Part shown: in pieces, positions 1 to 64,000 of the stretch
Numbering within the stretch: the first letter of the stretch is position 1
Layout of the letters: every line of letters starts with the position of its first letter
DNA from: a bacterium CG_4_9_14_3_um_filter_65_15
GTDB lineage: Bacteria; Krumholzibacteriota; Krumholzibacteriia; LZORAL124-64-63
Direction of reading: 5' to 3'
NCBI GenBank assembly: GCA_002790835.1
Contig: PFVX01000059.1
Coordinates: 723 to 64,722 of the forward strand
DNA: 64,000 nucleotides
Made by a program: the position numbers and the translations under genes
Notes under the pieces: generated by a model
The model's database searches: none
Told to the model about the DNA's origin: nothing
Seen by the model: only the letters and a program-made list of their open reading frames with translations

Positions 1-472
1 GCAGGGACTCGGGAGTCTTCTCGATCCACAGGTTCATGGTGTCCAGGGCGATGAGGCGGGGTCCGGTCATCTGCTCCAGCACGTGGAGCTGGAGGTCGGG
101 ATGGATGTTGGCCAGGAAGAGATATTCGCTGTCACGCCAAGCGGCGGGAATCTCGGGCTGAAAATCGGCGAACACGCCGAGTTCGGTGGCCAGGGTGTCC
201 CGTTCGATCATGTCGGCATGGTAGCGGCCCGACCAGTGGAAGCTGGGTCCGGCCTCCCGCACCACGCCGCTGGTATCGGCGCCGTGTTCCTGCAACAGAG
301 CCAGGTCTTCGGCCCGGAAGTCCTCACCCACCACTCCGACACAGCGCACCGGGTGCCGTCCCCGCGCGGCCACGGCGAAGAAGCTGGCGCTGCCTCCCAG
401 TTGTCGTTCCCGCCTTTCCCGCGGGGTCTCCACGGTGTCGTAGGCCAGGGAACCAACCACCAGAATCGCCAT
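1..472 (-). CDS. PfkB family carbohydrate/nucleoside kinase (5' part; runs off the window start)
   Basis: Manual translation from ATG at 472: MAILVVGSLAYDTVETP...LGGSASFFAVAA...VGVVGEDF...YLFLANIHPDLQ...IALDTMNLWI, a typical PfkB N-terminus. Starts 1 nt after the argS stop. Not in the ORF track. Confidence 0.85.
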   Translation of the reverse strand, partial: MAILVVGSLAYDTVETPRERRERQLGGSASFFAVAARGRHPVRCVGVVGEDFRAEDLALLQEHGADTSGVVREAGPSFHWSGRYHADMIERDTLATELGVFADFQPEIPAAWRDSEYLFLANIHPDLQLHVLEQMTGPRLIALDTMNLWIEKTPESL

Positions 473-473
473 C

Positions 474-2222
474 TCAATCCCTCTTTTCCATGCTCTCGGG
501 CAGGTCGATGCCGATCAGCTCGCCCATCCGGCGCAGGACGTGCCCGGTCAAGACAGTCAGATGCAACAAGGCCAGGCGCGATTCGGGATCCTGATCGAGG
601 ATGCGCTTGCACTGGTTGTAGAACTGGTTGTACAGGGTGGCGATTTCCAGGGCGTAGCCGGCCAACCGATGCGGCTCACGGCTCTTGGCCGCCGAGACGA
701 TCACCTGGGGCAGACGCACCAGTTCCCGGACCACCGCCCAGGCGGATTCGTCCTGGATGTGAGTCAGGCTGGCGGCCGTGGGCTCCCCCACCTCGATGCC
801 CCGCTCGGCGGCGATACCCAACAGGGAGCAGGACCGCGCATGGGCGTATTTGACCTTCAGGACCGGATTGACATCGGACTGCTGACGCGCCAGGTCCAGG
901 TCGAAATCAAGATGACTGTTGGGCTTGCGCATCAGGAACAGGAACTTGGCCACGTCCGCGCCGACTTCGTCCATCAGGGCGTCCATGGTGACGAACTGGC
1001 CCTTGCGCTTGGACATGTCCAGGATCCGGCCATCCTCCAGGAAGGTCACCTGTTGCAGGATCTGGATCTCGAGCCAACCGTCGGGAACGCCCAGGGCCTT
1101 CATGGCGCCCTGCATGCGGGAGATGTAGCCGTGGTGGTCCGGTCCCCAGAAATCGATGGCGTGTTCGAATCCGCGCTGGAACTTGTGATAGTGGTAGGCG
1201 ATGTCCGCGAGGAAGTAGGTCGGCAAGCCGTCGGAGCGCACCAGCACCCGATCCTTCTCGTCCCCGAAGTCGGTGGACCGGAACCAGAAGGCGTCTTCCT
1301 CCTCGTACACGGCGCCCTGCTTCTTCAAACGCTCCAGGGCGCGCTCGATGCGCCGGGAATCGTGGAGCTCGGATTCGAAATACCAGGTCTCGAACCGCAG
1401 ACCGTAACGCCGGCAGGTCTCCCGCTGCCAGCCGAGAATCTTCATCAAGGCGTACTTGGAAAAGCACGCGGTCGACTCCTCCTCGGGCAGGTCCTTCCAA
1501 ACGGTGGCGTCCCCCTTGGGGATCTCCACGCGCTGAAAGCTCTCGTTGTCGAAGGCCTCGCCGGCCTTGCGGATCGCCGCGCTGTCCTGGGCCAGCAGTT
1601 CCCCGGCCATGATCTCCAGGTAGCGACCCTTGTAGCCGTTCTCGGGGAACTCGACATCCTCTCCCGCCAGTTGCATGTAGTGGGCCCGCAGGGAGCGCCC
1701 CAGCAACTCGATCTGGCGGCCGGCGTCGTTGACGTAGTATTCGGCGTGGGCGTCGAAACCGATGGCGTCCAGCAGGCGCGACAAGGTCATCCCGAAGGCG
1801 CCGGCCCGGGCCGACACCACGTTGAGGGGGCCGGTGGGATTGGCGCTGATGAACTCCACGTTGATGCGCTTGCCGCCCCCCGTCTTGATGGCTTCCAGCG
1901 CACCGTCTTCCTGGATCAGATCCAGGAGGCGTTCGATCTGATGGCCGCTGGAGATGCGGAAGTTGATGAAACCGGGCCCGGCGATCTCCACCGATTCGAT
2001 GATTTCGCGCGGCAACTCCACCGCCGCGGCGATTTCGCCGGCCAGCTCCCGCGGCTTGCGCTTCAGGCGGCCGCCGAGCATCAGAGCCAGGTTGCTGCTC
2101 AGATCGCCGTGATCGGCCTCACGGGGTTTTTCCAGGATGATATCGACGTCTTCCTCGAAGACGCCGTACCTCTCGACCGCAGCCAGCAGGGCCCGGCGGA
2201 GGAGATCCTCGATAATCATCAT
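474..2222 (-). CDS. argS: Arginine--tRNA ligase
   Basis: GDLSSNLA, GPGFINF, EFISANPTGPL, EYYVNDAG, TYFLADIAYH, WGPDHHGY, MSKRKG, KYAHAR motifs. Confidence 0.97.
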   Translation of the reverse strand: MMIIEDLLRRALLAAVERYGVFEEDVDIILEKPREADHGDLSSNLALMLGGRLKRKPRELAGEIAAAVELPREIIESVEIAGPGFINFRISSGHQIERLLDLIQEDGALEAIKTGGGKRINVEFISANPTGPLNVVSARAGAFGMTLSRLLDAIGFDAHAEYYVNDAGRQIELLGRSLRAHYMQLAGEDVEFPENGYKGRYLEIMAGELLAQDSAAIRKAGEAFDNESFQRVEIPKGDATVWKDLPEEESTACFSKYALMKILGWQRETCRRYGLRFETWYFESELHDSRRIERALERLKKQGAVYEEEDAFWFRSTDFGDEKDRVLVRSDGLPTYFLADIAYHYHKFQRGFEHAIDFWGPDHHGYISRMQGAMKALGVPDGWLEIQILQQVTFLEDGRILDMSKRKGQFVTMDALMDEVGADVAKFLFLMRKPNSHLDFDLDLARQQSDVNPVLKVKYAHARSCSLLGIAAERGIEVGEPTAASLTHIQDESAWAVVRELVRLPQVIVSAAKSREPHRLAGYALEIATLYNQFYNQCKRILDQDPESRLALLHLTVLTGHVLRRMGELIGIDLPESMEKRD

Positions 2223-2225
2223 GTT

Positions 2226-2726
2226 CTATGAACCTTGTGTTTCCGCCCCGGGGGCGAAGGTGAAATCCAGCTCCGGGTGCCGCAGAGCGACCTCGGGGGC
2301 CCGGAACCAGTCCGGATTCAGATCCAGACGGCGGGCGTCGTCCCACAGCCGCTCCAGCTGGTAGTAATGGCGGGTTTCGGCCTGGAAGATGTGGACCACG
2401 ACGTCGAAGTAGTCCTGCACCACCCAGCGGCCCTCGGACTGGCCTTCGATGTGGGAAGGACCGTGACCGGCTTCCTCCTGCCGGCGGTGCAGGTGCCGCC
2501 CCAGGGCCTTGACCTGGGTGTCGGACCTCCCCGATACCAGCACGAAGAAATCGCACACGTCGGAGAAGCCACGCAGGTCCAGAACGACCACATCCTCGGC
2601 CTTTTTCTCCAGGAGGTACCACGCCATGGCCTCGGCCAGCTTGAATCCGGCGGAGTCGTCCGGCAGGACGTGCTCGGTCCGGTCCGTTGCGGTGGGTTGG
2701 ATCGGTTCGGGCTTTCGCATGGGCAT
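2226..2726 (-). CDS. rsfS: Ribosome silencing factor (Iojap family)
   Basis: KKAEDVVVLDLRGFSDVCDFFVLVSG and WVVQDYFDVVVHIF...YYQLERLW motifs; short C-terminal extension. Confidence 0.93.
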   Translation of the reverse strand: MPMRKPEPIQPTATDRTEHVLPDDSAGFKLAEAMAWYLLEKKAEDVVVLDLRGFSDVCDFFVLVSGRSDTQVKALGRHLHRRQEEAGHGPSHIEGQSEGRWVVQDYFDVVVHIFQAETRHYYQLERLWDDARRLDLNPDWFRAPEVALRHPELDFTFAPGAETQGS

Positions 2727-2727
2727 C

Positions 2728-3732
2728 CTAATTCAAACGGTTGATGACGTATTCCACGGCCACAGCCAGCAACTTGCTCTGCGGTCCGGTGGCCACGGGT
2801 GTCAGGGCGGCCTTGGCCTCTTTCCCGAAACGTCGCGCCTGGTCGAAGGCGAAATCGATGCCACCGTGCCGGGTGACGAATTCCTTGATCTCGGGCCAGC
2901 ACCGGGAGCGCACCCCGGGATCGCGGTCCCCGGACAACTCCACCACCCGCTGCCGCTGCTGCTCGGAGGCGTTCCCCAGGGCCGCGATCAACGGCAGGGT
3001 GATGCGACCCTCTTCCCAATCCTGCCCCGTGGGTTTGCCCAGGCGTCGGGAATCCCCCAGATAGTCGAAGATGTCGTCGGTGATCTGGAAGACCAGGCCC
3101 ACCTGGCTCCCGAAAGCGCCGAACACCTCTTCGTCCCCGGCGTGCCGGGAGTTGAAGGACACCCCGATCCGGCAACTGTTCTCGATGAGGGAGGCGGTCT
3201 TCTGATAGATGATCTGCAGGTACCGCTCCTGGGTAATGTCCAGGTCGTAGCGGTGTTCGAGCTGCAGCATCTCGGCCTCGCTCATCAGCACCGTGGTGCG
3301 GGCCAACAGTTCCACCGCGTGATGCAGACCCTGCTCGCACAGGTTGTGCAGGGCCTTGCTGTACAGGAAGTCCCCCATGATCAGCGCCGCACTGGATCCG
3401 AATTTCTCATTGACCGAAGGCAGGCCGCGGCGGGTCAGGGCCTCGTCGATGAAATCGTCATGGACCAGTGTCGCGGTATGCACCAGCTCCACACTGGCGG
3501 CGGCACTGATGGCCTCCGACGCAAACCCCTGGTCGTCCTGGGCGGCCAGCAACAGGAGCGTGGGCCGGAAACGTTTGCTCCTGCCGAGCCGGATATGGTC
3601 GCAGATTTCTCTGGTCAAGGGACTACTGGCCTCGGTGATCCGCTGGAATTCCTCCTCCATGCGGGCCAGGGCCGGCGCAATGGTCCGCTGCAGCGTGACC
3701 AGCTTGATACGCTCCCTGTCCACCAGCCCCAT
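2728..3732 (-). CDS. Long-chain trans-polyprenyl diphosphate synthase (IspB/HepT-like)
   Basis: KRFRP, FARM ELVHTATLVHDDFID with small residues upstream (long-chain type), SARM FQITDDIFD, GKPTGQDW. Confidence 0.9.
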   Translation of the reverse strand: MGLVDRERIKLVTLQRTIAPALARMEEEFQRITEASSPLTREICDHIRLGRSKRFRPTLLLLAAQDDQGFASEAISAAASVELVHTATLVHDDFIDEALTRRGLPSVNEKFGSSAALIMGDFLYSKALHNLCEQGLHHAVELLARTTVLMSEAEMLQLEHRYDLDITQERYLQIIYQKTASLIENSCRIGVSFNSRHAGDEEVFGAFGSQVGLVFQITDDIFDYLGDSRRLGKPTGQDWEEGRITLPLIAALGNASEQQRQRVVELSGDRDPGVRSRCWPEIKEFVTRHGGIDFAFDQARRFGKEAKAALTPVATGPQSKLLAVAVEYVINRLN

Positions 3733-3861
3733 CTTTACCCGCCCTCGTTGCCGTTGTGATCATGCCCGGGGTCGGCCGGCATTCGCCGGGGCCGACAAAA
3801 ACAGCGGGCCGGCCGCAGCGGACCTGCCCATCCCCCAAATATTTGCAATTCCCGGCCCGTG

Positions 3862-4641
3862 TCAATCCTCATTCCCGTCCCCACGCCGCCGGGTCACCAA
3901 AAGGGAGACCAGCACCGACCCAAAATACAGGACAAGGACCGGCACGGCCATCATCACCTGGCTGATCACGTCCGGTGGCGTGAGGATGGCCGCCACCGAG
4001 GCGATGACGATGATCGCCACGCGCCACGTCCGCAGGAGCATCCGGGGATTGAGGATTCCGACCCAGCTGAGCCCCAGGACCAGCAGCGGCAGCTGAAAAA
4101 CGAGCCCGAAGGCCAGGCACATCCGCGCCACGAAACTGAAGTAGTTGCCCACGCCGATCAGCGGGGACATGGTCTCGGTCCCGAAACCCAGCAGGAAATC
4201 GATCACCTGGGGTATGACCACCAGGAAACTGAAGGCGATCCCGATGTAGAACAGCAGGATCGAGGCAATCAGCAGCGGTGCGACGACCTTGCGCTCCCGG
4301 CGGTACAACCCGGGCATGACGAAGGCGTAGACGCGAAAGAGAATGAACGGCAAAACCGCGAAGATGCCCACCATCCCCGCGATCTTCAGACGTGTCAAAA
4401 AGGCCTCGTTGGGGGCCGTGAAATAGACCCCCTGATCGGCGATGGGCACGATGAGCACGTCGAGAATCTTGGCCGACCAGAACCAGCAAAGGCTCGCGGC
4501 CGCCAGCGCGGCGAGGGAGGAATGGATCAGGACCTTGCGCAGCTGGTCCAGATGGGCCAGGAACCCCATGCCTTCCAGGTCATCCTCCGGAGCGCCTTCC
4601 CTCCCCCGGGGAGACAGTTCGGGAGTCGAAGGCACGGTCAT
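3862..4641 (-). CDS. tatC: Sec-independent translocase subunit TatC
   Basis: FLAHLDQLR, APNEAFLTRLK, FGLVFQLP, AAILTPPDVISQ; six hydrophobic segments. Confidence 0.95.
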   Translation of the reverse strand: MTVPSTPELSPRGREGAPEDDLEGMGFLAHLDQLRKVLIHSSLAALAAASLCWFWSAKILDVLIVPIADQGVYFTAPNEAFLTRLKIAGMVGIFAVLPFILFRVYAFVMPGLYRRERKVVAPLLIASILLFYIGIAFSFLVVIPQVIDFLLGFGTETMSPLIGVGNYFSFVARMCLAFGLVFQLPLLVLGLSWVGILNPRMLLRTWRVAIIVIASVAAILTPPDVISQVMMAVPVLVLYFGSVLVSLLVTRRRGDGNED

Positions 4642-5129
4642 GAATCGGTCTCCGGGAAGCCGTCACTCTCGATGAACACGCCACCCTTGAGATCCTGCAG
4701 GAGGGTGAAGAACTCATCCACGCTCTGGAAACTGCGGTAAACGGAGGCGAACCGGACGTAGGCGACCTCATCCACTTCCCGCAGCTCGTCCAGGACCATG
4801 CGTCCGATCAACCCGCTGGCCACCTCGCGCCGGCCGGATGAGGCCAGTCGCTGTTCGAGCCGGTCGACGAGGATGTCGATGATTTCCAGGGAGACGGGTC
4901 GCTTCTCGCAGGCCTTCGTCACTCCCACAACCACCTTGGAGCGATCGTATGGGGCACGCTCCCCGCTGCGCTTGACCACGAGCACCGGACGGGTCTCGAT
5001 GGCCTCGTAGGTCGTGTAGCGTTCCTGGCAATGGGAACACTCCCGTCGACGCCGAACGCCCCGACCTTCGCGCACGCTGCGACTGTCGATGACCTTGTCG
5101 TCTTCGTGACCGCAGCTGGGGCACTTCAT
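4638..5129 (-). CDS. nrdR: Transcriptional repressor NrdR
   Basis: MKCPSC...DSR...RRRRECSHCQERYTTYE zinc ribbon, ATP cone, AYVRFASVY. Confidence 0.97.
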   Translation of the reverse strand: MKCPSCGHEDDKVIDSRSVREGRGVRRRRECSHCQERYTTYEAIETRPVLVVKRSGERAPYDRSKVVVGVTKACEKRPVSLEIIDILVDRLEQRLASSGRREVASGLIGRMVLDELREVDEVAYVRFASVYRSFQSVDEFFTLLQDLKGGVFIESDGFPETDS

Positions 5130-5146
5130 GAGGCTCCTCCGCTCCC

Positions 5147-6394
5147 CTAACCCAGGCCCGGGTAAAGAGGGAATGCCTGGCTCAATTCGCCGCTTTCGCC
5201 GCGCAGGGCAGCCAGAGCGTCTTCGTCCGTGCGGGCCTCAACGGCCCGGTTCATGATCGAGGCGATCTGGCGCATCTGGTCCGGGCCCATGCCCCGGGTC
5301 GTCAGGGCCGGCGTGCCCAGGCGGATCCCGCTGGTGACGAAGGGACTTTCGGTGTCGAAGGGCACGGTGTTCTTGTTGGCGGTGATCCCCACCTGGTCCA
5401 GGAGGTTTTCCATCTCCTGACCGGTCAGGCCCTTGCCCGCGACATTGACCAACAGCAGGTGATTGTCGGTGCCGCCGCTGACGAGATGGAACCCACTCTC
5501 CATGAGGCTATTTGCAAGAACCGCAGCATTTTCCACGGTCTTCTTCGCGTAGACCTTGAAATCATCCTGAAGGCATTCGTGAAAGCAGACGGCCTTGGCC
5601 GCGATGACGTGCATCAACGGACCTCCCTGCGTCCCCGGAAAATTCGTCTTCTGGATGGCCTTGAAATGCTCCTTGGTGCTGAGAATCAGGCCACCCCGGG
5701 GCCCCCGCAGGGTCTTGTGGGTCGTGCTGGTCACCACATCGCAATACGGCACCGGGCTGGGGTGCACGCCGCCGGCCACCAGCCCGGCGATGTGGGCCAT
5801 GTCGAACAGCAGGAAGGCGTCGATCTCGTCGGCGATGCTGCGCAGCACCGCGTAATCCCAGAACCGGGGATAAGCGCTGGCCCCGCCGACGATCATGCGC
5901 GGTCGCTCGGCCAAAGCCTGTTCCCGAAGCCTGTCGTAGTCGATGGTCTCGGTCTCGCGGTCGACCTCGTAATGCACGGCATCGAACAGCATTCCAGAGA
6001 AGTTGACGGGGTGTCCGTGGGTTAGGTGACCACCGTGGGACAGGGACAGGCCCATGATCTTGTCCCCCGGCTTGAGGAACGACAGATAGGCGGTCAGGTT
6101 GGCCGTGGACCCGCTGTGGGGCTGGACGTTGGCCCGCTCGGCGCCGAACAACTCCATGGCCCGTTGCTTGGCCAGGGTCTCCGCCTGATCCACGAACTCG
6201 CACCCGCCGTAGTACCGCTTGCCCGGGTATCCCTCGGCATACTTGTTGGTCAGGACCGAGCCCATGGTCTGCATCACGGCCTCGCTGGTGAAGTTCTCGC
6301 TGGCGATCATTTCCAGCTGCGAGCGCTGGCGGCCCAGCTCCAGATCCAACACGGCGGCGAGTTCGGGGTCGACCTTGTGCACCTGATCGTACAT
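5147..6394 (-). CDS. glyA: Serine hydroxymethyltransferase
   Basis: [49 protein letters not shown]. Confidence 0.98.
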
Positions 6395-6404
6395 TGCTGC
6401 GCTC

Positions 6405-6854
6405 CTAAGCCCGATGGCGGTTTTCGTAGGCGGTGATCTTGTCCACGCGACACGCGTGTCGCCCCCCCTCGAAGGAGGACTCCAGGTAGGCCGTGGCGAT
6501 GGGGGGGATCTCTTCGGGTGTCAGCCCGTCGCCGCTGAGGCAAAGCACGTTGCTGTCGTTGTGCCGCCGGGTGGTGGCGGCCTGTTCGGGGGTGAAGCAC
6601 AGGGAGGCCCTCACCCCGGCCACCTTATTGGCGGCGATGCTCATGCCGATGCCCGAACCGCAGATCAGGATTCCCAGATCGGCCCGGCGGGCGGCCACGG
6701 CCTCGGCCACGCAGAAGGCGCTGTCGGGATAGTCGGCCGATTCGGGGGAATCACAGCCGCAATCGGTCAATTGGTGACCCCGGCCTTCCAGGAAGTCCTT
6801 CAGGAGCTCCTTGTGGGGAAAGCCGCGATGGTCCGATCCGATGGCGATCCGCAT
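6405..6854 (-). CDS. rpiB: Ribose-5-phosphate isomerase B
   Basis: [36 protein letters not shown]; start moved to ATG 6854. Confidence 0.95.
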
Positions 6855-6908
6855 GACCGACCTTCCTTCCGTGCTGCCGCAGTCCGGCGTAACTTCCCAC
6901 AAAATCCA

Positions 6909-6937
6909 AAATTAGACCAAGGGCAGGACGCCGTCAA
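6909..6937 (-). promoter_or_regulatory. Sigma70-type promoter for rpiB-glyA (TTGACG-N17-TAATTT)
   Basis: Hexamers read directly; the -35 overlaps the tsaC stop codon. Confidence 0.6.
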
Positions 6938-7545
6938 GATCCGTCGCCGCCGCCTTCGGGAAAGGGCAACGGGCCCGCGCGCAACACCCGGGGAGCCGGT
7001 CCGGTCAGATCGACCAGACAGCTGGGTGCAACGGCAACCGGCAAAGGTGATTCTGCCGGCCAGTAGCCGTCGACCCGGTCCCCGAAGGCCCGCACGGCGT
7101 CATCAAGGCTGACGCAGGGCGGGGCGCCCGGCCGGTTGACGCTGGTGGAGACCAGGGGAAATCCCGCTGTGGCGATCAGTCGGCGCAGGGAGGTGTGCTC
7201 GGGTACTCTCACCGCCAGCGTCCCGTCAGGGGTTGCCAGGTGGCCCAGAAGGTCCTCTGCGGCGGGCAGGATCAACGTAAACGGTCCCGGCCAACACCGG
7301 TCGCAGGCCAGCAACTGGGCAGGTGACAAGGGGGCCAGCAGCGTCCCCACTTGATTCGCCGAACCCGCCAACAGGAGCAGAGGCTGTCCCCGATCCCGCT
7401 TCTTGAGTGACCGCACTCGATCCACGGCAACGGGCAGGTCGGCACGGGCATGCAGGCCGGGCAGGGTGTCGGTGGCCAGAATGAGAACGCCGCCCGCGGC
7501 CAGGCGACCGGCGGCGGCGTCCAGGTCCAGGGCCCGGCAGGTCAC
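6934..7545 (-). CDS. tsaC: L-threonylcarbamoyladenylate synthase (TsaC/YrdC, no Sua5 C-terminal domain)
   Basis: ATDTLPGL, KKRDRGQPL, CWPGPFTLILP, LAVRVP, PLVSTSVN; GTG start at 7545 just after the purE stop with GAGG upstream. Confidence 0.85.
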   Translation of the reverse strand: MTCRALDLDAAAGRLAAGGVLILATDTLPGLHARADLPVAVDRVRSLKKRDRGQPLLLLAGSANQVGTLLAPLSPAQLLACDRCWPGPFTLILPAAEDLLGHLATPDGTLAVRVPEHTSLRRLIATAGFPLVSTSVNRPGAPPCVSLDDAVRAFGDRVDGYWPAESPLPVAVAPSCLVDLTGPAPRVLRAGPLPFPEGGGDGS

Positions 7546-7546
7546 C

Positions 7547-8026
7547 TCAGCGTCCGCCGCGGGCCATTTCCCGCTGGTGGTCCGCAACGGCTTCGGCCAC
7601 CGTGCTGTCGTGGAGGGCGATGATCCTGGCGGCCAGGACGGCGGCATTACGGGCCCCGGCGCTGCCGATGGCCACCGTGGCCACGGGCACTCCGGGCGGC
7701 ATCTGGACCATGGAGACCATGGCGTCCATTCCCGCCAGGGCCCCGGCGGCAACCGGAACGCCGATGACGGGCTTGGTGGTCAGCGAAGCGACGACCCCGG
7801 GCAGGGCCGCAGCCATGCCCGCAACCGCGATGAAGACTTCCGTGCCCCCCTTGTCGGCGGCCTGGACCAGCCGATGCAGCTTGCGGGGCTGGCGATGGGC
7901 CGAGGCGATCTCCACCTGGTGGGTGAGCCCGAAGCGGTCCAGCAGAGGCAGGGCTTTTTCCAGAACCGGCAGGTCGCTGCTGCTGCCCAGCAGGACCAAT
8001 ACCCGGGGATTCTTTTTGGCTTTCAT
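7547..8026 (-). CDS. purE: N5-CAIR mutase / AIR carboxylase PurE
   Basis: GSSSDL, IASAHR, AGMAAALPGVVAS, PVIGVP, SMVQMPPGVPVATV. Confidence 0.95.
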   Translation of the reverse strand: MKAKKNPRVLVLLGSSSDLPVLEKALPLLDRFGLTHQVEIASAHRQPRKLHRLVQAADKGGTEVFIAVAGMAAALPGVVASLTTKPVIGVPVAAGALAGMDAMVSMVQMPPGVPVATVAIGSAGARNAAVLAARIIALHDSTVAEAVADHQREMARGGR

Positions 8027-9345
8027 TTCCGCACACCCTCCCCGGTCCGGGCAATATCACGCCTGAAGGTCAAACCCTCGAAATGGACCTGATCCAGCAG
8101 GTCATAGGCTTTCTGTCGCGCCGCATCCAGGGATGGGCCCACCCCCACGGCGCCCAGGACACGGCCACCGCAGGTGACCAGTTGCCGGTCGTCCCGACGG
8201 GTTCCCGCGTGGATGATCCAGCCGCCGTCGGAATTGGCGTCCGGCAATTCGATGGGGCGGCCCTGGGCGTAGGGTCCAGGGTAACCGTCGGCGGCGCCCA
8301 CGACGACCACGGCGTGGCGATCCCAGGACGTGAGTCCGGAACCGGTCCATCCGGTGGGGCCGGTGCCTTCGGGCCGGTGGGCGCCCTGGAGGTGACGCCC
8401 CAGTTCGCCGGTCGCCGTGGTCCAGCACAGGTCCAGGAAATCCCCCCGATAAAGCGGCAGGACCACTTGGGTTTCCGGGTCACCGAACCGGCAATTGAAT
8501 TCCAGAACCTGGGGGCCGCCGGCGGTGAGCATCAACCCCACGTACAGCACGCCGCGGTAGGGTATGTCGCGCCGACGCAGTTCGGCCAGGATGGGCAGGA
8601 CGATACGCGTGTCGATCTCGGCGTAGAGATCGCTCGGCAAGGCAACGGGCGCAAAGGCCCCCATCCCGCCGGTGTTGGGTCCCTGGTCCTGCTCCCCGAT
8701 GCGCTTGTGGTCCCGGCTGGGCGCCAGCAGGCAATAGTCCTGGCCATCGGTAACCACGAGCACGGACAGCTCGGTACCGTACAAGCAGTCCTCCATGAGG
8801 ATTCGTAGCCCGGATTGCCCGAAGGCCTGGTCCCGCAGACAGGTGTGGATATGGGCTTCGGCCTCCTCGCGGGTCGCGCAAACGGCCACACCTTTGCCCT
8901 GGGCCGCACCACACGCCTTGATCACCACGGGCAGATCGATCTTGTCGAGGTGTTTGAGGGCCGACTCGGCGCTGCTGAAGGCATGATAGTGGGCCGTGGG
9001 CACTTCGGCCGAGGCCAACACCTCCTTGGCGAACTCCTTGTCACCTTCGAGTCGGGCCCCCATGGCGCCCGGTCCGAACACGGCCAACCCCTCGCGCCTC
9101 AGGTCATCGGCGAGACCCGCGATCAGGGGATCTTCCGGCCCCACGATCACCAGGTCGATACTGCGGCTGCGGCAGAAGGCGACCAACCCGGCGGCATCAT
9201 TCGGACCCGGATCGAGGTTGGTGGCATTGTCGGCTGTTCCCGGGTTCCCCGGGCAGGCGAACAGGCGGGGCTTCTGGGGAGAGGCGGCCAATTGCCGAAC
9301 AATGGCATGCTCGCGTCCGCCGGATCCTACAACCAGAACGTTCAT
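8023..9345 (-). CDS. purD: Phosphoribosylamine--glycine ligase
   Basis: MNVLVVGSGGREHA, VGPEDPL, QGKGV, DHKRIGEQDQGPNTGGMGA, LEFNCRFGDPETQ, GGRVL; start ATG 9345. Confidence 0.96.
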   Translation of the reverse strand: MNVLVVGSGGREHAIVRQLAASPQKPRLFACPGNPGTADNATNLDPGPNDAAGLVAFCRSRSIDLVIVGPEDPLIAGLADDLRREGLAVFGPGAMGARLEGDKEFAKEVLASAEVPTAHYHAFSSAESALKHLDKIDLPVVIKACGAAQGKGVAVCATREEAEAHIHTCLRDQAFGQSGLRILMEDCLYGTELSVLVVTDGQDYCLLAPSRDHKRIGEQDQGPNTGGMGAFAPVALPSDLYAEIDTRIVLPILAELRRRDIPYRGVLYVGLMLTAGGPQVLEFNCRFGDPETQVVLPLYRGDFLDLCWTTATGELGRHLQGAHRPEGTGPTGWTGSGLTSWDRHAVVVVGAADGYPGPYAQGRPIELPDANSDGGWIIHAGTRRDDRQLVTCGGRVLGAVGVGPSLDAARQKAYDLLDQVHFEGLTFRRDIARTGEGVRK

Positions 9346-9440
9346 GCACGGCCGCTTTCGGTTCGGGTCCGTACAGGCCGAGGATACAGGCCCGCATAGG
9401 GGAAGTCTATAGCGTTTTCTCCAAGGAGGCCATGGCGGGA

Positions 9441-10397
9441 TTATTCCGCCGGCACGATCCGGGTGCCGGCACGGCCCTCGATGGCGGCGGCGAGGTTCTC
9501 CGGAGAGGTGATCACGACCTCGCGGCCGCCCGCAGCCAGGAAAGACAGGGCGGCCTCGACCTTGGGGCCCATGCTCCCGGCAGGGAACTCCCCGTCCGCG
9601 AGCATGGTCGCGGCGCGCTCCGCCGTCAATACCGGCAAGGCGACCTGGTCCGGAGTGCCGAACCCGGCAAAGACCACCTCCACCTGGGTGATGATCACCA
9701 GCGTATCGGCCCCGATGAGCCTGGCCAGCAGATCGCTCGCCCTGTCCTTGTCGATGACCGCATCGATCCCCTGCAGGTGGCCGTCCGCGTCCCGCACCAC
9801 GGGCACTCCACCTCCGCCGGTGGCGATGGTGAGCACGCCGCCCTCGACCAGGATCTTGATGGCGGGCCACTCCACCACTTCCCGCGGCATGGGGCTCGGC
9901 ACGACCCGCCTCCAGCCGCGACCTGCATCCTGGGCGAAACGCCAACCGTTCTCCCGCTCCAGGGCCCCGGCCTGCTGCTCGTCGTAGAAGGGACCGATGG
10001 GCTTGGTGGGCTTGTCGAAAGCGGGGTCGTCGGCGTCCACCCTGACCTGCGTGACGACGGTTGCCACGGGCATATCCAGCCCTTCGTCCCGCAGGGCGTT
10101 GGACAGGACCTGCTGGATCATGAAACCCAGACCACCCTGACTGTCGGCGCCGCACAGGAACAGGGGCATGTCCGGAATGCCGTGCAGGGCCTGGCCGGCG
10201 TCATTGCGCAACACGATGTTGCCCACCACCGGCCCGTTGCCGTGGGTCATGACCACCTGGTGCCCGGCCGCAGCAAGCCGGGCCACCTGGACCATGGTCC
10301 CGTGGGTGATGGCAACCTGCTGCTGGTAGGTGCCTTCCTGACCTTCGGGAATAATGGCATTGCCGCCCAACGCTATCACGAAGCGTCGGGTGGTCAC
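9441..10397 (-). CDS. arcC: Carbamate kinase
   Basis: VIALGGNA, THGNGPVVG, KPTKPIGPFY, GRGWRRVVPSP, GGGGVPV, AVIDKD, GSMGPKVEAA; GTG start overlaps the upstream stop (GTGA). Confidence 0.93.
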   Translation of the reverse strand: MTTRRFVIALGGNAIIPEGQEGTYQQQVAITHGTMVQVARLAAAGHQVVMTHGNGPVVGNIVLRNDAGQALHGIPDMPLFLCGADSQGGLGFMIQQVLSNALRDEGLDMPVATVVTQVRVDADDPAFDKPTKPIGPFYDEQQAGALERENGWRFAQDAGRGWRRVVPSPMPREVVEWPAIKILVEGGVLTIATGGGGVPVVRDADGHLQGIDAVIDKDRASDLLARLIGADTLVIITQVEVVFAGFGTPDQVALPVLTAERAATMLADGEFPAGSMGPKVEAALSFLAAGGREVVITSPENLAAAIEGRAGTRIVPAE

Positions 10398-11560
10398 GGT
10401 CGAACCGCCTCCACGAACTCGGCGAATCGCGTCAGGGCCTTGCGGATGTTCTCCTGGCTGTTGGCATAGCTGAAGCGCAGGTAGCCCTCGCCGTACTTGC
10501 CGAACGAGGTGCCCGCCAGCGCAGCGACGTTGAATTCGTTCAACAGCCGGTTCTCGACTTCCTTGCTGGTCAGACCCAGAGACGAGACGTTGGGGAACAC
10601 GTAGAACGCCCCGCGCGGCCGCTTGCAACTGATGCCCTCGATGGCGTTGAGTCCGTCGACGAGCAGGTCGCGCCGGACCTTGAACTCGGCGACCATGGCC
10701 TGGGCTGCATCCTGGGGCCCGGTCAGGGCCTCGGCTCCGGCGATCTGGGTGAACGACGCGGTGCAGCTCGTGCAGTTGGTCTGCAGCTTGGCCACCCCAT
10801 TGGCCAGTTCCGCCGGCATGATGCCGTAGCCCAGGCGCCACCCGGTCATGGCGTAGGTCTTGGAGTGGCCGTCGAGGATGATGGTCCGCTCCAGCATGCC
10901 CGGCCGGGTCGAGATGGACTCGTGGTTTCCTTCGTAGACGATCTTGCTGTAGATCTCGTCGCTCAGGACCCAGAAGTCGTACTCCACCGCCAGCTCGGCA
11001 ATGGCGTCCAGGTCGGCGGCGGACAGAACACCACCGGTGGGATTCTGGGGTGAATTGATGATCAGCATTTTCGTCTTTTCACTGACGAGGGACTTGAGGT
11101 CTTCGATGTCGAAGCTGAAGTCCTTCTCCTCGGACAGCGGAAGGGGCACGGGTATGCCGTCGAGGAACCGGATCACCGATTCGTAGATGGGGAATCCCGG
11201 ATTGGGATAGATGACCTCGTCCCCCGGGTCCACCAGGGCGGTCAACGGGAAGTAGATGACGGGCTTGCCGCCCGGCACGATGACCACGTTTTCCGGTCCC
11301 ACGTCGATGCCGCGATCGCGGGCGATGTACTCCGCAAAGACCTTGCGCACCTCGGGCAGGCCGGCGGAGGGACCGTAGTGGGTATATCCGGAACGCAAGG
11401 CTTCGACAGCCTTGTCGATGATGTTGGCCGGGGTGTCGAAGTCCGGTTCTCCGATTTCCAGATGAACCACATCCCGCCCTTGGGCCTCCAGGGCCTTGGC
11501 CCGGGCCAGGACCTCGAACGCCGTTTCGGTCCCCAGGTTCTGCATGCGTTTGGCGAACAT
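10394..11560 (-). CDS. PLP-dependent aminotransferase class I/II (aspartate aminotransferase-like)
   Basis: LEIGEPDFDTP, INSPQNPTGGV, LSDEIY, GHSKTYAMTGWRLGY, GAFY, YLRFSYA. Confidence 0.93.
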   Translation of the reverse strand: MFAKRMQNLGTETAFEVLARAKALEAQGRDVVHLEIGEPDFDTPANIIDKAVEALRSGYTHYGPSAGLPEVRKVFAEYIARDRGIDVGPENVVIVPGGKPVIYFPLTALVDPGDEVIYPNPGFPIYESVIRFLDGIPVPLPLSEEKDFSFDIEDLKSLVSEKTKMLIINSPQNPTGGVLSAADLDAIAELAVEYDFWVLSDEIYSKIVYEGNHESISTRPGMLERTIILDGHSKTYAMTGWRLGYGIMPAELANGVAKLQTNCTSCTASFTQIAGAEALTGPQDAAQAMVAEFKVRRDLLVDGLNAIEGISCKRPRGAFYVFPNVSSLGLTSKEVENRLLNEFNVAALAGTSFGKYGEGYLRFSYANSQENIRKALTRFAEFVEAVRP

Positions 11561-11652
11561 CACCATCTCCCTTGCTTCCAGGGCCGGAGCACAATTGCCG
11601 GTCCCTGCCGCTGCGGCGACAACCGGCCGCAAACCTTTGAATTCTTTGCTCA

Positions 11653-11681
11653 AACCTAGATTGCGGAGGTAGGCAAGTCAA
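11653..11681 (-). promoter_or_regulatory. Sigma70-type promoter (TTGACT-N17-TAGGTT) upstream of the aminotransferase
   Basis: Hexamers read directly in the intergenic gap; the -35 is preceded by CCGG. Confidence 0.55.
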
Positions 11682-11686
11682 CCGGA

Positions 11687-13480
11687 TCAGCCAAGGGTTT
11701 CCAGGTATTTTTCGATCTCCCGGATGACTTCCTTGCGAATCCCGGCGCGGTCCAGGGACAGACGCTTGAGGTCGATCTTCGAGATGTACTTCACATGGAT
11801 GAATTTGCGCAGGATCTTGACCGAAACATTGACCGGACTGCGCAGGCAGGCCAGGGCGACCCCACGGTTGGCAAACCCGGTATGCAGGGTCCGATCCACC
11901 GAGATAACCTCGATCACCCGGGGGTTGCGGGTCCGCATCGCCACCGATTCGACCAGGCCGGGGATGCCCACGAATTTGGGGTTGCGCAGGAAGCCCAGGA
12001 CCAAGCTGGTGGACTGGATGTTGGCGAGAACCAGATTCTTCATGGCGGAGGCGGCCATGTCGGCGTTGGGTTCGACCTCCTCCTCGTCTCCGGCTTCCTC
12101 GGCATCCTTGTCGGCCTTGCGCAATGCCGGCAGGATGGAGGCCAGCAGGGGGTCATGGTCCTGCGGTGTGGGCAGGAAATTGGGCCATGGGGGGAAGTCC
12201 GAGCCCGCTTCAGGCAACACCACCACGAGCTGACCCACCAGGATCTCCACTCCGCCCAAGGGCCAACCCGCCGGTCCGGGCAACGGACAACCGACCCGCG
12301 TATCCCGTCCGTGCGCCTCCTGGAGTTGCGTGGTGACCTGAGGCAGGATTTCCGCCGGTACCTGCAACGCCAATTCACCCGTGGCATGGTGGCCCAAGAT
12401 CAACCGGCAAGCGTCCAGCAGATCCAACTCCTGGCGATCGCCACCCTCCCCCTGCAGAATCTGCCCCACACTCATCAGCCGGGCGGCACCGTAGGCAAGG
12501 GCGTGAACCGGCAGCGGGTTTTCCTGTTGCAGCTGGAGCAGGCCGGCCAGCGGTTTGAGACCGGCATCCTCATTCAGGCAACGATTCAGCCGGCTGAATT
12601 CATTGGCCTCAAGGATCGTCAAGGCCCGTAGCCGGGGATGAGTGAAGGCCTCTTCCAGCTGGCCTTCTCCAACCAACTGCACCAGGTGGCGCAGGTCGCG
12701 GATTTCGGCGTCCGCACGACTGAGGATGGGCAGCAAGCGCGTGATGGCCGCCACCCGAAAGGGATCGACAGTTCCGGCCAGATGGCTGATGCGCTCCTGC
12801 CAGGCATCAACCTCCAGCCGAACCAGGTCCGTGAACAGCCCGAGTTCCTCGGCTTCCAGTCTACTCCCCGCACCGGCTCGGTCGATGAAGCTGCTGGTTA
12901 CGGAACGCAGGATACCCCATGGCACCTCCCATCCGGGAAGCTCCGGCGAACGTTCCGGTTGCCGGCCCTCACGCGCGAACTTGTCGCGGCAGCGGGTCTG
13001 CAAGCCTTCGAGGCGGTCCAGCCAATCCTGCAGCATGGCGCCCGGCCGATCTTCCCCGGCCAGACGGCTCAGCCACAACCGGCGACTGCAGGACATGGCG
13101 CGAACCAGCGGCAACAGCCGCGCCGCCGGTGAAACGACCTCAAGCATTGCCGCAAGCAGACGGGCACCGGCTGGATCTCCGGCCTCGGCCAGGGTTTGCA
13201 CCCCGTGAAGGATCTCGCTCGCTCTGCCGCTGGATAGTTGTTTGCGCAGGGATTCGAAAAGAGCCACACCCAGGGCCGTACTTGCGGTAGTCCCCAGGGC
13301 CAGTTCACGCAATTGGTCCAGAAGATCGCCCGCAGGGTCGTCCCTTGCAGGACGCTCCTTGGCGCCGAACCACAATTCAACCGCTGAATCCGCACCGGTT
13401 TGCAAGGAAGCCTCCAGGAACAGTTTGCCACATGGATACAGGATTCTATCGGCCATTGAGACTTGAACTTGAACGAGCAC
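11687..13480 (-). CDS. Hypothetical alpha-helical protein with a conserved-looking C-terminal domain
   Basis: 597-aa ORF filling the gap between neighbours; acidic linker followed by a C-terminal domain (RNPKF...ACLRSPVNVSVKILRKFI...DLKRL). Confidence 0.75.
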   Translation of the reverse strand: MLVQVQVSMADRILYPCGKLFLEASLQTGADSAVELWFGAKERPARDDPAGDLLDQLRELALGTTASTALGVALFESLRKQLSSGRASEILHGVQTLAEAGDPAGARLLAAMLEVVSPAARLLPLVRAMSCSRRLWLSRLAGEDRPGAMLQDWLDRLEGLQTRCRDKFAREGRQPERSPELPGWEVPWGILRSVTSSFIDRAGAGSRLEAEELGLFTDLVRLEVDAWQERISHLAGTVDPFRVAAITRLLPILSRADAEIRDLRHLVQLVGEGQLEEAFTHPRLRALTILEANEFSRLNRCLNEDAGLKPLAGLLQLQQENPLPVHALAYGAARLMSVGQILQGEGGDRQELDLLDACRLILGHHATGELALQVPAEILPQVTTQLQEAHGRDTRVGCPLPGPAGWPLGGVEILVGQLVVVLPEAGSDFPPWPNFLPTPQDHDPLLASILPALRKADKDAEEAGDEEEVEPNADMAASAMKNLVLANIQSTSLVLGFLRNPKFVGIPGLVESVAMRTRNPRVIEVISVDRTLHTGFANRGVALACLRSPVNVSVKILRKFIHVKYISKIDLKRLSLDRAGIRKEVIREIEKYLETLG

Positions 13481-13482
13481 AA

Positions 13483-15066
13483 CTACCAGCGCAGAGCCAA
13501 ATCTCCCCAGGCCTCCCAGCTGGTCCCTGTGGCCGGCACAGAGGGGGCGGGATCACGGACGGCGGTCCCCGCTTGAAATCGCCAGGATCCGATTTCCCGC
13601 CCCACACCGAGCATCCTCTGCTCCTGCCATTGGGACCAATGGCGCGGCAGGACGTAGCCTTGCAGGGGACTCAACGCACTGACCAGATCCACCCCGTCGC
13701 CCCAGGCCAGATCCCACTGGCCACGCAGGATCCAGTGAGTCCCCGGAGCATATTCCCCGCCGATGGTGAAGAGAAAGCGGACACCGCCCTCCCCGGATCC
13801 CGCCAGTTCGCGCGCATGCAATCCCAGGTGCAGGCTCCTCGCCGACCACTTCCTGCGCATCACCGCAGCCAGGGTGGTGACCGTCTCCACCGGGCCATCC
13901 TGCGGTGGCAACCAGGGCCAGCGGGAAAACCGTAACGATTCCCGCTCCCCCTGCCGTCGCCAGCGCAGCTGCATGCGCCAGTCGGATGCCATGCGATGGG
14001 TCCAGAGCGCGTCCCACAGCAGCCGGGACCGTCGCCCGGCGCCCTCCGGGAGTTCCGTGCTGCCCGCGCTGACCAGGGTCTTCAATGTCGATCCCGGCTG
14101 CAGGGTCGTCACCAGGCGCAGCGACCACCCCCCACCCTCCCAACCACCCAGCCACGAGGGCCGCACAGCAAGGCTGGATGGCTCACCGCCCCGGGCCCAC
14201 CCGGCTGCACCCTCGATCAGGCAACGAGGGTTCACCTGCAGGCGAACCCAACCGGAGAAGCCCCGTCCTCCCGGTCGGTCCAACCGACCGACCGCCTCCC
14301 CGGAGGCGGAAACACGCGCATCCGACCAGGACATGGCCACGCTCCCACTCCAACCTTCTTCGTCCTGAGCGACCAGAACCGAGGCGGCAGTCGCCGTGGT
14401 CGGATCTGCCGTGGAGAGGCGCACCAGTTGGAATCGAGGAGAGATGCTGGACGACGAGCGGGATGGTTGCCCCACAAGACACTCCATCCGGGTGCCCATC
14501 ACGACCAACCCGGCGCCGAAACCCTGCAGCGCTCCCCCCGACGGAGCATGGGGCCATGCCCGGAGTCCTCGACCGGTCGCACCCAGGGATTGATCGGCCG
14601 ACCCTGTGGACCGTCGTCCAGGTCTTCCCGACAGCAGGCCGTGGCCCTGGGACATGGCGGCATCCCCGATCATCAATGACGACCGGGAGGTCTCCCGGGA
14701 CAACGACCCATACCAGGGAGCCGCCGCGCAACCATCGCGGCCACGGCGAGCGCGAAAATCGACCCCCCGCCAGGTCAGATCCGCCCTCACGGTACCGGGG
14801 CCCAGGCAAGATTCCGAAGCTCCTTGGCGCCACTGCAGGAAACCCCTGCCGAAATCCCAACCGCCCCCGAGAAGCTGGGCGGTTTCATCTTCCGTCAAGG
14901 GGCTGCCGGCAGCTTCCAGTTCGGCCAATGCGCTTTCCAGATCCGCCTGGACCGCATCCTCCCCGGGAGCAGGTGGTGCGGTCTGGGCTCCCGAGACCGC
15001 GGCAGCCGCAAACACCACCAAGGCCACGGCCAGCGACCTTGCCCCTAGAGACGGCAATTTTGCCAC
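13483..15066 (-). CDS. Putative outer-membrane beta-barrel protein (resembles barrel proteins that normally carry a ComEA-like HhH domain)
   Basis: Signal peptide, acidic N-terminal helix, many amphipathic Gly/Trp/Arg-rich strands, C-terminal Trp (WGDLALRW). Confidence 0.6.
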   Translation of the reverse strand: MAKLPSLGARSLAVALVVFAAAAVSGAQTAPPAPGEDAVQADLESALAELEAAGSPLTEDETAQLLGGGWDFGRGFLQWRQGASESCLGPGTVRADLTWRGVDFRARRGRDGCAAAPWYGSLSRETSRSSLMIGDAAMSQGHGLLSGRPGRRSTGSADQSLGATGRGLRAWPHAPSGGALQGFGAGLVVMGTRMECLVGQPSRSSSSISPRFQLVRLSTADPTTATAASVLVAQDEEGWSGSVAMSWSDARVSASGEAVGRLDRPGGRGFSGWVRLQVNPRCLIEGAAGWARGGEPSSLAVRPSWLGGWEGGGWSLRLVTTLQPGSTLKTLVSAGSTELPEGAGRRSRLLWDALWTHRMASDWRMQLRWRRQGERESLRFSRWPWLPPQDGPVETVTTLAAVMRRKWSARSLHLGLHARELAGSGEGGVRFLFTIGGEYAPGTHWILRGQWDLAWGDGVDLVSALSPLQGYVLPRHWSQWQEQRMLGVGREIGSWRFQAGTAVRDPAPSVPATGTSWEAWGDLALRW

Positions 15067-15881
15067 CCGCCGATGATCACCATGAGTCGGTGGGTGACAC
15101 CCAGAACCGGATGGACGCGATGCGAAGTCAGGACCAGAACCGGCCCGCGAGCGGCGCAGATGCCGGGACCCATGGCGCCGGAAACGGCGTCCAGGCTCAA
15201 GGTGAATGCCAACCCCCTCCCGTTGCCCAGCGCCAGTTCGACCCCCGTTCGCGGCCCTCCGCCGCGGCCTCGGTCCACCGCAACCGCCAGGCTCCGCGCG
15301 CCGGAGGTCAACACCACCGCCGCCAAGGGTCGGGGGCCCGGGTCAGAATCTCCACCCGACCCGCTTCCTCGGGGAGACCAGAACACTTCCCCATGCAGGG
15401 TTGAGTCGTTGCTCCAGTGGAAACTCTGGAAACCGTGCCACCCCCACCACATGCTCTGCGGCAGAGTTTGACCGTCAACTGAACCGCCTCGCCTCTCCAC
15501 CAGCCAACCGAACCCGAAGCGACCTTCCCAGGCAATCTCCGCGCCCCAGGACGACTCCTGGACCGGCCAGTTGCCCACGGTTTCCCGGTTCACTCTGACC
15601 CACCCCCTCCCGGATCCCAGCCTCCGGGAGGCGCCGGCAGCCAAAAATCGAACCGGCAGATCGGGCAGGCCGTACAGCAGGGATCCCCCAGCCGCCAACC
15701 AAGTCCCTTGCTTCCGGATCGCGGGTTCTGCGCCATCGGGTGTAATGAGCGGGGCAAGTTGGACCGGGGAATGCAGCCACCCGGCGGTCAGATGACCGGC
15801 CCGGGTCGCCGCCGGATGCAGCCAAACCAACAGCAGCAGGATCGGCCAACGTTGGGTAGAGGTTCTGCCGAGGCGGGTCAT
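15045..15881 (-). CDS. Putative small outer-membrane beta-barrel protein
   Basis: ATG 15881 overlaps the upstream stop (ATGA); signal-like N-terminus; amphipathic strands; HPVLGVTHRL near the C-terminus. Confidence 0.55.
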   Translation of the reverse strand: MTRLGRTSTQRWPILLLLVWLHPAATRAGHLTAGWLHSPVQLAPLITPDGAEPAIRKQGTWLAAGGSLLYGLPDLPVRFLAAGASRRLGSGRGWVRVNRETVGNWPVQESSWGAEIAWEGRFGFGWLVERRGGSVDGQTLPQSMWWGWHGFQSFHWSNDSTLHGEVFWSPRGSGSGGDSDPGPRPLAAVVLTSGARSLAVAVDRGRGGGPRTGVELALGNGRGLAFTLSLDAVSGAMGPGICAARGPVLVLTSHRVHPVLGVTHRLMVIIGGWQNCRL

Positions 15882-17596
15882 CGGACACCCACCACCGTGC
15901 GGGCGCGGGACAGGGTTTGCCCCCGATCCGATTGCAGCTCTCCGACGACGATGTACCCACCCGCCGCCACCTGCATGCCGGCATCGTCGTCGCCGAACCA
16001 GTGGCACAGCCGGCTTCCGGGCCCGGCCCCATCGCCACCGACCGTCCGCACCTGCTCACCCCAAAGATTGAATACCCGCAGGGTGAATCCCGCAGCCGTC
16101 GCCGGAATTGTGACCGCCACTTCCAGGACCAGCGGCCCCTGCCGCCGGTCCAGCACGCGGTCGGGGAGGAACATCCAATCCCCGCCCCGGGCAGCGGATA
16201 TCTCCCGCGGGGCACAGCCGGGCGATCCGCCCGACCCGGTGGCGCAGGGTCTCCAGAATGACTCCGTTCCTCCCCCGGGAAGGGCCAGCGATGTCCGTTC
16301 CACCGATCGCCCATCCTCCGGCAGGGGAACTCCCCCATCGCCCCCTCCGGATGCCAGCAGCTTCAGATGGTCGATCACTCCCAGGCTGTCGGCCAGCCAG
16401 AGGCGGTCACAATAATCCCGTGTCTGCGGAGGGGAGTTGTTCAGGGCTGGCCAAGCCGCCAGTTCGACCAGCAAAGGAGCCTCAGGGCAGGCCTCGAGCA
16501 GAGGGTCCCCGTGGGCCCGGTTTTCCCGGTACCACGCACCGAGGGAAACCGTATCGGCGGCCAGGACGACGAGTTCTCCCGGCCCCAGCCATTGGGGAGA
16601 CAAGTCCCTCCACCCGCCGTCCTCATCCCGGATCCGATATTCGGCGAGGGACACGGGTTGCGGTCCCGTGCAAGCCAGTTCGATCCATTCCCCCTCACCC
16701 TGGTCCGGGGCCGCCTGCACCTCATTGAGTTCCAGTTCTCCGCGTCCCACCTGCAATCGGCCCAGGGTCACCACCAGGGAATCGGGATCCCCTCCGGTCG
16801 GGGCGATCACCCTCAGAGCCGGACGCCCGGGACCGTCCGGCTGGATTTCCCAGCGCACCAGCCGCTTGGCGTCTGCGGGAAACCCCGCCACCGAAGCCTC
16901 GAAACGTCGCCCGCCGAGATCAAGCAACAGCACTTCGGTCTGCAGATCCCTCAGACCGGTGTTGTGGAGATCGGCGCTGACCGTGACCCGGTCATGCGGC
17001 CGTGCGGTGGGGGGTTCGCAGCCCCAGTCCTGGATCTCCAGAGCATACTGGGGAAAGTTGGTGAAGCCGGGTGACGCCGCAGCCGCCAGGAAATCCGCTC
17101 CGTTGTCACCGCTGTCCCTGCCGTCGGGTCTGCGGGCCAGCGACAGGCCACTGGCGGCGGCCACCGGACTACCCTCAAAGAAATCCGGTCCGGTCAGCTC
17201 GCCGTAACCCACCAGGTCCAGAACCTCGCTCCCGATGACGAGGCGCACCGCATCGGGACCGTTCTGCAGGGAAAGCCGAACCTGACCGTCTCCTGCGGAG
17301 GGACCCGGCCAATTGGTGTCAACGAGGAGAAAGTAACCGAGCGCGCAGATGCTGTCGGTACCCGTGGCGGTCCACCGGGTTTGCCAGGAAGGCTGGAGAT
17401 CGGCTCCGTTGGCGAACTGGAATTCCACACCCGCCAGGGATACCGCATGGTCTGCCGTGTTGAACAGCTCGACGAATTCGTGTCCGGCGTCGCTCCCCGG
17501 AGGATCGGGCAGGAGCTCGTTGATGACGATCCCGGCCCTGGCCGCGCCACAAACCGACATCCAACACAACAGCAACCAGCGGCACGTCCGGCGCAA
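15878..17596 (-). CDS. Lamin-tail-domain (LTD) protein with C-terminal FlgD-Ig/T9SS-like domain
   Basis: Two LTD repeats (IVINELLPDPPGSDAGHEFVELFN; LELNEVQAAPDQGEGEWIEL) and a CTD (LRVFNLWGEQVRT...WFGDDDAGMQVAAGGYIV...VGVR). Confidence 0.8.
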   Translation of the reverse strand: MRRTCRWLLLCWMSVCGAARAGIVINELLPDPPGSDAGHEFVELFNTADHAVSLAGVEFQFANGADLQPSWQTRWTATGTDSICALGYFLLVDTNWPGPSAGDGQVRLSLQNGPDAVRLVIGSEVLDLVGYGELTGPDFFEGSPVAAASGLSLARRPDGRDSGDNGADFLAAAASPGFTNFPQYALEIQDWGCEPPTARPHDRVTVSADLHNTGLRDLQTEVLLLDLGGRRFEASVAGFPADAKRLVRWEIQPDGPGRPALRVIAPTGGDPDSLVVTLGRLQVGRGELELNEVQAAPDQGEGEWIELACTGPQPVSLAEYRIRDEDGGWRDLSPQWLGPGELVVLAADTVSLGAWYRENRAHGDPLLEACPEAPLLVELAAWPALNNSPPQTRDYCDRLWLADSLGVIDHLKLLASGGGDGGVPLPEDGRSVERTSLALPGGGTESFWRPCATGSGGSPGCAPREISAARGGDWMFLPDRVLDRRQGPLVLEVAVTIPATAAGFTLRVFNLWGEQVRTVGGDGAGPGSRLCHWFGDDDAGMQVAAGGYIVVGELQSDRGQTLSRARTVVGVR

Positions 17597-17642
17597 GAGG
17601 GACCAATAGTTTCCGGGAGAGGACCAGAATACTCGTCAGTGA

Positions 17643-19943
17643 TCAGAGCAAGCCGAAACGGCGGCGCAGATACCACTCCACCCCCAGCAACAACACGACC
17701 AGGGCCAGGAAGGGGAATCCCCGCGTCAAGTCATACCGGGAATGCCTTGTCTGGCGCTGTTGCGGCCAAGCTTGTTGCTGGAGATCCCTCATCAAGGCCG
17801 CCACCTGCAGGGAGTCTCCAGAATCCCCGTAGGTTCCCTGGCCTGCCGCAGCCAACTGCACCAACCGCCGCCGATCCTGCCTGACCTGTCGATCCTCGAG
17901 GGAGGACGGGGTCACCACCAGCGTCTGCGGACCGCTGGAAGCACTCGTCTCACCCTGTCCCTCGAGGGTCAGAGTGTAGCTCCCGGCCGCCAGGGGCGGA
18001 ACCCTGACCGTGAAGGCCCCCGTGGCCGGATCCAGCGGACCGGCGGCGAAGGACCGTCCAGGCGTCCCCACATCCGTCAGGGGGACGACCTGAAGGATCA
18101 CCCGGCCTTCCCCGAGGGGAAGGCCCCGCATATCCTGCCAGCTCCCATGAAGGAGGATGGGGCGTCCGGCTGAAGCCAGGGGCAACTCGCTTTCGAAGCG
18201 CAAACCACCTGTCTGTTCACCCGTACCGAGCCAGACCAGCAAATTGCGCAGCAGCCTGCGGCCCGGTTGCTGCTCCGATGCCGTCCGCAACGCTCCCGGA
18301 GCCTTCCAAAATGCCGCCGGCCACAGGGCGTCACCGCCAAACCACGCAACCCTGCCCCGGCCCTGCTCACCCAGCACCAAGGCCGCTGCAGCCGGACCGG
18401 ATCCGGAGCGGCCGTCAAGCAGGACGACGGCAGCCTCCTGGGGGGTCACCGGAATGATCCCATGCAAGGGAGGCAGGGATTCCCAATGACTTCCGGGATT
18501 TCCCGGACCGGAACCCAGACCCGCCAGGACGGGGTGTCCGGCAGCCCCGGGACGAACGGACAGGGCAAACTCGCCCTCTCGCCAACGCAAACCTCGACTG
18601 CCGAGGGGCAACAGCTCCGAGATCACCTCGGGCAACCCCGGCAGAGCCCCGGTTGGTGCCTCGCGAAAACCGGGCCCCGGCAGGAACATCAGGCCCAGTC
18701 CGTCGTGGACCGCCTGGGCCAGCCACTGCCAAGACACAGGATCCACAGACCCCGGCCACGCGGCGAAATCCAGAACCACCCCGTCGTATTCCCCCCACCC
18801 TGCGGCCGTGGTGGGCCAACTCCAGGGTATCAGGCTGTCCGCAAGAACCAGGCCCTGCGGACCGGGGAAGACGACCTCAAGCCGCAGCCGTGGCTCCTGC
18901 AGGCCGGCCTGGGTCAGGAATCGCCCATCCCAGCCAGGCGCAAGGTCCAGCAACAATACCCGGGACCGTTCTTTGCGGACGGTCACTCCCAGTGACACCT
19001 GGTTGTTGGCGGGGAAACGCTCGTTGCCCAGGGACGAGACGGCCAGGGTCATCACCTGGAGGCCTTCCCGGCGCGGAGTGAACGAAAGCTCCAGGGGCAC
19101 CGATCCTCCGGGATCGGCAATCGTCTTGCGCGCCAGCGTCCCCTCCTGGTCGCTCAGAACGACGGTCAAGCTGTCACCCGGAGCCGCCCGGTGGAACATC
19201 TGTTCCACGGTGCACGCGACCACGACCTCATCATCCTTATGCACCAGCCGAGGGTAACGCAGGCCGCTGATCAACCGATCCATCGGGCCGACCGGATCCC
19301 CTACCCCCAAGACATGGAAACTCGCCGTGGAGGGACCGGGTCGGCGGCCGGAGGCCGGAACGGAATCGACATCGGGCTGGTCATCTTCCTCGCACCCGTC
19401 ACTGATGACCACGACGGCGCCGACCGGCCGGCCCCGACGCTGCGCCAAGGAGCTTGAAACAAGGCCATCCAGGTCGGTCCCCAGCGCTGCCGGCGGTGTG
19501 AGGCCCCCCGCATCCGGGGCAAAGTCGCGGGATTCCAGCAGGCCGTTTCCGCGCACGAAAATCGCATCCAGGGGTGGGTAGTTGGCGCGGGAAACCTCCT
19601 GCAGCCGCCTGCAGAGGGACAGGGCACGCTCCCAGCGGGAAACGCCCGCCGCTTGCGCCGCCGTGGGGGCGGCCGACAGGTTCATGCTGGCCGAATCCTC
19701 TACCAGGACCAGCAACTCCGGCCTTTCGGTCATGACATTGACGCGGGACAGGAACGGGCTGCCCAACGCCATCACCAGGCACCCCAATGCCAATCCGCGC
19801 AGCCAGACCAGGATTCGGCGATTGTTGCGGCCCGGATTCGGCGCGGTCCGACCGTAGGTCGTGACCGTGAAAACGACGGCCCCTGCCGCCAAGACCAGCA
19901 GCAGGGGCCACATCCACAATCCAAGGGACCAGTGGAGGATCAC
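17643..19943 (-). CDS. Membrane-anchored vWA-domain protein with Ig-like and class I glutamine-amidotransferase-like domains
   Basis: N-terminal TM pair, MIDAS-like VEDSASM and VVVISDG, ERFPANN Ig module, GAT-like region, C-terminal TM LLLGVEWYLRRRFGLL. Confidence 0.8.
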   Translation of the reverse strand: MILHWSLGLWMWPLLLVLAAGAVVFTVTTYGRTAPNPGRNNRRILVWLRGLALGCLVMALGSPFLSRVNVMTERPELLVLVEDSASMNLSAAPTAAQAAGVSRWERALSLCRRLQEVSRANYPPLDAIFVRGNGLLESRDFAPDAGGLTPPAALGTDLDGLVSSSLAQRRGRPVGAVVVISDGCEEDDQPDVDSVPASGRRPGPSTASFHVLGVGDPVGPMDRLISGLRYPRLVHKDDEVVVACTVEQMFHRAAPGDSLTVVLSDQEGTLARKTIADPGGSVPLELSFTPRREGLQVMTLAVSSLGNERFPANNQVSLGVTVRKERSRVLLLDLAPGWDGRFLTQAGLQEPRLRLEVVFPGPQGLVLADSLIPWSWPTTAAGWGEYDGVVLDFAAWPGSVDPVSWQWLAQAVHDGLGLMFLPGPGFREAPTGALPGLPEVISELLPLGSRGLRWREGEFALSVRPGAAGHPVLAGLGSGPGNPGSHWESLPPLHGIIPVTPQEAAVVLLDGRSGSGPAAAALVLGEQGRGRVAWFGGDALWPAAFWKAPGALRTASEQQPGRRLLRNLLVWLGTGEQTGGLRFESELPLASAGRPILLHGSWQDMRGLPLGEGRVILQVVPLTDVGTPGRSFAAGPLDPATGAFTVRVPPLAAGSYTLTLEGQGETSASSGPQTLVVTPSSLEDRQVRQDRRRLVQLAAAGQGTYGDSGDSLQVAALMRDLQQQAWPQQRQTRHSRYDLTRGFPFLALVVLLLGVEWYLRRRFGLL

Positions 19944-19949
19944 GACGAA

Positions 19950-22643
19950 CTACTTTTCCGCAGCCAGGCGTTCCTGGGCCACGACCTGGCCGGCGGCCAG
20001 ACGGGCGATGGGCACCCGGAAGGGGGAGCAACTCACGTAGTCCAACCCCGTTTGATGGCAGAACGTCACCGAACTCGGGTCGCCACCGTGTTCGCCGCAG
20101 ATACCCAGGTGGATATCCGGGTTTGTCCGGCGTCCCTTCTCACAGGCCATGGCCACCAGTTGCCCCACGCCTTCGGTATCCAGCCGCTGGAACGGGTCGG
20201 AGGGCAGAATGCCCCACTTGACGTAATCCGGCAGGAACACGCCGGCATCGTCACGGCTGTAGCCGAAAGTCATCTGGGTCAGGTCGTTGGTGCCGAAGCT
20301 GAAGAAATCCGCATCTTCGGCCATCTGGTCGGCGAGCAGGGCCGCCCGCGGGATTTCGATCATGGTGCCCACCAGGAAATCCACCTCGGTACCGCACTGG
20401 GCGATGACCTCGGCGGCCACCCGCAGGGTCATCTGTCGCAAATCGGACAGCTCCCGCTTGGCACCGGTCAGGGGGATCATGATCTCCGGCTGCACATCCA
20501 CACCGTTCTTCTTGACCGCACAGGCGGCGCCGATGATCGCCTCCACCTGCATCTCGTAGATCTCGGGATAGGTCAGGCCCAGCCGGCACCCGCGATGCCC
20601 GAGCATGGGATTCATCTCGTGCAGGGACTCGATCTTCTGTTCGATGGACTCCACGGACACGCCCATTTCCTTGGCCAGATCCTTGATGTCGTCCGGGGCG
20701 GTGGGCAGGAACTCGTGCAGGGGCGGATCCAGCAGGCGGATCGTCACCGGCAAACCGTCCATGGCCGTAAAAATGCCTTCGAAGTCCTCCTGCTGCATGG
20801 GCTTGATCTTCAGCAGGGCGGCACGCCTTGCCTCCACGTTCTCCGCGAGGATCATCTCGCGCATCTTCATGATGCGGTCCTCCCCGAAGAACATGTGTTC
20901 GGTACGGCACAGACCGATACCCTGCGCGCCGAACTCGCGGGCCTGCTCGGCATCATGAGGGGTGTCGGCGTTGGTCCGCACCCTCAGGCGGCGCATCTCG
21001 TCGGCCCAGGCCATGACCGTCACCAGGTTGGGGTCGTCCATGTGCGGGGGAACCAGGGCGGGAGCACCCTTGATCACCTGGCCGGTGGTGCCGTTGATCG
21101 TGAGCATGTCCCCGGCGTGGAAGGTCTGCCCGCCGATGGTCATGACCTTCTTCTCGTTGTCCACGAACATCTCGCCGCAACCGGCCACGCAGGGCTTGCC
21201 CATGCCGCGGGCCACCACGGCCGCGTGGCTGGTCATGCCCCCCCGACTGGTGAGAATGCCCTCGGCCACGTTCATGCCGGCGATGTCCTCGGGGCTGGTT
21301 TCGCGCCGGACCAACAACACCTTCTTGCCGGTGGCCGCGACCTCGACCGCGTCCTCGGCGCTGAAGACGACCAGGCCCTGGGCCGCCCCGGGCGAAGCCG
21401 GCAACCCCGAACTCAGGACGTCGAGGGGCGCATCGGGGTCGATCTGGTCGTGCAACATCTGATCCAGATGGTCGGGCTCAACCAGCAGCAGGGCGTCTTC
21501 CTTGCCGACCAGGCCTTCGCTGAACATTTCGGCTGCGATCCGGATGGCCGAAACCCCGGTGCGCTTGCCGTTCCGGGTCTGCAGCATCCACAGCCGCCCG
21601 TCCTGGATGGTGAACTCGATATCCTGCATGTTGTGGTAGTGCTCTTCGAGCTTGGCGCGGATTTCCAGCAGGGTGGAATAGGCCTTGGGCATGGCTTCCT
21701 CGAGGGTGGGCAGGTCCTTGGCCTCGTTGCCGTCGGGCAGGTTCCCACGCCCGTGGTTGTTCAGCTGCTGGGGCGTCCGAGTCCCGGCCACCACATCCTC
21801 GCCCTGGGCGTTGATCAGGAATTCACCGTAGAACTCGCGCTCACCCGTGGAGGGGTCGCGGGTGAAGGCCACCCCCGTGGCGGAATTCTCACCCATGTTC
21901 CCGAAAACCATGGTTTGCACGTTGACCGCCGTACCCCAATCCACCGGGATGTGGTTGATGCGGCGATATTCGATGGCGCGTTCCACGTTCCAGCTCTCGA
22001 ACACGGCCCGCACGCCGCCCCAGAGCTGGTCCCAGGGGTCGGAGGGAAAATCGGTACCGGTGTGCGTCTTGACCAGACCCTTGAAGGTGGCGATGAGTTC
22101 CTGCAGGTCGGCCACCGTCAATTCGGTGTCGAGCTTGACCCCGCGCGCGGCCTTGATGTCGTCGATGGCGTGTTCGAAAACTTCTCCCGCAACCCCCATC
22201 ACCACGTCGCCGAACATCTGAACAAGGCGCCGATAGCAGTCATAGCTGAAACGCTCGTTACCGCTGATCTCGACCAGGCCCAGGACGGTCTCATCGTTGA
22301 GGCCGAGGTTCAGCACGGTATCCATCATACCGGGCATGGAAACGCGGGCACCGGACCGGACCGAGAACAACAGGGGATCGGAAGTGGAACCGAATTTCTT
22401 GCCCATGATGCCTTCGACGCGTGCGACGGCCGCTTGCACGTCCTTCATCAACTCGGAACTGAGCTGCCGGGCTTCCTGGTAGACATTGCACTCGGCGGTG
22501 GTGATGGTGAATCCGGGCGGAACCGGAATCCCGAGGCTGGTCATCTCGGCCAGGTTGGCACCCTTACCGCCAAGCAGGTTCCGCATGTCGGCCTTGCCGT
22601 CTGCATGGCCCTCACCAAAGAAATAAACCTTCATGTCGCTCAT
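19950..22643 (-). CDS. ppdK: Pyruvate phosphate dikinase
   Basis: LLGGKGANLAEM, SVRSGARVSMPGMMDTVLNLG, phospho-His motif GGMTSHAAVVARG, GLCRTEHMF, FSFGTNDLTQ, GICGEHGG; RBS GGAG before ATG 22643. Confidence 0.98.
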   Translation of the reverse strand: MSDMKVYFFGEGHADGKADMRNLLGGKGANLAEMTSLGIPVPPGFTITTAECNVYQEARQLSSELMKDVQAAVARVEGIMGKKFGSTSDPLLFSVRSGARVSMPGMMDTVLNLGLNDETVLGLVEISGNERFSYDCYRRLVQMFGDVVMGVAGEVFEHAIDDIKAARGVKLDTELTVADLQELIATFKGLVKTHTGTDFPSDPWDQLWGGVRAVFESWNVERAIEYRRINHIPVDWGTAVNVQTMVFGNMGENSATGVAFTRDPSTGEREFYGEFLINAQGEDVVAGTRTPQQLNNHGRGNLPDGNEAKDLPTLEEAMPKAYSTLLEIRAKLEEHYHNMQDIEFTIQDGRLWMLQTRNGKRTGVSAIRIAAEMFSEGLVGKEDALLLVEPDHLDQMLHDQIDPDAPLDVLSSGLPASPGAAQGLVVFSAEDAVEVAATGKKVLLVRRETSPEDIAGMNVAEGILTSRGGMTSHAAVVARGMGKPCVAGCGEMFVDNEKKVMTIGGQTFHAGDMLTINGTTGQVIKGAPALVPPHMDDPNLVTVMAWADEMRRLRVRTNADTPHDAEQAREFGAQGIGLCRTEHMFFGEDRIMKMREMILAENVEARRAALLKIKPMQQEDFEGIFTAMDGLPVTIRLLDPPLHEFLPTAPDDIKDLAKEMGVSVESIEQKIESLHEMNPMLGHRGCRLGLTYPEIYEMQVEAIIGAACAVKKNGVDVQPEIMIPLTGAKRELSDLRQMTLRVAAEVIAQCGTEVDFLVGTMIEIPRAALLADQMAEDADFFSFGTNDLTQMTFGYSRDDAGVFLPDYVKWGILPSDPFQRLDTEGVGQLVAMACEKGRRTNPDIHLGICGEHGGDPSSVTFCHQTGLDYVSCSPFRVPIARLAAGQVVAQERLAAEK

Positions 22644-22734
22644 GACTCCTCCAGGAGTTCGTGCCGGCCTTCCGAGACCCGGCAATCTGACACATCCTCG
22701 GCACGGCGGCCCGCGCGGTCGCCTTGTCTGCCCC

Positions 22735-22769
22735 AAAAAACCGGGGCACGGGTCGCCGACCCGCACCCC
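22735..22769 (-). terminator. Rho-independent terminator ending the lipoprotein-lipoprotein-propeller operon
   Basis: Minus strand GGGGUGCGGGUC-GGC-GACCCGUGCCCC (12-bp stem with two G.U pairs that form only on this strand), then GG and U6. Confidence 0.8.
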
Positions 22770-22807
22770 AATATTCAACAACGGTCGCCTTCGTGCAACC
22801 CGGTCTT

Positions 22808-25141
22808 TTAGCGAATAACTATCAGCCTTCCCCAGTATTCCTCGCGCTGGGGCATGACCACCTTGTAAATGTAGACGCCGGGGGCCACGGACTGCTGATC
22901 GCGGTTTTCCGTGTTCCAGTAGATTTGACCGCCCTTCATCAATTCGGGGCCGAGCTCCATGACATCGTCACCAGCGGCGGTGAAAACCTGAATCCGGGAA
23001 TCCTGCGGCAGGTTGGTAAAGACCACCGAACGGCCTTCAAAGCCGGGAAGCCCGGCGCCCGGCCGCAAGGGATTGGGAAATACATAGATCTCATCCCCCC
23101 CGGTATCCGGGGCCGCTCCCAGGTTGACCTGAACGAAGCTCTGGTTCCCGGTACCGTTGAAGAGGGAATTTTCGTCGCCCTGCCACCGCGGAGAGAAAAG
23201 CATGGTGTTGGTGGTGTTCTCCACCGTGGTCAGGGCGGTATTCCCGTAATCAAAAGTCGTCACGGAATAGTAGTAGGAGAAACCGTTGTAGACTTCGGAA
23301 TCGAAGAATCGCAAGGTATCGGATCCGGCGTCGGTCCCCGAGAAACACGCTGCGCGTTTTTCCTTGAAACACCGGGGAATGGGCAGAATGTCCGGACCAC
23401 CGCAGTAACCTTCCTGGCAGGATTCGGGGTTCACCAGGTCGTAGAGTCCGATCAATACCGGATGCTCCGGGTCGGCGGAAGGGGAACGCCAGACGGCCCA
23501 ACCCTGGAAGGTCTGACACACCAAACGAAATTCATCGTTAGGTTCGACAGAACCGCTACCGAAGGACATCATCAAACCCAAATCCAGGCTCCGCAATTCG
23601 GGCGAAGTACCCGAGGTATAGGTGTCGGATAAGTTCAAAACCGAACCGGCCTGATACACACCGCCGGCATAGGTTGCCAGCAGGATGTCGCCGTCAGCGG
23701 TTCCTGCGTTCCTGAAATTCAGCGCCGTGGCCAATTCGGGGGCCCCGTCCCACCGCTCCCAGGTGGCGCCATAATCCAGGCTGCGCAGGAGATCGAAGCC
23801 ATCCTCCAGGGCATACAGCACCTCGGGATTGGCCGAATCGGCCAGAAGACGCACTCGCGTCACTTTTGCGAGATTACTCTGGCCCGCCAAATTCGTTTGC
23901 TGCCAGGTCAGGCCCCCATCAGTGGTCCGGTATAGACCTTTCTGGGCAACCGCCATGACGATGACATCAGGATCCGCGTCACTGGTGACGCAGGAAAGCG
24001 CGTTGTTGATCCACTCCCCGGTCACGTCGGGATTCGCCACCAGAAGGTCCCCGTAAAGGTCGTGCCAGGTGGCGCCGTCATCGGTGCTCTCAAAGACTCC
24101 GTGAAACTGAAGGCTGGCCAGGAGGCGGTTCGGACGCACGGGGTCGCGATACAGGTCATTGACCACCGGATCGACCAGAACCTGAATCTCCGCATCCAGG
24201 TTTTCGAGGACCTGAAGGGGAACCCGGGAGAAACCCGCACCGCCGTCGTTTGAGCGGAAAAAGCCGAAATTATCCACGTGGACAAAGATGCTGTTGCCTG
24301 ACCAGACCAGGGAACGCACAGGGAACTGATTGGGCATCGGCTCGAATCCCGGATCCAATTGAGTCGTCAACTGGGTAAAACTCGCCCCGCCGTCATGGGT
24401 GAGAAAGAGACCTTTGGTCTTCGTCCCAACCAGAAAAGTGGCCGGATCAACCGGCGAAGTGGCGAGCCGGGTGACAAGGGTGGAACTGTTGAAGGTCCCC
24501 TCCGCGATGCGGGTCCAGCCGGCCCCCTGGTTCATGAAGAGCCCCACCGGGCCGATCTCAAAAGTCGAGCCATTCGTCAAAGCTGCGATCAGATCCCCAT
24601 CGGGGTTTTCCGCGAAGGCAACCACATTGACCTGCCTCCACGTCAGAGGAAGACCCTGGTTGAGTTGGCTCCACTCCTGGCTCTGGGCATCGTAGCGCCA
24701 GAAGCCGCCGTTGTTGGCCAGATTCAGCACCCCTTCGAAGGCACCGTTCCGGGAAGACCCCTGGTGAGTCCAGGTAAAGCGCAAGGGCGCACCCTGGGCT
24801 GATCCGATAACCCCGGAATTCAGGGTGGTGAAGCGGAAAACCCTGTCCACCTGGTCACCGAAACCACCGGAGACATCCACCGGGAAGCCAAGCCCGGTCG
24901 TATCGCGCAGAGTGAAGCAGGTGGCTTCGGAAATATCCAGGTTCGGCCAGCTGATCACCATTCCCAGGGGTTCGGTGGTCTGGAAATCCAGATGCACGGA
25001 TTTCGGGGAAATCAGGTAGAGGGAGTCTGCTGCACAGGCACTTTCCGGAGTCTGGGCCCCTGCCGTGGACGCCACGGTCAGCAAAACGCCGACGGCCAGG
25101 CACAGCCCGGACCGCTGGAAAATGGCGCTTCCGATCTTCAT
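22808..25141 (-). CDS. Secreted Asp-box (BNR) beta-propeller protein with FN3-like segment and T9SS-like CTD
   Basis: Signal peptide; five Asp boxes (THDGGASF, SNDGGAGF, STDDGATW, TTDGGLTW, SLDYGATW); FQGWAVWRS...NGFSYYYSVTTFD; CTD IYVFPNP...VAPGVYIYKV...LIVIR. Confidence 0.8.
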   Translation of the reverse strand: MKIGSAIFQRSGLCLAVGVLLTVASTAGAQTPESACAADSLYLISPKSVHLDFQTTEPLGMVISWPNLDISEATCFTLRDTTGLGFPVDVSGGFGDQVDRVFRFTTLNSGVIGSAQGAPLRFTWTHQGSSRNGAFEGVLNLANNGGFWRYDAQSQEWSQLNQGLPLTWRQVNVVAFAENPDGDLIAALTNGSTFEIGPVGLFMNQGAGWTRIAEGTFNSSTLVTRLATSPVDPATFLVGTKTKGLFLTHDGGASFTQLTTQLDPGFEPMPNQFPVRSLVWSGNSIFVHVDNFGFFRSNDGGAGFSRVPLQVLENLDAEIQVLVDPVVNDLYRDPVRPNRLLASLQFHGVFESTDDGATWHDLYGDLLVANPDVTGEWINNALSCVTSDADPDVIVMAVAQKGLYRTTDGGLTWQQTNLAGQSNLAKVTRVRLLADSANPEVLYALEDGFDLLRSLDYGATWERWDGAPELATALNFRNAGTADGDILLATYAGGVYQAGSVLNLSDTYTSGTSPELRSLDLGLMMSFGSGSVEPNDEFRLVCQTFQGWAVWRSPSADPEHPVLIGLYDLVNPESCQEGYCGGPDILPIPRCFKEKRAACFSGTDAGSDTLRFFDSEVYNGFSYYYSVTTFDYGNTALTTVENTTNTMLFSPRWQGDENSLFNGTGNQSFVQVNLGAAPDTGGDEIYVFPNPLRPGAGLPGFEGRSVVFTNLPQDSRIQVFTAAGDDVMELGPELMKGGQIYWNTENRDQQSVAPGVYIYKVVMPQREEYWGRLIVIR

Positions 25142-25216
25142 GCACACTGCCTTTCGCAAGAAAATCCGGCGGCCCGCGGACACCCCGCAAACGGGGTGTC
25201 CCGGCAGCCGAGTCGC

Positions 25217-27670
25217 TTACTGGTTAAGGTCGATCCCGAAATAACTCAACACCCACCGAATGGTCTTCTTGGTCCCCGCTTCGTCGAACCGGTAGGGATC
25301 AAAGCCCCAGTAGACATCGGCACGCGCGACACCCGGTTTTTCCGCAGCCATCTTGTAGGAAAAATACCCGAACGTCCGCCCGTTGGTCCAGGCACTGGAC
25401 CTTGGGTGTCCATTGTAATCGGTCAAGGCCTGGGTGCCGCACTCGGTAACCAATTCGTCGGTGCTGTACGTGCTGGTCGGCCATTCCGCATCGCCCTGCC
25501 GCCACCGGAGTTCCCGGAGCCAGTCGAAACGGGCGATTCCCTTGAACATGGGCTCGATGCATCGGCCGTTCGGAGCTTCCGAGGAGTCGCAATTCTGCAG
25601 GATGATGCCCGTGCGCTCGCTGATGCTCTCGTTGACGAACTCGTCCTTCGTGAACTTGAAGTTCAAGGTGCCGAGCTTGAGCGTGTCCGCATCCACCGCA
25701 GAGTAATCGTGCCAGTCGATATCCGGATTGGTCCACATGGTGTCAGGAATCACCCCCGGGCCGATGCCGTGGTTGAGCTTGAAGGCCGGATCGAGCGCCA
25801 GTCCCTTCAGGCCGACACACGCCGACTTCCGGTCCTGTCCCGCCGAAACCGGTCTGCCGTAGATGTACTTGCTGGCCGGAGCGGTCCAGTCCAGGGCCGT
25901 GATCCCGGCGGTGGCATAGGGATACATGAGCGGCCCCCGATACACCTCGGTCCCGTCAGGAAGCGTGCGGGTACCGAAACCGATGGTGTAATCCGTGCCT
26001 CCGACGAGCAGGGTGGTCTCCTTGGAATCGAAGATGACGGGCACGGAATAGCGGGCGAATGACGGCAGGAAGGATTCCATGCTGGCCTGCCCCACCAGGA
26101 AGAAATTCCCTCCCCGAAACTGATACGGCGTCAACCAGACAAACCTGTCCTGGTTGTTCACGGGTCGGAACTTCTTGAACATCAACTGGGAATCGTTGTA
26201 CTCGGCATAGCAGAGAACAGCGCTGTATTCGACGATATCGGAATACTCGACCTGGTCACTGTCCTCCCTCCAATCCTTGGACCAATCGATATCGGCGACA
26301 CCACCCTGGATGTCGTCGAGGAACCGCCAATAGGCATTGCGGAACACTTCCTTGTTTCGGGAAACATTCTGCCGGTCCCGCCAGTTGTCGACATACTCAT
26401 CGATCACCTGGTCCACGATCAGCAATGGCCGCTGGAAAGCCGGATCCACGTAGGGAATGACCTGGATATTCCGGGTGACCAGCAGAACATAGTCCGAATC
26501 GTCCACAACCCGCAGATAGAAGGTATGGGTACCCTCGGTGAAGACCCGCTCGGTATCGAACAGGTTTTGCCGCGAAGTACCAGCCGGAACAGCCCATTGT
26601 TGATCGGCGGGATCGTCGGGGTTGGTCAGATCCCAGCCGTGCCGGTAGGAAACGATTTCCCCGCCGTAGGAACTGGCATCGGCCGACCATACGAAATTGA
26701 TGGGCTGTCCCGAGGCCACTTCGGCGTCCTGGTAGCCCGTGTTGAGGAAGGGCTCGTCCAGCACCAGTGCGGGCTTGAAGACACCCTGAACGGTCACATG
26801 GGCGACTTCCTGTTGCCAGCCCAGCCCCACACTGACGGCCCCGGCTGTGTCCTGGACCTGCACGGCGAAGAAGTAGTAGGCTCGGTTTTCCTGATTCCGG
26901 AACTTGACCTTGCGCTTATCGATATCGGCGCTGTAGGGCCGCCAATCCGACCAGTCGGGGTCGTCGAAGGATATGAGTCCCGGGGTATGTTCGTAAGCGT
27001 ACCTGGTCGTGACGAATTCACCCGCAGAGTCCAGGGCCTTTTTCCAGAGGTAGCGGACCTTGGTGGGGGTCTTGAGGTCGAAATCCGGGTCTTCTCCCAC
27101 CCAGCCGATATTGACCGTGGACGGAACCTTCTTGGGGTCCCTGGAACTCGTAAGATTCTTGTAAGCGACCTGGCAGGTCGGCACCAACGTCGTGGAAGTG
27201 AAGGAGATGTAGGCGGGTGAAGGGTCCTTCGCCCCATCTTCATCCACGGCGCGGATAAACAGGGAATGGGAGCGGAAACTGCGCGGGTCGGCCTCGGGAT
27301 CACCCGGGAAACCGGGTTGGTCCGCCAGCAGGATGAAAACCGAATCGGTTGCGGTCGTGAAGCGCCAGGGGTGCAGAATCGCCCCGGTCAGAGGGTCCAC
27401 GGTCAGAGTGTCGCGGGGGGAGATTCCGTCCAGCCCGTTGTCACTGACCTTCCACTCATACCCCTTGAGCTTCCCGTCCGGGTCCGAGCCGGTCCAGAAG
27501 AACTCAACCGCGAAACCGGCCTCGAGCAGGGTGGGCGGCTGGGCGACCATGCGCGTGTCGGGCCTGGCATTGGGAATTTTCACACCGCCGAGCTTGGTGT
27601 CAGCCGAACAGGCCACGAGCCCGGCCATCAGCACTCCCCAGCAAACCACCTGCAGAATGCGCCTCATCAT
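25217..27670 (-). CDS. Large lipoprotein B (Ig/FN3-like repeats plus GAT-like C-terminal domain)
   Basis: Lipobox LVA-C; NARPDT...FWTGSDPDG...AVDEDGAKDPSPA module; RBS GAGGAG before ATG 27670. Confidence 0.75.
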   Translation of the reverse strand: MMRRILQVVCWGVLMAGLVACSADTKLGGVKIPNARPDTRMVAQPPTLLEAGFAVEFFWTGSDPDGKLKGYEWKVSDNGLDGISPRDTLTVDPLTGAILHPWRFTTATDSVFILLADQPGFPGDPEADPRSFRSHSLFIRAVDEDGAKDPSPAYISFTSTTLVPTCQVAYKNLTSSRDPKKVPSTVNIGWVGEDPDFDLKTPTKVRYLWKKALDSAGEFVTTRYAYEHTPGLISFDDPDWSDWRPYSADIDKRKVKFRNQENRAYYFFAVQVQDTAGAVSVGLGWQQEVAHVTVQGVFKPALVLDEPFLNTGYQDAEVASGQPINFVWSADASSYGGEIVSYRHGWDLTNPDDPADQQWAVPAGTSRQNLFDTERVFTEGTHTFYLRVVDDSDYVLLVTRNIQVIPYVDPAFQRPLLIVDQVIDEYVDNWRDRQNVSRNKEVFRNAYWRFLDDIQGGVADIDWSKDWREDSDQVEYSDIVEYSAVLCYAEYNDSQLMFKKFRPVNNQDRFVWLTPYQFRGGNFFLVGQASMESFLPSFARYSVPVIFDSKETTLLVGGTDYTIGFGTRTLPDGTEVYRGPLMYPYATAGITALDWTAPASKYIYGRPVSAGQDRKSACVGLKGLALDPAFKLNHGIGPGVIPDTMWTNPDIDWHDYSAVDADTLKLGTLNFKFTKDEFVNESISERTGIILQNCDSSEAPNGRCIEPMFKGIARFDWLRELRWRQGDAEWPTSTYSTDELVTECGTQALTDYNGHPRSSAWTNGRTFGYFSYKMAAEKPGVARADVYWGFDPYRFDEAGTKKTIRWVLSYFGIDLNQ

Positions 27671-27709
27671 GACGTTTCTCCTCGATCCATTGGTCGCCAA
27701 ACTCTATGG

Positions 27710-30046
27710 TTACGGTCCGGAACACTCAAAATCAACGCCGCCGGCCTTGACAATGATCCGGAATCTCTTTTCCACGGGTGTATCATCCAAGCTCGCCATG
27801 GCGCTCCGGGAGAGATCCAGGGCCTTGAAAATCACTCCCGTGGTGAAGCGTGTCTGCAAGTCGCCGTCCCGCCAGGTCACCTCATCAGGCAATTCGGAAA
27901 CCGCAGGTCGAACCTGTGAGAAGATGTTGTACCGCGAAGGCCTGGTCGGCTTAAAACCAAACTTCGTCTGGTCCAAAGCCACAGCCTGGATGGTCCCGCC
28001 GCCGGTCTGGCGAACCGACTTTTTGAACAGGTCGTCGGCGAGTTCCTGGTCGTTGCCGACCATGGACAGGAGAATGAAACGGTAAACTTCTTCCCCGCTT
28101 GTAATGAGGAACTCCGGCACGCCGATATCGACCGATACCTTCCAGATCCCCGTGGCCGCATCGATCTTGAGCCCAGGATCGGTGATGGTGAGAGTCCCAT
28201 AGGTGGGATCGTTCAGGCCGTCGTTGCCGCCGCCGTCCTTGATCTGATTGTACGGATCGCAATCGTAGTCGACCTGGTACCGCCAGCCCATGATCCGGTT
28301 CAGGGGAGTGGTCGTCCAGCTTTCCCTGGGGTCGTCGATTCCGTGCAGGAGCACTTCCATGCGGTAGAGGCGCGCGGAAATCGCCCATTGGTTGTCCGAC
28401 TGATCGGTCGTATCGGTCAGGACCTGGGTGAACCCGGTGTTCTTGTCGATCAGGATCACGGCCTTGTTCAGATATTCCAGTTCGTCGAAACCTGTACCGT
28501 TCGCCGTCACCCGGAACACCTGCTCCCCGTCGAAACATTTGTTGCTCGAGTGGCCGTCGTAGCACTCGATGTTCTCGTCGTACTGGGACGTCGAGAAGCG
28601 CTTCGGCAGCAGTTCGATGCACTGGATGCAGGGCGGGAAGCCGACGGTGAATTTGAGCTGGGCCGGGGTCCCGTCGGCACGTCCGTGTTCGTCGATGGAC
28701 TGCATGTTCACGGTCATGGTGTCCCGAGGGCCCACCAGGAATCCCAGGGTATCGGCGTACCAGCCACCCTCGCCTTCGGCCGGCCATGCGGGTTCGTAAT
28801 TGATGGTGCTGTTCTGGGTCTTGAAACTGAAGGACCCGCCGGAGAAGAGATCGATCACCCCTTCCAGGTATCCGGTCATCCCCAGAGCGTACTCGGGGTT
28901 GACCTTGACATCCCTTTGATCATCCCGCCCCAGGGCCTTGACCACGACGTACGTGCGGTCCGGGATCCGATCCCCATTCTGGAAGGGATGATGCACCTGC
29001 GCCGTATCGTTGAGCTGGATGTAGTAGGGGTATTCCTCGGGATCACCGGGGTGCTCGAGATCGAAACCTTCCACGATGCGGGTCTCGGGGTCGTAATTGA
29101 CCACGAATTTGTAGGGCCGCATGGAGGTGGCGACCTCCACCCCCGCCACATCGATGGAGTTGACCTCCAGTTCCACCTCACCGCTGGGCAACAGCTTCAC
29201 GAACGGGTTCAGGTCGGTGGTGTTGCCGCTATTGGCAAAGAACAGACTGGTCCGGCTGCCGAAATAGGAGATGCTGTCACCGGTGGCCTCCACGGCCTTG
29301 CGGGGATGCCAACAGTCCGTCTCGGAGTCGATACAATTCCCGCCCAGCTCCCCCAGGATGCGCCACTTGTAGCCGAACAGGCCATCGTCCACCGGCGGCA
29401 CCGTATCGAGGGCCGCCAGGGCAGCGGGATCAAAACCCTGGACGTTCGGTGAAGTCCCTGCCCACCCCAGACGGTAGGAGACGCCGTACCCCACGGTATC
29501 GGCCGCACCGAATGCCATTTCGGTGGTGTCGTTCTCACCGATCCGGAAAAACCGCAAGGTCGGATTCCCCAAAGTGTTGGTGAAAAAATGCAGTCTGGCC
29601 GGGGTCCGGTCGAAATCGCCGTAATCGTCGATGGCCACCATGTGCAGGGTCAGGTCGTAGGCTGTGCTGACACCCTGGTCGATGGTGAAGTTGAAGACCG
29701 AGTCCGTCCGGGTGGTGTAGTGCCCGATCTCCAGAGTCGTTGCATCCAGCGCAGGATTGAAGTTGATATCTTCCTCGTCGTCGCTGGTCCGGTCGTCCTG
29801 AACGGTGGTGTCGGTCACGGCCCAGACGAACCGCTCGACCCTGCCGTCCTCGTCCGACCCATACCAGTAGACATGGAAGTGGAAGTAGCCTCCCCCGTCT
29901 TCGGCAGGAGCGCCGATGATGTAGGTCTCGGGAGCCTTGTTCACGACGACCGCTTCCGGCTGAAATGCGCGACACCCGGTAAGCACCAGGGACAGAAGCA
30001 CCAATATGGCCGGGATTTTCCAACCGGTATTTCGATTGAGCATCAT
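27710..30046 (-). CDS. Large lipoprotein A (Ig/FN3-like repeats)
   Basis: Lipobox LTG-C; NKAPET...YWYGSDEDG...AIDDYGDFDRTPA module, repeated later as DPETR...SIDEHGRADGTPA. Confidence 0.75.
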   Translation of the reverse strand: MMLNRNTGWKIPAILVLLSLVLTGCRAFQPEAVVVNKAPETYIIGAPAEDGGGYFHFHVYWYGSDEDGRVERFVWAVTDTTVQDDRTSDDEEDINFNPALDATTLEIGHYTTRTDSVFNFTIDQGVSTAYDLTLHMVAIDDYGDFDRTPARLHFFTNTLGNPTLRFFRIGENDTTEMAFGAADTVGYGVSYRLGWAGTSPNVQGFDPAALAALDTVPPVDDGLFGYKWRILGELGGNCIDSETDCWHPRKAVEATGDSISYFGSRTSLFFANSGNTTDLNPFVKLLPSGEVELEVNSIDVAGVEVATSMRPYKFVVNYDPETRIVEGFDLEHPGDPEEYPYYIQLNDTAQVHHPFQNGDRIPDRTYVVVKALGRDDQRDVKVNPEYALGMTGYLEGVIDLFSGGSFSFKTQNSTINYEPAWPAEGEGGWYADTLGFLVGPRDTMTVNMQSIDEHGRADGTPAQLKFTVGFPPCIQCIELLPKRFSTSQYDENIECYDGHSSNKCFDGEQVFRVTANGTGFDELEYLNKAVILIDKNTGFTQVLTDTTDQSDNQWAISARLYRMEVLLHGIDDPRESWTTTPLNRIMGWRYQVDYDCDPYNQIKDGGGNDGLNDPTYGTLTITDPGLKIDAATGIWKVSVDIGVPEFLITSGEEVYRFILLSMVGNDQELADDLFKKSVRQTGGGTIQAVALDQTKFGFKPTRPSRYNIFSQVRPAVSELPDEVTWRDGDLQTRFTTGVIFKALDLSRSAMASLDDTPVEKRFRIIVKAGGVDFECSGP

Positions 30047-30180
30047 ACTGGCATGCACCCTCCGGGAAGCATTTGCGTGACAGCAGGTTCTGTACAGTCG
30101 CCGAGGTGGGTCCGGCAACAGGAAGGGCGATCGCCAGTCAAGGCAGTAGCCCGTGGGGATGGTCCATTAACAGCCCCTGA

Positions 30181-30210
30181 AATATAGGGATTCGAAGTAT
30201 TCGCTGTCAA
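30181..30210 (-). promoter_or_regulatory. Sigma70-type promoter (TTGACA-N18-TATATT) for the lipoprotein operon
   Basis: Near-consensus hexamers downstream of the 30266 terminator and upstream of ATG 30046. Confidence 0.75.
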
Positions 30211-30265
30211 CCAGAAGGTTCCATTCCCGGGGGCAAACACACCTGTCGATAGGCATAATCCCCAC

Positions 30266-30296
30266 AAAAAGGAGCGGCTCCCGAAGGAGCCGCTCC
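30266..30296 (-). terminator. Rho-independent terminator after the 1018-aa CTD protein
   Basis: Perfect 11-bp stem GGAGCGGCTCC/GGAGCCGCTCC with a 4-nt loop, followed by U5 on the minus strand. Confidence 0.9.
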
Positions 30297-30330
30297 CAAA
30301 GGCCACACAAGGTGGAGGAATCCGAGGGGA

Positions 30331-33300
30331 TTACTTCACCATGGTGATCTTGTTGACCTGGACCTCATCACCGTAGCGAGCTTCGTAGAAGTACACGCCG
30401 GAAGCAACAGAGGAACCAGAGTTGCTGGTGCCGTTCCAGTCCACGGACTGGGTACCGGCATCCATCACGTCGTCGACCAGGGTCCGGACGAGTTCACCGC
30501 GAATGTTGAAGATCTTCACCGTCACATGACCACGCTTGGGCATGTTGTAGGAGACCGTAACCTTCGGGTTGAACGGGTTCGGGAAAGCCTTGGTCGCGAA
30601 CTGCGCTCCAGGAATCACGCCCGAGGGGGTACCACCGGAAGTCTGGCCAAACCAGTCCAGAACATCCGACAGAACCTGCGCGCGCGCGGTCAACGGAGCA
30701 GCGGCCTGGGCGCCGCAAGTCGGGTCGTCGTAGATGAACATGAAGTCATACGGCGTACTGACGAGCTTGCTGCCGTTGGCCCGAACGTTGGCAGTGGCAG
30801 CACTGTAGGTGTACTGACCAGCAACGCAACCGGGAGCCAGGAATTCGGCCAACTGCGTGGCGCCGGCACGCGGAGTCACGGCGTCGAACGTGTTGATTCC
30901 AAAGCAACCACCGTAGGCAACCCAGGAAGACTGATTCACGATGACACCGTTGCCTGCCAGAGCGGAGACGACGGGAGTGGCCTGGTTGTCGATCAACGGA
31001 AGCAGATTGGTGCTCACGAGATCCAGACCCATGTAGTCGTTCAAGAACGTCAGGGTGTTGGTCCCACTACCGTCGAGATCGTTGGCCAGCTCATCACCGG
31101 TCAGGAACATACCCTTGATCGGGTCGCCAGGAGCGGGCAGATCCAACCACGATGACACGAGGTCAACGTCGTTGCCATAGTCGCTGCTGGAGGCGAAATC
31201 GCCGTTGCTGATGGTGAACTTGGACAGATCGCCGGAGGTGTACAGCATGGTGTTGTAGTTGGCGATCTGACTGATGGAGGCACGACCACCGAGACCATTA
31301 CCCACACCGGAGCTCGGGCCCGTGGTGTAGTAAATGTCGTAGTCGCTGCCGGGAACGTAGCCCAGCTGATCCAAAGCGCTGTACCATTCCTGCTCTCCGC
31401 CACGGCGGGCGAAGTCGTTCCAGAACAACACCTCAGGCTGGGTGTAGTTGCCAGGAGTACCCGTGATCGACGGCAGGCCGTGCACGATGAAGTCCTGGTT
31501 GTAGGCCAGAGGATGGCTGAAATCACCGTAACCGGAGATGTCGCCGGGGATGTGGACGGACTTGATGTCGCCGGCCACATCGTCACTGGCTTCGATGTAG
31601 TAGTGAAGCACGTCACCGGGGTACAAGAAGCCGGTGTCGGGCAGGTCGAAGGCCCACACGTTCGGAGCAACGATGCCATTCACGTTACGAGCGGAGTCGC
31701 CAGCGGAAACGCCGGTCGTCGCGGTACCGAAGATGCTCGTGCGGTAAGCGTTGAACGCGGGGTTCGGCTGCATGGTCCAGTGCAGGATCGGAGGACCGTT
31801 CAGAACGGCACCGGTACGAACCAGCTTGACCGTGCAGGTGATCGAGTCGGCCGGATCGTTGGCCAGATCGGACGGCACGTTGGTGTTGTTGGCCGCATCG
31901 AACCGCACACTCAGGATCGAAGGATCCGTCATGTCGATAAGACCGACCTCAGGGAAGTTGTCCTGAGCCATGTCGATAACACGGTAGGTCACACCAGGAC
32001 CGGCGAAGGGGAAGACCTTCAGGTTCACGTTGTCGAAGTAGGGAGCAGGATAGCCGTCGAGGCCGGCGAAGTACTGCACACAACCCATACGGATCTGCAC
32101 CCTCTCACGAGCGGGCTGCACCCAGGACGTGGCGTCGTTAATAGGGCGGATGTAGTCGGGGCCACCGTAGTACACATAGCCCGTGCTGTTCCAACCCTGG
32201 GTCTCGATGTCCTCTCCCACGAGTGCGGAGCGCACGCCGAAGAAGTAGAAGATACCCGGGCTGTCAGGAGAGAAGTCCTCGTGACGGTAGACGTCGAAGC
32301 CGAACCAGAGACCGTCGTAGGTGGCGTTGGGCCACGTCATCTCGGGAGACTTGACGTAGTTGTTGATGGCCCCACCGGGGGACATGCCACCGGTCGGAGT
32401 CACAATCGCACCACCGGGGCCGTAGCACCAGTTGACGCACTGGCTGCCGCCGGTGCCGGGAACGACCACGCCGTCATCGATGAAGGCGACCTGGTTCGTA
32501 CCGTTGGTGTTACAGGGATCGATGTCGGACAGACCGCACCAGATCTGGGCGAAGTCGCCGACGGCGATCGGAGCCACCGTCGTCCAGTTACCCATACCGG
32601 TTTCGAAGTCGTCGAAGGTGCTGTAATTGTTGGCACCGTTGACCACGGAGACGGTCACGTCGTCCAGAGTCGCGGCGCCGAAACCACCATAGCAGTAACC
32701 TTCGGCCGAGTAGGCACCGTCAGAGAAGAAACGGAAATCGATGACGATTTCGTTGCCGTTGATGTAATCCCCGGGCAGGTAGGTGATAATCCCGGAGAAA
32801 GCCTCGGCCACGCCACCGGCACTGTCGCCGTTGAAGGTAAGGGCGTTCTGGTAGCCCAGAAGACCCGTGACCTGGTAGCTCAGGTAGACGTAGTCGTAGT
32901 CCTGCTCCACCTGATAAAGGATGTTACCGCTGACGGTGACCGTGGAGCTGGAAGAATTATCGAGGACGGAATAACGCCACTCGACGAGGTCGTTCCAGTC
33001 ATCCCCGTAACCGGCGAAGTTGGCTCCGCAGGCGGGGAAGTAGTCGCCGCACCACAGGCCGTTGCCGGTGATACCCAGGGTATCGAAGCCGGCGGGCGCG
33101 AACACATGCCAGTGGGAAGACGCGGCGTTACCGGACGTCAAATCGACCGAGCTCCAGCCGGCGGGCAGACGGTCAACGCCACAAACGGCATTTTCGAAGT
33201 CTCCCTGATAGAGGCCGCCTGGCCCCATCAGCTGAATGGTATCGCCGGCGGCCTTAGCGCCATAAGCGTTACTGCCGGATTGCCAGGCGTTGACATCGCT

Positions 33301-33387
33301 AGTGAAGCTGGGGATATCCCCGGCCACACTGCTCATCGCCATACCCAGCACCAGGGCGACACAAGCAAACATGGTGAATTTCTTCAT
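30331..33387 (-). CDS. 1018-aa secreted Cys-containing protein with FlgD-Ig/T9SS type A-like CTD (candidate major surface protein)
   Basis: Signal peptide MKKFTMFACVALVLGMAMSSVA; CTD KAFPNPFNP...IFNIRGELVRTL...WNG...VASGVYFY...KITMVK; GAT-like domain before the CTD. Confidence 0.85.
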   Translation of the reverse strand: MKKFTMFACVALVLGMAMSSVAGDIPSFTSDVNAWQSGSNAYGAKAAGDTIQLMGPGGLYQGDFENAVCGVDRLPAGWSSVDLTSGNAASSHWHVFAPAGFDTLGITGNGLWCGDYFPACGANFAGYGDDWNDLVEWRYSVLDNSSSSTVTVSGNILYQVEQDYDYVYLSYQVTGLLGYQNALTFNGDSAGGVAEAFSGIITYLPGDYINGNEIVIDFRFFSDGAYSAEGYCYGGFGAATLDDVTVSVVNGANNYSTFDDFETGMGNWTTVAPIAVGDFAQIWCGLSDIDPCNTNGTNQVAFIDDGVVVPGTGGSQCVNWCYGPGGAIVTPTGGMSPGGAINNYVKSPEMTWPNATYDGLWFGFDVYRHEDFSPDSPGIFYFFGVRSALVGEDIETQGWNSTGYVYYGGPDYIRPINDATSWVQPARERVQIRMGCVQYFAGLDGYPAPYFDNVNLKVFPFAGPGVTYRVIDMAQDNFPEVGLIDMTDPSILSVRFDAANNTNVPSDLANDPADSITCTVKLVRTGAVLNGPPILHWTMQPNPAFNAYRTSIFGTATTGVSAGDSARNVNGIVAPNVWAFDLPDTGFLYPGDVLHYYIEASDDVAGDIKSVHIPGDISGYGDFSHPLAYNQDFIVHGLPSITGTPGNYTQPEVLFWNDFARRGGEQEWYSALDQLGYVPGSDYDIYYTTGPSSGVGNGLGGRASISQIANYNTMLYTSGDLSKFTISNGDFASSSDYGNDVDLVSSWLDLPAPGDPIKGMFLTGDELANDLDGSGTNTLTFLNDYMGLDLVSTNLLPLIDNQATPVVSALAGNGVIVNQSSWVAYGGCFGINTFDAVTPRAGATQLAEFLAPGCVAGQYTYSAATANVRANGSKLVSTPYDFMFIYDDPTCGAQAAAPLTARAQVLSDVLDWFGQTSGGTPSGVIPGAQFATKAFPNPFNPKVTVSYNMPKRGHVTVKIFNIRGELVRTLVDDVMDAGTQSVDWNGTSNSGSSVASGVYFYEARYGDEVQVNKITMVK

Positions 33388-33729
33388 TTTTTTCCCCCCA
33401 TCATCGGCACGAAGCCGATACATGGTTAGGCGAACGATTGAATGCACACGCCAGATTCAGGCGAATTAGCGGTACATTGACGGGCGACAAATAAGTTCCC
33501 AGAGACTGCACACGCAGAGCGAACTGCGCTTCACGAGCGAGACATCCTCCTCTGATGCAGACCCATTGGTGACGAGCGAACAAGCGTCAAGTGATTTCAG
33601 CGAACTGCAAGTGGAAAACAGGGACAGCGCACCTCAAGGGATGGGAACGGATTGTCTTTGAGTCGCACCATTACCTTACCCGAACCACGCTGGGGAGTCA
33701 ATAGTCTTTCGGAAAAAAATATCATGCCT

Positions 33730-33767
33730 AAAAAACCGGGACCGTTCGGTAGGCTGGACGGACCCGG
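33730..33767 (-). terminator. Rho-independent terminator after glyS
   Basis: Minus strand CCGGGUCCGUCC/GAACGGUCCCGG stem (two mismatches) followed by U6. Confidence 0.75.
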
Positions 33768-33789
33768 ATTCAGATTTTCCGCTATCAGG

Positions 33790-35985
33790 TCAATTATCCG
33801 TAGCTACCATCTCCTGAAAGTCACCGTATCGTGCAAAAAGTCCGTGAATCTCACGCAAAAAGGCGATTCGTGCGGCCTGAAGGCTTTCATTATCGTCAAG
33901 AACTCTTACGGTTTCAAAAAATTTGTCGATGGCCGGTCCAAGGTCCGATAAAATGGCGAAAACATCGGCCATCCGGCCTTCGGCTTCGGCCAAGGCAACC
34001 TCCCCCGCGGCGGCGGCGGTCATCCTGCGCAGTCCCTCGGCCACGGGGTGCCCCAGGCCTGCGAAGTTCTCGCCGGCCGCTCCGCTTCCACCGGACAACC
34101 ACCTCTGCAGACAGGGGTCGAACTGGTCCACAGGCAGGATGTCCCCCTTGAGGATGTTGCGGCAACGCTTGAATCCCACGGCCGCCTGCAGAAAATCCTC
34201 CCGCTGCCGGTGGACAGCCAGGGCTTCACTCCAGGCGCGGGCCGCCACCGGATCAAACCAGCGCACCGGCAGGATGGCTCGCACGACTTCCGGAACCTGA
34301 CCCAGGCTGTCGATGAAATAGCCCTCCAGGCGGACACGGATGAATTCGGCAATTTCTTCCGCAGAAGCCGCCAGGCCCTGTCCGGTGGCGAATTCGCCCA
34401 CACCGGCCAGGGCATCCTCCAGAACCAGGCGCAGATCCAGGTGCCAACCCCGGTCAAGCAGGATCCTGACCATCGCCAGGACGTGCCTCCTCAGACCGTA
34501 GGGATCCTTGGCTCCGGTGGGTACGAAGCCCGCCAGCCAGCACCCACACAGGGTATCCAGGCGGTCGGCGAGGGAAAGGCAACAGCTCAGGTCATCCTGG
34601 GGCAGATCCCCCGTGGCGGATCGAGGGGCGTAATGGAATTCGATGGCCCGCGCCACCGCAGGATCCTCCCCCGCCCTTTCCGCATAACGAGCCCCCATGA
34701 ATCCCTCCAGCTTGGTGAATTCCTTGCCGTCGCGGATCATCTCGCTGGTCAGGTCGTTCTTGCAGATGAGCGCGGCCCGGGTCAGGGCCACCGGCGCTTC
34801 CGCTCCCTGTGACAAGTGCTTGACCCACAATTGGGAGCTCAGAGCCACCAAGCGGCGGCTCTTGTCCAGAACCGTCCCAAACCCCTCCATCCACGTCACC
34901 GACTCCAGCAGTTCGGTCCGCTCGTCCGGGCTCTTCTGCTGGTCGAAATTCCAGTAGAACAGGGCGTCGGCAAGTCGCGCCCGCAGCACCCGCTCGTTGC
35001 CGGCAATCACATTGTCCAGGTGGTCGCCTCCCCCGTCCCTGACTGCAGCGAAGCGGGGCAACAGCTTTCCGTTTTCGCGATCCCGCACGGTGAAATAGCG
35101 CTGGTGGGCCTTCAACGCCGTGGCAATGACCTCGGCCGGCAGGGCAAAATACTCCTCGGCGTACGCGCCAAGGAACGGGGTGGGGTGTTCACAGAGGAAG
35201 ACCACCTCGTCCAGAAGTTCGGCGTCCACGATGAGTTCGGCGTCGCCGGAATACTCCTTCAACAGACCGTCGAGCCCGTCGGTGATCAGGGTCCGCCGGA
35301 GTTCGGGGTCGACAACAACCCCGGCCTGCTCCATGACCGCGGGATAATCGCCGACCGCGGAGAGCGAAAAAGTGGCGTCGCCTACCAGGGTTCGGTGCCC
35401 CCGGGTCGTGCGCCCGGCCTCCAGGTAATCGACCCGGCAGGGGACGATCTCCTCACCCAGCAGGGCCACGAGCCACTGCAGGGGACGGGGATATTCCAGA
35501 TCGTAGTCGGCCCACCGCATGACCTTGCGAAAAGGCAGCCCCAGGATGAGATCCGGCACCGTTTCGGCCAGGACCACGCCGGCCTCCCGGCCCGGCTCCA
35601 TGACCCGCGCCAGCAGGAATTCCCCCCGCTGATCCTCCCCCCGCTCGCAATCCGCGAGTTCGATACCGGCCTTCCGCGCAAATCCTTCTGCGGCCGGAGT
35701 CGGCTCGCCGTTTGGCCCGAAGGCCACGCTCACCGGAGGGCCCTTGATCGTTTGTTCACGGTCGGCCTGCCGCAGGGTCACCGCCTCGGCCACCAGGACC
35801 AGACGGCGGGGGGTGGCCATCACCCTGACCTTGCCGGTGTCCAGACGGGCATCCGCCATGATTTTGGCAAATCCCGTCTGCAGGGCCTTCATGGCCCCGG
35901 GGATAAACCGGGCGGGAATTTCCTCGCTGCCGATCTCCAGCAGGAATGGCAGGGTTGCTTGGGGGTCGCCTTTATGCTGCATCAT
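33790..35985 (-). CDS. glyS: Glycine--tRNA ligase beta subunit
   Basis: [57 protein letters not shown]. Confidence 0.96.
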
Positions 35986-36863
35986 GCCGTCTCTTTTCCG
36001 AGCAGGGGGAAACCCATTTCCTCCCGGCTTTGCACATAGGTGCGGGCCGCCAAGCGGGCGAGGTTGCGGACCCTGGTGATGTACCCGGTCCGCTCGGTCA
36101 CCGAAATGGCGCCCCGGGCCTCCAGGACGTTGAACAAATGACTACACTTGATGACCGCGTCATATCCGGGATAGACCAGCCCGGCCTCCAGCAGCCGGGA
36201 CGCCTCCTGCTCCTTCTCATCGAAGTGGCGCCGATACATTCCGGTGTCGGCGTGCTCGAAGTTGAAGGCGGAGTATTCGCGCTCGAATTGTCCCATGACC
36301 TCACCCCAGGTCAGACCGCCACCCCAGACCAGGTCCTTGACGTGGTCGACGCCCTGGATAAACATGCACAGCCGCAGCAGTCCGTAGGTCAGCTCCACGG
36401 CCACGGGTTTGCATCGCACTCCGCCCACCTGCTGGAAGTAGGTGAACTGGGACACCTCCATGCCGTCCAGCCAGACCTCCCAGCCCAGACCGGCCGCCCC
36501 CAGGGTGGGCGATTCCCAGTCATCCTCCACGAAACGGATGTCGTGCTCGGCCGCCTTGATGCCCAGGGCCCCCAGGGACTCCAGGTAAAGCTCCTGGCTG
36601 TTGGCCGGATTGGGCTTGAGGATCACCTGGTACTGCAGGAACTGGTGCACGCGGTTGGGATTTTCCAGGTAGCGCCCGTCCTTGGGACGCTTGCTGGGCT
36701 CCACGTAGGCCACCCTCCAGGGTTCAGGCCCCAGGGCGCGCAGGAAGGTATTGGGATTGAACGTTCCCGCGCCCACCTCGCTGTTGTAGGGCTGGGTGAT
36801 CACGCAACCGTAGTCACTCCAGAACTTCTGCAGTGAGGCGATCATATCCTGGTAGCTCATCAT
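35982..36863 (-). CDS. glyQ: Glycine--tRNA ligase alpha subunit
   Basis: [58 protein letters not shown]. Confidence 0.98.
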
Positions 36864-36869
36864 CGCAGG

Positions 36870-37697
36870 TCAATCCTTTCGCGGACGCAAGAGGTCCAGG
36901 GCGGCCGGCAGACGATATCCCGGCAAGTGGTAGCCCAGAAATCCGTGCAAAAGGGCACCGATTTCCCGCCGCAAGGCGCGGGACCAGGGCACCTCCGCCG
37001 GGGCCAGCGCTCCGCCCCCGGCGATGGTCAGCAGGGCCGTCCACGCCCCCGCGCTCAACCGGCGTCGAGCGCCTCCGGGCGGCTCCCGCTCGCCTCCACA
37101 CCCGGGGCACATTCCTCCACCCTCGGCCAGGGAAAACCAGAGACCGCCGGAAACCTGGGGATCCAGTTCGGTCCCGCAACCGGCGCAGGCGGTCAGTTCC
37201 GGAGCCAGGCCGTGCAGGCGGAGCAGATTCCATTCGAGCCCGAAGAAAGCCAGGCCGGGCGCCGTGCAGGTCGGGGACGATAACATCCGGACAAACTCCT
37301 CGCAAACCGCAAACAGGCTGTCCGTATCGCCGTCGTTCGCAGATGAGGCGCCCTCGGGATCACGAGGACGACAACGATCGACCAGTTCCAGAGCACCCAG
37401 CAGGAAGGCCGACCTTTCCAGCGAAGCGCCGGTGCCCAGAGGATCCAAGTGAACGGAGCCGGCCCGCAGATACTGGAGCTGGCGCCCGGGGTCCAGGCCG
37501 AATTCCACTCCGATCAACCGTCCCGGCTCCACCAGGGGCCGCAGCTGGGAGCGAGGCCGGCGGGCCGCTTTGGCGATCACCTTCACGTATCCGTGGTCGC
37601 GGGTCAGGTAGGACGCGATGGCGCTGGTTTCACCGCAGGGCCAGCTGCGCAGAACCAGGGCATCGGTGCAGGCAACCGGCCGAGGCAGAACGCTCAC
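36870..37697 (-). CDS. recO: DNA repair protein RecO
   Basis: DALVLRSWPCGETS, HGYVKVIAKAARR, C4 zinc finger (CAGC...CPGC); usual position upstream of glyQ. Confidence 0.9.
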   Translation of the reverse strand: MSVLPRPVACTDALVLRSWPCGETSAIASYLTRDHGYVKVIAKAARRPRSQLRPLVEPGRLIGVEFGLDPGRQLQYLRAGSVHLDPLGTGASLERSAFLLGALELVDRCRPRDPEGASSANDGDTDSLFAVCEEFVRMLSSPTCTAPGLAFFGLEWNLLRLHGLAPELTACAGCGTELDPQVSGGLWFSLAEGGGMCPGCGGEREPPGGARRRLSAGAWTALLTIAGGGALAPAEVPWSRALRREIGALLHGFLGYHLPGYRLPAALDLLRPRKD

Positions 37698-39130
37698 GAG
37701 GCGCCGCCTCGGAGCAGATCAAGGAACAACGTGGCCAGGGTCAAATAGACCAGCAACCCGAACACATCGTTGAAGGTGGTGATGAACGGGCCGGTCGCAA
37801 CGGCCGGGTCCACACCCAACCGGTGAAGCAACAAGGGAATTCCCGTGCCCACCATGGCGGCCAGGAGGATCACCAGCAACATGGCCAACCCCAGAACCAC
37901 CGACAGCACCGGATCCCCGTTGATCGCCACCGATAGCCCGTAGATGGCCACGGCCATGGCCAGCCCGGTCAGCAACGCGGTGCCCAATTCCCGCAGCATG
38001 TGACGGCCCAGATGAAAGAAACCCACTTCGCCGGTGGCCAGGCCGCGCACCACCACTGAGGATGTCTGCATGCCCGTGTTCCCGCCCAGGGCCATGATCA
38101 TGGGGATGTAGAAGGACAGGGCCACCACGCTTTGCAGGCTGGCCTCGAACCGCGTGAGCACCAGCACCGAGCCCAATTCCCCCGCCAGCGCCCCCAGCAG
38201 CCAGGGCAATCTCGACCGTGCGACCCGGAAGGCGGACTTTTCCCCGAACTCCTCGACGCTGACACCCGCCAGACGGGAAATGTCCTCGGTGGCCTCCTCC
38301 TCCAGCACGTCCATGACGTCGTCGGCCATGATCCGGCCCACCAGTCGCATGCGGTGATCCACGACGGGAAGGGAGACCAGATCGTGGGTCATGAAGAAGC
38401 TGGCCACCACCTCCTGGTCCAGGTCCACGTCCACATACAGAGGATCCTCCTCCATGACGTCCTGCATGTGGGCCTGGGGATCGGAAAGCAAAAGCCGGAA
38501 CAGCGGCAGGCGGCCCGTCAAGCGACCGGCACGATCAAGGGCGAAAACCGAATGGATGTCTTCCAGTTCGTCCTCTTCCATTCTGCGCAACAGGGCCACG
38601 GCCTCACCACAGGTCTGGTCCTCGCCAACGGCGATGAACTCCTTGTCCATCAGGCCGCCGGCCGTTTCCGGACCGTAGCGCATCAGTTCGCTGACTTCCT
38701 CCCGTTCTTCCTCCTCCATGGCAGCCAGGACCTCGGCCTGCTGCGCGACATCCAGTTCGCTGAGGATGTCGGCCGCCTCATCGGAGGGCATTTCCTCGAG
38801 GACTTCGGCGATCTCGTCGATGTCCAGGAGGGCGAAAAGGGCGCCCAGGCTGCGGTTGTCGATTTCCCCCAGGACCTCGGCCAGAGGGTCCGGCGGCAAC
38901 AGGCGCAGGATGCGTGCGGTGTCCTCAACGTTCAGGGGACGCAAAGTCTCCGAAAGGTCGCCGGGGGACAGTTCCAGGGCCAAATCCCGGATCTGCTCCA
39001 GTTCCTTTTCTTCGAGCAACTGGAGAAACCTCAGCCCCAGGGCATGCCGTTCGGCATCCAGATTGCTGGGATCCAGGATCCGTTCCTCGGACCTTTCCTG
39101 GGCGGGGTCGAGATTTTCGCCATCGGTCAC
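37694..39130 (-). CDS. mgtE: Magnesium transporter MgtE
   Basis: MgtE_N helices, YGPETAGGLM, CBS pair, ARSRLPWL, GGNTGMQ, LGVDPAVATGPFITTFNDV. Confidence 0.96.
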   Translation of the reverse strand: MTDGENLDPAQERSEERILDPSNLDAERHALGLRFLQLLEEKELEQIRDLALELSPGDLSETLRPLNVEDTARILRLLPPDPLAEVLGEIDNRSLGALFALLDIDEIAEVLEEMPSDEAADILSELDVAQQAEVLAAMEEEEREEVSELMRYGPETAGGLMDKEFIAVGEDQTCGEAVALLRRMEEDELEDIHSVFALDRAGRLTGRLPLFRLLLSDPQAHMQDVMEEDPLYVDVDLDQEVVASFFMTHDLVSLPVVDHRMRLVGRIMADDVMDVLEEEATEDISRLAGVSVEEFGEKSAFRVARSRLPWLLGALAGELGSVLVLTRFEASLQSVVALSFYIPMIMALGGNTGMQTSSVVVRGLATGEVGFFHLGRHMLRELGTALLTGLAMAVAIYGLSVAINGDPVLSVVLGLAMLLVILLAAMVGTGIPLLLHRLGVDPAVATGPFITTFNDVFGLLVYLTLATLFLDLLRGGAS

Positions 39131-39789
39131 GGTGTCAACTCCTGACTGGGTGGGGCCTCGGCACGCGACATCGCGGCCATTCCGCCCCTGATCTCTGAGA
39201 CCTGGGCCTTCGTCATGATGGATCCGCCGGAGACCACGAGTTTGATGGCTTCCTCCACGGCAATATCAAGGACCTGAACGTCCTCCGTAAGCACCAACAA
39301 CATATACCCGGAGGTGGGATTGGGCGTGGTCGGCAAAAACACGCTGACGACCCCGGCTTGGGGATCCTCGTGGGTCGTGAGCCCCAGGGAGTACATACCG
39401 GGCCGGGGGTAGGCGAAGAGGACCACCTTCTTGAAAGCCGTGCGCCGATCCTGCAGAAAGACCTCCGCAATCTGCTTGATGGCCGAGAATACGCTCTTGA
39501 CCACGGGAATACCCGCGAAGAACCGGTCCAACATGCGAAAGAAGGCGCCGCCGATGACGTTGCGGGCCAGCATCCCGATCAGCACGATCAGGCAGAACAC
39601 CACCCCGACCCCGATCAGGGTCAGGAAGAAATCGGGATAGGTCTCGGTGAGTGACGGCACCCTCGCCAACCAGGGTCCCATGGTGGCGCTGACCAACACG
39701 TAGGCACGCCACAGGATCCAGCTGGTGATCGCCAACGGCGACACGGCCAGCAGCCCGGTCAGGAAATGGCGTTGCAAAAAACGCAGCAT
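39127..39789 (-). CDS. DUF502 family membrane protein
   Basis: RHFLTGLL..PL.IT, IPVVKSVF..IKQI, YPRPG.Y..G, FLPTTPNPTSGY. Confidence 0.9.
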   Translation of the reverse strand: MLRFLQRHFLTGLLAVSPLAITSWILWRAYVLVSATMGPWLARVPSLTETYPDFFLTLIGVGVVFCLIVLIGMLARNVIGGAFFRMLDRFFAGIPVVKSVFSAIKQIAEVFLQDRRTAFKKVVLFAYPRPGMYSLGLTTHEDPQAGVVSVFLPTTPNPTSGYMLLVLTEDVQVLDIAVEEAIKLVVSGGSIMTKAQVSEIRGGMAAMSRAEAPPSQELTP

Positions 39790-39805
39790 GGCAACCTCGG
39801 GCCCG

Positions 39806-41158
39806 TCAGCCCTCCTCTTCCGTTTCCGGCAGTTCGCGGCGGGTGAAACCCGGGAGGTCCGATTCCGATTCCAGCAGGACCCTCAGGATCCGCTGCTCCT
39901 CCACATCCTCGATGGTGACGGCCAGCCCCCCCACCTGAATCAGGTCGCCGGGTGCGGGCACGTTGCCCGCGGCCTCGTAGATCAGGCCGCCCAGGGTCTC
40001 GCTGGTCTCCCAGCCGTCGACACCTTCCAGGTCCAGGCCCAGTTCCTGGCTCAAGTCGTCCAGGTCGATCTTGGGATCCAACCGGAGGTGGCGGGCGTCG
40101 ATCCACACCAGCAGCTCCTCCTCGGCGTCGAACTCGTCGCGGATCTCCCCGACGATCTCTTCCAGCACGTCCTCCAGGGTCACCAGCCCGGCGATGCCCC
40201 CGTACTCATCGATGACGACCGCCATGTGGATGCGCTGGGACCGGAACTCGTCCAGCATCTCGTCGATCTTCTTGCTTTCGGGAACGAAATAGGCCGGCCG
40301 GACCAGGGACGCCAGTTTCTGCCCGTTTGCAACCAGCTGCCCGCCCCGCACCAGCCGCAGCAGATCCTTGGAATAGAGGATCCCGATCACCTTGTCCATG
40401 CTGCCCTGGTAGAGGGGAATGCGTGAGTGCCCGCTCTCGATCACCGTCGGCAGGCTCGCGGCGATGTCGACATCCCCGTCGAGAACCACCATGTCGATGC
40501 GGGGGACCATGATCTCGCGCACCGAGGTATCGTGGAAGGAGAAGATACTCTGGATCATCTCGCGCTCGTCATCATCCAGGGCGCCGCTCTCGGAGTCCTC
40601 GGTTATCAGATTGCGGATTTCGCCGGCCGACAGGTGAGGCTGGGCGTCCCCGACCCAGAGGGTGTCGTCCAGCTTGTTCATCATTGCCAGCAGGAGGGCC
40701 GTGACCGGTCGCAATATCCAACCCAAAGGGAACAGGAACAATCCCACCACGCGGGCATATGTCAAGGCCGTGCCGGCTGCCAGCAGCTTGCAGACCAACC
40801 CGCCCAGGGTCCAGGCCAGAACGGCCGTCGCGACATAGAGCAGATGGAACGGAAAATCCAGGGGACCGGACCACAGCCGCGACAACAGGTGTCCCCAGGC
40901 GAAGCTGCCCATCACGGTCAAGGTCAGGTACAGGGTGCCGGAAGTCACCTGGAAGCGCCGGTCTTCCTCCAGGAACCCCCGGACGATCGGCCCCAGGGTG
41001 TCTTTTTCCAGCAGCCCGTTCCGGTATAACCCCATCAGTCGGTAGTGGGCGGTCATCAGGCCGCTCAGGAGCATGGCGCCAAGCCAGCCTCCCAGGCAGA
41101 GCGCCAGAGTCCCGCCTGCGCCGCCCCATCCCAACGCCATCCCGTCAATAGTTCCCAT
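39806..41158 (-). CDS. Hemolysin/CorC (CNNM-CBS-CorC) family transporter-associated protein
   Basis: N-terminal TM helices, VREIMVPRIDM, GHSRIPLY, VIDEYGGIAGLVTLEDVLEEIVGEI, CorC_HlyC domain. Confidence 0.9.
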   Translation of the reverse strand: MGTIDGMALGWGGAGGTLALCLGGWLGAMLLSGLMTAHYRLMGLYRNGLLEKDTLGPIVRGFLEEDRRFQVTSGTLYLTLTVMGSFAWGHLLSRLWSGPLDFPFHLLYVATAVLAWTLGGLVCKLLAAGTALTYARVVGLFLFPLGWILRPVTALLLAMMNKLDDTLWVGDAQPHLSAGEIRNLITEDSESGALDDDEREMIQSIFSFHDTSVREIMVPRIDMVVLDGDVDIAASLPTVIESGHSRIPLYQGSMDKVIGILYSKDLLRLVRGGQLVANGQKLASLVRPAYFVPESKKIDEMLDEFRSQRIHMAVVIDEYGGIAGLVTLEDVLEEIVGEIRDEFDAEEELLVWIDARHLRLDPKIDLDDLSQELGLDLEGVDGWETSETLGGLIYEAAGNVPAPGDLIQVGGLAVTIEDVEEQRILRVLLESESDLPGFTRRELPETEEEG

Positions 41159-41174
41159 GACCTCCTCTTTTCCG

Positions 41175-41696
41175 TCAAGCCAGCGGGTGTCTCAGTCCCA
41201 TCCCGGCCAACAGCCCGGATTCCCGATTCCGCATGTCCTTGCCCATCGCCGGATCCTCGTGATCCCACCCCAGCAAGTGCAGGCAGCCGTGGATCACCAG
41301 CAGGGCGAATTCCGCTTCCACCTGCCAGCCTTCCCGGACGCAGCGTTCGGTGACGAACCCCGGCGCCAGGACGATCTCACCCACCACGTCCCCGGCCTGG
41401 TCCACCCACAAATCGTGACAGGCCCCTCGCTGTCCGGCGCCCAGGTCCGGCTTGCCCTCTCCCGCATTTTGCAGGTACGAGAAGGACAGCACGTCGGTGA
41501 CGCCTTCGCGGCCGCGGTAGGTGTGGTTGAGTTCCGCCACTTCCCCATCAGCGGCCAGGACGAGATTGGCCGGCCAATCCGGCTCGCCCAACCCCGCCAC
41601 GACCTCGGCCAGCAGGGGCGGCAATTCCGCCCCGTCCACCCAGCAACCGGTTCGCAAGGGCGCAACATCGCGGCGGTCAACGACCGAGAGGATCAC
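41175..41696 (-). CDS. ybeY: rRNA maturation endoribonuclease YbeY
   Basis: LN..YRG...TDVLSF, VGEIVL, HGCLHLLGWDH. Confidence 0.93.
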   Translation of the reverse strand: MILSVVDRRDVAPLRTGCWVDGAELPPLLAEVVAGLGEPDWPANLVLAADGEVAELNHTYRGREGVTDVLSFSYLQNAGEGKPDLGAGQRGACHDLWVDQAGDVVGEIVLAPGFVTERCVREGWQVEAEFALLVIHGCLHLLGWDHEDPAMGKDMRNRESGLLAGMGLRHPLA

Positions 41697-43993
41697 GACC
41701 GCGACTCCTTGTCCCGACCGCCCGCATCGGGGGCATCCTCCTTGTCCTTCGATTCCACCGGCTCCCGGCGCTGGCCGGGATAGGCGATGCGGGAATGGTG
41801 GATTCCCGTCAGGAGGGGAATGAAGGCTTCGCGGATCATGGCCAGATCCCGCAGGGTCAGATCGGATTGGTCCAGTTCACCGGCCAACATGCGCTTGTCG
41901 ATGATCTGCTTGACCATTTCCCGGATCCGGCTCGGAGTCGGGCGGGCCAGGGACCGCGTGGCCGCTTCGGTCGCGTCCGCAAGCATCAGGACCGCGGTTT
42001 CCCGGGAGTGAGGTTTGGGGCCGGGATAACGGAAGTCATCAACCTTCACCGTCTTGTTTCCCTCGCCCTCCAGGGCCTTCCGGTAGAAGAACTCCATGAC
42101 CATGGTCCCGTGGTGTTCGGGGATGAAATCGATGACCGTCTGCGGCAGGCGCCACTTGCGGGCCAGTTCGATGCCTTCCTTCACGTGGGCGGCGATCACC
42201 AGGGCACTCATGCTCGGGCTCAATTCATCATGTTTGTTCAGGTTCGGGCTCTGGTTTTCCACGTAGTACTCGGATTTTTCCATTTTGCCGATATCGTGGA
42301 ACAGGGCCCCCACCCGCGTCAGCAAGGCGTTGGCGTTGATGGATCGCGCGGCCTGCTCGGCAAGCTGTCCCACCACCTGGCTGTGGTGGTAGGTCCCCTG
42401 GGCCTCCAGAGCCATGCGCTGCAGAAGGGGGTGGTTGAGGTCCGACAATTCCAGCAAGGTCAGGTCGGAGCAGATCCCCACCAGCGGTTCGACCACCGGC
42501 AACAGGAACATCCCGAACGCTACCGACAGCACGGGGGTAAAAATCGCCACCAGCAGCCACGCCCCTTGCCCCTGACCGCCGGCGAGTGCGCCCTCGGGCA
42601 ACAGGGCGCCCTGCAGGACGGACAATCCAGTCAGCAGGACAATGGTCCGGTAGAACTGGCTCCGCTTCTGGATGCGGCGCACCGAAATCACCGTGACCAT
42701 TCCGAGCACCAACCAGAAGAAGGCAACCTGGGACGGCAACTCGGGCAGAAGGACCAGCAACAACAGGGCCAGCAAAGTGGCCGCATACCCCACCTGCTCC
42801 CGGAACAGGACCGTGGCCAGCAGCGCCAACAGGACGATCGGCACGGCCAAGGCACCCAAACTTGGATGCCCCAGGGCAAACGACGACCCGGCCAGGAACA
42901 GACCCAGGATCACGGTCAGGGCTCCGGACCAGCGTAAATTCCCGATCAATGCCGGAAAATGCAGGAGCCCCAACCAGGCGAACATACCCAGGCCGATGGC
43001 GATGACAAGGCCGCGCAAAACGTACCGGACAATTCGATCCCAGCTGTTTCCGCCGCCTCCGCGGGCCTGGATCTGCCGGGCGAGTTCTTCCAGGAACCGG
43101 GCCTGTTCCTCGGTGACCCTCACCCCCTGATCCACGATCCTTTCCCCGGTAATGAAGTCCCGCGTGGTGGGGACCTGCTGGCGAACGGCATCCTGGCGGG
43201 CCTGGGTGGCTTGGGGGTCATACACCAGATTGGGCGCCAGGAGGGGGCGCAACAAGGCCGCCCCATCGGCAGCCTCGATCGGAGCCACCCCTGCCTCGCG
43301 CAGGACGGCCAGCAATCGTTCCTCCAGGCGGGACTGGGTCACCACCTGCGCCAGTCTGACGGTCGTCTCCTCATTCCCCTCGACCACGGTCACCCGGTCA
43401 TACTTGCCCGCGGGCAGCATATCGGCCAGCAGCCCGGTCACCACCGTATCGGCGGCACGCTTCAGGCGAACCAGGGCCGAATCGGGGTGTTCGGCTTCCA
43501 GCAGGCGTCTCAACCCCGTCGCGCTGGTCATGGGGAACTGCAGGGCCAACAGGCCGGCTTCGGCCTCGGCATTCAGGGTGTCGATCTGGGCGGACTGAAG
43601 GGCGGCGAAAAAGTCGTTCAAGCGCCGGTTCTGGGATGCGACCGTTGCCGCGGGAAGGCGCTTCAGGGTCGGCGGAACCTCGACCACGCGAGCCAGCCGC
43701 AGCATGCGCACTTCCTGTTCGGGTAGGGGCGCAGAAAAAGGAAAGGGCGCCCGGATCTCGCGGTCGGCGATATCGCCGACTGCAGAAAAATCCTGGGCAA
43801 AGCGGGGTACCGGCGGGAACAGAACCAGGTGCAGCACCAGGACCACGAAACCCAGCCCCACCAGCCAGAGCCTGGAGTGCCCGCCTTTGGCGGGATCGGA
43901 GCTGGAGAAGCGACCGCGCAGATTCCGCCTCACGGCCTCACGGTCGCGGCGCAGACGGGCGGGGATTTCGCGCAGGCGCAGCCACCACATCAT
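41693..43993 (-). CDS. 7TM-HD family phosphohydrolase (PgpH/YqfF-like, probable c-di-AMP phosphodiesterase)
   Basis: Extracytoplasmic domain, about 7 TM helices, LLELSD.N.PLL, GTYHHS, FHDIGK, AHVKEG, EHHGT, YPGPKP, LADATEAA. Confidence 0.9.
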   Translation of the reverse strand: MMWWLRLREIPARLRRDREAVRRNLRGRFSSSDPAKGGHSRLWLVGLGFVVLVLHLVLFPPVPRFAQDFSAVGDIADREIRAPFPFSAPLPEQEVRMLRLARVVEVPPTLKRLPAATVASQNRRLNDFFAALQSAQIDTLNAEAEAGLLALQFPMTSATGLRRLLEAEHPDSALVRLKRAADTVVTGLLADMLPAGKYDRVTVVEGNEETTVRLAQVVTQSRLEERLLAVLREAGVAPIEAADGAALLRPLLAPNLVYDPQATQARQDAVRQQVPTTRDFITGERIVDQGVRVTEEQARFLEELARQIQARGGGGNSWDRIVRYVLRGLVIAIGLGMFAWLGLLHFPALIGNLRWSGALTVILGLFLAGSSFALGHPSLGALAVPIVLLALLATVLFREQVGYAATLLALLLLVLLPELPSQVAFFWLVLGMVTVISVRRIQKRSQFYRTIVLLTGLSVLQGALLPEGALAGGQGQGAWLLVAIFTPVLSVAFGMFLLPVVEPLVGICSDLTLLELSDLNHPLLQRMALEAQGTYHHSQVVGQLAEQAARSINANALLTRVGALFHDIGKMEKSEYYVENQSPNLNKHDELSPSMSALVIAAHVKEGIELARKWRLPQTVIDFIPEHHGTMVMEFFYRKALEGEGNKTVKVDDFRYPGPKPHSRETAVLMLADATEAATRSLARPTPSRIREMVKQIIDKRMLAGELDQSDLTLRDLAMIREAFIPLLTGIHHSRIAYPGQRREPVESKDKEDAPDAGGRDKESRS

Positions 43994-44028
43994 CGGCCTC
44001 CTTTCTACTGAACCGGAAAAAACCGACC

Positions 44029-45021
44029 TCACGAGGACTCTTTGCTTTGGGGCGGAGCGTCGAAAGCTTCCACGATCCGCTGCACCAGGGGATGCCGGAC
44101 GATATCCGAACCGTCCAGATCCACGAACCCGACTCCAGGTGTATGTTGCAGGATTTCCCGCACATACACAAGACCGGACTGCTCCCGATCCGCCAGATCC
44201 ACCTGGGTGATGTCTCCGGTAACGACGGCCTTGGAGTGGAAGCCCAGCCGGGTCAGGAACATCTTCATTTGTCCAATGGTGGTGTTCTGTGCCTCATCCA
44301 GGATGACGAATGCGTTGTTCAGGGTCCGTCCCCTCATGTAGGCCAACGGAGAGGCCTCGATGACGCCGGTGGACATCAGCTTGGCGATCCGACCGGCCGA
44401 AATGATGTCGGCCAGGGAATCGAACAGGGGGCGCAGATAGGGGTTGATCTTCTCCTGCAGGTCACCGGGGAGAAAACCCAACTGCTCTCCGGCCTCGACC
44501 GCGGGCCGCACCAGGATGATGCGGTCCACGAGCTGGCGCTTCAGGTAATCCATGGCCATGACGACGGCCAGGAAGGTTTTTCCCGTGCCCGCGGGCCCAA
44601 CCCCGAATACCACATCGTAGGCGCGGATGGCGTCGATATAGACCTGCTGCCCCGGCGTGCGGACGCGGATGGATCCGCGTTGTCCCGAACCCGGCATCAG
44701 GACCTGGCCATCGGTTCCCCCGACGGACTCCCCCGGGTCGGACCGCCCCTGGCGCGCGCACACGTAATCCAGGGTGACCCGGTCGATGAACTGGCCACGG
44801 CGCACCCGCTCGACCAGGCCCGCCAGGACACCCTGCAGTTCGGCGACTGCCGGCGCTTCCCCATCCATGCGCAGACGATCTCCGCGCACGGCGATCCTGA
44901 CCCCGAAGTGCTTCTCCAGGAAGCGCAGGTTCACGTCCTTGGGACCCAACAGGGATAGCTGGTCGACATCCCCCAGATCGAATTCGGCGCGTGTCCCTTC
45001 CTGAGCGTTGTGGCCGCTCAT
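44029..45021 (-). CDS. phoH: PhoH family ATPase
   Basis: [53 protein letters not shown]. Confidence 0.95.
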
Positions 45022-46832
45022 TTTCCCCCCGACTCCCCATCGCCGGACTTCGGCGGGGTGATGGCCAGGTTGAGTTCGGCGAGCTGGGCCGGACTGATGG
45101 GACCGGGGCTCCCGTCCAGGGGCGAAGCCGCCAGGGTCGTTTTGGGAAAGGCGATCACCTCACGCAGGGACGGGCTGCCGGTCAAGAGCATGACGATGCG
45201 ATCGAGGCCCAGGGCGATTCCTCCGTGAGGCGGGGCGCCAAAACCGAGGGCATCCAGGAAGAATCCGAACTTGGCCAGGTATTCCTCCTCATCCAGGCCC
45301 ACGATGCGGAACACGCGTTCCTGGAGTTCACGCTGGTGGATCCGGATGCTGCCTGAACCGAGTTCGACCCCGTTGCAGACCAGATCGTAGAGCTGGGCCC
45401 GCGCGGCGCCGGGATCAGCTTCCAGGTTCTCTACATCCTCGGGCCTCGGCAAGGTGAACATGTGGTGGCACGCGGCCCACCCTCCATCGGGCGCGGCCTC
45501 GAACAGGGGGAAGTTCCGCACCCAGGCCAGGGCCCAGACACCCTCGGGGATCCAGTCCGCCGCCGCGGCCGCCTCCAGGCGGACGGCGCCCAGGGCCCGA
45601 CGAGCCTTTCCCTGTTCCCCGGCCACGAACAGCAGCAGATCCCCCTCGCGGGCACCGGTCCTCTCCTGCAAAGATTCGACGAATCCGGCGGCAAGGAATT
45701 TCCCGATTCCACCGTCCACACCCTCGGCCGTCACCTTGGTGCGCGCCAGGCCGAAGGCTCCGTGCTTCTTGGCCACGAGTTCCAATTCGTCCACCTGCTT
45801 GCGGCTCCAGGCCGCCAGCCCGGGCGCGCTCAGGCAGCGCACGGTCCCGCCCCCCGCCAGGGCATCCTCGAATACCTTGAACCCGCATCCCGGAACCAGA
45901 TCGTCGACGTTGTGCATGGGGTGCCCGAAACGCAGATCCGGTTTGTCCGAACCATACAGATCCATGGCCTCGTCGTAGTTGAGGCGTGGGAAGGGAGTGG
46001 GGAGATTCAGGCCCAGGGTTTCGGCAAAAATGGACGCCATCATCTCCTCGACCACGGCGTAGATGTCGTTCTCCCCCACGAAGCTCATTTCCAGGTCGAT
46101 CTGGGTGTGCTCGGGTTGACGATCCTTCCGCAGGTCCTCGTCGCGCAGACAGCGGGCCAGCTGGAAATACCGGTCCACCCCTCCGGCCATGAGGATCTGT
46201 TTGTACAGCTGGGGAGATTGCGGGAGGGCATAGAATTGTCCGTGGTGGATCCGGCTGGGGACCACGTAGTCCCGCGCACCCTCGGGGGTGGTCCGGATCA
46301 GCATGGGTGTTTCCACCTCCAGAAACCCGTGGTCCGAAAGGTAGCGGCGCGCAGCCATGGCCGCGCGGTGGCGGATCTCCAGGTTGCGCAGCATCTCCGG
46401 CCGCCTCAGGTGGAGATAGCGATACTTCAGCCTCAGCTCCTCGCCGGCCCGATCGGCCTGATCGAGCTGGAACGGCAGCGGCGCGCACCCATTGAGAATC
46501 TCCGCCTTGCGCGCCACCATCTCCACCTCGCCGGTGGCCTTGTCGGGGTTGACCATGCCGTCGGGGCGGCGGCGCACCTCACCGGTGAAACCCAGCACCG
46601 ACTCCAGCTTGAACCCGTCGGCCAGGGCCAGGGGGGCGCCGTCCTCGCACACGATCTGCAACTCGCCGTACCGGTCGCGAAGGTCCACGAACACCACGCC
46701 GCCCAGGTTGCGGATGCGTCCCGCCCAACCGGCAACGCTGATGGTCTGACCCACCTGTTCCACGCCGACTTCGCCGCAGCGGTGGGTGCGCAGATTCGTT
46801 TCCATATCGTCGTGTTGATTCATTCGGTTCAC
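45018..46832 (-). CDS. aspS: Aspartate--tRNA ligase
   Basis: [59 protein letters not shown]. Confidence 0.97.
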
Positions 46833-48103
46833 CCTTCCAGGACCTCCCTGACGGCGGCAAGCAACCGCTGTCGTTCCACGGGTATCTGTTCGCCCGTGTC
46901 CAGGTTCTTGAGCTGCAAAGTTCCGGTTTCGCGTTCGGTCTCGCCCACGGTGAGCAGGATGCGCGCCCGGCGCAGGTTGGCCGTCTTGGCCTGAGCTTTC
47001 ATGGACCGCAAGGTCGTGTCGATCTCCACCCGGCAGAATCCGCGCAGCAGGTCGCAGGCCGCCAGCCCGAAACGCTGGGAAGGCTCATCGAGACAGGCCA
47101 CGTAGACGTCCACCTGGGTCTGCCGACTGCGCTGGGGATCAATAACCTCGTCGGCCAGATGCAGCAAGGTGCGTTCGATGCCGGCGGAGAACCCGACTGC
47201 GGGCGTATCCGGTCCCCCGCATTGGCCGATGAGTCCGTCGTAGCGCCCGCCTCCGGCCAGGCTGCTCTGCTTGCGGCCGGTTTCCGCAGTGATCTCGAAA
47301 GTCGTGCGACCGTAGTAATCCAGTCCCCGGACCAGCCCCGGCTCTTCCCTGAAGAGGATGCCGAGATCGCCAAGACAGCCCAGGACCACGGCATGGTGGG
47401 TGCGGCAGGCCGGACAAAGGGCCTCGGTAATGGGCTTGAATTCCGTCAACAGGTTCTGGACCTCGTCGTCCTTGGCGTCGAAAAGTCGCAGCGGGTTGAC
47501 CGCGATCCGCTCCTGGAAGGCCGGCGGAATCCGCTCCATGTTGGCTTCCAGGAATTCCCGCAGGTCGGCCACGTAGCCCGGCTTGCACTCGGGGCATCCG
47601 ATGGAGTTGACGAGCACGGTCAAACCGCGGGCATCGACGGCATCGAACAGGGCCATGGCCGTCTGGATGACCTCGGCATCCAGGACCGGGCTCGCCGACC
47701 CGATGGCCTCGACTCCGACCTGGTGGAACTGGCGATACCTTCCCGCCTGGGGACGATCGTGGCGAAACATGGGCGCCATGTAGTAGAACTTGACCGTTCC
47801 GGGCTGGCGAGTCAGTCCGTTTTCCAGATAAGCCCTGACCACCGAGGCTGTCATCTCCGGCCGCAGGCACAACTGCTCGCCACCGCGCGATTCGAAACTG
47901 TACATTTCCTTGTCGACGATATCGGTACCGTCTCCGACCGAGCGCAGAAACAATCCGGCCGGCTCGATCACCGGCGTGCGGATCTCGCCGTAACCGTAAC
48001 GGGACAGCACCTCGTTCCAACGCTCTTCGCACCAGTGCCACCGCTCGATTTCCTCGAGCATGAGGTCCCGGGTCCCCTTCAGCCGGCGGAACTTGATATC
48101 CAT
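46829..48103 (-). CDS. hisS: Histidine--tRNA ligase
   Basis: [51 protein letters not shown]. Confidence 0.97.
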
Positions 48104-48184
48104 GGTTTTCCTTCGCTGGTTGGATCCGTGCCGATGACGGCCTGGTCGCGGACCGGCTCCCGACTCGTCAACTCACAATATCAT

Positions 48185-49132
48185 TCATGGGGCCTGCAGA
48201 GGCCAATGACGGGGGAAATTTCGCCGCACCAGGTCCAGGTCCGGCTCCAAAAGCAGATTGAAACCGGCCAGGTTCATGCTCCCCAGACCGGCGACCAGAC
48301 CGGCTACCGCGGAGTCTTGATCCTTTCCGTCACGCCCCAGCAGGGTTAGCCTGTCCCCCAGGTTCAAGCGCTGGGACGCCGACACCCTGCGGGATACCAG
48401 CAGCATCAGATCGGGCGCAGGCGGCGTCATGACCTCTCGACCCCATTCTGTTTCCGACAGGAGGCCCGCCGCGAAAAATCGATCCGCATCCCACTGCCGC
48501 ACCACGGCGAAATCGAAACATCCCGTCCGCAGCGCCATCAGGGCACCGGTATGATCATACGGGTCGGCGCCGTAGACCGGCCCCAGGGGAGGCGGCTGCG
48601 GCGGGTCCGCCGGATGGTGGCGACGCCAGGGACCGGTGGCCGTCAGGGAAAGCGAATCGCCGACGATGGTCCGGGCCGGTTGGTTCCGCCAGGGAGCCTG
48701 CTCCCGTTCGACGGACTTGCGGAACAGCAACACTCCTCGGGGGCGCAGATTTCGGGGTGCCAGGCGGCGACCGGAAACCAGGGGCAAATAGCGCTCGCTC
48801 GGAACATCGATCCCCACGCCGTCGGGACAGAGAACAAACTCCGGATCTCCGGCCAACGCATCGCGGAACTCGGCACCGTTGCGCACGATCTCCACCGCGA
48901 GGGACCGATGTTGAATTCCCCCCAGGTAATCACCCAGCGGTTCGTACACCCCATCCCTGCGGGCAGGGAGACACGACGGATCCAGGATCACCAGCTTGGC
49001 CCGGGAGCCCGCAGGGTGGCGGATGGGAAACAATTGCGCCCCCACGGCCAGCAACAGCACACAGGCGCCCGTCAGGACGGCCACGCGCCGCCCACCCCAG
49101 CTGCGGGAAGCAGAAGTGGCCGGATCAGTCAC
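48185..49132 (-). CDS. Divergent PhnD-like (phosphate/phosphonate-type) substrate-binding protein
   Basis: N-terminal TM/signal; YEPLGDYL, DSLSLTATG, DHTGALMAL..G.FD pattern resembles the PhnD fold; GTG start with GGAGG overlaps the ybbR stop. Confidence 0.55.
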   Translation of the reverse strand: MTDPATSASRSWGGRRVAVLTGACVLLLAVGAQLFPIRHPAGSRAKLVILDPSCLPARRDGVYEPLGDYLGGIQHRSLAVEIVRNGAEFRDALAGDPEFVLCPDGVGIDVPSERYLPLVSGRRLAPRNLRPRGVLLFRKSVEREQAPWRNQPARTIVGDSLSLTATGPWRRHHPADPPQPPPLGPVYGADPYDHTGALMALRTGCFDFAVVRQWDADRFFAAGLLSETEWGREVMTPPAPDLMLLVSRRVSASQRLNLGDRLTLLGRDGKDQDSAVAGLVAGLGSMNLAGFNLLLEPDLDLVRRNFPRHWPLQAP

Positions 49133-50090
49133 CACCGACCTCCCGGCCGGTCGAATCTGGCGCTGAAGTCCGCGGCAGCGGTGGGTTGCCGACGATGACC
49201 TGGAACCGAGTCGGTACGATACCCAGCAATTGCAGCCAGGGCGGATAGGCAACCTGTCCGGGCAGGGAATAGATTCCCTCCGGCCGGTCACCCACGGGAA
49301 TCGTCACCAGCAGTCGTTCCCCGGTCAAAGTGGCCACCGAATCGGCGACCCCCCTGACCTTCACATCGGCAACCGGAGGAGAAACACCGGCCTCCGGCCG
49401 GCCGGCATCCACCAGGGCGATGACCGGAACATTGGCCAGGGTGCGTTCCCGCAACGGGCCGATCTTCAAGGTCACCCGGACATGATCCGGTTCCAGATGC
49501 AGGAGTTCCTGATCGAGGCGCAGGGCAAGGTCCCGCTCCTGGGAAGCCGTCACACGGGACATATCCATCGGCTCGGTCCGGACCATGGGGATGGGGGCCA
49601 AAAAGCGCTCGGGGCCGATGAGGGTCACGGAATCGGGAGTGGCCCTGGCCGGCGTCACCAAACCCTTGTCGCGGGGCAAGGAGCCGGACAGTTCCAGTCT
49701 GACGGGCACGCGCAGGGTGTCCTGTCTGTCGATGTGGACGCGGACGGTGGTCGGCGGAAACACGGTGGCCGAAGTCAAGCTCGTGAATATGTCCCCCGAA
49801 TCGACCGCAAGGGCAAAGGCGGGACCGGCGTCGCGGCCGGACAGATCCAGCCGCACCTCGCCGACGAAATGATTGAAGAACTTGTGCCGCAGAAGATTCA
49901 GTTTGCTTCCGGTGACCCGCACCCGAACCTCTGCAGGCAGGTTGCTGCCTGCGTAGGTCAAACCGGACGCCAGTCCGGTCACGCGCAGGGGCAGGTTGAT
50001 GTCCTGCTCAACAGGTGAGGTGGCTGCCACCTGCATCCAGATGATCAGGGCGGCCACCAGGCAGCTGATCTTCAACCCCAGCCGGTTCAT
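49125..50090 (-). CDS. CdaR/YbbR-like protein
   Basis: KISCLVAALIIW N-terminal anchor and repeated YbbR-like modules (V.V.V.GS, PDSVTLIGP, P.V.DVKVRG). Confidence 0.8.
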   Translation of the reverse strand: MNRLGLKISCLVAALIIWMQVAATSPVEQDINLPLRVTGLASGLTYAGSNLPAEVRVRVTGSKLNLLRHKFFNHFVGEVRLDLSGRDAGPAFALAVDSGDIFTSLTSATVFPPTTVRVHIDRQDTLRVPVRLELSGSLPRDKGLVTPARATPDSVTLIGPERFLAPIPMVRTEPMDMSRVTASQERDLALRLDQELLHLEPDHVRVTLKIGPLRERTLANVPVIALVDAGRPEAGVSPPVADVKVRGVADSVATLTGERLLVTIPVGDRPEGIYSLPGQVAYPPWLQLLGIVPTRFQVIVGNPPLPRTSAPDSTGREVGGD

Positions 50091-50215
50091 GGCTCTCCAG
50101 GATTCGACATGGCAAGACAATGGACTTTCGCGGCGGCACCGGTAACGGACAGGCGCAAGTTACCATAGGCCCGCAGCCGTTGTCACGGCAAAGCAGCACG
50201 AGAGGCAAAACGGAC

Positions 50216-51142
50216 TCAACTGCGGGGAGTGTGTCGATCCAGGACATAGACCGCAGGATTCAGCGGCCTGCTGTCCTGACGCACTTCGTAATGGATATGG
50301 GGTGCCGAAGAACGACCCGTGTTACCCGACTTGGCGATGACCTCCCAGCGCTGGACCCGATCCCCTTTGCGGACCATGGCCTTGTCGAGATGGGCATACA
50401 CCGTCATCAGACCGTTCCCGTGGTCGACCTTGACCACACGACCGTAGCCTCGCTGCTGCTGCACGGCCGTCACGATCCCGTCGGCGGTCACGTGGACCGG
50501 GGTTCCCACAGGCACCACGAAATCCAGGCCCTTGTGGAAAGCCTGGCGACCGGTAAACGGGTCCTCCCGGAATCCGAACCGCGAACTGATCCAGCCGATG
50601 TCGGTGGGTCCGATCGAGGGAATGTGATCACGAACCGTTTGGCGCACGGCCAGGGTATCAAGCATGGCCTGGTACCCCTGGCGTTGGATGCGGACCTGAC
50701 GCAACATCAGGTCGAGGTCCCCGCCGGTGCCCCCCGGAAGCTCCTCCAGGTTTCCGCCCATGGTCCCCAACAGGGGTTGTGGCCCACGCCCCCCAACACC
50801 TGCGGCGAAGGTCTCATCCTCGAGGGGAGGAAGATCCAAGGCCGAGGCCATCCGGTCCTGCAAGGTCCGCACGGCGTCGATCTGTCCACGCAGATCGCCG
50901 ACCCGACTCTCCATCGTCACCAGGGTCCGCTCCAGGGCCAAGTTCTGCCGAGCCAGGGGACCACCGCCCGGCCACCAGTAGGCTCCGCTGGAGAGGCCAA
51001 ACCCTGTCATGACGACCAACAGGAAGAACACGGACAGCCCACCAAGCACACCGAGCACGGCCCAGCGCGAAACCCGGAAAGCGCGACTGGGCGCGTCATC
51101 CTCGGGCATGTAGATGAAGGTGTAGCTTTTCTTGAGTTTCAT
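50216..51142 (-). CDS. M23 family peptidoglycan endopeptidase with TM and coiled coil
   Basis: SSRFGFREDPF, HKGLDF (HxxxD), VYAHL, SSAPHIHYEV (HxH). Confidence 0.93.
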   Translation of the reverse strand: MKLKKSYTFIYMPEDDAPSRAFRVSRWAVLGVLGGLSVFFLLVVMTGFGLSSGAYWWPGGGPLARQNLALERTLVTMESRVGDLRGQIDAVRTLQDRMASALDLPPLEDETFAAGVGGRGPQPLLGTMGGNLEELPGGTGGDLDLMLRQVRIQRQGYQAMLDTLAVRQTVRDHIPSIGPTDIGWISSRFGFREDPFTGRQAFHKGLDFVVPVGTPVHVTADGIVTAVQQQRGYGRVVKVDHGNGLMTVYAHLDKAMVRKGDRVQRWEVIAKSGNTGRSSAPHIHYEVRQDSRPLNPAVYVLDRHTPRS

Positions 51143-51265
51143 ATTCCCTGTAATGCGGACATCCTGCAGGGATCATCCCCGGGGCTGATGTGATTGTTTC
51201 TCTCCAAAAACTGGACTGTGGTCGACGCTCTGTCAACCGGCAACAACTTTTGGCGCCAAACCAAG

Positions 51266-51292
51266 GGGATCCGGCCCGGTGGGCCGGATCCC
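51266..51292 (-). terminator. Strong hairpin after the sigma factor gene (probable terminator or stability element)
   Basis: Perfect 12-bp stem GGGATCCGGCCC/GGGCCGGATCCC; only an interrupted U-tract follows on the minus strand. Confidence 0.5.
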
Positions 51293-51346
51293 GAAATGGA
51301 CTGCCACCCCATAACCCTTCAGCAAGAGATGGGCCAGGCAATCGGG

Positions 51347-52198
51347 TCAATAGTAGTCCAGCAGCATTTGCCGTTGGCCGGAATGACGCAACTTGGCCAG
51401 GGCCTTTTCCTTGATCTGCCTGATGCGCTCGCGGGTCAATCCGAGACGCTCCCCAATGACCTGCAGAGTTTGGGCATCTTCAAAGCTCAAGCCGAAGTAC
51501 ATGATGATAATTTGGCGTTCCCGATCACTCAGGGATGCCAGACATTTGCTCACGTCCTCCCGCAGCCCCCGCTCAAGGACGGCAACATCAGGAGCCGGCT
51601 GGCTCTCGTCGGGCAAAACCTCGGTCAAGGGACGGTCTCCCTGGTCACCCGAATCATCGAGGGCCAACTGGGTGCGATCCGAGCGCAGGGCATGCACCAC
51701 ATCGGCCTCAGCCAGATCCAGGCGCTCGGCGATCTGCCCCGGATCGGGATGAGGAACCCCCTCGCGTTGCAGAACGGCCCGCGTCCTGCTGATCTTGATC
51801 AGCAAGGCGGTCTGATTCTGCGGCAAGCGGATGGTCCGGGACTTGTCCAACAGGGCCTGCATGATGGATTGCCGGATCCACCAGACCGCATAGGAAATGA
51901 ACCGGTAGCCCCGCTTCTCGTCGAAACGGTCCGCGGCCTTGAGCAGGCCCAGGTTGCCCTCGTTGATGAGGTCGGAAAGCATCAACCCCTGATTGATGTA
52001 TCGTTTGGCCACCGACACCACGAAGCGCAGGTTGGCCCTGACAAGGATCTGCAAGGCTTCCTCGTCGCCAGCCCGAATCCGGCGGGCGAGTTCGACTTCC
52101 TGCTCCCGAGTCAACAGGTCGTATCGGTTGATGTCACGAAAATAGACTTCCAGCCCCTTCTCGTGCATCGCGGGCAGAAACTGCCTCTTGCCGGCCAT
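51347..52198 (-). CDS. RNA polymerase sigma70 factor, RpoD/RpoS family, lacking region 1.1
   Basis: ANLRFVVSVAKRY, DLINEGNLGL, RFISYAVWWIRQ, TL..IG..LGLTRERIRQIKEKAL; RBS AGGAGG. Confidence 0.93.
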   Translation of the reverse strand: MAGKRQFLPAMHEKGLEVYFRDINRYDLLTREQEVELARRIRAGDEEALQILVRANLRFVVSVAKRYINQGLMLSDLINEGNLGLLKAADRFDEKRGYRFISYAVWWIRQSIMQALLDKSRTIRLPQNQTALLIKISRTRAVLQREGVPHPDPGQIAERLDLAEADVVHALRSDRTQLALDDSGDQGDRPLTEVLPDESQPAPDVAVLERGLREDVSKCLASLSDRERQIIIMYFGLSFEDAQTLQVIGERLGLTRERIRQIKEKALAKLRHSGQRQMLLDYY

Positions 52199-52323
52199 AG
52201 GATTCCTCCTTGGCTCGTGGGGTTTTCCGCTCCCAGGAGGAGCGGATGCGCGGTTTCCCGGGCGTGATCCCGACCAGGGCGAGCCGGCCAGGATCAGGTT
52301 GGCGGGTAGGTCTCCCGCCGCTC

Positions 52324-53820
52324 TCAGTTCTCCACGCCCTCTGGACGCGGCAGAACCGATACGTAATTCTCCGCCGACCCGGTTCGTACCAGGAGCGTGA
52401 CCGGATCGGTCCGCGGGCGAAGCAAATCGCGAATATTCCGATAGGTATCCAGGTCGGTGACGTCACGTCCATTGACGGATATCACGACGTCTCCCGGTCG
52501 GACGCCCTCTTTTCGGGCCGGGGAGTCATCCTCCACCGCCACGACCATCACCCCGTCCACCGCCGAAATACCCAGGGCTTCCTTGAGCATCATGACCCGT
52601 GGGCCGGCCTCGGCGATGGCGGCAACCTCCAGGCCCAACCAGAAATGGGTCTCCGCCGCTTCCTCCGGGAGCTCTTCCCGCCACCGGGAAGGGGTGACCG
52701 TGAGAGCCGATTGCCCTCCCGCACGCACCACGGATATCGCTGCCGGCTGGCCCGGCTTGGCGGCGGCCACCAGAAACTGGAGTTGGCGCCGCGAGTTGAC
52801 CTCGTGCCCCCCGAATTCCGTCACGATATCGCCGGGTTGCAGGCCGGCGGCGGCGGCCGGCCCTCCGGGAACCAGGGACAAGATGCGGGCACCCGGGGTC
52901 GATTCCTCGCGGCCGTCCCGTCCGACCATCGCAAAGACATCCTCTGTCTTGATGCCGAGATAACCCCGCACGACCTCTCCGCGCTCCCGAAGCTGGCGAT
53001 ACACCTGTTGAACCAGCAGGCTGGGAACCGCGAAACCGATGCCGCGCCCTTCCTTGTTGATGGCCGTGTTCACGCCCATCACCCTGCCGGAGACATCCAC
53101 CAGGGGCCCGCCGCTGTTGCCGAAATTGATGGACGCGTCGGTTTGGATAAAATCCTGGTACCGCGGGGATTGCCCCCCGATCACCAGATCTCCCCGCCCC
53201 TTGGCGCTCACCACTCCCACCGTCAGGGTGCTTTCCAGGGTTCCGAAGGGATTTCCCACCGCGATTGCATAATCCCCCACTGCAAACGCCTCGGAATCGC
53301 CGAATTCCAGCGCAGGCAACTTGCGCTCGCCCGGATTGATTTTCAAGAGAGCCAGGTCGGTGTTGACATCAGTGCCCACGACTTCGGACTCGTACTCCCG
53401 GTGCTCCCCCGCGAAGCGGACAAACACGGCTTCCGATTCGGCGATCACGTGGTAATTTGTCAAGATGAAACCTGCGGGATCCACCACGAAGCCCGACCCC
53501 GTGCTGGGCATCTCGAATTTTCCGCCCTGGCCTTCCTGGTCCGGAAAGAAACGCCGAAACATATCCTGAAGAGGGCCCGTCCCCACACCATGGTCGGTCA
53601 CCGACCGGGTGCAGCGGATGCTCACCACGGCCGGCCGCACAATCGCCGCCGTTTCGACAAAGGGGGAAGGAGTGGCTGCCCTCACCGGCCCGACGACGAA
53701 CATCAGGCCCAGAAAGACAAAAACGAGCGCACTCAACCCAAGGGCAGACTCTGTGGTCCGCACTCCTGGGGCACCAATCGCGCCCGATTCATTGATAGAA
53801 CGCCGCTTCACCTTCACCAT
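52324..53820 (-). CDS. HtrA/DegP family serine protease with two PDZ domains
   Basis: STGSGF, TNYHV (His), TDLALLK (Asp), FIQTDASINFGNSGGPL (Ser), two PDZ modules. Confidence 0.95.
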   Translation of the reverse strand: MVKVKRRSINESGAIGAPGVRTTESALGLSALVFVFLGLMFVVGPVRAATPSPFVETAAIVRPAVVSIRCTRSVTDHGVGTGPLQDMFRRFFPDQEGQGGKFEMPSTGSGFVVDPAGFILTNYHVIAESEAVFVRFAGEHREYESEVVGTDVNTDLALLKINPGERKLPALEFGDSEAFAVGDYAIAVGNPFGTLESTLTVGVVSAKGRGDLVIGGQSPRYQDFIQTDASINFGNSGGPLVDVSGRVMGVNTAINKEGRGIGFAVPSLLVQQVYRQLRERGEVVRGYLGIKTEDVFAMVGRDGREESTPGARILSLVPGGPAAAAGLQPGDIVTEFGGHEVNSRRQLQFLVAAAKPGQPAAISVVRAGGQSALTVTPSRWREELPEEAAETHFWLGLEVAAIAEAGPRVMMLKEALGISAVDGVMVVAVEDDSPARKEGVRPGDVVISVNGRDVTDLDTYRNIRDLLRPRTDPVTLLVRTGSAENYVSVLPRPEGVEN

Positions 53821-53904
53821 CCTTGATCAGCAGTCAGGTGAAGGGCGACTGGGGGCCGAGTTTCCGTGGGGACAGAAACCACAGCCTGACAGAGAACTAT
53901 CGAT

Positions 53905-53933
53905 ACCGTACAACCGATATCCGATACTGTCAA
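53905..53933 (-). promoter_or_regulatory. Sigma70-type promoter (TTGACA-N17-TACGGT) upstream of htrA/degP
   Basis: Hexamers read directly; the -35 overlaps the upstream stop codon and is preceded by CCGG. Confidence 0.65.
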
Positions 53934-54388
53934 CCGGAATTATCCCGATTCATATCATCCTCAATACCCTCACCCGCCTCGGTCAATTCCACCGGCGTCG
54001 CCTCGACTGGGGCCGGATCATGGGCATGCGCGGGAGCAGCTTGGTCCTGCAGATCATCAACCGTGGCTGCCCGGTCCCGGTGCTGGCGGGCCCCGTGCTG
54101 GCTCCGGATCTCGCCGATCTCCTCCTCCTTGGCCTGCAACTCCTTCTCGAGGGCATTCAGCCTCTCCACGATGGCCGTCACACCGGGATCTCCCAGGGTC
54201 GCTGTCCGCCCCTCCTCCAGAGCCGTGTAGACCAAGTTCCCCAGCTCACTGAACTGACGCTCGATATCGCGACTGATACCGAACTTGTCATAGCGCAGCG
54301 AGGTCACCTTGGCCACTTCGACCGTTTTGTCGGTGGTCACGGTGTACCACTCCATCAGGTTCCTTTTGACATCGTCCCACATGGGCAT
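53930..54388 (-). CDS. Hypothetical coiled-coil protein
   Basis: RBS AAGGAGG; heptad pattern (IERQFSELGNLVY...LEKELQAKEEEI) and a low-complexity acidic tail. Confidence 0.75.
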   Translation of the reverse strand: MPMWDDVKRNLMEWYTVTTDKTVEVAKVTSLRYDKFGISRDIERQFSELGNLVYTALEEGRTATLGDPGVTAIVERLNALEKELQAKEEEIGEIRSQHGARQHRDRAATVDDLQDQAAPAHAHDPAPVEATPVELTEAGEGIEDDMNRDNSG

Positions 54389-54417
54389 AGCGTCCTCCTT
54401 CGGACAGGGGTTTGGAG

Positions 54418-54445
54418 TTGCCCGCTACCGGATCTGGCTTACAAT
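54418..54445 (+). promoter_or_regulatory. Sigma70-type promoter (TTGCCC-N16-TACAAT) for lpxH
   Basis: Hexamers in the divergent gap; the -10 ends 8 nt before the ATG. Confidence 0.5.
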
Positions 54446-54453
54446 GGGTTCCC

Positions 54454-55245
54454 ATGAGCGCCAAACGACAACCCACGGCCGTCATCCTGGCCGACGCCCA
54501 TTTCCACCTTCGACCTGATGCCGCCGAGAGCCGGCGCATCGAGCGATTCCTGGAGCTGCTCGAGGCCATCCACGGCGTGGACCATCTGATCCTGCTCGGT
54601 GATATCTTCGACTTCTGGTTCGACTATCCGCATTTCCGTCTCGACGGCTACGATGAGATCCTCCAGGGCCTGGACGGGGTCCGAGCCTCCGGAACCACTG
54701 TCCATTTTGTCGGGGGCAACCACGACATCTGGGCGGCCGGTTACCTCCATCGGCGCTTCGGCAGTGAGCCCGACGGCATGCCGTTGGATCTCCAACTGGG
54801 GGATCTGCGGGTCCGTTTCGATCACGGTGACGGCCTGCTCAGCCACGATTGGCTCTATCAAACCTTCCGGACCATTGTCCGCACGCGGGCCGGAATCCTC
54901 CTGGCCAAGTCCCTGCACCCCGAGATCCTGTTCGCCCTCAGCACCTGGCTCAGCGGCCACAGCCGCAACGCCTCGCGGGACGAGGGTCGGGAAATCGAAG
55001 CCAAGGCCTCCGCCTGGCTCGGCCGCCAGCAGGACGCCCCCTGGGACCTCATCGTCATCGGGCACGTCCACCACCGTTTCACGACCACCGTCCAGGGGCG
55101 GACCATGGCCGCCCCCACGGGCTGGTTCAACCGCCTGGACCTGGGCGTAATCCAGGACGGAAAATTCGCCCTGCTCGATTTCGACCAGGACACCCTGCCG
55201 GATTTCGGATCCCGCGAAACGACCCTACCAGGTCATTCCCAATGA
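54454..55245 (+). CDS. lpxH: UDP-2,3-diacylglucosamine hydrolase-like metallophosphoesterase
   Basis: ADAHF, LGDIFDFW, GGNHD, HGDG, GHVH motifs; the only plus-strand gene; overlaps the porV 3' end by 21 bp. Confidence 0.8.
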   Translation: MSAKRQPTAVILADAHFHLRPDAAESRRIERFLELLEAIHGVDHLILLGDIFDFWFDYPHFRLDGYDEILQGLDGVRASGTTVHFVGGNHDIWAAGYLHRRFGSEPDGMPLDLQLGDLRVRFDHGDGLLSHDWLYQTFRTIVRTRAGILLAKSLHPEILFALSTWLSGHSRNASRDEGREIEAKASAWLGRQQDAPWDLIVIGHVHHRFTTTVQGRTMAAPTGWFNRLDLGVIQDGKFALLDFDQDTLPDFGSRETTLPGHSQ

Positions 55246-56163
55246 GATCTTGTTCCCGTCCTCGAAGCCCTCGGTGGTCATGTCCTCGTACGCATAATCC
55301 AACCGCAGGTTCCTCAAACGGAAGCCCACTCCCGCGGTGATCCCCTGGGATTCGTAGTTGATGCGCGACCCCAACCGCAGGGCCAGCTCGGGAATGAGGT
55401 GCAGCTCGGTACCGACATGCGCCTTTGCCGTGGTGTCATTGGGCATGAAGAGTTCGCCCGCCAAAGTGAGTTTCCCCTGAAAAACCCGGGCCACCGGAAC
55501 GTAGGCGGCGCCAATCCGCACGGCCGTCGGCAAATCGAAAGGCTCATCCCGCAGGTTCATCTGGCCGCCGATATTGGTGGCCGAAGCGGCGAAGACCAGC
55601 CCCTCGATCAAGGCCTGGTGCGTGAGGAAGAAATCGAAGGCGAAGCCGCTGTCGTTGTAGAAGTCGATCTTCTCGTAAATCATCTTCGCACCGATGCCGA
55701 ACGCAAAGCGATCTCCCAAGGGGTGGGCATAGGATACTCCCAGGGCCACATCGTAAGGCTTGAAGGTCCCCTCGAAAACATCGACACCCGATTCCAGGGT
55801 CTTGCGATCGATCTCGTCCGAGTAGAATCCCATGAATGTCACGCCCAGAACGCCCTCACCGACCCGATGAGCCACCCCCGCGGCTTCCTGGCTGAACAGC
55901 CCGAGGTATCGGTCGTGCTGCAGGACCAGCTCCGTTTCGAAATCGGCAAATACGTTGTTGGCGGGATTCCAGAAGAGAGCCGTCCCGCCGCTGCTGGAGG
56001 CAACTCCCGTCTCCCCCATGCCGGCCTCTCGCGCGCCGACACCCATCCTCAGGGAAAGCAACCCCGCATCACCAGGGTTGCCGGCCAAGGCAGGCAACGC
56101 AATTGTGATCAGGGTCAAAACCAGGAACAACCCGAGGGTGGCCGACAACCGATTGCGATTCAT
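55225..56163 (-). CDS. PorV/PorQ family outer-membrane beta-barrel
   Basis: Signal peptide; LSLRMGVGAREAGMGE...ALFWNPA signature; barrel strands; C-terminal Trp (ISLGMTW). Confidence 0.85.
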   Translation of the reverse strand: MNRNRLSATLGLFLVLTLITIALPALAGNPGDAGLLSLRMGVGAREAGMGETGVASSSGGTALFWNPANNVFADFETELVLQHDRYLGLFSQEAAGVAHRVGEGVLGVTFMGFYSDEIDRKTLESGVDVFEGTFKPYDVALGVSYAHPLGDRFAFGIGAKMIYEKIDFYNDSGFAFDFFLTHQALIEGLVFAASATNIGGQMNLRDEPFDLPTAVRIGAAYVPVARVFQGKLTLAGELFMPNDTTAKAHVGTELHLIPELALRLGSRINYESQGITAGVGFRLRNLRLDYAYEDMTTEGFEDGNKISLGMTW

Positions 56164-56201
56164 GGGATCCCTTTCCGCGCGCGCCTCACTGGGCGCCGTT
56201 T

Positions 56202-59200
56202 CTATCTCACGACTGTGAATGATACGACACTGTGGGTGGTTTCGCCTCCGGCATCGACGACCAGCCTGCTGATATACATGCCGGTCGCCACACCGTCGAG
56301 CGGGACGATCAGGGTGAAGGGATCGCCACTCACCACGTCATTCCAGGCGGTGGTGGTGACCAACTCACCTTCAAGGTTGTAGATGAACGCCCGAGCCCGG
56401 CCCGGCGAACGGGCTTCCCCGCGGACATACAGGGGTCCCTCGCCCAGGGGGTTGGGGTAAAACGTATGGCTGCCGAGAACCATACCGGAACCGATCGAGC
56501 CGGGGCTCTGAACGATCCAGGCTTCGGCGTCGTAATCCCCGTTGCGCCAGATACCGCCGCCGGACATGGGCCAGGCGGCCGTTTCCGCAGCGACATCCCG
56601 CCACATCATGACCGTGCTGGAGTAATCTCCGTCCAGGCTCACCCCGTCCGCGCCGGGTTCGGTAATACGCAGGAAGGAACCCGCCGCCACAAGGTCCAGC
56701 TCCCCATCCCCAACCAGGTCTCCCAAGGCAGGCGTAACCGCTCCGGTTCCGGGTCCGGACACGGGCCAACCTTGGATTTCCTCACCCCGTTCCTTCAGCG
56801 CGATAAGGCTACCGTCCTCCAGCGGGAAGATGGTCTGGGGCCGGGAGGAATCCACTCCCCTCAACCAGGCGACCAGGGGGCCTCCACCGCCCACACCGGT
56901 GCCCATATCGCGCGGGCGGCGTGGCCAGCCATCGGACCAGTCGCCTCCGTGCCCGATTCCACCCAGCAAATCCGGTCCCACAAAGTACCCGCCGGGCGCC
57001 ATGGCCGATTGGACCGTTACCGCGGGGCCCCACTCATGGATCGACCCCACCTTCACCATGGCGGCATTGAAGAACAGGGTTGCACCGGAACCGTCCCGCC
57101 CAGCCACCTGGACGAAACGCAATTCCTCCTCGCCCTCCTTCTGCGCCAGGCCCCAGGTTAGCGGCCATGGGCCCGGAATTACCGGCAAGGCAATACTCCC
57201 CCGCAGGGGTGCATCATTCGGGGCGTCCCGGTCGTAGGCCACCAGTTCAAGAGAGGATTCGCCGGTCAAGCTGTCGTGGAGCGCGCAGAGAAACCACTGC
57301 CCGAAAGCCAGGGTCGGTGGGGCGCCGACCGCGCCCGGTCCCAGTCCGACGGCAGGGAAAAACCCCGGCTGGCCCGAGGCGAACCCATCAAGCCAGGCAT
57401 GCCCGTTGTCCTCGTAGATCACGAAGGCCGCCACCGAAACGTCTTCCCGTGCCGGACCGAGTGGGTCACCGAGAGACGCCAGGATCGGAGGCACCCGACA
57501 AGTGGGCAAATCGGCCCAGAGCCCAAATCCGTCGCCTCCAGATACCAACGGCTGGCCGGTACCGTCGAAAGCATACAGCCCGTGGGGACCGGTCAGCACG
57601 ATCTCCGGCTTCGCATCGCCATCCAGATCACCCAGAGCAACAGGGAGATTCCAGTTCACCGCGGAGCCGTCTCGAGTCGAAACCAGCAGGGGTTCCACCG
57701 TCGCGGAGTCTCCATCGGCATCAAAATATTCCCGCAGGTTCCCGTCAAGGGCATAGACCTCCCCGGCATGACCGGCCAGGATGATCTCCGCCGGTGTTCC
57801 GCCTCCGTCCAGATCCCCGACCAGGACGTGACTGCCGCGCAGATCCACACCGGGCAAGGTCCGCTGCCGCGAGAACATGGGGCCTTGAGCGGCTTCCCCG
57901 ACCGACCCCACCGAGAACCTAATGGTGTCGGCGAAAGCGATTCCCCACAGGGTGTCGCCTTCTACGACCCCGAGGAAAACACCCTGTGAATCAGCAACCA
58001 CGTTGCTGAAATCCCTCAAGACGATTCCCGTGTAGGCGCCGGCTGCCGATTCGGTCCCCGGTCTGGTATAGGGGCCGAATTCGTGGTTGTCTTCACCCCG
58101 GAACGAGTCGTCGTCACCACCGTAGGTGTAGTCCGAAGGGATGGGCGAATCCAGGTCCTGGATGCCGTCGGCCTCCTCCAGGTCCACCGCCTTGTGCAGA
58201 GGGTCGGAGTTGAAGAGATTATCCTCCGCGTCGTACACAGCCCGGATCAATCCCTCGTCGACGTGCCAGATGTAGACACCACTCCCCGCTGCCGTCACAC
58301 CGCCGGGCCGGCCGGTGTTGGCGCTCATGGCAAAATCCCACTCGGCCCCCGCCAACGACTCGAGGGTGTCGGCCTGTGGGTCGTAAACCCCCGTCGGCCA
58401 ACCATTCCCGTAATCGGAGTTCGCATCGTAAAAGTCCGGGATTCCATCGTGGTTGAGGTCGCCCGGAAACGAAAACATCCCATTCCCGTCAGGGTCCTGG
58501 AGGCGATACTCCAGCAGCCAGTATTCCTGCCCGTTGATGTCCACCCGGGCAGACGCGGTCTCGGCAGAGGGGTTTTCCGCCGGGGTCAGGGCATAGGTGC
58601 CCGCAGCATGGGGATCCACCACCTGGGGATCCAACCAGCCGACCAGGTACTTGTTGAAAGCACAGGGTTCAGGGGGAATGAGGCCTGCTCCGGAGTAGAG
58701 TCCATACCCCATCAGCCCGAAAATCCCGATTCCCTGACTGTCGACATTCCCGGCCGGAGTAAAATCGGTCAACGAGAGCATGCCCAGCCGCAAACCCACC
58801 TCGAAACAATAGACGCCCAGGCTGCCCAAACGACCGAAGGGCTCCTGGTACTCGGTCTCAGGAAGAATCAACACCCGGTCGATCCCTGCGGCGCCCCCGA
58901 AGTCGTCCCCCGCCAACCATGGACTCTCCAGGATCGTATCCTGCACGGCGGAGGCGAAATCCCTCGGCCCCAGATACGTGCTGAAAATCTGTTCGGGATT
59001 AAGGCCATAGAAATCGGTCTCCCCACCGGCCCCGGCGTGGATCAGGATCAGGGTGTCGAAACCGCTGAAATCAACGACCGGGTCCAACGCCGCCACCACG
59101 TCCCGCGCCAGGGCAATCGACTGTTCGCCATATTGGGGGTGGTTTCCGTAGAATCCCATCGGGTGCTCCAGATTCACGACACCCGGAGCAATGGTGAAAT

Positions 59201-59642
59201 TCAGGGTAAAGCGATGTCCGCTGACGGAGCGGAAATACTCGGCGACATTGGTCAGCAGGTAATCGAAGTAGACCGAATCGTGGGCCGCGAAAGTGTTGGG
59301 GATTTCGAACTGGACGGGCTGAGGGAAATCTCCCGGGACAACTCCATAACGGCCCAGCAGCAGGCTGTCGCTGAAGTCGCAGAGCATGACCAGGGCGTTC
59401 AGCGCGGCCGGCGCCTTTTCTCCGGCCAGGCGACGCATCTGCAGGTCGCGGTCCCCTTCCGCCCTCAAGGGACGCGTGGCGACTTCGAGGTCGGCGGCGT
59501 GGCTGCGGATGCGGGTCAACAAAGCCTGGGGAATCGGCTCACCGGTCGAGGGATCCCCCACCGCGGAGGCTGCTTCCTGAATTCCGATCAGGGCCAGCAA
59601 TATCATGACCGGAATCAAACGGGTATTTCTGGGGTGGGGCAT
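56202..59642 (-). CDS. M6 (immune inhibitor A) family-like protein with degenerate zinc site, FG-GAP repeats and T9SS-like CTD
   Basis: ALVMLCDFSD, YFRSVSGHRF, ILIHAGAGGE, Met-turn GLMGYG, AFNKYLVGW; HExxH position reads FEVGL; GDLDG repeats; CTD FYPNP...IYNLEGELV...VATGMYI...FTVVR. Confidence 0.85.
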   Translation of the reverse strand: MPHPRNTRLIPVMILLALIGIQEAASAVGDPSTGEPIPQALLTRIRSHAADLEVATRPLRAEGDRDLQMRRLAGEKAPAALNALVMLCDFSDSLLLGRYGVVPGDFPQPVQFEIPNTFAAHDSVYFDYLLTNVAEYFRSVSGHRFTLNFTIAPGVVNLEHPMGFYGNHPQYGEQSIALARDVVAALDPVVDFSGFDTLILIHAGAGGETDFYGLNPEQIFSTYLGPRDFASAVQDTILESPWLAGDDFGGAAGIDRVLILPETEYQEPFGRLGSLGVYCFEVGLRLGMLSLTDFTPAGNVDSQGIGIFGLMGYGLYSGAGLIPPEPCAFNKYLVGWLDPQVVDPHAAGTYALTPAENPSAETASARVDINGQEYWLLEYRLQDPDGNGMFSFPGDLNHDGIPDFYDANSDYGNGWPTGVYDPQADTLESLAGAEWDFAMSANTGRPGGVTAAGSGVYIWHVDEGLIRAVYDAEDNLFNSDPLHKAVDLEEADGIQDLDSPIPSDYTYGGDDDSFRGEDNHEFGPYTRPGTESAAGAYTGIVLRDFSNVVADSQGVFLGVVEGDTLWGIAFADTIRFSVGSVGEAAQGPMFSRQRTLPGVDLRGSHVLVGDLDGGGTPAEIILAGHAGEVYALDGNLREYFDADGDSATVEPLLVSTRDGSAVNWNLPVALGDLDGDAKPEIVLTGPHGLYAFDGTGQPLVSGGDGFGLWADLPTCRVPPILASLGDPLGPAREDVSVAAFVIYEDNGHAWLDGFASGQPGFFPAVGLGPGAVGAPPTLAFGQWFLCALHDSLTGESSLELVAYDRDAPNDAPLRGSIALPVIPGPWPLTWGLAQKEGEEELRFVQVAGRDGSGATLFFNAAMVKVGSIHEWGPAVTVQSAMAPGGYFVGPDLLGGIGHGGDWSDGWPRRPRDMGTGVGGGGPLVAWLRGVDSSRPQTIFPLEDGSLIALKERGEEIQGWPVSGPGTGAVTPALGDLVGDGELDLVAAGSFLRITEPGADGVSLDGDYSSTVMMWRDVAAETAAWPMSGGGIWRNGDYDAEAWIVQSPGSIGSGMVLGSHTFYPNPLGEGPLYVRGEARSPGRARAFIYNLEGELVTTTAWNDVVSGDPFTLIVPLDGVATGMYISRLVVDAGGETTHSVVSFTVVR

Positions 59643-59703
59643 GGAGACCTGTTCCTTTGCCTCAATTCATGGGGACTGGATTCCCGTTCTCAAACGAGGC
59701 GCA

Positions 59704-59733
59704 AGTATAAGTACCGCTGCAGGACCGGGTCAA
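59704..59733 (-). promoter_or_regulatory. Sigma70-type promoter (TTGACC-N18-TATACT) for the M6-like/porV pair
   Basis: Near-consensus hexamers about 60 bp upstream of ATG 59642. Confidence 0.7.
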
Positions 59734-59960
59734 CGATTCCCGGCCCTGCATGATGGAAAAGGAGAGCCCGACGAAGTACCTGTCACCCCTGATCGACATT
59801 CCCTCGCCGGGCTCTCACATGTGCTGGTGTCCCCGTCCTCGCAACCGCCATCTGATCCCCAGTGGTGCCAACCTTTCCGAGAATCCGATCTCGCCTGCCC
59901 GACGGGTGATGGGGGGAAAACCACCAACACACACTCAATGATCTCTGGCCGTACCGGACG

Positions 59961-61697
59961 TCAGCGTTTGCGTCCGGAAGAACTCTTGCTGCGCGAACTC
60001 GAATCGCTGGAGCTGCTCCCCGACGATTTGGAGCGCGACGGTTGGCTGCGCTCGGTCGCCCGGCTATCGTTGCTCCGGCTGCGCACCTCGGTCCCGCCAC
60101 TGCTGCGGCTTCCGTTTTCCTGCTTTCGCGGGGCCACGCGGGGAGCCGGCTTGGTCTCGGTCTTGGACCGCTGCGTATTGGGCGCCGCTCGTCCGGTGCT
60201 TTCCCGGGTCCGGCTGGGACTGGTCGTTCCGGAGTTCCAGATCCGGGTACCCCTGCGCCGGGGTTCCACGGGCCGGATGGTGCGGGACTCGGTCCCGGCA
60301 GGCTGGCGGGGGGTCCGCACCGTCGCCCCACTCCCCGGGGTCCGCGCTCCAGCGGGTCGATCAGGAGTCCGAACCCGTGTGCCACGCCCGACGGGTTCCA
60401 AAGCGGGCTTTTCCGTTCCGCTCCCCGAAACATGGCGATAAGATTCCCGCGTGCGTCCTGTCGTGCCGGGTGAAACCATCGTTCCGGGCTGGCGAATGCG
60501 CAGACCTGGCCTGGTCTCGCCCCCCACCGGTTCGGTCACCACGGGTCCGGTGCGGGCAATCAACTGCTCGCCCCCGTAGGAACCGCGAACATCCTTGCTT
60601 CCACGGGTGCCGCCGGCGCCCGGAGCCCGGGTCAAATCGTCGTTCCGGGCCAAGGGTGTGCGGCGGGTCATGGCCGTGCGTTGCCTGGCATCGGGCCCGT
60701 CACCCTGGATCAGCGGGGAAACCCGGCCATATTCCCGGCTCTTGCGCGCGATGCGGTTGCCGTCACCGGGGGTAAGCGGTCGATAGCGGCGCCCTCCCCC
60801 GTTGTAATAGGTGTAGATGTCGCCCCGATAGTAGGGGGAGTCGCACCAGACCCAGCTCCCGGAGTACCAGTTGTAGCCCAGGCTCGGCCCGCAGGAATAA
60901 CTGGGCCAGTACCAGAAGTTCACCCAGGGCCTCCGGTTCCAGGGATCGATGTAGGCATACACGGGCTGAGAGTAGATGGGGTAGTAGCCATAGTCGTCGT
61001 ACCAGCGGTTGTACCATCCGTAATCGTACTCGATGTCCAGGGTGCAGTTGTCCGCGTAGGGTTCGTACCCCTGGTCGGAATCAATGTGGCACTGGGAGCA
61101 CAGGTACCGCGGGTGGTCGACTTTGCGATGCACGTAATAACTGGCGTAGTTCGACACGACCAGGTTCTCGGTATCCTCCAGACCGGTTACGGCATAGTTG
61201 ATCTCATTCATGGCCAGGAAGGGATCTCCTGCCACCTCGTAGCGGAAGGGGTCCCGACGATTCTCGCCGTGGAAGTCGATTTCCAATTCCCGCAAATCAA
61301 AGGGGTAAGCCGAGGCAAGGACCTCCACGAAACCCTCACCTTCCAGGCTGCCCGTCTCCAGGGGCGCCGATCCGGGCACCGGCACCTCGTACTCGTGGCC
61401 GGCAAACACGAAACCATCGTCCAAGCGGCTGCGCGGCCACAGCAGATCCACCTGGCCCTCGGTATCGATGCGATAGACCACGGCATAGGCGTCCCGATTG
61501 AGCTGGAAACCCACGCTCATGCGCTCGTCGCGCTGGTATACCTCGTCGCTGTCCTTGTCCAGCCAGATGCCGGCACGCAGTTCAACTTTGGAGTAGTCGA
61601 AATCGCCGGAGGCATCCTCTGCGACCGTCGGCGTGGCACCGGAGGCGGTACCCCAGACCAACATGGCCAGCAGGCAGATCGTGATCTCGCGTTTCAT
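59961..61697 (-). CDS. DUF4384-domain secreted protein with CxxCH motif, Tyr/Trp-rich region and disordered tail
   Basis: Signal peptide; WLDK...Y...E......NRDAYAVVYRIDTEG.V.LLWP DUF4384 pattern; YLCSQCH; Arg/Ser/Pro-rich C-terminus. Confidence 0.8.
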   Translation of the reverse strand: MKREITICLLAMLVWGTASGATPTVAEDASGDFDYSKVELRAGIWLDKDSDEVYQRDERMSVGFQLNRDAYAVVYRIDTEGQVDLLWPRSRLDDGFVFAGHEYEVPVPGSAPLETGSLEGEGFVEVLASAYPFDLRELEIDFHGENRRDPFRYEVAGDPFLAMNEINYAVTGLEDTENLVVSNYASYYVHRKVDHPRYLCSQCHIDSDQGYEPYADNCTLDIEYDYGWYNRWYDDYGYYPIYSQPVYAYIDPWNRRPWVNFWYWPSYSCGPSLGYNWYSGSWVWCDSPYYRGDIYTYYNGGGRRYRPLTPGDGNRIARKSREYGRVSPLIQGDGPDARQRTAMTRRTPLARNDDLTRAPGAGGTRGSKDVRGSYGGEQLIARTGPVVTEPVGGETRPGLRIRQPGTMVSPGTTGRTRESYRHVSGSGTEKPALEPVGRGTRVRTPDRPAGARTPGSGATVRTPRQPAGTESRTIRPVEPRRRGTRIWNSGTTSPSRTRESTGRAAPNTQRSKTETKPAPRVAPRKQENGSRSSGGTEVRSRSNDSRATERSQPSRSKSSGSSSSDSSSRSKSSSGRKR

Positions 61698-61723
61698 GAC
61701 AACTCTCCCTTGTTCCGGTTCCT

Positions 61724-62737
61724 CTAGAAGCGGACGAACCGGGGTTTACTGTCGGGCACCGTTGGCGTCTGGGGAGCCATGAGCTCCGGCAGCCCGGAAA
61801 TCAACTGATAGGCCCAGACGATCTGGACCGAAACCGTGGGGGCAATACCCACCACACCGAACTTGGCGTAATGGATGCTCTGGGTGGCCGAGTCAGAGAG
61901 TTCCACCACGTAAACGTGTCCTTCGACAAGCTCCAGTTTCCCCGTATGGGAATATCCGTCGGCCGGGGCCCAGGACACACCCTCAAAGATCAAATTGCCC
62001 AGGGAATCGGTGAATACCCCGAAATCCTGCAGCCTCACATCGGTAGACGTGCGCTCCACATAGGGAACAGTCCCTTCGAAGGAAATCCTGATATCGGCGG
62101 GGGAGCCAACGGCGTTCGGGTCGACCCGGCCGGCGTAGAGGCTTTGGGGATGTTCGCCGGCCTGGCTGAAATCGAACCCGCCCAACGCCTGGTTGGAACC
62201 GTTGATCGAGTCGAATACCTCGACGAAGGTCCCCGGAGGGCTCATGGGTAACGGGGCGTCGATGACGGCTTCATAGCTCAAGGCGCTTTCCATTCCCGCC
62301 GCATTGACGGCAGATACGGCATATTCGTATTGATAGCCGTTGGCGGCTCCGGTATCCACGAGCCAATGGAGGCCGGTTTCCCAGTCGAAATTCTCATCCC
62401 AGGCCACTTCACCGAGGTAATAGAATTCCCGATTGGGATTATTCAGATCGCCCTCGCTGAAATCGCGGTAATAGACGACATACTTGACGACATTTTCGTT
62501 GTAGCGGCCGTCATAAGGGGAGTAGGAAATGTCGTACCAGAAGATCGACACCTCGTTGTCCCCGCTGACCGACGAAACCCCTACCGGAACCACGGGCGGA
62601 TTGAGGGTGTCGACGCAGCTGATGCAGTCCTCCTGGTTGCAACCGGAGGTCGCCATCAGCCCCACGACGGACAAGGCCAGGGCCACCAGGCCCCACCCTG
62701 TAACTCTTGAAGACCGTTTCCGTGTCCGCGTCATCAT
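61724..62737 (-). CDS. Lipoprotein with an FN3-like domain and a C-terminal beta domain
   Basis: RBS GGAGG; lipobox TSG-C; PP..P.GV.SVSGDNEV...W; NGYQYEYAVSAVNAAG.ES.LS; HYAKFGV...WAYQ. Confidence 0.8.
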   Translation of the reverse strand: MMTRTRKRSSRVTGWGLVALALSVVGLMATSGCNQEDCISCVDTLNPPVVPVGVSSVSGDNEVSIFWYDISYSPYDGRYNENVVKYVVYYRDFSEGDLNNPNREFYYLGEVAWDENFDWETGLHWLVDTGAANGYQYEYAVSAVNAAGMESALSYEAVIDAPLPMSPPGTFVEVFDSINGSNQALGGFDFSQAGEHPQSLYAGRVDPNAVGSPADIRISFEGTVPYVERTSTDVRLQDFGVFTDSLGNLIFEGVSWAPADGYSHTGKLELVEGHVYVVELSDSATQSIHYAKFGVVGIAPTVSVQIVWAYQLISGLPELMAPQTPTVPDSKPRFVRF

Positions 62738-62784
62738 CAGCCACCTCCAAAGCCAATGCAATTCCTCAACATATTCGGGGACAA

Positions 62785-62800
62785 CGCACGGTTCATGCCA
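62785..62800 (-). promoter_or_regulatory. Putative sigma54 promoter TGGCATGAACCGTGCG
   Basis: GG and GC correctly spaced (-24/-12), about 50 bp upstream of ATG 62737; a sigma54 activator gene lies upstream. Confidence 0.5.
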
Positions 62801-63101
62801 CCTTTGAAGCCAGGGGCTCCACGAACCAGCCTGTCTGTCCACATGGTGTCCTCAGAACCCATCATGAGGGGGAAGAAAAATGTTCTCGATTATATTTCAA
62901 AGAGTTACCAAACCATCCCACATGGTGGGAATGAGCATCCAGAAAAAATTTTTTGCCGAGCATCCCCCTCAAACCCAGCGACCTGGGGTCCTCGGGGAGC
63001 AATCCCCCGGATTGGTTTGGAGACATTGTGTCCAAAAGGGGACTGGAGAATCGGAGGTGGGCGGGTACGGCCAGAGCACGCCGGTGCGCCTGAAAATGGG
63101 C

Positions 63102-63172
63102 AAAAAAAGAGCCCCACCTTTCGGTGACTCGAACTTGAATCTCGCCTTTTCAAGTTCGATGGGCTCTTTTTT
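63102..63172. terminator. Bidirectional terminator-like branched structure
   Basis: A7-GAGCCC...GGGCTC-T6 outer repeat enclosing the hairpins CACC-TTTC-GGTG and TCGAACTTGAA/TTCAAGTTCGA; U-tract on both strands. Confidence 0.7.
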
Positions 63173-63639
63173 ACTGGATCCGGTGATCAGATCCGGTTGG
63201 TTTCGCGTTTCGGGAGAAACATTCTAGCTTTCCCTTTGCCGGTCTCGATGCCTTGCTCAGACCCCACCTCTTTGCAAACATCCGATCGGCACTTCCTGAT
63301 GAAAACCCCCTGAAAATCCGAGGACTGTCAGAGTACGAATGATTCCTCCCGAAAACACGAGTCTTACTCAATTTGTTTCGCCAAAGAGGTTCCCTGTCAG
63401 TGTCGCCTCTTCACCCCTCCCATTGCAGGAGGCGTACCGGTTTCACACGATTGGAGATAATTTTAATTCGTTTAATAACAGTAGTTTACATGATTCACCC
63501 AAAGGGGATTTTGGGCCGGAAACGGAAATGTATCAATTGTTTTTCTACCTGAATCCCAAGATGGCGTAACAACAGTATTTGCAAGATATTAAGGGATAAA
63601 TAAAGTTAACTGACCCGGGACTGGATATCGGGAAAATTG

Positions 63640-64000
63640 TCAGCTTTCGATTCCGTAAATTCTGATTTTCTTCAACAAATTGGGATAGCTGACTTTGAGG
63701 ACCCGGGCCGTGGCGGCCTTGTTGCCCTCCTGTTGCTGCAGGACACGGCTGATTTCCCGGTATTCCACGGCCGCCAGGGTCTCCTTCAAGGAGGATCCAC
63801 CCGAGGTTTCCTGCTGCCGTCGAAAATCGTCCGGCAAATGGTCGCTCCGCAGGGCCGTGTCGTTTTGGGCCAGCACGATCGCCCTCTTGAGGGTCTTTTC
63901 CAGCTCCCGCACGTTTCCGGGCCAGGGATGAGCCAACAGGTTCTGGAGGAAACCGTGATCCAGCGCCAGAACACCAATACCCAGCTCCTGGCAGAATCGC
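63640..64000 (-). CDS. Sigma54-dependent enhancer-binding protein, C-terminal part (5' end outside the window)
   Basis: LLAHPWPGNVRELE AAA+ C-terminal motif and Fis-type HTH GNKAATARVLKVSYPNLLKKI. Confidence 0.92.
   Translation of the reverse strand, partial: RFCQELGIGVLALDHGFLQNLLAHPWPGNVRELEKTLKRAIVLAQNDTALRSDHLPDDFRRQQETSGGSSLKETLAAVEYREISRVLQQQEGNKAATARVLKVSYPNLLKKIRIYGIES

Follow-up and report, generated by a model that had tools for sequence, protein, structure and literature searches.

Putative T9SS-style export in Krumholzibacteriota, with candidate partner barrels for proteins carrying divergent C-terminal domains

How a bacterium outside the Bacteroidota might export T9SS-tagged proteins, and whether it would release them or hold them at its surface, is the question raised by a 64,000-nt stretch of DNA (the window) from a 3.4-Mb Krumholzibacteriota MAG. 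Four minus-strand proteins of the window (P1 to P4) all end in mutually homologous T9SS type-A-family C-terminal domains (CTDs). The T9SS has been studied almost exclusively in Bacteroidota, where it is described as dependent on a GldLM proton motor and as employing a single shuttle, PorV, for all type A tags. A literature search found no paper describing a T9SS in the Krumholzibacteriota lineage, in keeping with the first-pass annotation of this DNA, which had called the machinery poorly characterised there. That annotation had also seen no T9SS core genes in the window, and the main ORF calls, scanned against Pfam and NCBIfam, agree: besides the CTD proteins and barrels listed here they gave housekeeping genes and unknowns only, and thus no further recognisable T9SS gene.

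15045..15881, minus strand: 278-aa exported protein, modelled outer-membrane barrel, directly after P1
15878..17596, minus strand: P1, 572-aa exported protein with two lamin-tail domains (PF00932 LTD, 71.3 bits)
about 15881-16135, minus strand: CTD of P1, divergent type-A-family (PF13860, 17.4 bits; own-genome HMM, 39.3 bits)
22808..25183, minus strand: P2, 791-aa exported protein with Ig-like, 7-bladed BNR/sortilin-type propeller and FN3-like parts (PF15902, 38.5 bits)
about 22811-23101, minus strand: P2-type CTD of P2 (PorZ-model C-terminus, 36.8 bits, above TIGR04183 at 13.9)
25217..30118, minus strand: two paralogous lipoproteins (827 and 802 aa) with lipobox-like N-termini, lying between P3 and P2
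30331..33447, minus strand: P3, 1038-aa exported protein; its CTD, at about 30334-30588, is canonical type A (TIGR04183, PF18962 and PF13860 above cut-offs)
55225..56163, minus strand: 312-aa PorV/PorQ-family outer-membrane barrel, directly downstream of P4 (NF033709, 148.6 bits; cut-off 90)
about 56205-56462, minus strand: CTD of P4, the most divergent of the four (TIGR04183, 13.6 bits; profile against mainstream CTDs, 97.4%)
56202..59642, minus strand: P4, 1146-aa exported M6-like pseudoprotease with an FG-GAP region (NF052323, 165.1 bits; TIGR03296, 65.7)

C-terminal domains of the four proteins

The tail motifs reported in the first-pass annotation are found at the C-termini in the translations of all four proteins: FPNP, IFNIRG, VASGVY and terminal MVK in P3; FPNP, VFTAAG, VAPGVY and terminal VIR in P2; YPNP, IYNLEG, VATGMY and terminal VVR in P4; and, in P1, LPDR in place of PNP, with VFNLWG, VAAGGY and terminal GVR. 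The HMM check proposed alongside those motifs came out positive for P3 only. P3 alone passes the curated CTD cut-offs (TIGR04183, 27.0 bits against 23; PF18962, 30.6 against 27; PF13860, 34.7 against 27), with its match at the extreme C-terminus (residues 955-1034 of 1038). P2 and P4 remain below the TIGR04183 cut-off (13.9 and 13.6 bits), and P1 is below the PF13860 cut-off (17.4 bits against 27) and has no match to TIGR04183 or PF18962. Among type B models, TIGR04131 matches none of the four at E up to 1, and PF13585 matches P3 only, at 22 bits (cut-off 27).

An HMM iterated on the genome's own ORFs recovered P3 at 1.9e-30 (104.7 bits), P1 at 4.6e-10 (39.3 bits), P2 at 1.2e-8, and P4 at a sequence E of about 1e-3. 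When profiles were compared with that of 69 mainstream CTDs (hhalign), the P2-type CTDs aligned at 98.5% probability (E 1.6e-15) and the CTDs of P4 orthologues at 97.4% (E 9.5e-12); the P1 CTD connects to the mainstream CTDs at about 1e-10. Together, the own-genome HMM and the profile-profile comparison support the assignment of P1, P2, and P4 as divergent members of the T9SS type A CTD family. All CTDs form a single homologous network with three subtypes, namely mainstream (P3, with P1 as a diverged member), P2-type, and P4/M6-type; the divergent subtypes suggested earlier are therefore recognisable as such.

The genome encodes about 91 CTD proteins, a tagged secretome of about 3% of its genes, most of which carry the domain C-terminally (73 of 87 ORFs at a strict threshold) and end in a hydrophobic-hydrophobic-K/R tail. 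It is conceivable that these are generic FlgD-like Ig domains for binding or adhesion, whose likeness in motif reflects fold and not an export signal, and for P1 and P3 the PF13860 (FlgD_ig) score does equal or exceed those of the secretion-tail models. However, the C-terminal placement and shared tail of most of these proteins, the co-occurrence of the domain with SprA, PorU, and PorV, and the passing of curated T9SS tail models by P3 make this explanation very improbable.

P2, for which about 100 clusters of orthologues were found at 43-61% identity, has a CTD that groups with those of x930, x688, b956, and b1109, and no adjacent barrel gene. Its identification as PorZ was rejected: the PorZ model (NF052228) aligns by its tail only (36.8 bits against 260), the AF2 model (pLDDT 84.8) has a single propeller instead of two, and the Foldseek matches are generic propellers, among which PorZ (5m11) ranks sixth (TM 0.28).

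Conserved genes and the P4-linked barrel

P1, P2, and P3 belong to one gene train, the order of which is kept in both of the distant genomes checked (L069 and L070), where the P1 orthologues are positioned after PPDK and a gene of 740-760 aa. The two lipoproteins are part of the same conserved train in both genomes; they are similar to each other (E about 3e-7) and have no match in Pfam or NCBIfam. Of 29 related loci, 19 retain P4 and its barrel as a pair, one of them in a Latescibacteria MAG; further cases come from partial contigs. Judged by the kept gene order and by this pair, P1 to P4 are conserved core genes rather than variable cargo or a chance collection, contrary to the initial description of them as four different cargo proteins.

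In all 19 orthologues of P4 the HExxH motif is replaced by F/Y-E/Q-x-G-x-R/H-L-G, and the CTD is conserved (0.56) at a level close to that of the M6 core (0.61). P4 is an ancient M6 pseudoprotease, and its pairing with the barrel is conserved phylum-wide. Membership of P4 in NF052323 was rejected; with 165.1 bits against an equivalog cut-off of 600 and only residues 121-548, in the N-terminal half, aligned, P4 is a distant relative of this family.

The barrel beside P4 (residues 35-311) aligns to positions 4-325 of NF033709, scores 26.6 bits with PF19572, and matches Flavobacterium johnsoniae PorV (6h3i_F) at E 6.4e-6; its identity is 58-80% within Krumholzibacteriia and 38% in the Latescibacteria MAG. 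The equivalog models score below their cut-offs and rank PorQ first (NF033711, 76.5 bits against 220), followed by PorV (NF033710, 62.3 against 250) and PorV2 (60.3). Its earlier naming as PorV thus holds at the level of the PorV/PorQ family but not of orthology. As a candidate for the general PorV it was set aside: it is a paralogue that leans towards PorQ and is paired with P4, and the PorV orthologue lies on another contig beside PorU.

T9SS machinery in the genome and the phylum

Elsewhere in the genome, SprA was identified as a frame of 2194-2222 aa on contig C68 of the source genome, G000 (PF14349, 69.5 bits; cut-off 27), and PorU at G000:C94:102069-105509 (472.9 bits; cut-off 420). The barrel adjoining PorU on C94 (PF19572, 57.5 bits; NF033709, 169.8 bits) is assigned to PorV by best match and synteny only, with a PorV score of 108.7 bits, below the equivalog cut-off, against 42.1 for PorQ. 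Directly after PorU-PorV lies an M6 paralogue of P4 with an intact HEFGH. PorZ gave tail-level matches only. The pathway proposed at the outset is therefore present as SprA, PorU, and PorV; that it is active, as was also claimed, is not demonstrable from sequence.

The phylum was surveyed in 81 high-quality genomes from 52 genera, each at least 90% complete. The PorV/PorQ family is present in 81/81, at 6-14 copies per genome, and SprA in 69, the SprA_N match being absent in 12. GldL was found neither in the source genome nor above cut-off in any of the 81 genomes, and profile searches for GldM and GldN likewise gave 0/81 each. GldK (PorK) reached 90 bits against a cut-off of 350 in the source genome, over the FGE-sulfatase half only, in a lipoprotein without L/M/N-like neighbours. 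PorP/SprF (TIGR03519) was at noise level, with a best score of 15 bits (cut-off 90.55) on two PorV/PorQ-like barrels. The genome search that the first-pass annotation had called for has accordingly yielded SprA and PorU, no detectable PorL, PorM, PorN, or PorP, and a partial match for PorK; a complete canonical T9SS explaining all cargo, which it had set against its own view, was not recovered.

An ordinary complete T9SS could nonetheless be imagined, in which the Gld homologues are too divergent or fall in gaps, P1 to P4 are plain PorV cargo, and the extra barrels are unrelated porins nearby. SprA, PorU, and PorV are all present and the CTDs lie in one network; moreover, the Gld models are trained on Bacteroidota and exceeded cut-off in no control genome, so that their reach is unproven and very divergent homologues could be missed, and SprA itself, at only about 70 bits, is strongly diverged from that of Bacteroidota. 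Against this, zero matches in 81 genomes of at least 90% completeness rule out assembly gaps for the absence of L/M/N, PorU at 473 bits indicates that T9SS parts are not uniformly unrecognisable, the GldK model also matches proteins of Bacillus, Caulobacter, and Methanosarcina, and the adjacency of divergent CTDs and barrels is strong and recurs across families. We regard a complete T9SS as unlikely, and the GldL/M/N motor may be truly absent from the phylum. Were the motor merely beyond detection, the finding would shrink to a routine T9SS inventory.

Barrels as candidate partners, and comparison with known systems

PorV/PorQ barrels are usually encoded directly downstream of a large divergent-CTD protein. 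Eight CTD proteins have a PorV/PorQ barrel gene no more than 100 nt away, and all eight lie in the low-scoring tail of the CTD distribution (median 46.9 bits for barrel-adjacent CTDs against 89.9 bits; Mann-Whitney p = 7.5e-5), and in 10 other genomes a large low-scoring-CTD gene is directly upstream of 16-17 of 20 barrels; in this strongly syntenic phylum such adjacency is partly inherited, and the instances are not independent evidence. The arrangement suggests that the barrels act as partners of the proteins encoded upstream.

For P1, the neighbour is the 278-aa protein, the ATG of which overlaps the P1 stop codon (ATGA). A P1-type CTD gene precedes the gene of this barrel in four other contigs, and the overlap is kept wherever both ends are visible; on this gene arrangement, P1 is translationally coupled to the 278-aa protein. 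The latter has no match in Pfam or NCBIfam and is not significantly related in sequence to PorV/PorQ (hhalign probability 8-11%); its family (163 representatives at the 50% identity level, of 250-295 aa in nearly all cases) shares the C-terminal motif RTSHxVHPxLGxTHR. The AF2 model (pLDDT 88.4, pTM 0.85) has 14 strands, and Foldseek matched it best by E-value to OmpG (6e-6) and with the highest TMq to PorV (6h3i_F, 0.57). With OmpG as the best match, the structural comparison indicates fold class only. The protein is thus modelled with confidence as an outer-membrane barrel of a new, unannotated family.

The passenger-barrel pairs might instead be SprA-independent display units, working in a two-partner or autotransporter manner with a docking C-terminal beta-sandwich, so that only mainstream tags would use the T9SS. 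The passenger and barrel genes are tightly spaced or overlapping, the P4/M6-type CTD can hardly be recognised as a T9SS tag, autotransporter and FapF barrels are among the Foldseek matches of the 278-aa protein, and SprA_N is undetected in 12 genomes that, like all 81, have PorV/PorQ barrels. However, 14-stranded outer-membrane barrels are too narrow for large folded passengers, here of 570-1150 aa, and homology to mainstream T9SS tags is still evident in the CTDs of the pairs. The founding pair, PorU-PorV, is T9SS-dependent in Bacteroidota (PMC9143113 and references therein). SprA-independent display therefore seems improbable.

We favour, at a probability of roughly 0.6, a T9SS-style export and attachment pathway in Krumholzibacteriota in which the CTD-diverged P1 and P4 have barrels of their own and which has no detectable GldKLMN/PorKLMN module. 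Its parts would be SprA, PorU, PorV, and the 6-14 PorV/PorQ paralogues per genome. P1 to P4, which have N-terminal signal peptides (read by eye), would enter the periplasm via Sec, and their CTDs may direct passage through the SprA translocon, as in Bacteroidota. P3, with the mainstream tag common to about 70 proteins of the genome, would probably be served by the general PorV shuttle and PorU sortase. The barrel after P4 and the 278-aa barrel may be dedicated carriers or anchors of P4 and P1, respectively, on the model of the PorV-PorU, PorQ-PorZ, and PorP/SprF-type B CTD pairs of Bacteroidota. Since each has a private barrel partner, P1 and P4 may remain attached to the surface by a CTD that is not cleaved, instead of being released as cargo. 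The P2 CTD subtype is closest to that of PorZ and is common to other barrel-linked proteins of the genome.

More tentatively, and with doubt outweighing confidence, a T9SS without GldLM/GldKN could be at work in Krumholzibacteriota, and probably also in adjacent candidate phyla of the FCB group such as Latescibacteria; in it, 6-14 dedicated 14-stranded barrels (PorV/PorQ paralogues and the 278-aa family) would each carry or anchor one conserved partner through a co-diverged CTD. This could be an ancestral outer-membrane core that predates recruitment of the motor in Bacteroidota, and would imply an undiscovered energy source. If the favoured pathway is correct, pore, sortase, a large tagged secretome, and private barrels without a recognisable motor would constitute a minimal, portable T9SS core, pointing to a different power source, and the 'cognate shuttle' principle, so far confined to type B tags, would extend to the type A family. 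For uncultured FCB lineages, pairs of a divergent CTD gene and a downstream barrel offer an annotation rule, and the 278-aa proteins a new barrel family.

Among known systems, the PorU-PorV and PorZ-PorQ pairs of Porphyromonas gingivalis likewise combine a large surface protein bearing an atypical CTD with a 14-stranded PorV/PorQ-family barrel. On C94, porU and porV are again adjacent, the equivalog best matching the window barrel is PorQ, and the PorZ tail gives P2-type CTDs their highest scores; however, what accompanies the PorQ-like barrel here is not the double-propeller PorZ but an M6 pseudoprotease with an FG-GAP region. Bacteroidota have about two or three PorV/PorQ-family barrels per genome, compared with the 6-14 found here, and barrel binding and CTD retention are putative in the Krumholzibacteriota pairs. 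P4 resembles the T9SS-dependent M6-like inactivated metalloproteases of NF052323 in its M6-like fold, lost HExxH, and T9SS-type tail, but differs in its partial, low-scoring alignment and in having the C94 paralogue that keeps HEFGH. In Flavobacterium johnsoniae, type B CTD substrates have cognate PorP/SprF shuttles (PMC12618676; PMC9143113), and diverged-tag substrates are similarly linked genetically to their own barrel, which they need and which sets their final location. In contrast, the tags here are type-A-family ones that TIGR04131 does not match, and the barrels are of the PorV/PorQ or the new family, TIGR03519 giving only 15 bits; in the published view of type A tags a single PorV serves all, whereas a family of barrels is proposed here. 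With TXSScan, a complete T9SS was reported in Bacteroidetes only (PMC4793230). The canonical Bacteroidota system shares SprA, PorU, PorV, and numerous CTD proteins with the pathway described here, and differs from it in the GldL, GldM, and GldN (undetected in the 81 genomes) and PorP that accompany them, and in a GldK represented here by a generic FGE-sulfatase match only.

C-terminal domains of the four window proteins

The Krumholzibacteriota (class Krumholzibacteriia) are an uncultured phylum of the FCB group, represented here by a genome of 3.39 Mb in 94 contigs (95% complete). Four proteins encoded in the window (contig C64, 723-64722; GC ~63%) carry type IX secretion system (T9SS)-type C-terminal domains (CTDs), and all four have a hydrophobic, signal-like N-terminal segment (judged by eye):

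15878-17596, minus strand: P1, 572 aa
22808-25183, minus strand: P2, 791 aa
30331-33447, minus strand: P3, 1038 aa
56202-59642, minus strand: P4, 1146 aa

The tail motifs claimed in the first-pass annotation are present in the translations: (I/V)(F/Y)(N/T)xxG and VAxGxY in all four tails, F/YPNP in all but P1, and the terminal residues GVR (P1), VIR (P2), MVK (P3) and VVR (P4). P3 alone scores above the curated cut-offs (TIGR04183, 27.0 bits against 23; PF18962, 30.6 against 27; PF13860, 34.7 against 27). P2 (13.9 bits) and P4 (13.6 bits) fall below the TIGR04183 cut-off of 23, the P1 tail reaches no more than 17.4 bits (on PF13860), and the type B model matches none of the four; the suggested assignment to curated families therefore held for P3 (TIGR04183 and PF13860) and failed for P1, P2 and P4.

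An HMM seeded with the P3 tail and iterated over all six-frame ORFs of the genome converged at 87 ORFs (91 at a looser threshold), with the CTD at most 12 residues from the C-terminus in 73 of the 87. P1 (E 4.6e-10) and P2 (E 1.2e-8) were included, and P4 was borderline (~1e-3). Homology to the mainstream CTDs was settled by profile–profile comparison, in which both the P4-orthologue tails (97.4%, E 9.5e-12) and the P2-type tails (98.5%, E 1.6e-15) matched 69 mainstream tails. CTD scores are bimodal: about 70 mainstream tails, ending K/R-x-x-L-V-K/R, score 66–113 bits, and a low-scoring group (15–65 bits) contains PorU, P1, P2, P4 and a few more. In all-against-all comparison, P2 clusters with four large proteins (x930, x688, b956 and b1109), P4 joins one paralogue only, and P1 joins the mainstream tails at about 1e-10. 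The divergent subtypes described at first reading are therefore real, and sequence comparison identifies the tails of P1–P4 as homologous T9SS-type CTDs of several subtypes.

Among the main ORF calls, the rest of the window that matches families is housekeeping (ArgRS, TatC, SHMT, PurD, PPDK, GlyQS, RecO, MgtE, AspRS, HisRS, a sigma-70 factor, HtrA and a metallophosphoesterase), and ten further ORFs had no family match in NCBIfam scans. Family scans of these calls bore out the absence of T9SS core genes from the window. The longest PurD ORF (8023-10155, minus strand) is 710 aa, with the GARS domains beginning at residue 271, and PurD in relative L072 is 444 aa; the window ORF probably has an internal true start or a separate small gene upstream.

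Conservation and neighbourhoods of P1–P4

Three of the four proteins lie in one run of co-directional genes:

13483-35985, minus strand: gene train, in the same order in loci L069 and L070

The order is GlyS, P3, two lipoproteins, P2, PPDK, a membrane protein (740–766 aa; 766 aa in the window), P1, a 278-aa barrel and a gene of ~530 aa (a 527-aa secreted protein in the window), and two distant genomes, with P2 identities of 47% and 38%, share it. Of 29 related loci, 19 retain P4, its adjacent barrel and the wider neighbourhood, and partial contigs add more; the 19 include a Latescibacteria MAG at 38–39% identity. P1–P4 had been described as cargo; this conservation instead places them in the core gene set of the phylum and not among variable cargo. 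PPDK, a central-metabolism gene, sits mid-train among envelope genes.

Between P3 and P2, the two lipoproteins (25217-27700 and 27710-30118, minus strand) are paralogues of ~800 aa, and neither had a Pfam or NCBIfam match. By eye, they may resemble a 516-aa lipoprotein in an operon on contig C90 of the same genome, which has a P2-type CTD protein on one side and a TonB-dependent-receptor-like gene on the other and lies upstream of a PorV/PorQ barrel.

P2 orthologues form about 100 clusters, 43–61% identical and all annotated as hypothetical. Its AlphaFold2 model (pLDDT 84.8) comprises an Ig-like domain, one seven-bladed propeller, an FN3-like domain and a CTD sandwich. Against the PorZ model only the tail matches, at 36.8 bits, exceeding the P2 score on the general type A model, and PorZ (5m11) ranks sixth among generic propeller matches to the P2 structure, which speaks neither for nor against a PorZ role of P2. 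PDB sequence searches with P2 and with P4 returned nothing useful. Further P2-type CTD proteins (688–1109 aa) occur on other contigs of the genome:

C94:214828-217698: P2-type CTD protein
C91:488-3280: P2-type CTD protein
C90:27645-29711: P2-type CTD protein
C18:40092-43421: P2-type CTD protein

By eye, members of this family have in common an N-terminal NVTNxGxxGS block, acidic stretches of the DxDGDG type and a module resembling FN3; the family has no family match beyond the CTD, and two members directly precede PorV/PorQ barrels.

P4 is an M6-like protein in which the zinc site has been lost:

58773-58805: lost M6 HExxH site, P4 residues about 280–290

HExxH is replaced by F/Y-E/Q-x-G-x-R/H-L-G in 19/19 orthologues, the Latescibacteria MAG included; the pseudoprotease state is therefore old. 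Regional conservation is 0.56 in the CTD, 0.61 in the M6 core and 0.39 in the middle, and that of the CTD is compatible with a tail that would function after export. In the P4 paralogue, HEFGH is intact and the CTD is of the rare P4 type; its gene directly follows PorU and PorV:

C94:97436-106586, minus strand: PorU, PorV and M6-like metalloprotease

This triple recurs in loci L052, L057 and L067 of other genomes, so a putatively active protease is conserved beside sortase and shuttle.

P1, an LTD and CTD protein, overlaps by its stop (ATGA) the start of a signal-peptide protein:

15045-15881, minus strand: 278-aa barrel

The latter had no Pfam or NCBIfam match, and its family (163 representatives at 50% identity, nearly all 250–295 aa) has the C-terminal motif RTSHxVHPxLGxTHR. 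The AlphaFold2 model (46-sequence alignment; pLDDT 88.4, pTM 0.85) shows, with confidence, an outer-membrane barrel of 14 strands; among PDB structures, OmpG gave the best E-value (6e-6, TMq 0.53) and PorV of the F. johnsoniae translocon (6h3i_F) the highest query TM-score (0.57). A sequence link to PorV/PorQ was considered and was not significant (hhalign 8–11%, with the last 65 residues alone in register), and the next-best match of the family HMM in its own genome was a PorV/PorQ-like barrel at E 0.05. The modelled likeness would thus be one of fold class only. Four other contigs carry a relative of this barrel behind a gene that ends in a P1-type CTD (45–54 bits), with start/stop overlap wherever both ends are visible; the barrel was in every case preceded by an LTD and CTD protein.

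PorV/PorQ barrels and their upstream partners

A second barrel lies directly 3' of P4:

55225-56163, minus strand: PorV/PorQ-family barrel

It scores 148.6 bits on NF033709 (cut-off 90), and its PDB matches include F. johnsoniae PorV (E 6e-6). Both specific models remain under cut-off, with PorQ (76.5 bits) ahead of PorV (62.3 bits), so the earlier call of PorV stands at the level of the PorV/PorQ family but not as PorV itself. Eight barrels of this type are encoded in the genome, six of them directly 3' of a large CTD protein:

P4, followed by the window barrel
PorU, followed by PorV
b956, b1109, b797 and b2003, each followed by its own barrel

Each of the eight CTD proteins encoded no more than 100 nt from one of these barrels falls in the divergent score tail (median CTD score 46.9 bits, vs 89.9 for the other 83; Mann–Whitney p = 7.5e-5). 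Of 20 barrels retrieved from ten other genomes of the phylum, 16–17 are immediately preceded, on their own strand, by a large gene whose CTD scores low (840–1407 aa, CTD 18–71 bits); many of these pairs are orthologous and fall into a few pair types, so that independent events are fewer than the counts suggest. Divergent-CTD genes systematically precede barrel genes.

At the end of contig C70 (155-8117, minus strand) lies a barrel nearest to NCBIfam PorV2 (NF052325, 134.5 bits). By eye, the products of the genes upstream look like an activator of the sigma-54 type, a pair of HDOD proteins, a sigma factor related to FliA and an FlhF-like protein, a neighbourhood that is odd for a T9SS-type barrel.

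Secretion machinery and comparison with known systems

Profile searches show that SprA (a frame of 2194–2222 aa; PF14349, 69.5 bits), PorU (472.9 bits, cut-off 420), PorV (best model for the barrel directly 3' of PorU) and numerous PorV/PorQ paralogues are encoded in this genome. GldM and GldL had no match, and PorP/SprF gave 15-bit noise only. An FGE-sulfatase lipoprotein on contig C81 was rejected as GldK: the match covers the generic FGE-sulfatase half only, the GldK model also matches Bacillus, Caulobacter and Methanosarcina (control genomes without T9SS), and the neighbours, read by eye (LemA-type, M48/HtpX-like peptidase, aminodeoxychorismate-synthase-like), include none that is L/M/N-like. 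An Exb/Tol-type motor next to the barrels was also considered, but by eye no Exb-like gene was seen beside those on C70 and C90, whose neighbours look like a regulator of the sigma-54 type, HDOD proteins, genes resembling FliA and FlhF, a lipoprotein and a TonB-dependent-receptor-like protein.

Across 81 Krumholzibacteriota genomes (52 genera, each at least 90% complete), SprA_N was detected in 69 and the PorV/PorQ family in all 81, at 6–14 copies apiece. GldM and GldN were found in 0/81, and GldL above cut-off in 0/81 (three 17–21-bit matches lie in low-complexity regions), negatives that mean "not detectable" rather than "absent", the Gld models being Bacteroidota-trained and above cut-off in no control genome. 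From these negative searches, the GldKLMN module appears to be missing from the phylum. The machinery proposed for a genome-wide search was thus recovered for SprA and PorU but not for GldK/L/M/N or PorP/SprF, and the reading of a T9SS-like pathway is supported by SprA, PorU, PorV and the CTD subtypes, but not in its barrel identity or cargo status.

CTD proteins with a PorV-family barrel outside the Bacteroidota are already flagged by annotation pipelines. What is added here is a motor and ring undetectable phylum-wide, an expansion of PorV/PorQ barrels, the tight linkage of private barrels with divergent type-A-family tags, and a new barrel family coupled to P1. Our literature search turned up no publication on a Krumholzibacteriota T9SS, and nothing relevant on T9SS in other FCB candidate phyla or on "PorV2". 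The complete T9SS is regarded as confined to the Bacteroidota (PMC4793230), and PorV is stated to serve every type A CTD (PMC12618676). P3-type proteins would, by analogy, follow the general PorV/PorU route, and each barrel may be a dedicated carrier or anchor of the protein encoded upstream, as in PorU–PorV, PorZ–PorQ and the type B CTD/PorP–SprF pairs (PMC9143113, PMC12618676).

Follow-up and report, generated by a model that had tools for sequence, protein, structure and literature searches.

An inactivated M6-like protein encoded beside a PorV-family barrel: a candidate T9SS helper gene pair conserved across phyla

Organization of the locus

In the window (the whole 64-kb stretch of DNA analysed here), the gene for an M6-like inactivated metalloprotease, termed M6i, lies directly upstream of a gene for a PorV/PorQ-family outer-membrane beta-barrel (Table 1). 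The preliminary description gave the gap between them as 38 bp, and exactly this spacing was found. The spacer contains a purine-rich, RBS-like stretch (GGAAAGGG), and its coding strand has no intrinsic (T-run) terminator. A promoter belonging to the pair, also described earlier, was confirmed by comparison: in each of 11 orthologous loci the motif TTGACC-18-TATACT is found exactly once, at the matching place ahead of the M6-like gene. One 140-nt metatranscriptome fragment covers positions 56163-56302 and bridges the spacer, although it carries little weight, since it may stem from carried-over DNA. From the short spacer, the position-conserved promoter and the bridging RNA fragment, it is likely that M6i and the barrel gene form one transcription unit.

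Table 1. Features of the M6i-barrel locus and its surroundings (window coordinates)
Feature	Position	Strand	Basis or remark
LpxH-like calcineurin-type phosphoesterase	54412..55245	+	Metallophos domain; convergent
PorV/PorQ-family outer-membrane beta-barrel gene, 312 aa	55225..56163	-	NF033709
Spacer, M6i stop to barrel start, 38 bp	56164..56201	-	sequence
M6i gene (1146-aa M6-like inactivated metalloprotease)	56202..59642	-	ORF list
C-terminal beta-sandwich, putative T9SS type-A-like sorting domain, aa ~1055-1146	56205..56480	-	profiles, AF2
Beta-propeller region, aa ~570-1020, FG-GAP/VCBS-type repeat	56583..57935	-	FG-GAP_3 match
M6-like (immune inhibitor A type) domain, aa ~78-560	57963..59411	-	NCBIfam match boundaries
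Degenerate active-site helix CFEVGLRLGMLSLTD of M6i	58764..58808	-	alignment with intact relatives
Sec signal peptide, aa 1-27 (...AASA, then V)	59562..59642	-	read from sequence; cleavage site inferred
Sigma-70-like promoter TTGACC-18-TATACT	59704..59733	-	62 nt upstream of M6i start codon
Conserved terminator-like hairpin, invariant loop	59762..59816	-	between DUF4384 gene and promoter
Secreted 578-aa DUF4384 protein, long basic disordered tail	59961..61697	-	Pfam DUF4384
Predicted lipoprotein, ~340-372 aa	61724..62842	-	upstream neighbour

The hairpin that precedes the promoter has an MFE of -37.2 kcal/mol (z = -3.66). Its 22-nt core is exact in eight loci and single-copy in the window, and no Rfam match was found for it. 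Further upstream, the DUF4384 gene is syntenic in Krumholzibacteriota-, Latescibacteria- and Eisenbacteria-type loci, accompanied in these lineages by the gene for the predicted lipoprotein, which has no Pfam or NCBIfam match. On the opposite side, the 3' end of the phosphoesterase gene overlaps the barrel gene by 21 bp. Its convergent orientation, which recurs in 27 loci, is as previously described, but its naming as lpxH is not established, the protein scoring below the cutoffs of both LpxH models (PRK05340, 60.5 bits against 134; TIGR01854, 42.8 against 190). A scan of window ORFs, comprising all eight of at least 750 aa and the neighbours of the M6i pair, revealed no core T9SS gene. Three large proteins considered as T9SS parts (802, 827 and 766 aa) gave no family match, and those of 802 and 827 aa are lipoproteins.

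The M6i protein

The domain order of M6i, from N- to C-terminus, is signal peptide, pro-like helices, M6-like domain, beta-propeller and C-terminal sorting domain (CTD). There are at least 368 homologues that match over the full length at 43-62% identity. The AF2 model (pLDDT 74.6) begins with a helix of residues 4-27, and its propeller region is all-beta, with pLDDT mostly 80-93. With the M6-like segment as query, 1873 cluster representatives were recovered as relatives at E<1e-3. Its score with the M6 domain model TIGR03296 is 65.7 bits (aa 119-380; cutoff 110.8), while NCBIfam NF052323, 'T9SS-dependent M6-like inactivated metalloprotease' (T9SSA_dep_M6i), matches aa 121-548 with 165.1 bits. 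The latter is below the curated cutoff of 600 bits over the full length, and only model positions 84-535 of 1043 are aligned. Judged by these profiles, the domain is homologous to M6 peptidases but divergent. NCBIfam already curates one branch of M6i-type proteins.

Foldseek with the AF2 model of M6i returned generic beta-propellers only, with PorZ, PorU and M6 structures absent from the top 50 listed, and a PDB sequence search gave no match. None of the NCBIfam models yielded a PorZ assignment. The idea that M6i is a diverged PorU was rejected, since it has no C25 domain: Pfam and NCBIfam searches found no match to Peptidase_C25 or PorU (NF033707) beyond CTD-level similarity.

The M6 active-site motif HExxHxxGxxD is degenerate. 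When matched column by column to the intact HEFGHQLGLPDLYD of relatives, the M6i segment reads FEVGLRLGMLS: the first His has become Phe, the second Leu and the Asp Ser, while the Glu is kept. In 19 of 19 family members neither His remains, nor does the Asp, so that by sequence all three M6 zinc ligands are gone from the whole Krumholzibacteriia-type family. The dead helix (CFEVGLRLGMLSLTD) is nevertheless near-invariant among these 19 and ranks among the family's most conserved segments, and the M6 family motifs HAGAGxETD, WHxDE and EEADG are still present. The M6i domain is accordingly read as a catalytically dead protease fold. This leaves the earlier characterization of a large protease-fold CTD protein correct as to the M6-like fold, dependent on family-level evidence as to the CTD, and without the catalysis that the word protease implies. 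The further suggestion that M6i is a cargo-processing subunit falls, as replacement of the zinc ligands excludes a metalloprotease role. For proteins of this kind, annotation as active M6 proteases is a wrong label.

The CTD is also divergent. Taken alone, it scores 16.1 bits with Pfam Por_Secre_tail (PF18962; cutoff 27) and 13.6 bits with TIGR04183 (cutoff 23), and only 5 of 19 orthologue CTDs reach E<0.1. However, a profile of the last 95 residues of the family aligns to the CTDs of TIGR04183-passing relatives with an hhalign probability of 97% (E = 7.7e-11), and in the AF2 model residues ~1055-1146 form a confident beta-sandwich with strands at pLDDT 83-95. This family-level and model evidence indirectly supports homology of the M6i CTD to type A CTDs. 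M6i would then have the trait described for NF052323, an inactivated M6-like domain plus a type A sorting domain, the latter recognized by profile comparison and sub-threshold alone. Further CTD proteins are encoded in the window.

The PorV-family barrel

In addition to a signal peptide, the barrel protein has a conserved segment at its N-terminal side. The PorV/PorQ family model NF033709 matches aa 35-311 with 148.6 bits, above its cutoff of 90, but the protein remains below the equivalog cutoffs for PorV (NF033710, 62.3 against 250 bits), PorQ (NF033711, 76.5 against 220) and PorV2 (NF052325, 60.3 against 325), scoring slightly higher on the PorQ than on the PorV model. By phmmer it matches PorV 6h3i_F, and the top Foldseek matches of its AF2 model (pLDDT 68) are the Flavobacterium johnsoniae PorV chains 8gl6_F (E = 1.5e-13, TM 0.69) and 6h3i_F; FadL/TbuX/TodX and OmpG folds are resembled too. 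As modelled, the barrel is PorV-like in fold, that is, a FadL-like outer-membrane barrel. Identity with NCBI's 'PorV2' was rejected on the score given above, and the literature match to that name proved to be a superscript reference artefact. The short barrel should be recorded as the cognate PorV-family partner of M6-like proteins.

The FadL-type resemblance and the missed equivalog cutoffs would also suit a pair unrelated to T9SS, in which a hydrophobic or polymeric substrate would be caught by the propeller protein at the surface and taken up through a FadL-like channel. This is very improbable, given that PorV is the best match in both sequence and structure, that the family model is passed, that the partner has a T9SS-type CTD, that other CTD proteins occur in the window, and that homologous pairs are found within porU-porV operons (see below).

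Conservation of the pairing

In all, 80 related genome loci were surveyed. In 71 of them the M6-like gene has a co-directional PorV-family gene as its immediate neighbour, and the remaining nine are cut by contig ends. There is therefore no assessable counter-example, and the adjacency, on whose conservation the preliminary description had hinged, is kept in 71 of 71 assessable loci. Paired loci carry the labels Krumholzibacteriota, Latescibacteria, Eisenbacteria, Cloacimonadota, Gemmatimonadota, Fermentibacterota, Calditrichota and Ignavibacteriota, amounting to at least eight phylum-level lineages. Gene order is inverted among them, the barrel gene following the M6-like gene in 49 loci and preceding it in 22, and a tree of the barrels has three groups that track gene arrangement and lineage label. 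The pairing of the M6-like with the PorV-family gene is genuine and strongly conserved. The literature searched contained no paper on this PorV linkage, and searches on M6/immune inhibitor A with T9SS, Krumholzibacteriota with T9SS, Cloacimonadota PorU, and genes downstream of porV gave nothing relevant.

Some lineages with the M6i architecture and a PorV neighbour retain an intact HExxH (HEFGHQLGLPDLYD). Elsewhere the site has been lost in a different way in each lineage: as HQxxH in Cloacimonadota, HExxQ in L022 and L023, FExxL in the M6i of the window, and ASxxN in Ignavibacteriota. The pairing with PorV has been kept through all of these routes. This amounts to a natural experiment, with intact and several independently inactivated M6 versions set against a constant PorV partner, in which binding or scaffolding can be told apart from catalysis, so that the question can be tested directly.

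A simpler reading is that M6i is an ordinary, abundant T9SS cargo, such as a surface binding protein, that the barrel is a housekeeping PorV shuttle, and that their linkage reflects co-regulation or accident. The NCBI family name does treat M6i as T9SS-dependent cargo, the barrel is a canonical PorV where porU, porV and M6i occur together, and barrel groups that follow lineage labels are as expected of an orthologous housekeeping gene. T9SS cargo genes, however, are normally scattered. That the linkage of the M6-like and PorV-family genes is seen in every assessable locus, over phylum-level distances, and has outlasted a reversal of gene order and repeated losses of catalysis is difficult to account for if the two are not functionally coupled, and we regard the ordinary-cargo reading as rather unlikely, if still to be reckoned with.

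Relationship to porU

Twelve loci, belonging to Ignavibacteriota/Bacteroidota-labelled and Aegiribacteria/Fermentibacteraceae genomes, have rows of the form porU-porV-M6(-like). Five of these (L067, L073, L075, L078 and L079) have the row porU-porV-M6i. PorU scores 935-963 bits with NF033707 (cutoff 420) in the three scanned (L067, L078, L079), the two PorV barrels scanned (L067, L079) reach about 252 bits with NF033710 (cutoff 250), and the M6i proteins of the same two loci score 798-827 bits with NF052323 (cutoff 600). L076 M6i likewise passes NF052323 (664 bits), the barrel ORF of this locus being cut by the contig start. In the seven Aegiribacteria/Fermentibacteraceae loci the row is porU-porV-M6, with a PorU-like C25 protein (L062: 304 bits, full length). 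With porU and porV both in the same row as its gene in these 12 loci, the M6(-like) protein is there an addition to PorU and not a substitute.

The situation differs around the window. No porU was found near the M6-like gene in Krumholzibacteriota, Latescibacteria, Eisenbacteria or Cloacimonadota loci, within 6 kb (L004-L083) or 10 kb (L001-L003) on each side, nor within the 64-kb window, where a PorU HMM (six loci) gave no full-length match among ORFs of at least 100 aa and matched only the CTDs of other proteins. A protein search seeded with the L062 PorU-like protein gave 82 matches, none of them labelled Krumholzibacteriota, which is weak evidence from a word-limited search. Most of the named matches are Fermentibacterota-type, and eight are more distant (28-33% identity). 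The four of these eight that were looked up are mostly high-GC loci. In L084-L088, C25 genes (tandem in L084-L087) neighbour a gene for pyruvate-phosphate dikinase. This dikinase gene is all that these loci share in synteny with the window, and the 10 kb on each side contained no PorV-family gene. These loci imply nothing firm for the genome of the window. They do indicate that PorU-like genes can sit far from porV, so that little can be concluded from a neighbourhood without porU.

These observations bear on the earlier proposal of a non-canonical T9SS lacking a C25 sortase, in which an M6-derived protein took the place of PorU as a PorV-bound scaffold or cargo-processing subunit. The canonical position of porU, directly upstream of the barrel gene, is indeed taken by the M6-like gene in Krumholzibacteriota, Latescibacteria, Eisenbacteria and Cloacimonadota loci, and the negative searches for porU fit as well. 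Against it stand the lost zinc ligands, the high-GC lineage with tandem C25 genes and no PorV-family gene within 10 kb, and the 12 loci with porU, from which it follows that the ancestral role of the M6 family co-exists with PorU. As a general statement the proposal is unsupported, and for the lineages around the window we consider it improbable.

Proposed role of the pair

With the M6-like gene in one row with porU in some phyla, the M6i-PorV pairing looks like an undescribed T9SS helper rather than a replacement for PorU. More specifically, we give about an even chance to the pair being a conserved T9SS module in which M6i, associated with PorV and without catalysis, serves as an accessory or surface partner and normally acts alongside the PorU sortase. 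The basis of this accessory reading is homology, domain layout, loss of catalytic residues, conserved pairing and co-occurrence with porU in other phyla. Sec would export M6i, and its CTD would then direct it through the T9SS across the outer membrane. It may stay with the PorV-family barrel encoded next to it, as PorU does with PorV and PorZ with PorQ, the CTD presumably binding the barrel and holding the protein at the surface. The earlier comparison with the attachment complex and its pairs of CTD protein and barrel is a fair one. Since the metal site is lost, the M6 domain and propeller are proposed to be a binding platform and not an enzyme, in which the dead cleft could itself bind. M6i would thus be an accessory of a PorV-centred sorting or attachment step. 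The barrel could instead be the sole, general PorV of its lineage, in which case adjacency need not imply a dedicated partnership.

A bolder extension of the accessory reading, which we consider unlikely as a whole, is that the M6(-like) propeller protein is an ancestral, unrecognized subunit of the PorV-centred T9SS attachment or shuttle machinery in the sampled FCB phyla (none of them shown to be Bacteroidia). It would be the third gene of a porU-porV-M6 operon, an active metalloprotease turned repeatedly into a pseudoenzyme adaptor. In Krumholzibacteriota-like lineages, placed in the position of PorU, it may form with the barrel a minimal, sortase-independent surface-retention system.

T9SS biology rests almost wholly on Porphyromonas and Flavobacterium, although many other FCB phyla (Fibrobacterota-Chlorobiota-Bacteroidota) have CTD cargo. 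An M6-like gene that lies beside porV in every assessable genome, in about eight phyla, and within porU-porV operons in two, is a strong candidate for a missing accessory.

Comparison with known systems

Close relatives are the NF052323 proteins, which share with M6i an M6-like domain without HExxH (the domains are homologous), a beta-rich middle, a type A CTD (type-A-like and sub-threshold in M6i) and the size class. True NF052323 members (L067, L076 and L079; 664-827 bits) likewise adjoin a PorV-family gene. They differ in lying downstream of a canonical porU-porV, whereas the M6i gene of the window precedes a short barrel gene and has no porU in its vicinity, and in the active-site remnant (ASLGN against FEVGL). 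From M6 peptidases of the immune inhibitor A/PrtV type, with which the domain is homologous, M6i is set apart by the loss of HExxHxxGxxD.

The PorU-PorV pair of Porphyromonas gingivalis and Flavobacterium johnsoniae has the same layout, a large protease-fold CTD protein encoded directly upstream of a PorV-family barrel, and PorU remains bound to PorV on the surface (PMC5562754, PMC8545088). PorU, however, is a sortase of the C25 cysteine peptidase type and has an active site, while M6i is an M6-derived pseudoenzyme without a C25 domain, whose homologues co-occur with PorU. PorZ-PorQ offers a second likeness, that of a non-catalytic beta-propeller and CTD surface protein partnered by a PorV/PorQ-family barrel, but PorZ has two propellers and no M6 domain, M6i lacks a PorZ match, and the barrel falls short of the PorQ cutoff. 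The same genomic logic is seen in type B CTD proteins, which are encoded side by side with the PorP/SprF-like barrels that anchor them (PMC9143113); in the M6i pair, the barrel is of the PorV/PorQ family and the CTD is type-A-like.

Conservation of the M6-like gene and its PorV-family neighbour

The gene for the M6-like inactivated metalloprotease (M6i) and that for the PorV/PorQ-family barrel protein lie 38 bp apart on the minus strand. At least 368 full-length homologues of M6i exist, and a search with the M6-like domain retrieved 1873 representative proteins at E<1e-3, mostly of 1000–1150 aa, several with a scoring type A CTD (the C-terminal sorting domain of type IX secretion, T9SS). Scanning a single genome of each GTDB species gave more than 466 relatives, of which the best 80 loci were analysed. 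These are labelled Krumholzibacteriota, Latescibacteria, Eisenbacteria, Cloacimonadota, Gemmatimonadota, Aegiribacteria/Fermentibacteraceae, Calditrichota, Ignavibacteriota and 'Bacteroidota'. Using an HMM from orthologues of the window barrel, a same-strand PorV-family ORF was found to adjoin the M6-like gene in 71 of these 80 loci (downstream in 49, upstream in 22). In the other nine, a contig end truncates the flank in question, so there is no assessable counter-example. Both the adjacency noted in the preliminary description and its significance are upheld. Complete or near-complete genomes with the pair include GCA_016712675.1 (4.72-Mb contig JADJQR010000001.1), GCA_024763215.1, ERZ21831104 (ENA contig ctg97507l, 3.84 Mb), and the chromosomes OY970173.1 (Latescibacteria) and OY782499.1 (Cloacimonadales). 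In the protein database, moreover, about 38 M6i/barrel cluster pairs come from contigs of identical length. A neighbour-joining tree of the barrels (midpoint-rooted) falls into three groups, in line with the lineage labels and with whether the barrel lies upstream or downstream. Some loci from related genomes (L009–L011, L015, L043) are labelled 'Fibrobacteraceae' yet carry a Krumholzibacteriia-type cluster, with 41–56% identity to the window M6i, and L036 is labelled 'Armatimonadota' yet has a Cloacimonadota-type pair; the taxon labels of these MAGs are probably wrong.

With 148.6 bits, the barrel protein clears the cutoff of 90 for the PorV/PorQ family model NF033709, and it falls under the PorV, PorQ and PorV2 equivalog cutoffs (62, 76 and 60 bits, respectively). 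Among solved structures, F. johnsoniae PorV is its sole significant match by sequence, and its predicted structure is nearest to the PorV chains 8gl6_F and 6h3i_F. The 3' end of its gene overlaps that of a convergent phosphoesterase gene by 21 bp (55225–55245), and the convergent arrangement is kept in 27 related loci. This neighbour had been described as lpxH; its orientation stands, but the name is not established, as it is LpxH-like and scores below the LpxH cutoffs.

Positions of features in the window or, where a locus is named, in loci fetched from related genomes
Feature	Position	Strand	Remark
PurD (phosphoribosylamine-glycine ligase) ORF	8023–10155	-	710 aa; match restricted to aa 271–702
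Lamin-tail domain protein	15878–17596	-	572 aa; FlgD-Ig/CTD-like C-terminus
BNR/sortilin-like CTD protein	within 22808–33447	-	791 aa
Two tandem lipoproteins	within 22808–33447	-	827 and 802 aa; no family match
Protein with scoring Por_Secre_tail CTD	within 22808–33447	-	1038 aa
LpxH-like phosphoesterase	54412–55245	+	calcineurin-type
PorV/PorQ-family barrel	55225–56163	-	ORF, 312 aa
M6i	56202–59642	-	ORF, 1146 aa
Sigma-70-like site	59733–59704	-	TTGACC-18-TATACT
Hairpin, then CUUUUCC	59755–59816	-	between DUF4384 gene and M6i promoter
Lipoprotein and secreted DUF4384 protein	59961–62842	-	lipoprotein without family match
Fourth gene, L067	8964–12203
Fourth gene, L073	9113–12325
Fourth gene, L078	8729–11809
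Fourth gene, L063	9005–12133
Tandem C25+CTD genes, L084	5500–13756
Tandem C25+CTD genes, L085	6243–13762
Tandem C25+CTD genes, L086 and L087	6191–13747
Single C25+CTD gene, L088	2127–5810

Domain structure and loss of the M6 active site

M6i begins with a Sec signal peptide and contains an FG-GAP repeat. Residues 121–548 match NCBIfam NF052323 ('T9SS-dependent M6-like inactivated metalloprotease') with 165 bits, and the M6 domain model TIGR03296 gives 65.7 bits, both under the curated cutoffs. In an AlphaFold2 model that draws on 19 homologues (mean pLDDT 74.6), an alpha/beta N-terminal half is followed by a confidently modelled all-beta propeller region (aa ~570–1020) and a terminal beta-sandwich (aa ~1055–1146). 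On its own, the C-terminus does not reach the thresholds of Por_Secre_tail (16.1 bits) or TIGR04183 (13.6 bits). A profile of the last 95 residues of the family matches the CTDs of relatives that pass TIGR04183 (probability 97%, E = 7.7e-11) and the genuine CTD of another window protein (E = 3.7e-4). NCBIfam already names one branch of M6i proteins, recognising their inactivation and T9SS dependence, and also holds models for PorU2 (NF052324) and PorV2 (NF052325). The window protein belongs to a divergent branch that has no curated model, and its gene arrangement is unlike that of the NF052323-named branch.

At the place of the M6 motif HExxHxxGxxD, the 19 family members have ...GVYCFEVGL(R/H)LGMLSL.... 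Since the metal-site His, His and Asp are all replaced, metalloprotease chemistry is excluded, and with it the catalytic, cargo-processing role that had been suggested. The segment is near-invariant, although overall identity is just 44–62%, and the former active-site helix is under strong constraint. Among the wider relatives, the motif is intact (HE(F/L)GHxxGLPDLYD) in Aegiribacteria, several Eisenbacteria and Gemmatimonadales, and one Cloacimonadales. The second His is lost in L022/L023 (HEIGQKLG), both His are lost in Latescibacteria (FE(F/L)(A/G)xRIG) and in the window's clade (FEVGLRLG), and Ignavibacteriota lack the motif altogether (ASLGNHLG). Judged from these motifs, M6 catalysis was lost along several independent routes while the linkage to PorV was retained. 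This pattern speaks for a conserved function in binding or scaffolding, and for an ancestor that was a catalytically active M6 enzyme and had PorV as its partner even then.

Most Cloacimonadota have HQFGHQIG. In such HQxxH homologues (L029, L030, L032, L037, L040–L042, L045, L047, L048, L051, L053, L054, L056, L059, L066 and L068) the zinc ligands are kept and the sole change is from the catalytic Glu to Gln, a classic substrate-trapping type of substitution.

Transcription unit and gene neighbourhood

Eleven orthologous loci have the promoter motif, exactly once each and at an equal relative position. No terminator lies in the 38-bp spacer, and one metatranscriptome fragment (56163–56302) bridges it, although this is weak evidence. 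Together these support a two-gene unit under its own promoter, as had been proposed. The hairpin upstream of the promoter is very stable (-37.2 kcal/mol, z = -3.66) and found no match in an Rfam search. The 22-nt loop core, AATGTCGATCAGGGGTGACAGG, does not vary among 8 orthologous loci with proteins that are just 46–62% identical. A role beyond termination is conceivable for the conserved hairpin, for instance as a regulatory RNA or as a binding site for a protein.

Upstream of the pair, Krumholzibacteriota-, Latescibacteria- and Eisenbacteria-type loci always encode a lipoprotein (~340–372 aa) and a DUF4384 protein; on its other side come the convergent LpxH-like gene, then a small ORF and the genes for DegP and an RpoD-like sigma factor. 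None of these neighbours was found in Cloacimonadota or barrel-upstream loci. The lipoprotein and the DUF4384 protein may form one functional unit with the pair. The DUF4384 protein combines a Trp/Tyr-rich segment with a basic tail of ~250 aa, rich in Ser, Thr, Arg and Pro.

A fourth conserved gene (~1000–1080 aa) follows the M6-like gene in Ignavibacteriota-, Calditrichia- and related loci (those in the table, and L055, L070, L071, L074, L075, L079 and L080), and is absent from the window. Its product keeps HExxH intact, with a weak flagellinolysin-like match, and has TolB-type propeller repeats; in three of four sequences inspected the C-terminus closes with aromatic residues, as in outer-membrane barrels.

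The window organism is of Krumholzibacteriota type, to judge by how its closest homologues are named, and of groundwater or aquifer metagenome origin. Elsewhere in the window, 22808–33447 has a GC content of 0.58–0.60, against ~0.64 in the rest, and encodes four large exported proteins, with CTD cargo at 22808–25183 and 30331–33447. The 572-aa lamin-tail protein is a probable further T9SS cargo. The N-terminal extension of the PurD ORF (~270 aa) reflects either a fusion or a start codon called too far upstream.

Relationship to PorU

A bona fide gene for PorU, the C25 sortase, lies directly upstream of the barrel gene in L067, L073, L075 (where it is split), L078 and L079; the three scanned (L067, L078, L079) score 935–963 bits with NF033707 (cutoff 420). 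The barrels scanned, from L067 and L079, reach ~252 bits with the canonical PorV model and thus pass its cutoff of 250, and the M6-like proteins of the same loci pass NF052323 (798–827 bits). So does that of L076 (664 bits), a locus in which the start of the contig truncates the barrel ORF. Seven Aegiribacteria/Fermentibacteraceae/Sabulitectum loci also encode a PorU-like C25 protein, full-length, ahead of PorV and the M6 protein; that of L062 scores 304 bits, and its relatives are annotated at source as 'C25 family cysteine peptidase'. At least two phylum-level lineages thus have the gene row porU-porV-M6(-like), and in them the M6(-like) protein accompanies the sortase. This contradicts, as a general rule, the earlier suggestion that an M6-derived protein takes the place of PorU. 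Such a replacement may apply in Krumholzibacteriota specifically. No porU is present in the 6–10 kb flanks fetched around their loci or in the 64-kb window, but PorU-like genes can sit far from porV, which limits the reach of a neighbourhood search.

The high-GC loci L084–L087 carry tandem PorU-like C25+CTD genes (~1230–1250 aa) beside a pyruvate-phosphate dikinase gene, and L088, a short contig of lower GC (0.49), has a single one. No PorV-family gene lies near them in the 10 kb fetched either side.

Comparison with known T9SS pairs

The M6i-barrel pair is best read as an accessory module of T9SS that is associated with PorV. After export, the pseudoprotease with its CTD would be held or shuttled by the PorV-family barrel encoded next to it, with the dead M6 cleft and the propeller serving as possible binding surfaces; we infer both the physical interaction with the barrel and the binding role. 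A literature search found no paper linking M6-type proteins to PorV or PorU, and the M6-PorV linkage across the Fibrobacterota-Chlorobiota-Bacteroidota group, with its repeated catalytic loss, appears to be undescribed. An M6i held by a PorV-family barrel, known here from the genes, would parallel the established T9SS pairs PorU-PorV and PorZ-PorQ (PMC5562754, PMC8545088, PMC12365241).

Follow-up and report, generated by a model that had tools for sequence, protein, structure and literature searches.

The locus described here raises the question of whether a gene for an apparent M6 metalloprotease, in which all three zinc ligands have been replaced, is an artefact, a relic, or a protein maintained for a non-proteolytic role or a different chemistry. 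It lies in a 64,000-nt stretch of contig PFVX01000059.1 from a Krumholzibacteriota bacterium (referred to here as the window), and had been singled out in a reading of the nucleotide sequence and its open reading frames made without database searches (the sequence-only reading).

Organisation of the M6-like protein

The M6-like pseudo-protease gene (56202–59642 on the − strand, on which all features given below are also located) is uninterrupted over 1146 codons with no frameshift or stop, in agreement with the sequence-only reading, and the full-length AF2 model of the 1146-aa protein has a pLDDT of 82.4 and a pTM of 0.82. An N-terminal Sec-type signal peptide (59562–59642; residues 1–27, MPHPRNTRLIPVMILLALIGIQEAASA), read by eye from its basic n-region, hydrophobic core and AxA-like end, is followed by an M6/InhA-like metzincin-fold domain together with a conserved region downstream of it (57963–59405; residues ~80–560), an FG-GAP / integrin alpha-like β-propeller with DxDGxG calcium-type loops (56493–57962; residues ~560–1050), and a C-terminal β-sandwich resembling the type-A C-terminal domain (CTD) known from type IX secretion (the T9SS) (56205–56471; residues ~1058–1146). 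The FG-GAP repeats, calcium-binding-like loops and CTD proposed earlier were all recovered: Pfam FG-GAP_3 scores 27 bits against a cut-off of 26.9, with the propeller region matching propellers in Foldseek and CRTAC1, ITFG2 and integrin alpha in profile searches; the loops are present at residues 383, 610, 641 and 672; and the pattern YPNP...IYNLEGELV...GMYISRL is visible at the C-terminus. The CTD is all-beta in the AF2 model and scores 13.6 bits with TIGR04183 (cut-off 23), while the orthologous positions in two relatives (L065 and L068) score above this cut-off at 30.3 and 34.3 bits, and a profile of the relatives matches the PorU CTD 6za2 (E 0.0017). The only other signs of the T9SS seen within the 64-kb window were a PorV/PorQ-family gene, described below, and further CTD proteins.

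Loss of the zinc ligands in a retained M6 scaffold

The motif at 58773–58805 corresponds to codons F280 to S290 and reads FEVGLRLGMLS in place of HExxHxxGxxD, as had been reported, and lies in the active-site helix (residues 275–285 are helical). Its alignment was checked in four ways, by MAFFT with HExxH-bearing relatives, by hmmsearch, by hhalign, and by a bridge to InhA2 through the relative L061, and because all four routes place FEVGLRLGMLS on the zinc motif we assign F280 to the first His, L284 to the second His and S290 to the Asp ligand, with E281 and G287 at the Glu and Gly positions. In hhalign, comparison with the HExxH-bearing clade gave a probability of 100% (E 1.5e-95) and paired YcfEvGLrLGMLsLsD with ~~HEfGH~lGLPDLYD, and in the bridge to the solved InhA2 structure, AHEFGHSFGLPDLYD is aligned with AHAFGHDLGLPDEYD. 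An M6 zinc motif has two His and an Asp ligand with a catalytic Glu, and here only the Glu and the Gly are retained.

The surrounding scaffold motifs noted earlier also hold up when aligned through L061, with HAGAGGE corresponding to HAGVGQEAG and AFNK to SPQNK of InhA2, and the Met-turn FGLMGYG to WSLMSGGSW. The latter is part of the retained region D301-S-Q-G-I-G-I-F-G-L-M311-G-Y-G-L (58698–58742), in which M311 is kept in 95% of 118 distant representatives.

M6 ancestry is visible in the window protein itself as a match to TIGR03296 over residues 119–380 (E 6e-18; 65.7 bits against a cut-off of 110.8), which is exceeded by the HExxH-bearing relatives L060 and L061 (118 and 140 bits); PF05547 gave no match to the window protein at E≤1. 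PDB sequence searches with the protein, a full-length family profile and a domain profile (the last at E≤10) found no protease, and the sequence link to InhA required an HExxH-bearing relative as a bridge, with a profile of the HExxH-bearing sister clade matching InhA at E 1.3e-16. The top 50 Foldseek matches of the full-length model were β-propellers only, and the top three for a domain-only model (with a pLDDT of only 52.7) were InhA2 structures (4yu6/4yu5, E 6.6e-7 to 3.7e-6), followed by adamalysins. A metzincin fold with a Met-turn resembling that of InhA is thus indicated by Foldseek, by the conservation of M311 and by the alignment. These results support the view that the gene product is an M6-derived pseudo-protease in which the fold of the metzincins survives together with the active-site helix and the Met-turn, but in which Phe, Leu and Ser stand in place of the ligands.

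Conservation and selection

The same motif is found in all of the closest orthologues (120/120, with 43–62% identity, from Krumholzibacteriia-type MAGs), and at least 459 GTDB species genomes have an intact orthologue of full length. The possibility that we are looking at sequencing or assembly errors, or at a decaying pseudogene no longer under selection, is one we regard as refuted and to which we give practically no weight: the source is a metagenome assembly, and beyond this nothing was found in its favour, but the motif is identical in the 120 independently assembled orthologues and in dozens of GTDB genomes, the reading frame is unbroken, and there is strong synonymous turnover while the amino acids are fixed.

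No other 21-residue stretch of the protein is as conserved as the dead-site segment (entropy 0.28 bits versus a mean of 1.59), and per 50-residue block the M6-like half ranges from 0.65 to 1.3 bits and the propeller half from 1.4 to 2.6 bits. We gauged selection from a count of codon turnover at the motif rather than from dN/dS against the nearest orthologue, which was set aside because synonymous sites would be saturated at 62% amino-acid identity; 80% of the codon differences at the dead-site segment are synonymous, and invariant residues use 3–5 codons. Across the sequences compared, the ligand replacement is therefore fixed throughout the whole Krumholzibacteriia-type clade and is evidently under purifying selection. 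The earlier suggestion that this is a maintained gene is borne out, since a loss of zinc ligands common to hundreds of related uncultured bacteria, at the most conserved part of the protein and under strong selection, is what would be expected of a maintained protein.

Repeated loss in the wider superfamily

The wider superfamily includes 7696 representative matches, found in Krumholzibacteriota, Latescibacterota, Eisenbacteria, Cloacimonadota and Gemmatimonadota, and some of its members carry a canonical HEFGHxxGxPDLYD motif. HExxH plus D/T is retained in only 35/188 sequences and neither His in 105/188, and a rough NJ tree (without support values) suggests that the His pair has been lost ~11 times independently, with ~19 changes in the Glu column. 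The small number of HExxH members and these ~11 losses indicate that catalysis is dispensable in the family.

A second pair of motifs, W459-H-V-D-E ... V486-D-L-E-E-A-D-G-I-Q495 (58155–58268), is conserved superfamily-wide and more widely than the zinc ligands, at 83–95% in a set of 118 distant representatives chosen without reference to a pattern; HMMER gave no alignment of this pair to InhA. The zinc site has been lost many times, while this pair and the linkage to a PorV/PorQ-family gene described below have been kept over at least five phyla. The family offers a natural series, from HExxH through HQxxH to fully degenerate motifs, in which to study the change from an enzyme to a binding protein. 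Our literature search for the family found no paper, and the sole text match to 'PorV2' proved to be 'PorV' followed by a reference superscript.

Neighbouring genes and the PorV/PorQ-family barrel

Directly downstream of the M6-like gene, and on the same strand, is a gene for a PorV/PorQ-family outer-membrane β-barrel of 312 aa (55225–56163), which we propose as its partner. The barrel passes NF033709 (148.6 bits against a cut-off of 90), and among the equivalog models it scores highest with PorQ (76.5 bits, cut-off 220), followed by PorV (62.3, cut-off 250) and PorV2 (60.3, cut-off 325), all below cut-off. A PorV/PorQ-family homologue is adjacent in every locus with downstream sequence (71/71), plus L085, and this includes both HExxH and HQxxH members and holds across phyla at ~30% protein identity. 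In all loci that could be checked, and over at least five phyla, the M6-like gene thus has a PorV/PorQ-family gene linked to it regardless of the condition of its zinc motif.

Upstream, the conserved cluster includes a gene for a secreted DUF4384 protein of 578 aa with an Arg/Ser/Gly-rich tail (59961–61697; PF14326, E 3.4e-10), which is syntenic in Krumholzibacteriia- and Latescibacterota-type loci. The first gene of the cluster (61724–62842) encodes a 372-aa protein with a lipoprotein-like signal (..LMATSGC), which had no Pfam or NCBIfam match and whose homologues are syntenic in most of the loci L001–L062.

Proposed role and alternative explanations

On balance we favour a role for the protein as a dead M6 descendant that functions on the cell surface, paired with the adjacent PorV/PorQ-family barrel as its cognate partner, and consider this to be reasonably probable. 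Catalytic zinc binding and peptide cleavage would be absent, and the retained cleft, formed around helix 275–285, in which an Arg or His lies one turn from E281 and faces it, would provide a groove that binds a peptide or an envelope ligand. The barrel would anchor or shuttle the M6-like protein, by analogy with PorV–PorU, PorQ–PorZ and the PorP/SprF barrels of type-B cargo, and precedents for such cargo–barrel pairs are available (PMC12618676, PMC12365241 and PMC9143113). It should be noted that gene adjacency is no proof of a physical interaction, and the TIGR04183 score of the window protein's CTD, being below cut-off, also counts against this reading. More generally, our results point to a conserved non-proteolytic envelope function that is probably tied to type IX secretion, because the zinc site has been lost often while the WHxDE...VDLEEADG pair and the barrel linkage persist.

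The protein might instead still be an enzyme with a different chemistry, using a centre built from E281, R/H285 and D293 or from the WHxDE...VDLEEADG cluster, and a possible alternative metal site drawing on E281, D293, H202, H460 and the DLEEAD cluster may likewise be counted against the dead-enzyme reading. E281 and D293 are kept in 119/120 and 117/120 orthologues, position 285, a single turn of the helix away from E281, has either Arg or His throughout, and the extreme conservation of the dead-site helix, above all other segments, is unusual for a purely structural relic and would also fit a retained chemistry; the second motif pair is, moreover, conserved independently of the zinc motif. 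However, sister clades that are otherwise intact have Gln, Val, Met, Leu or Ser in place of the Glu, position 285 alternates between Arg (68/120) and His (52/120) and so is no fixed ligand (H285 was for this reason rejected as a generally shifted ligand), and WHxDE/DLEEADG can be no substitute for the lost site because HExxH-bearing members have both motifs equally. No newly conserved His or Asp that would rebuild the zinc site was found at the sequence level in the window's clade. The Cys chemistry suggested in the sequence-only reading (YCFEVG) can also be rejected, as C279 stands at the position of the conserved small residue that precedes the first His, the Ala of xAHExxH (FAHAFGH in InhA2 and TAHEFGH in L061), and the would-be nucleophile is Ala in 3/120 close orthologues and in all of the Latescibacterota-type sister groups (WAFE, YAYQ). 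We therefore judge a different chemistry to be unlikely.

A little less likely still is that the M6-like domain is vestigial and that function resides only in the FG-GAP propeller, as an adhesin or ligand receptor, with the protein being an ordinary T9SS cargo that has no special tie to the barrel. Binding modules of the integrin-like FG-GAP propeller type are common and adhesins are numerous among T9SS cargoes (PMC12618676), but the M6-like half is far better conserved than the propeller half and has its maximum at the dead site, and the PorV/Q-family linkage persists across phyla at ~30% protein identity, which sets the protein apart from typical, variable cargo. A wider, quite tentative extension of the favoured reading, which we think has perhaps a modest chance of being correct, is that the M6-like protein, together with the PorV/PorQ-family protein encoded beside it, forms an ancient and hitherto unrecognised T9SS module in FCB phyla other than Bacteroidota (Krumholzibacteriota, Latescibacterota, Eisenbacteria, Cloacimonadota and Gemmatimonadota), a counterpart to the PorU–PorV / PorZ–PorQ attachment complex. 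An ancestral metalloprotease might then have processed cargo or CTDs and repeatedly become a non-catalytic adaptor, and in the fully degenerate clade the module would be accompanied by a new class of structured RNA, ~185 nt long, that may regulate it. We know of no experimental study of type IX secretion in these phyla.

Comparison with known systems

This kind of protein is already known from NCBIfam NF052323, the 'T9SS-dependent M6-like inactivated metalloprotease', of which the window protein represents a sister clade and not an equivalog, as it scores 165.1 bits against a cut-off of 600. Pseudo-proteases are common, and as the kind had also been flagged by an NCBI annotation model, the bare observation of a dead site is unsurprising. 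Both proteins belong to the same superfamily (E 2e-48), with an M6-like domain bearing a degenerate motif, an FG-GAP propeller, a T9SS CTD (type-A-like in the window protein), a length of ~1040–1150 aa and a gene adjacent to a PorV-family gene. In contrast, true NF052323 members (P0244, P0251 and P0255, scoring 603–632 bits) carry [LI]MxxFxxGxxA, in which the Glu is lost as well, and in the rough NJ tree this [LI]MxxF clade is split from the FELS clade of the window by HExxH-bearing lineages. Their gene is directly downstream of a canonical PorV, whereas in the window locus a PorQ-leaning paralogue is found downstream, and further features of the window clade are the structured RNA and, upstream, the genes for the lipoprotein and the DUF4384 protein. 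None of nine distant relatives reached the NF052323 cut-off, and our literature search found no publication for this model.

InhA (MEROPS M6; Bacillus anthracis InhA2, PDB 4YU5/4YU6) shares with the window protein the catalytic-domain fold (best Foldseek E 6.6e-7), HAGxGxE, the active-site helix with its Gly, a ..D after the motif, the Met-turn LMxxG and NK. The window protein differs in having neither His nor the Asp ligand, in falling below the TIGR03296 cut-off with PF05547 undetected, and in having a C-terminal half made up of an FG-GAP propeller and T9SS CTD in a Gram-negative FCB-group host, whereas InhA C-terminal domains are VEG-like and MAM.

PorU–PorV and PorZ–PorQ of Porphyromonas gingivalis resemble the window locus in pairing a large CTD protein with a PorV/PorQ-family barrel (in Bacteroidota, porU and porV lie next to each other); PorU is protease-like, PorZ is a β-propeller, and it is the PorU CTD that the relatives' CTD matches. 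PorU (C25-type) and PorZ nevertheless have no sequence homology to the window protein outside the CTD, and nothing in the present results points to sortase activity or A-LPS binding for the window protein. In Flavobacterium johnsoniae, the gene for a type-B CTD cargo has its cognate PorP/SprF shuttle gene directly downstream (PMC12618676), and this same order of a cargo gene and then its dedicated outer-membrane barrel gene would, by analogy, suggest stoichiometric and specific pairing and surface anchoring (PMC12618676). It differs in that the window locus combines a type-A-like CTD with a barrel of the PorV/PorQ family rather than of PorP/SprF.

Promoter and upstream structured RNA

The promoter proposed earlier is supported through its conservation. 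A sigma-70-like TTGACC-18-TATACT (59704–59733) is located ~60 nt upstream of the ATG, and while such sites occur at chance level within the window (3 found versus 2.3 expected), this one recurs across the aligned orthologous loci in the form ATTGAC(C)-N17/18-TATAAT. A sigma-54 promoter was rejected by eye, as the intergenic TGGCAC-like string has no −12 GC element and falls inside an RNA element. The latter is a conserved structured RNA of ~185 nt (59753–59933), located between the DUF4384 gene and the promoter, for which an Rfam search gave no match. Our covariance model matches the window element with 146.7 bits (E 2.7e-35) and gives matches in 55 loci, in each case on the 5' side of the M6-like gene; 18/21 pairs covary and 91.8% of cells are paired versus 76.3% in shuffles. 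This unannotated structured RNA is a separate lead that is possibly more novel than the pseudo-protease.

The degenerate zinc motif of the M6-like protein

The M6-like gene (56202–59642, minus strand) is an uninterrupted ORF of 1146 residues, as the sequence-only reading had described it, and the codons at 58773–58805 (minus strand) do read F280-E-V-G-L-R-L-G-M-L-S290. A Pfam search of the protein recovered the FG-GAP repeats, also noted in that reading, as the sole match, with no match to Peptidase_M6. NCBIfam gave significant matches below cut-off to NF052323 'T9SS-dependent M6-like inactivated metalloprotease' (E 2e-48, 165 bits, cut-off 600) and TIGR03296 'M6 domain' (E 6e-18, 65.7 bits, cut-off 110.8), and a weak match to the T9SS type-A sorting domain (13.6 bits vs. 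a cut-off of 23) whose threshold is passed by relatives. Members of the window's clade, the Krumholzibacteriia-type orthologues with the degenerate motif, are listed in databases as 'hypothetical protein' or 'M6 family metalloprotease-like protein'.

A MAFFT alignment with relatives placed the window's YCFEVGLRLGMLSLTD against VHEFGHLLGLPDLYD, AHEFGHSFGLPDLYD and AHEFAHYLGIPDLYD from the related loci L060, L061 and L076, respectively, and the register was unchanged when a profile of the window's clade was compared with that of the HExxH-bearing clade (probability 100%, E 1.5e-95, 429 columns). L061 also provides a bridge to the Bacillus anthracis immune inhibitor A, InhA2 (MEROPS family M6): in an alignment to the sequence of the solved structure, its HAGPGQEAD, AHEFGHSFGLPDLYD and FGLMGSGIW pair with InhA2 HAGVGQEAG, AHAFGHDLGLPDEYD and WSLMSGGSW, and a profile built from HExxH-bearing members matched InhA at E 1.3e-16. 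F280 is therefore in the position of the first His, E281 that of the catalytic Glu, L284 that of the second His, G287 that of the Gly and S290 that of the Asp ligand, while D293 is the conserved Asp of '..LYD'. This confirms the proposed His to Phe, His to Leu and Asp to Ser replacements with Glu and Gly kept, and the alignment to InhA2 through L061 shows that the other scaffold motifs named earlier are genuine M6 features.

An AlphaFold model of the domain alone was poor (pLDDT 52.7); its three best PDB matches were InhA2 structures (4yu6 and 4yu5, E 6.6e-7 to 3.7e-6), with adamalysin-type metzincins ranking after them. The full-length model was confident (pLDDT 82.4, pTM 0.82), with residues 275–285 helical, a beta-rich propeller region at ~550–1050 and a terminal beta-sandwich at 1060–1144. 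Foldseek and profile matches to the C-terminal half were FG-GAP/integrin-like propellers, and the C-terminus of relatives matches the PorU CTD (profile, E 0.0017).

Conservation of the degenerate zinc site

A motif of this kind might be an assembly artefact or the mark of a decaying gene, but both are excluded by the orthologues. Of 368 homologues in the protein database at E<=1e-5, the best 120 are full length, share 43–62% identity and belong to Krumholzibacteriota or to MAGs without classification; all 120 carry GSLGVYCFE[VF]GL[RH]LGMLSLSDFTP with few conservative substitutions only, so the loss extends across these closest orthologues and the replacements are not assembly errors. Column entropy, smoothed over 21 residues, is lower at residue 283 than anywhere else in the protein (0.28 bits vs. 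a mean of 1.59), and the C-terminal half is far more variable than the rest. At the DNA level, synonymous changes make up 80% of the pairwise codon differences within the 24 codons around the motif (31 orthologous loci), the invariant Gly, Leu and Ser residues around it use 3–5 different codons each, and Ser near the motif is coded by both AGY and TCN. With its 120/120 occurrence, entropy minimum and synonymous turnover, the site is probably dead as a zinc site yet is under stronger selection than any other part of the protein. The very high conservation of the cleft helix within the clade suggests that it may still bind something.

The Cys chemistry raised earlier for YCFEVG was not upheld. 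We rejected C279 as a new nucleophile because it sits at the conserved Ala of xAHExxH, and this position is Ala in 3/120 orthologues and in sister groups. Residue 285 lies a single helical turn away from E281 and is either Arg (68 of the 120 orthologues) or His (52); it probably pairs with the retained Glu rather than serving as a metal ligand. At the sequence level, no newly conserved His or Asp was found in the window's clade.

Loss of zinc ligands across the superfamily

When one genome per GTDB species was scanned by pattern plus tblastn, at least 459 genomes proved to encode relatives, and a domain-profile search of 1.84 billion representative proteins returned 7696 matches at E<=1e-3, 555 of them at E<=1e-30, with superfamily members mostly 1000–1160 aa long. 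The recovered sequences include canonical HExxHxxGxxD, HExxHxxGxxT, HQxxH (mainly Cloacimonadota), HMxxR (Eisenbacteria type), [LI]MxxF and many further degenerate forms. Among the 188 sequences placed in a neighbour-joining tree, 35 have HExxH plus D/T, 22 keep both His residues and have lost the Glu, 26 have one His and 105 have neither. Fitch parsimony gives an ancestor with both His residues and ~11 independent losses of the pair, a count which is approximate as support values are lacking for the tree. A fully degenerate clade of 74 leaves contains the window's clade nested within it, and its nearest outgroups are, in order, HE(Q/A)P, HQSS and HEHD.

The zinc-ligand columns show no conservation in a set of 118 distant representatives; H202-A-G-x-G, the helix glycines, the Met-turn M311, W459-H-x-D-E and V486-D-L-E-E-A-D-G-x-Q are 83–96% conserved. 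The pair WH[IV]DE ... VDLEEADGxQ (residues 459–496; 58155–58268, minus strand) is better conserved than the zinc ligands superfamily-wide (83–95%), was not aligned to InhA by HMMER, and may bind calcium, form an interface or constitute a second functional site.

Linkage to a PorV/Q-family gene

Downstream lies a PorV/Q-family gene (55225–56163, minus strand), the product of which scores 148.6 bits against the PorV/PorQ family model (cut-off 90) and falls below the equivalog cut-offs of PorQ, PorV and PorV2. In each of the 71 loci with downstream sequence, a PorV/Q-family ORF lies 3' of the M6-like gene in the same orientation (13 others, on contigs ending early, were left out of this count); among the 71 are loci of Cloacimonadota, Gemmatimonadota and Eisenbacteria whose members carry HExxH or HQxxH. 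In contrast, the true NF052323 members P0244, P0251 and P0255 (603–632 bits) have an [LI]MxxF motif, and in the sole locus of that clade examined (P0244, L085) a canonical PorV is immediately upstream (252 bits vs. a cut-off of 250).

The order in diverse orthologous loci is a ~340-aa protein with a lipoprotein-like signal, DUF4384, M6-like, PorV/Q-family and a convergent LpxH-like metallophosphoesterase. The first two are represented here by a 372-aa protein with no family match (61724–62842, minus strand) and a DUF4384 protein that contains a single CxxCH string (LCSQCH) and has a long tail rich in Arg, Ser, Gly and Thr (59961–61697, minus strand), and accompany the M6-like/PorVQ pair in Krumholzibacteriia- and Latescibacterota-type loci. 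The LpxH-like calcineurin-type phosphoesterase (54412–55245, plus strand; below LpxH cut-offs), convergent to the PorV/Q-family gene, is syntenic in most loci of these types and may indicate an envelope or lipid A connection. Two further large proteins match T9SS CTDs (30331–33447, minus strand, Por_Secre_tail, 27 bits, cut-off 23; and 22808–25183, minus strand, PorZ-CTD-like), which gives the organism several candidate cargoes of the T9SS.

The best supported interpretation is an M6-fold protein that is maintained without being catalytic, is exported through the T9SS and works with the neighbouring PorV/PorQ-family barrel. The family as a whole tolerates loss of the catalytic residues and keeps its pairing and fold invariant, which argues that proteolysis is probably not the conserved function. 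The pair may belong to the secretion machinery or may consist of a dedicated cargo and its barrel. Of the rival readings, an enzyme with a different chemistry and a merely vestigial M6-like domain are both unlikely, and an artefact is excluded. Precedents for cargo–barrel pairs include type-B CTD proteins and PorP-SprF, whose genes are adjacent (PMC12618676), and the PorU-PorV and PorZ-PorQ pairs of the attachment complex (PMC12365241 and PMC9143113). Our literature search found no paper on the window protein's family. It should be noted that proteins described as 'inactivated M6-like, T9SS-dependent' are already familiar to curators, as the name of the NCBIfam model shows. The window's clade is a distinct lineage outside NF052323's capture, and what is added here is the evolutionary series and the universal PorV/Q linkage.

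We also note that several GTDB genomes carrying loci L012, L015, L020, L021, L029, L030, L038, L067 and L077 are titled Fibrobacteraceae, Fibrobacter sp., Patescibacteria group or Armatimonadota; these nine loci are syntenic with Krumholzibacteriia/Latescibacterota- or Cloacimonadota-type loci, and the MAGs are likely mislabelled or mis-binned. Elsewhere in the window, the PurD (phosphoribosylamine-glycine ligase) match of a 710-aa ORF (8023–10155, minus strand) is confined to residues 271–702, and the ~270 residues before it could reflect a start placed too far upstream or a fusion.

A structured RNA upstream of the M6-like gene

The ~320-nt gap upstream of the M6-like gene is conserved. The strong promoter claimed earlier corresponds to a sigma-70-like sequence, TTGACC-18-TATACT (59704–59733, minus strand), conserved as ATTGAC(C)-N17/18-TATAAT in aligned orthologous loci. 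A structured RNA of ~185 nt (59753–59933, minus strand) is located between the DUF4384 gene and this promoter. As the promoter lies between the RNA and the start codon, the RNA is absent from mRNA made from it. The RNA may represent the 3' end of the transcript from upstream, a small RNA in its own right or a leader.

The RNA block is better conserved than the flanking proteins. Its structure as predicted by RNAalifold has three helices, of which one closes the element over a long range, another is an outer stem that resembles a terminator and, with the U-run behind it, ends the element, and the third is an inner hairpin. The invariant loop of this hairpin, GAUCAGGGG, could form a pseudoknot with the 5' UUCCCCCCAUC. 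Compensatory changes occur at 18/21 pairs, and 91.8% of cells are paired, compared with 76.3% in shuffles and 37–53% in slid controls. A covariance model found the RNA in 55 loci plus the window (~20 loci being outside the model-building set), always on the gene strand and directly 5' of the M6-like gene; it was limited to the fully degenerate clade and never found next to HExxH, HQxxH or NF052323-type genes. Three tandem matches in a Latescibacterota-type locus (L055:5404–5713; 53.9, 29.8 and 20.5 bits) suggest local duplication of the element. The block had no Rfam 15 match at E<=1, and looks like an undescribed RNA family.
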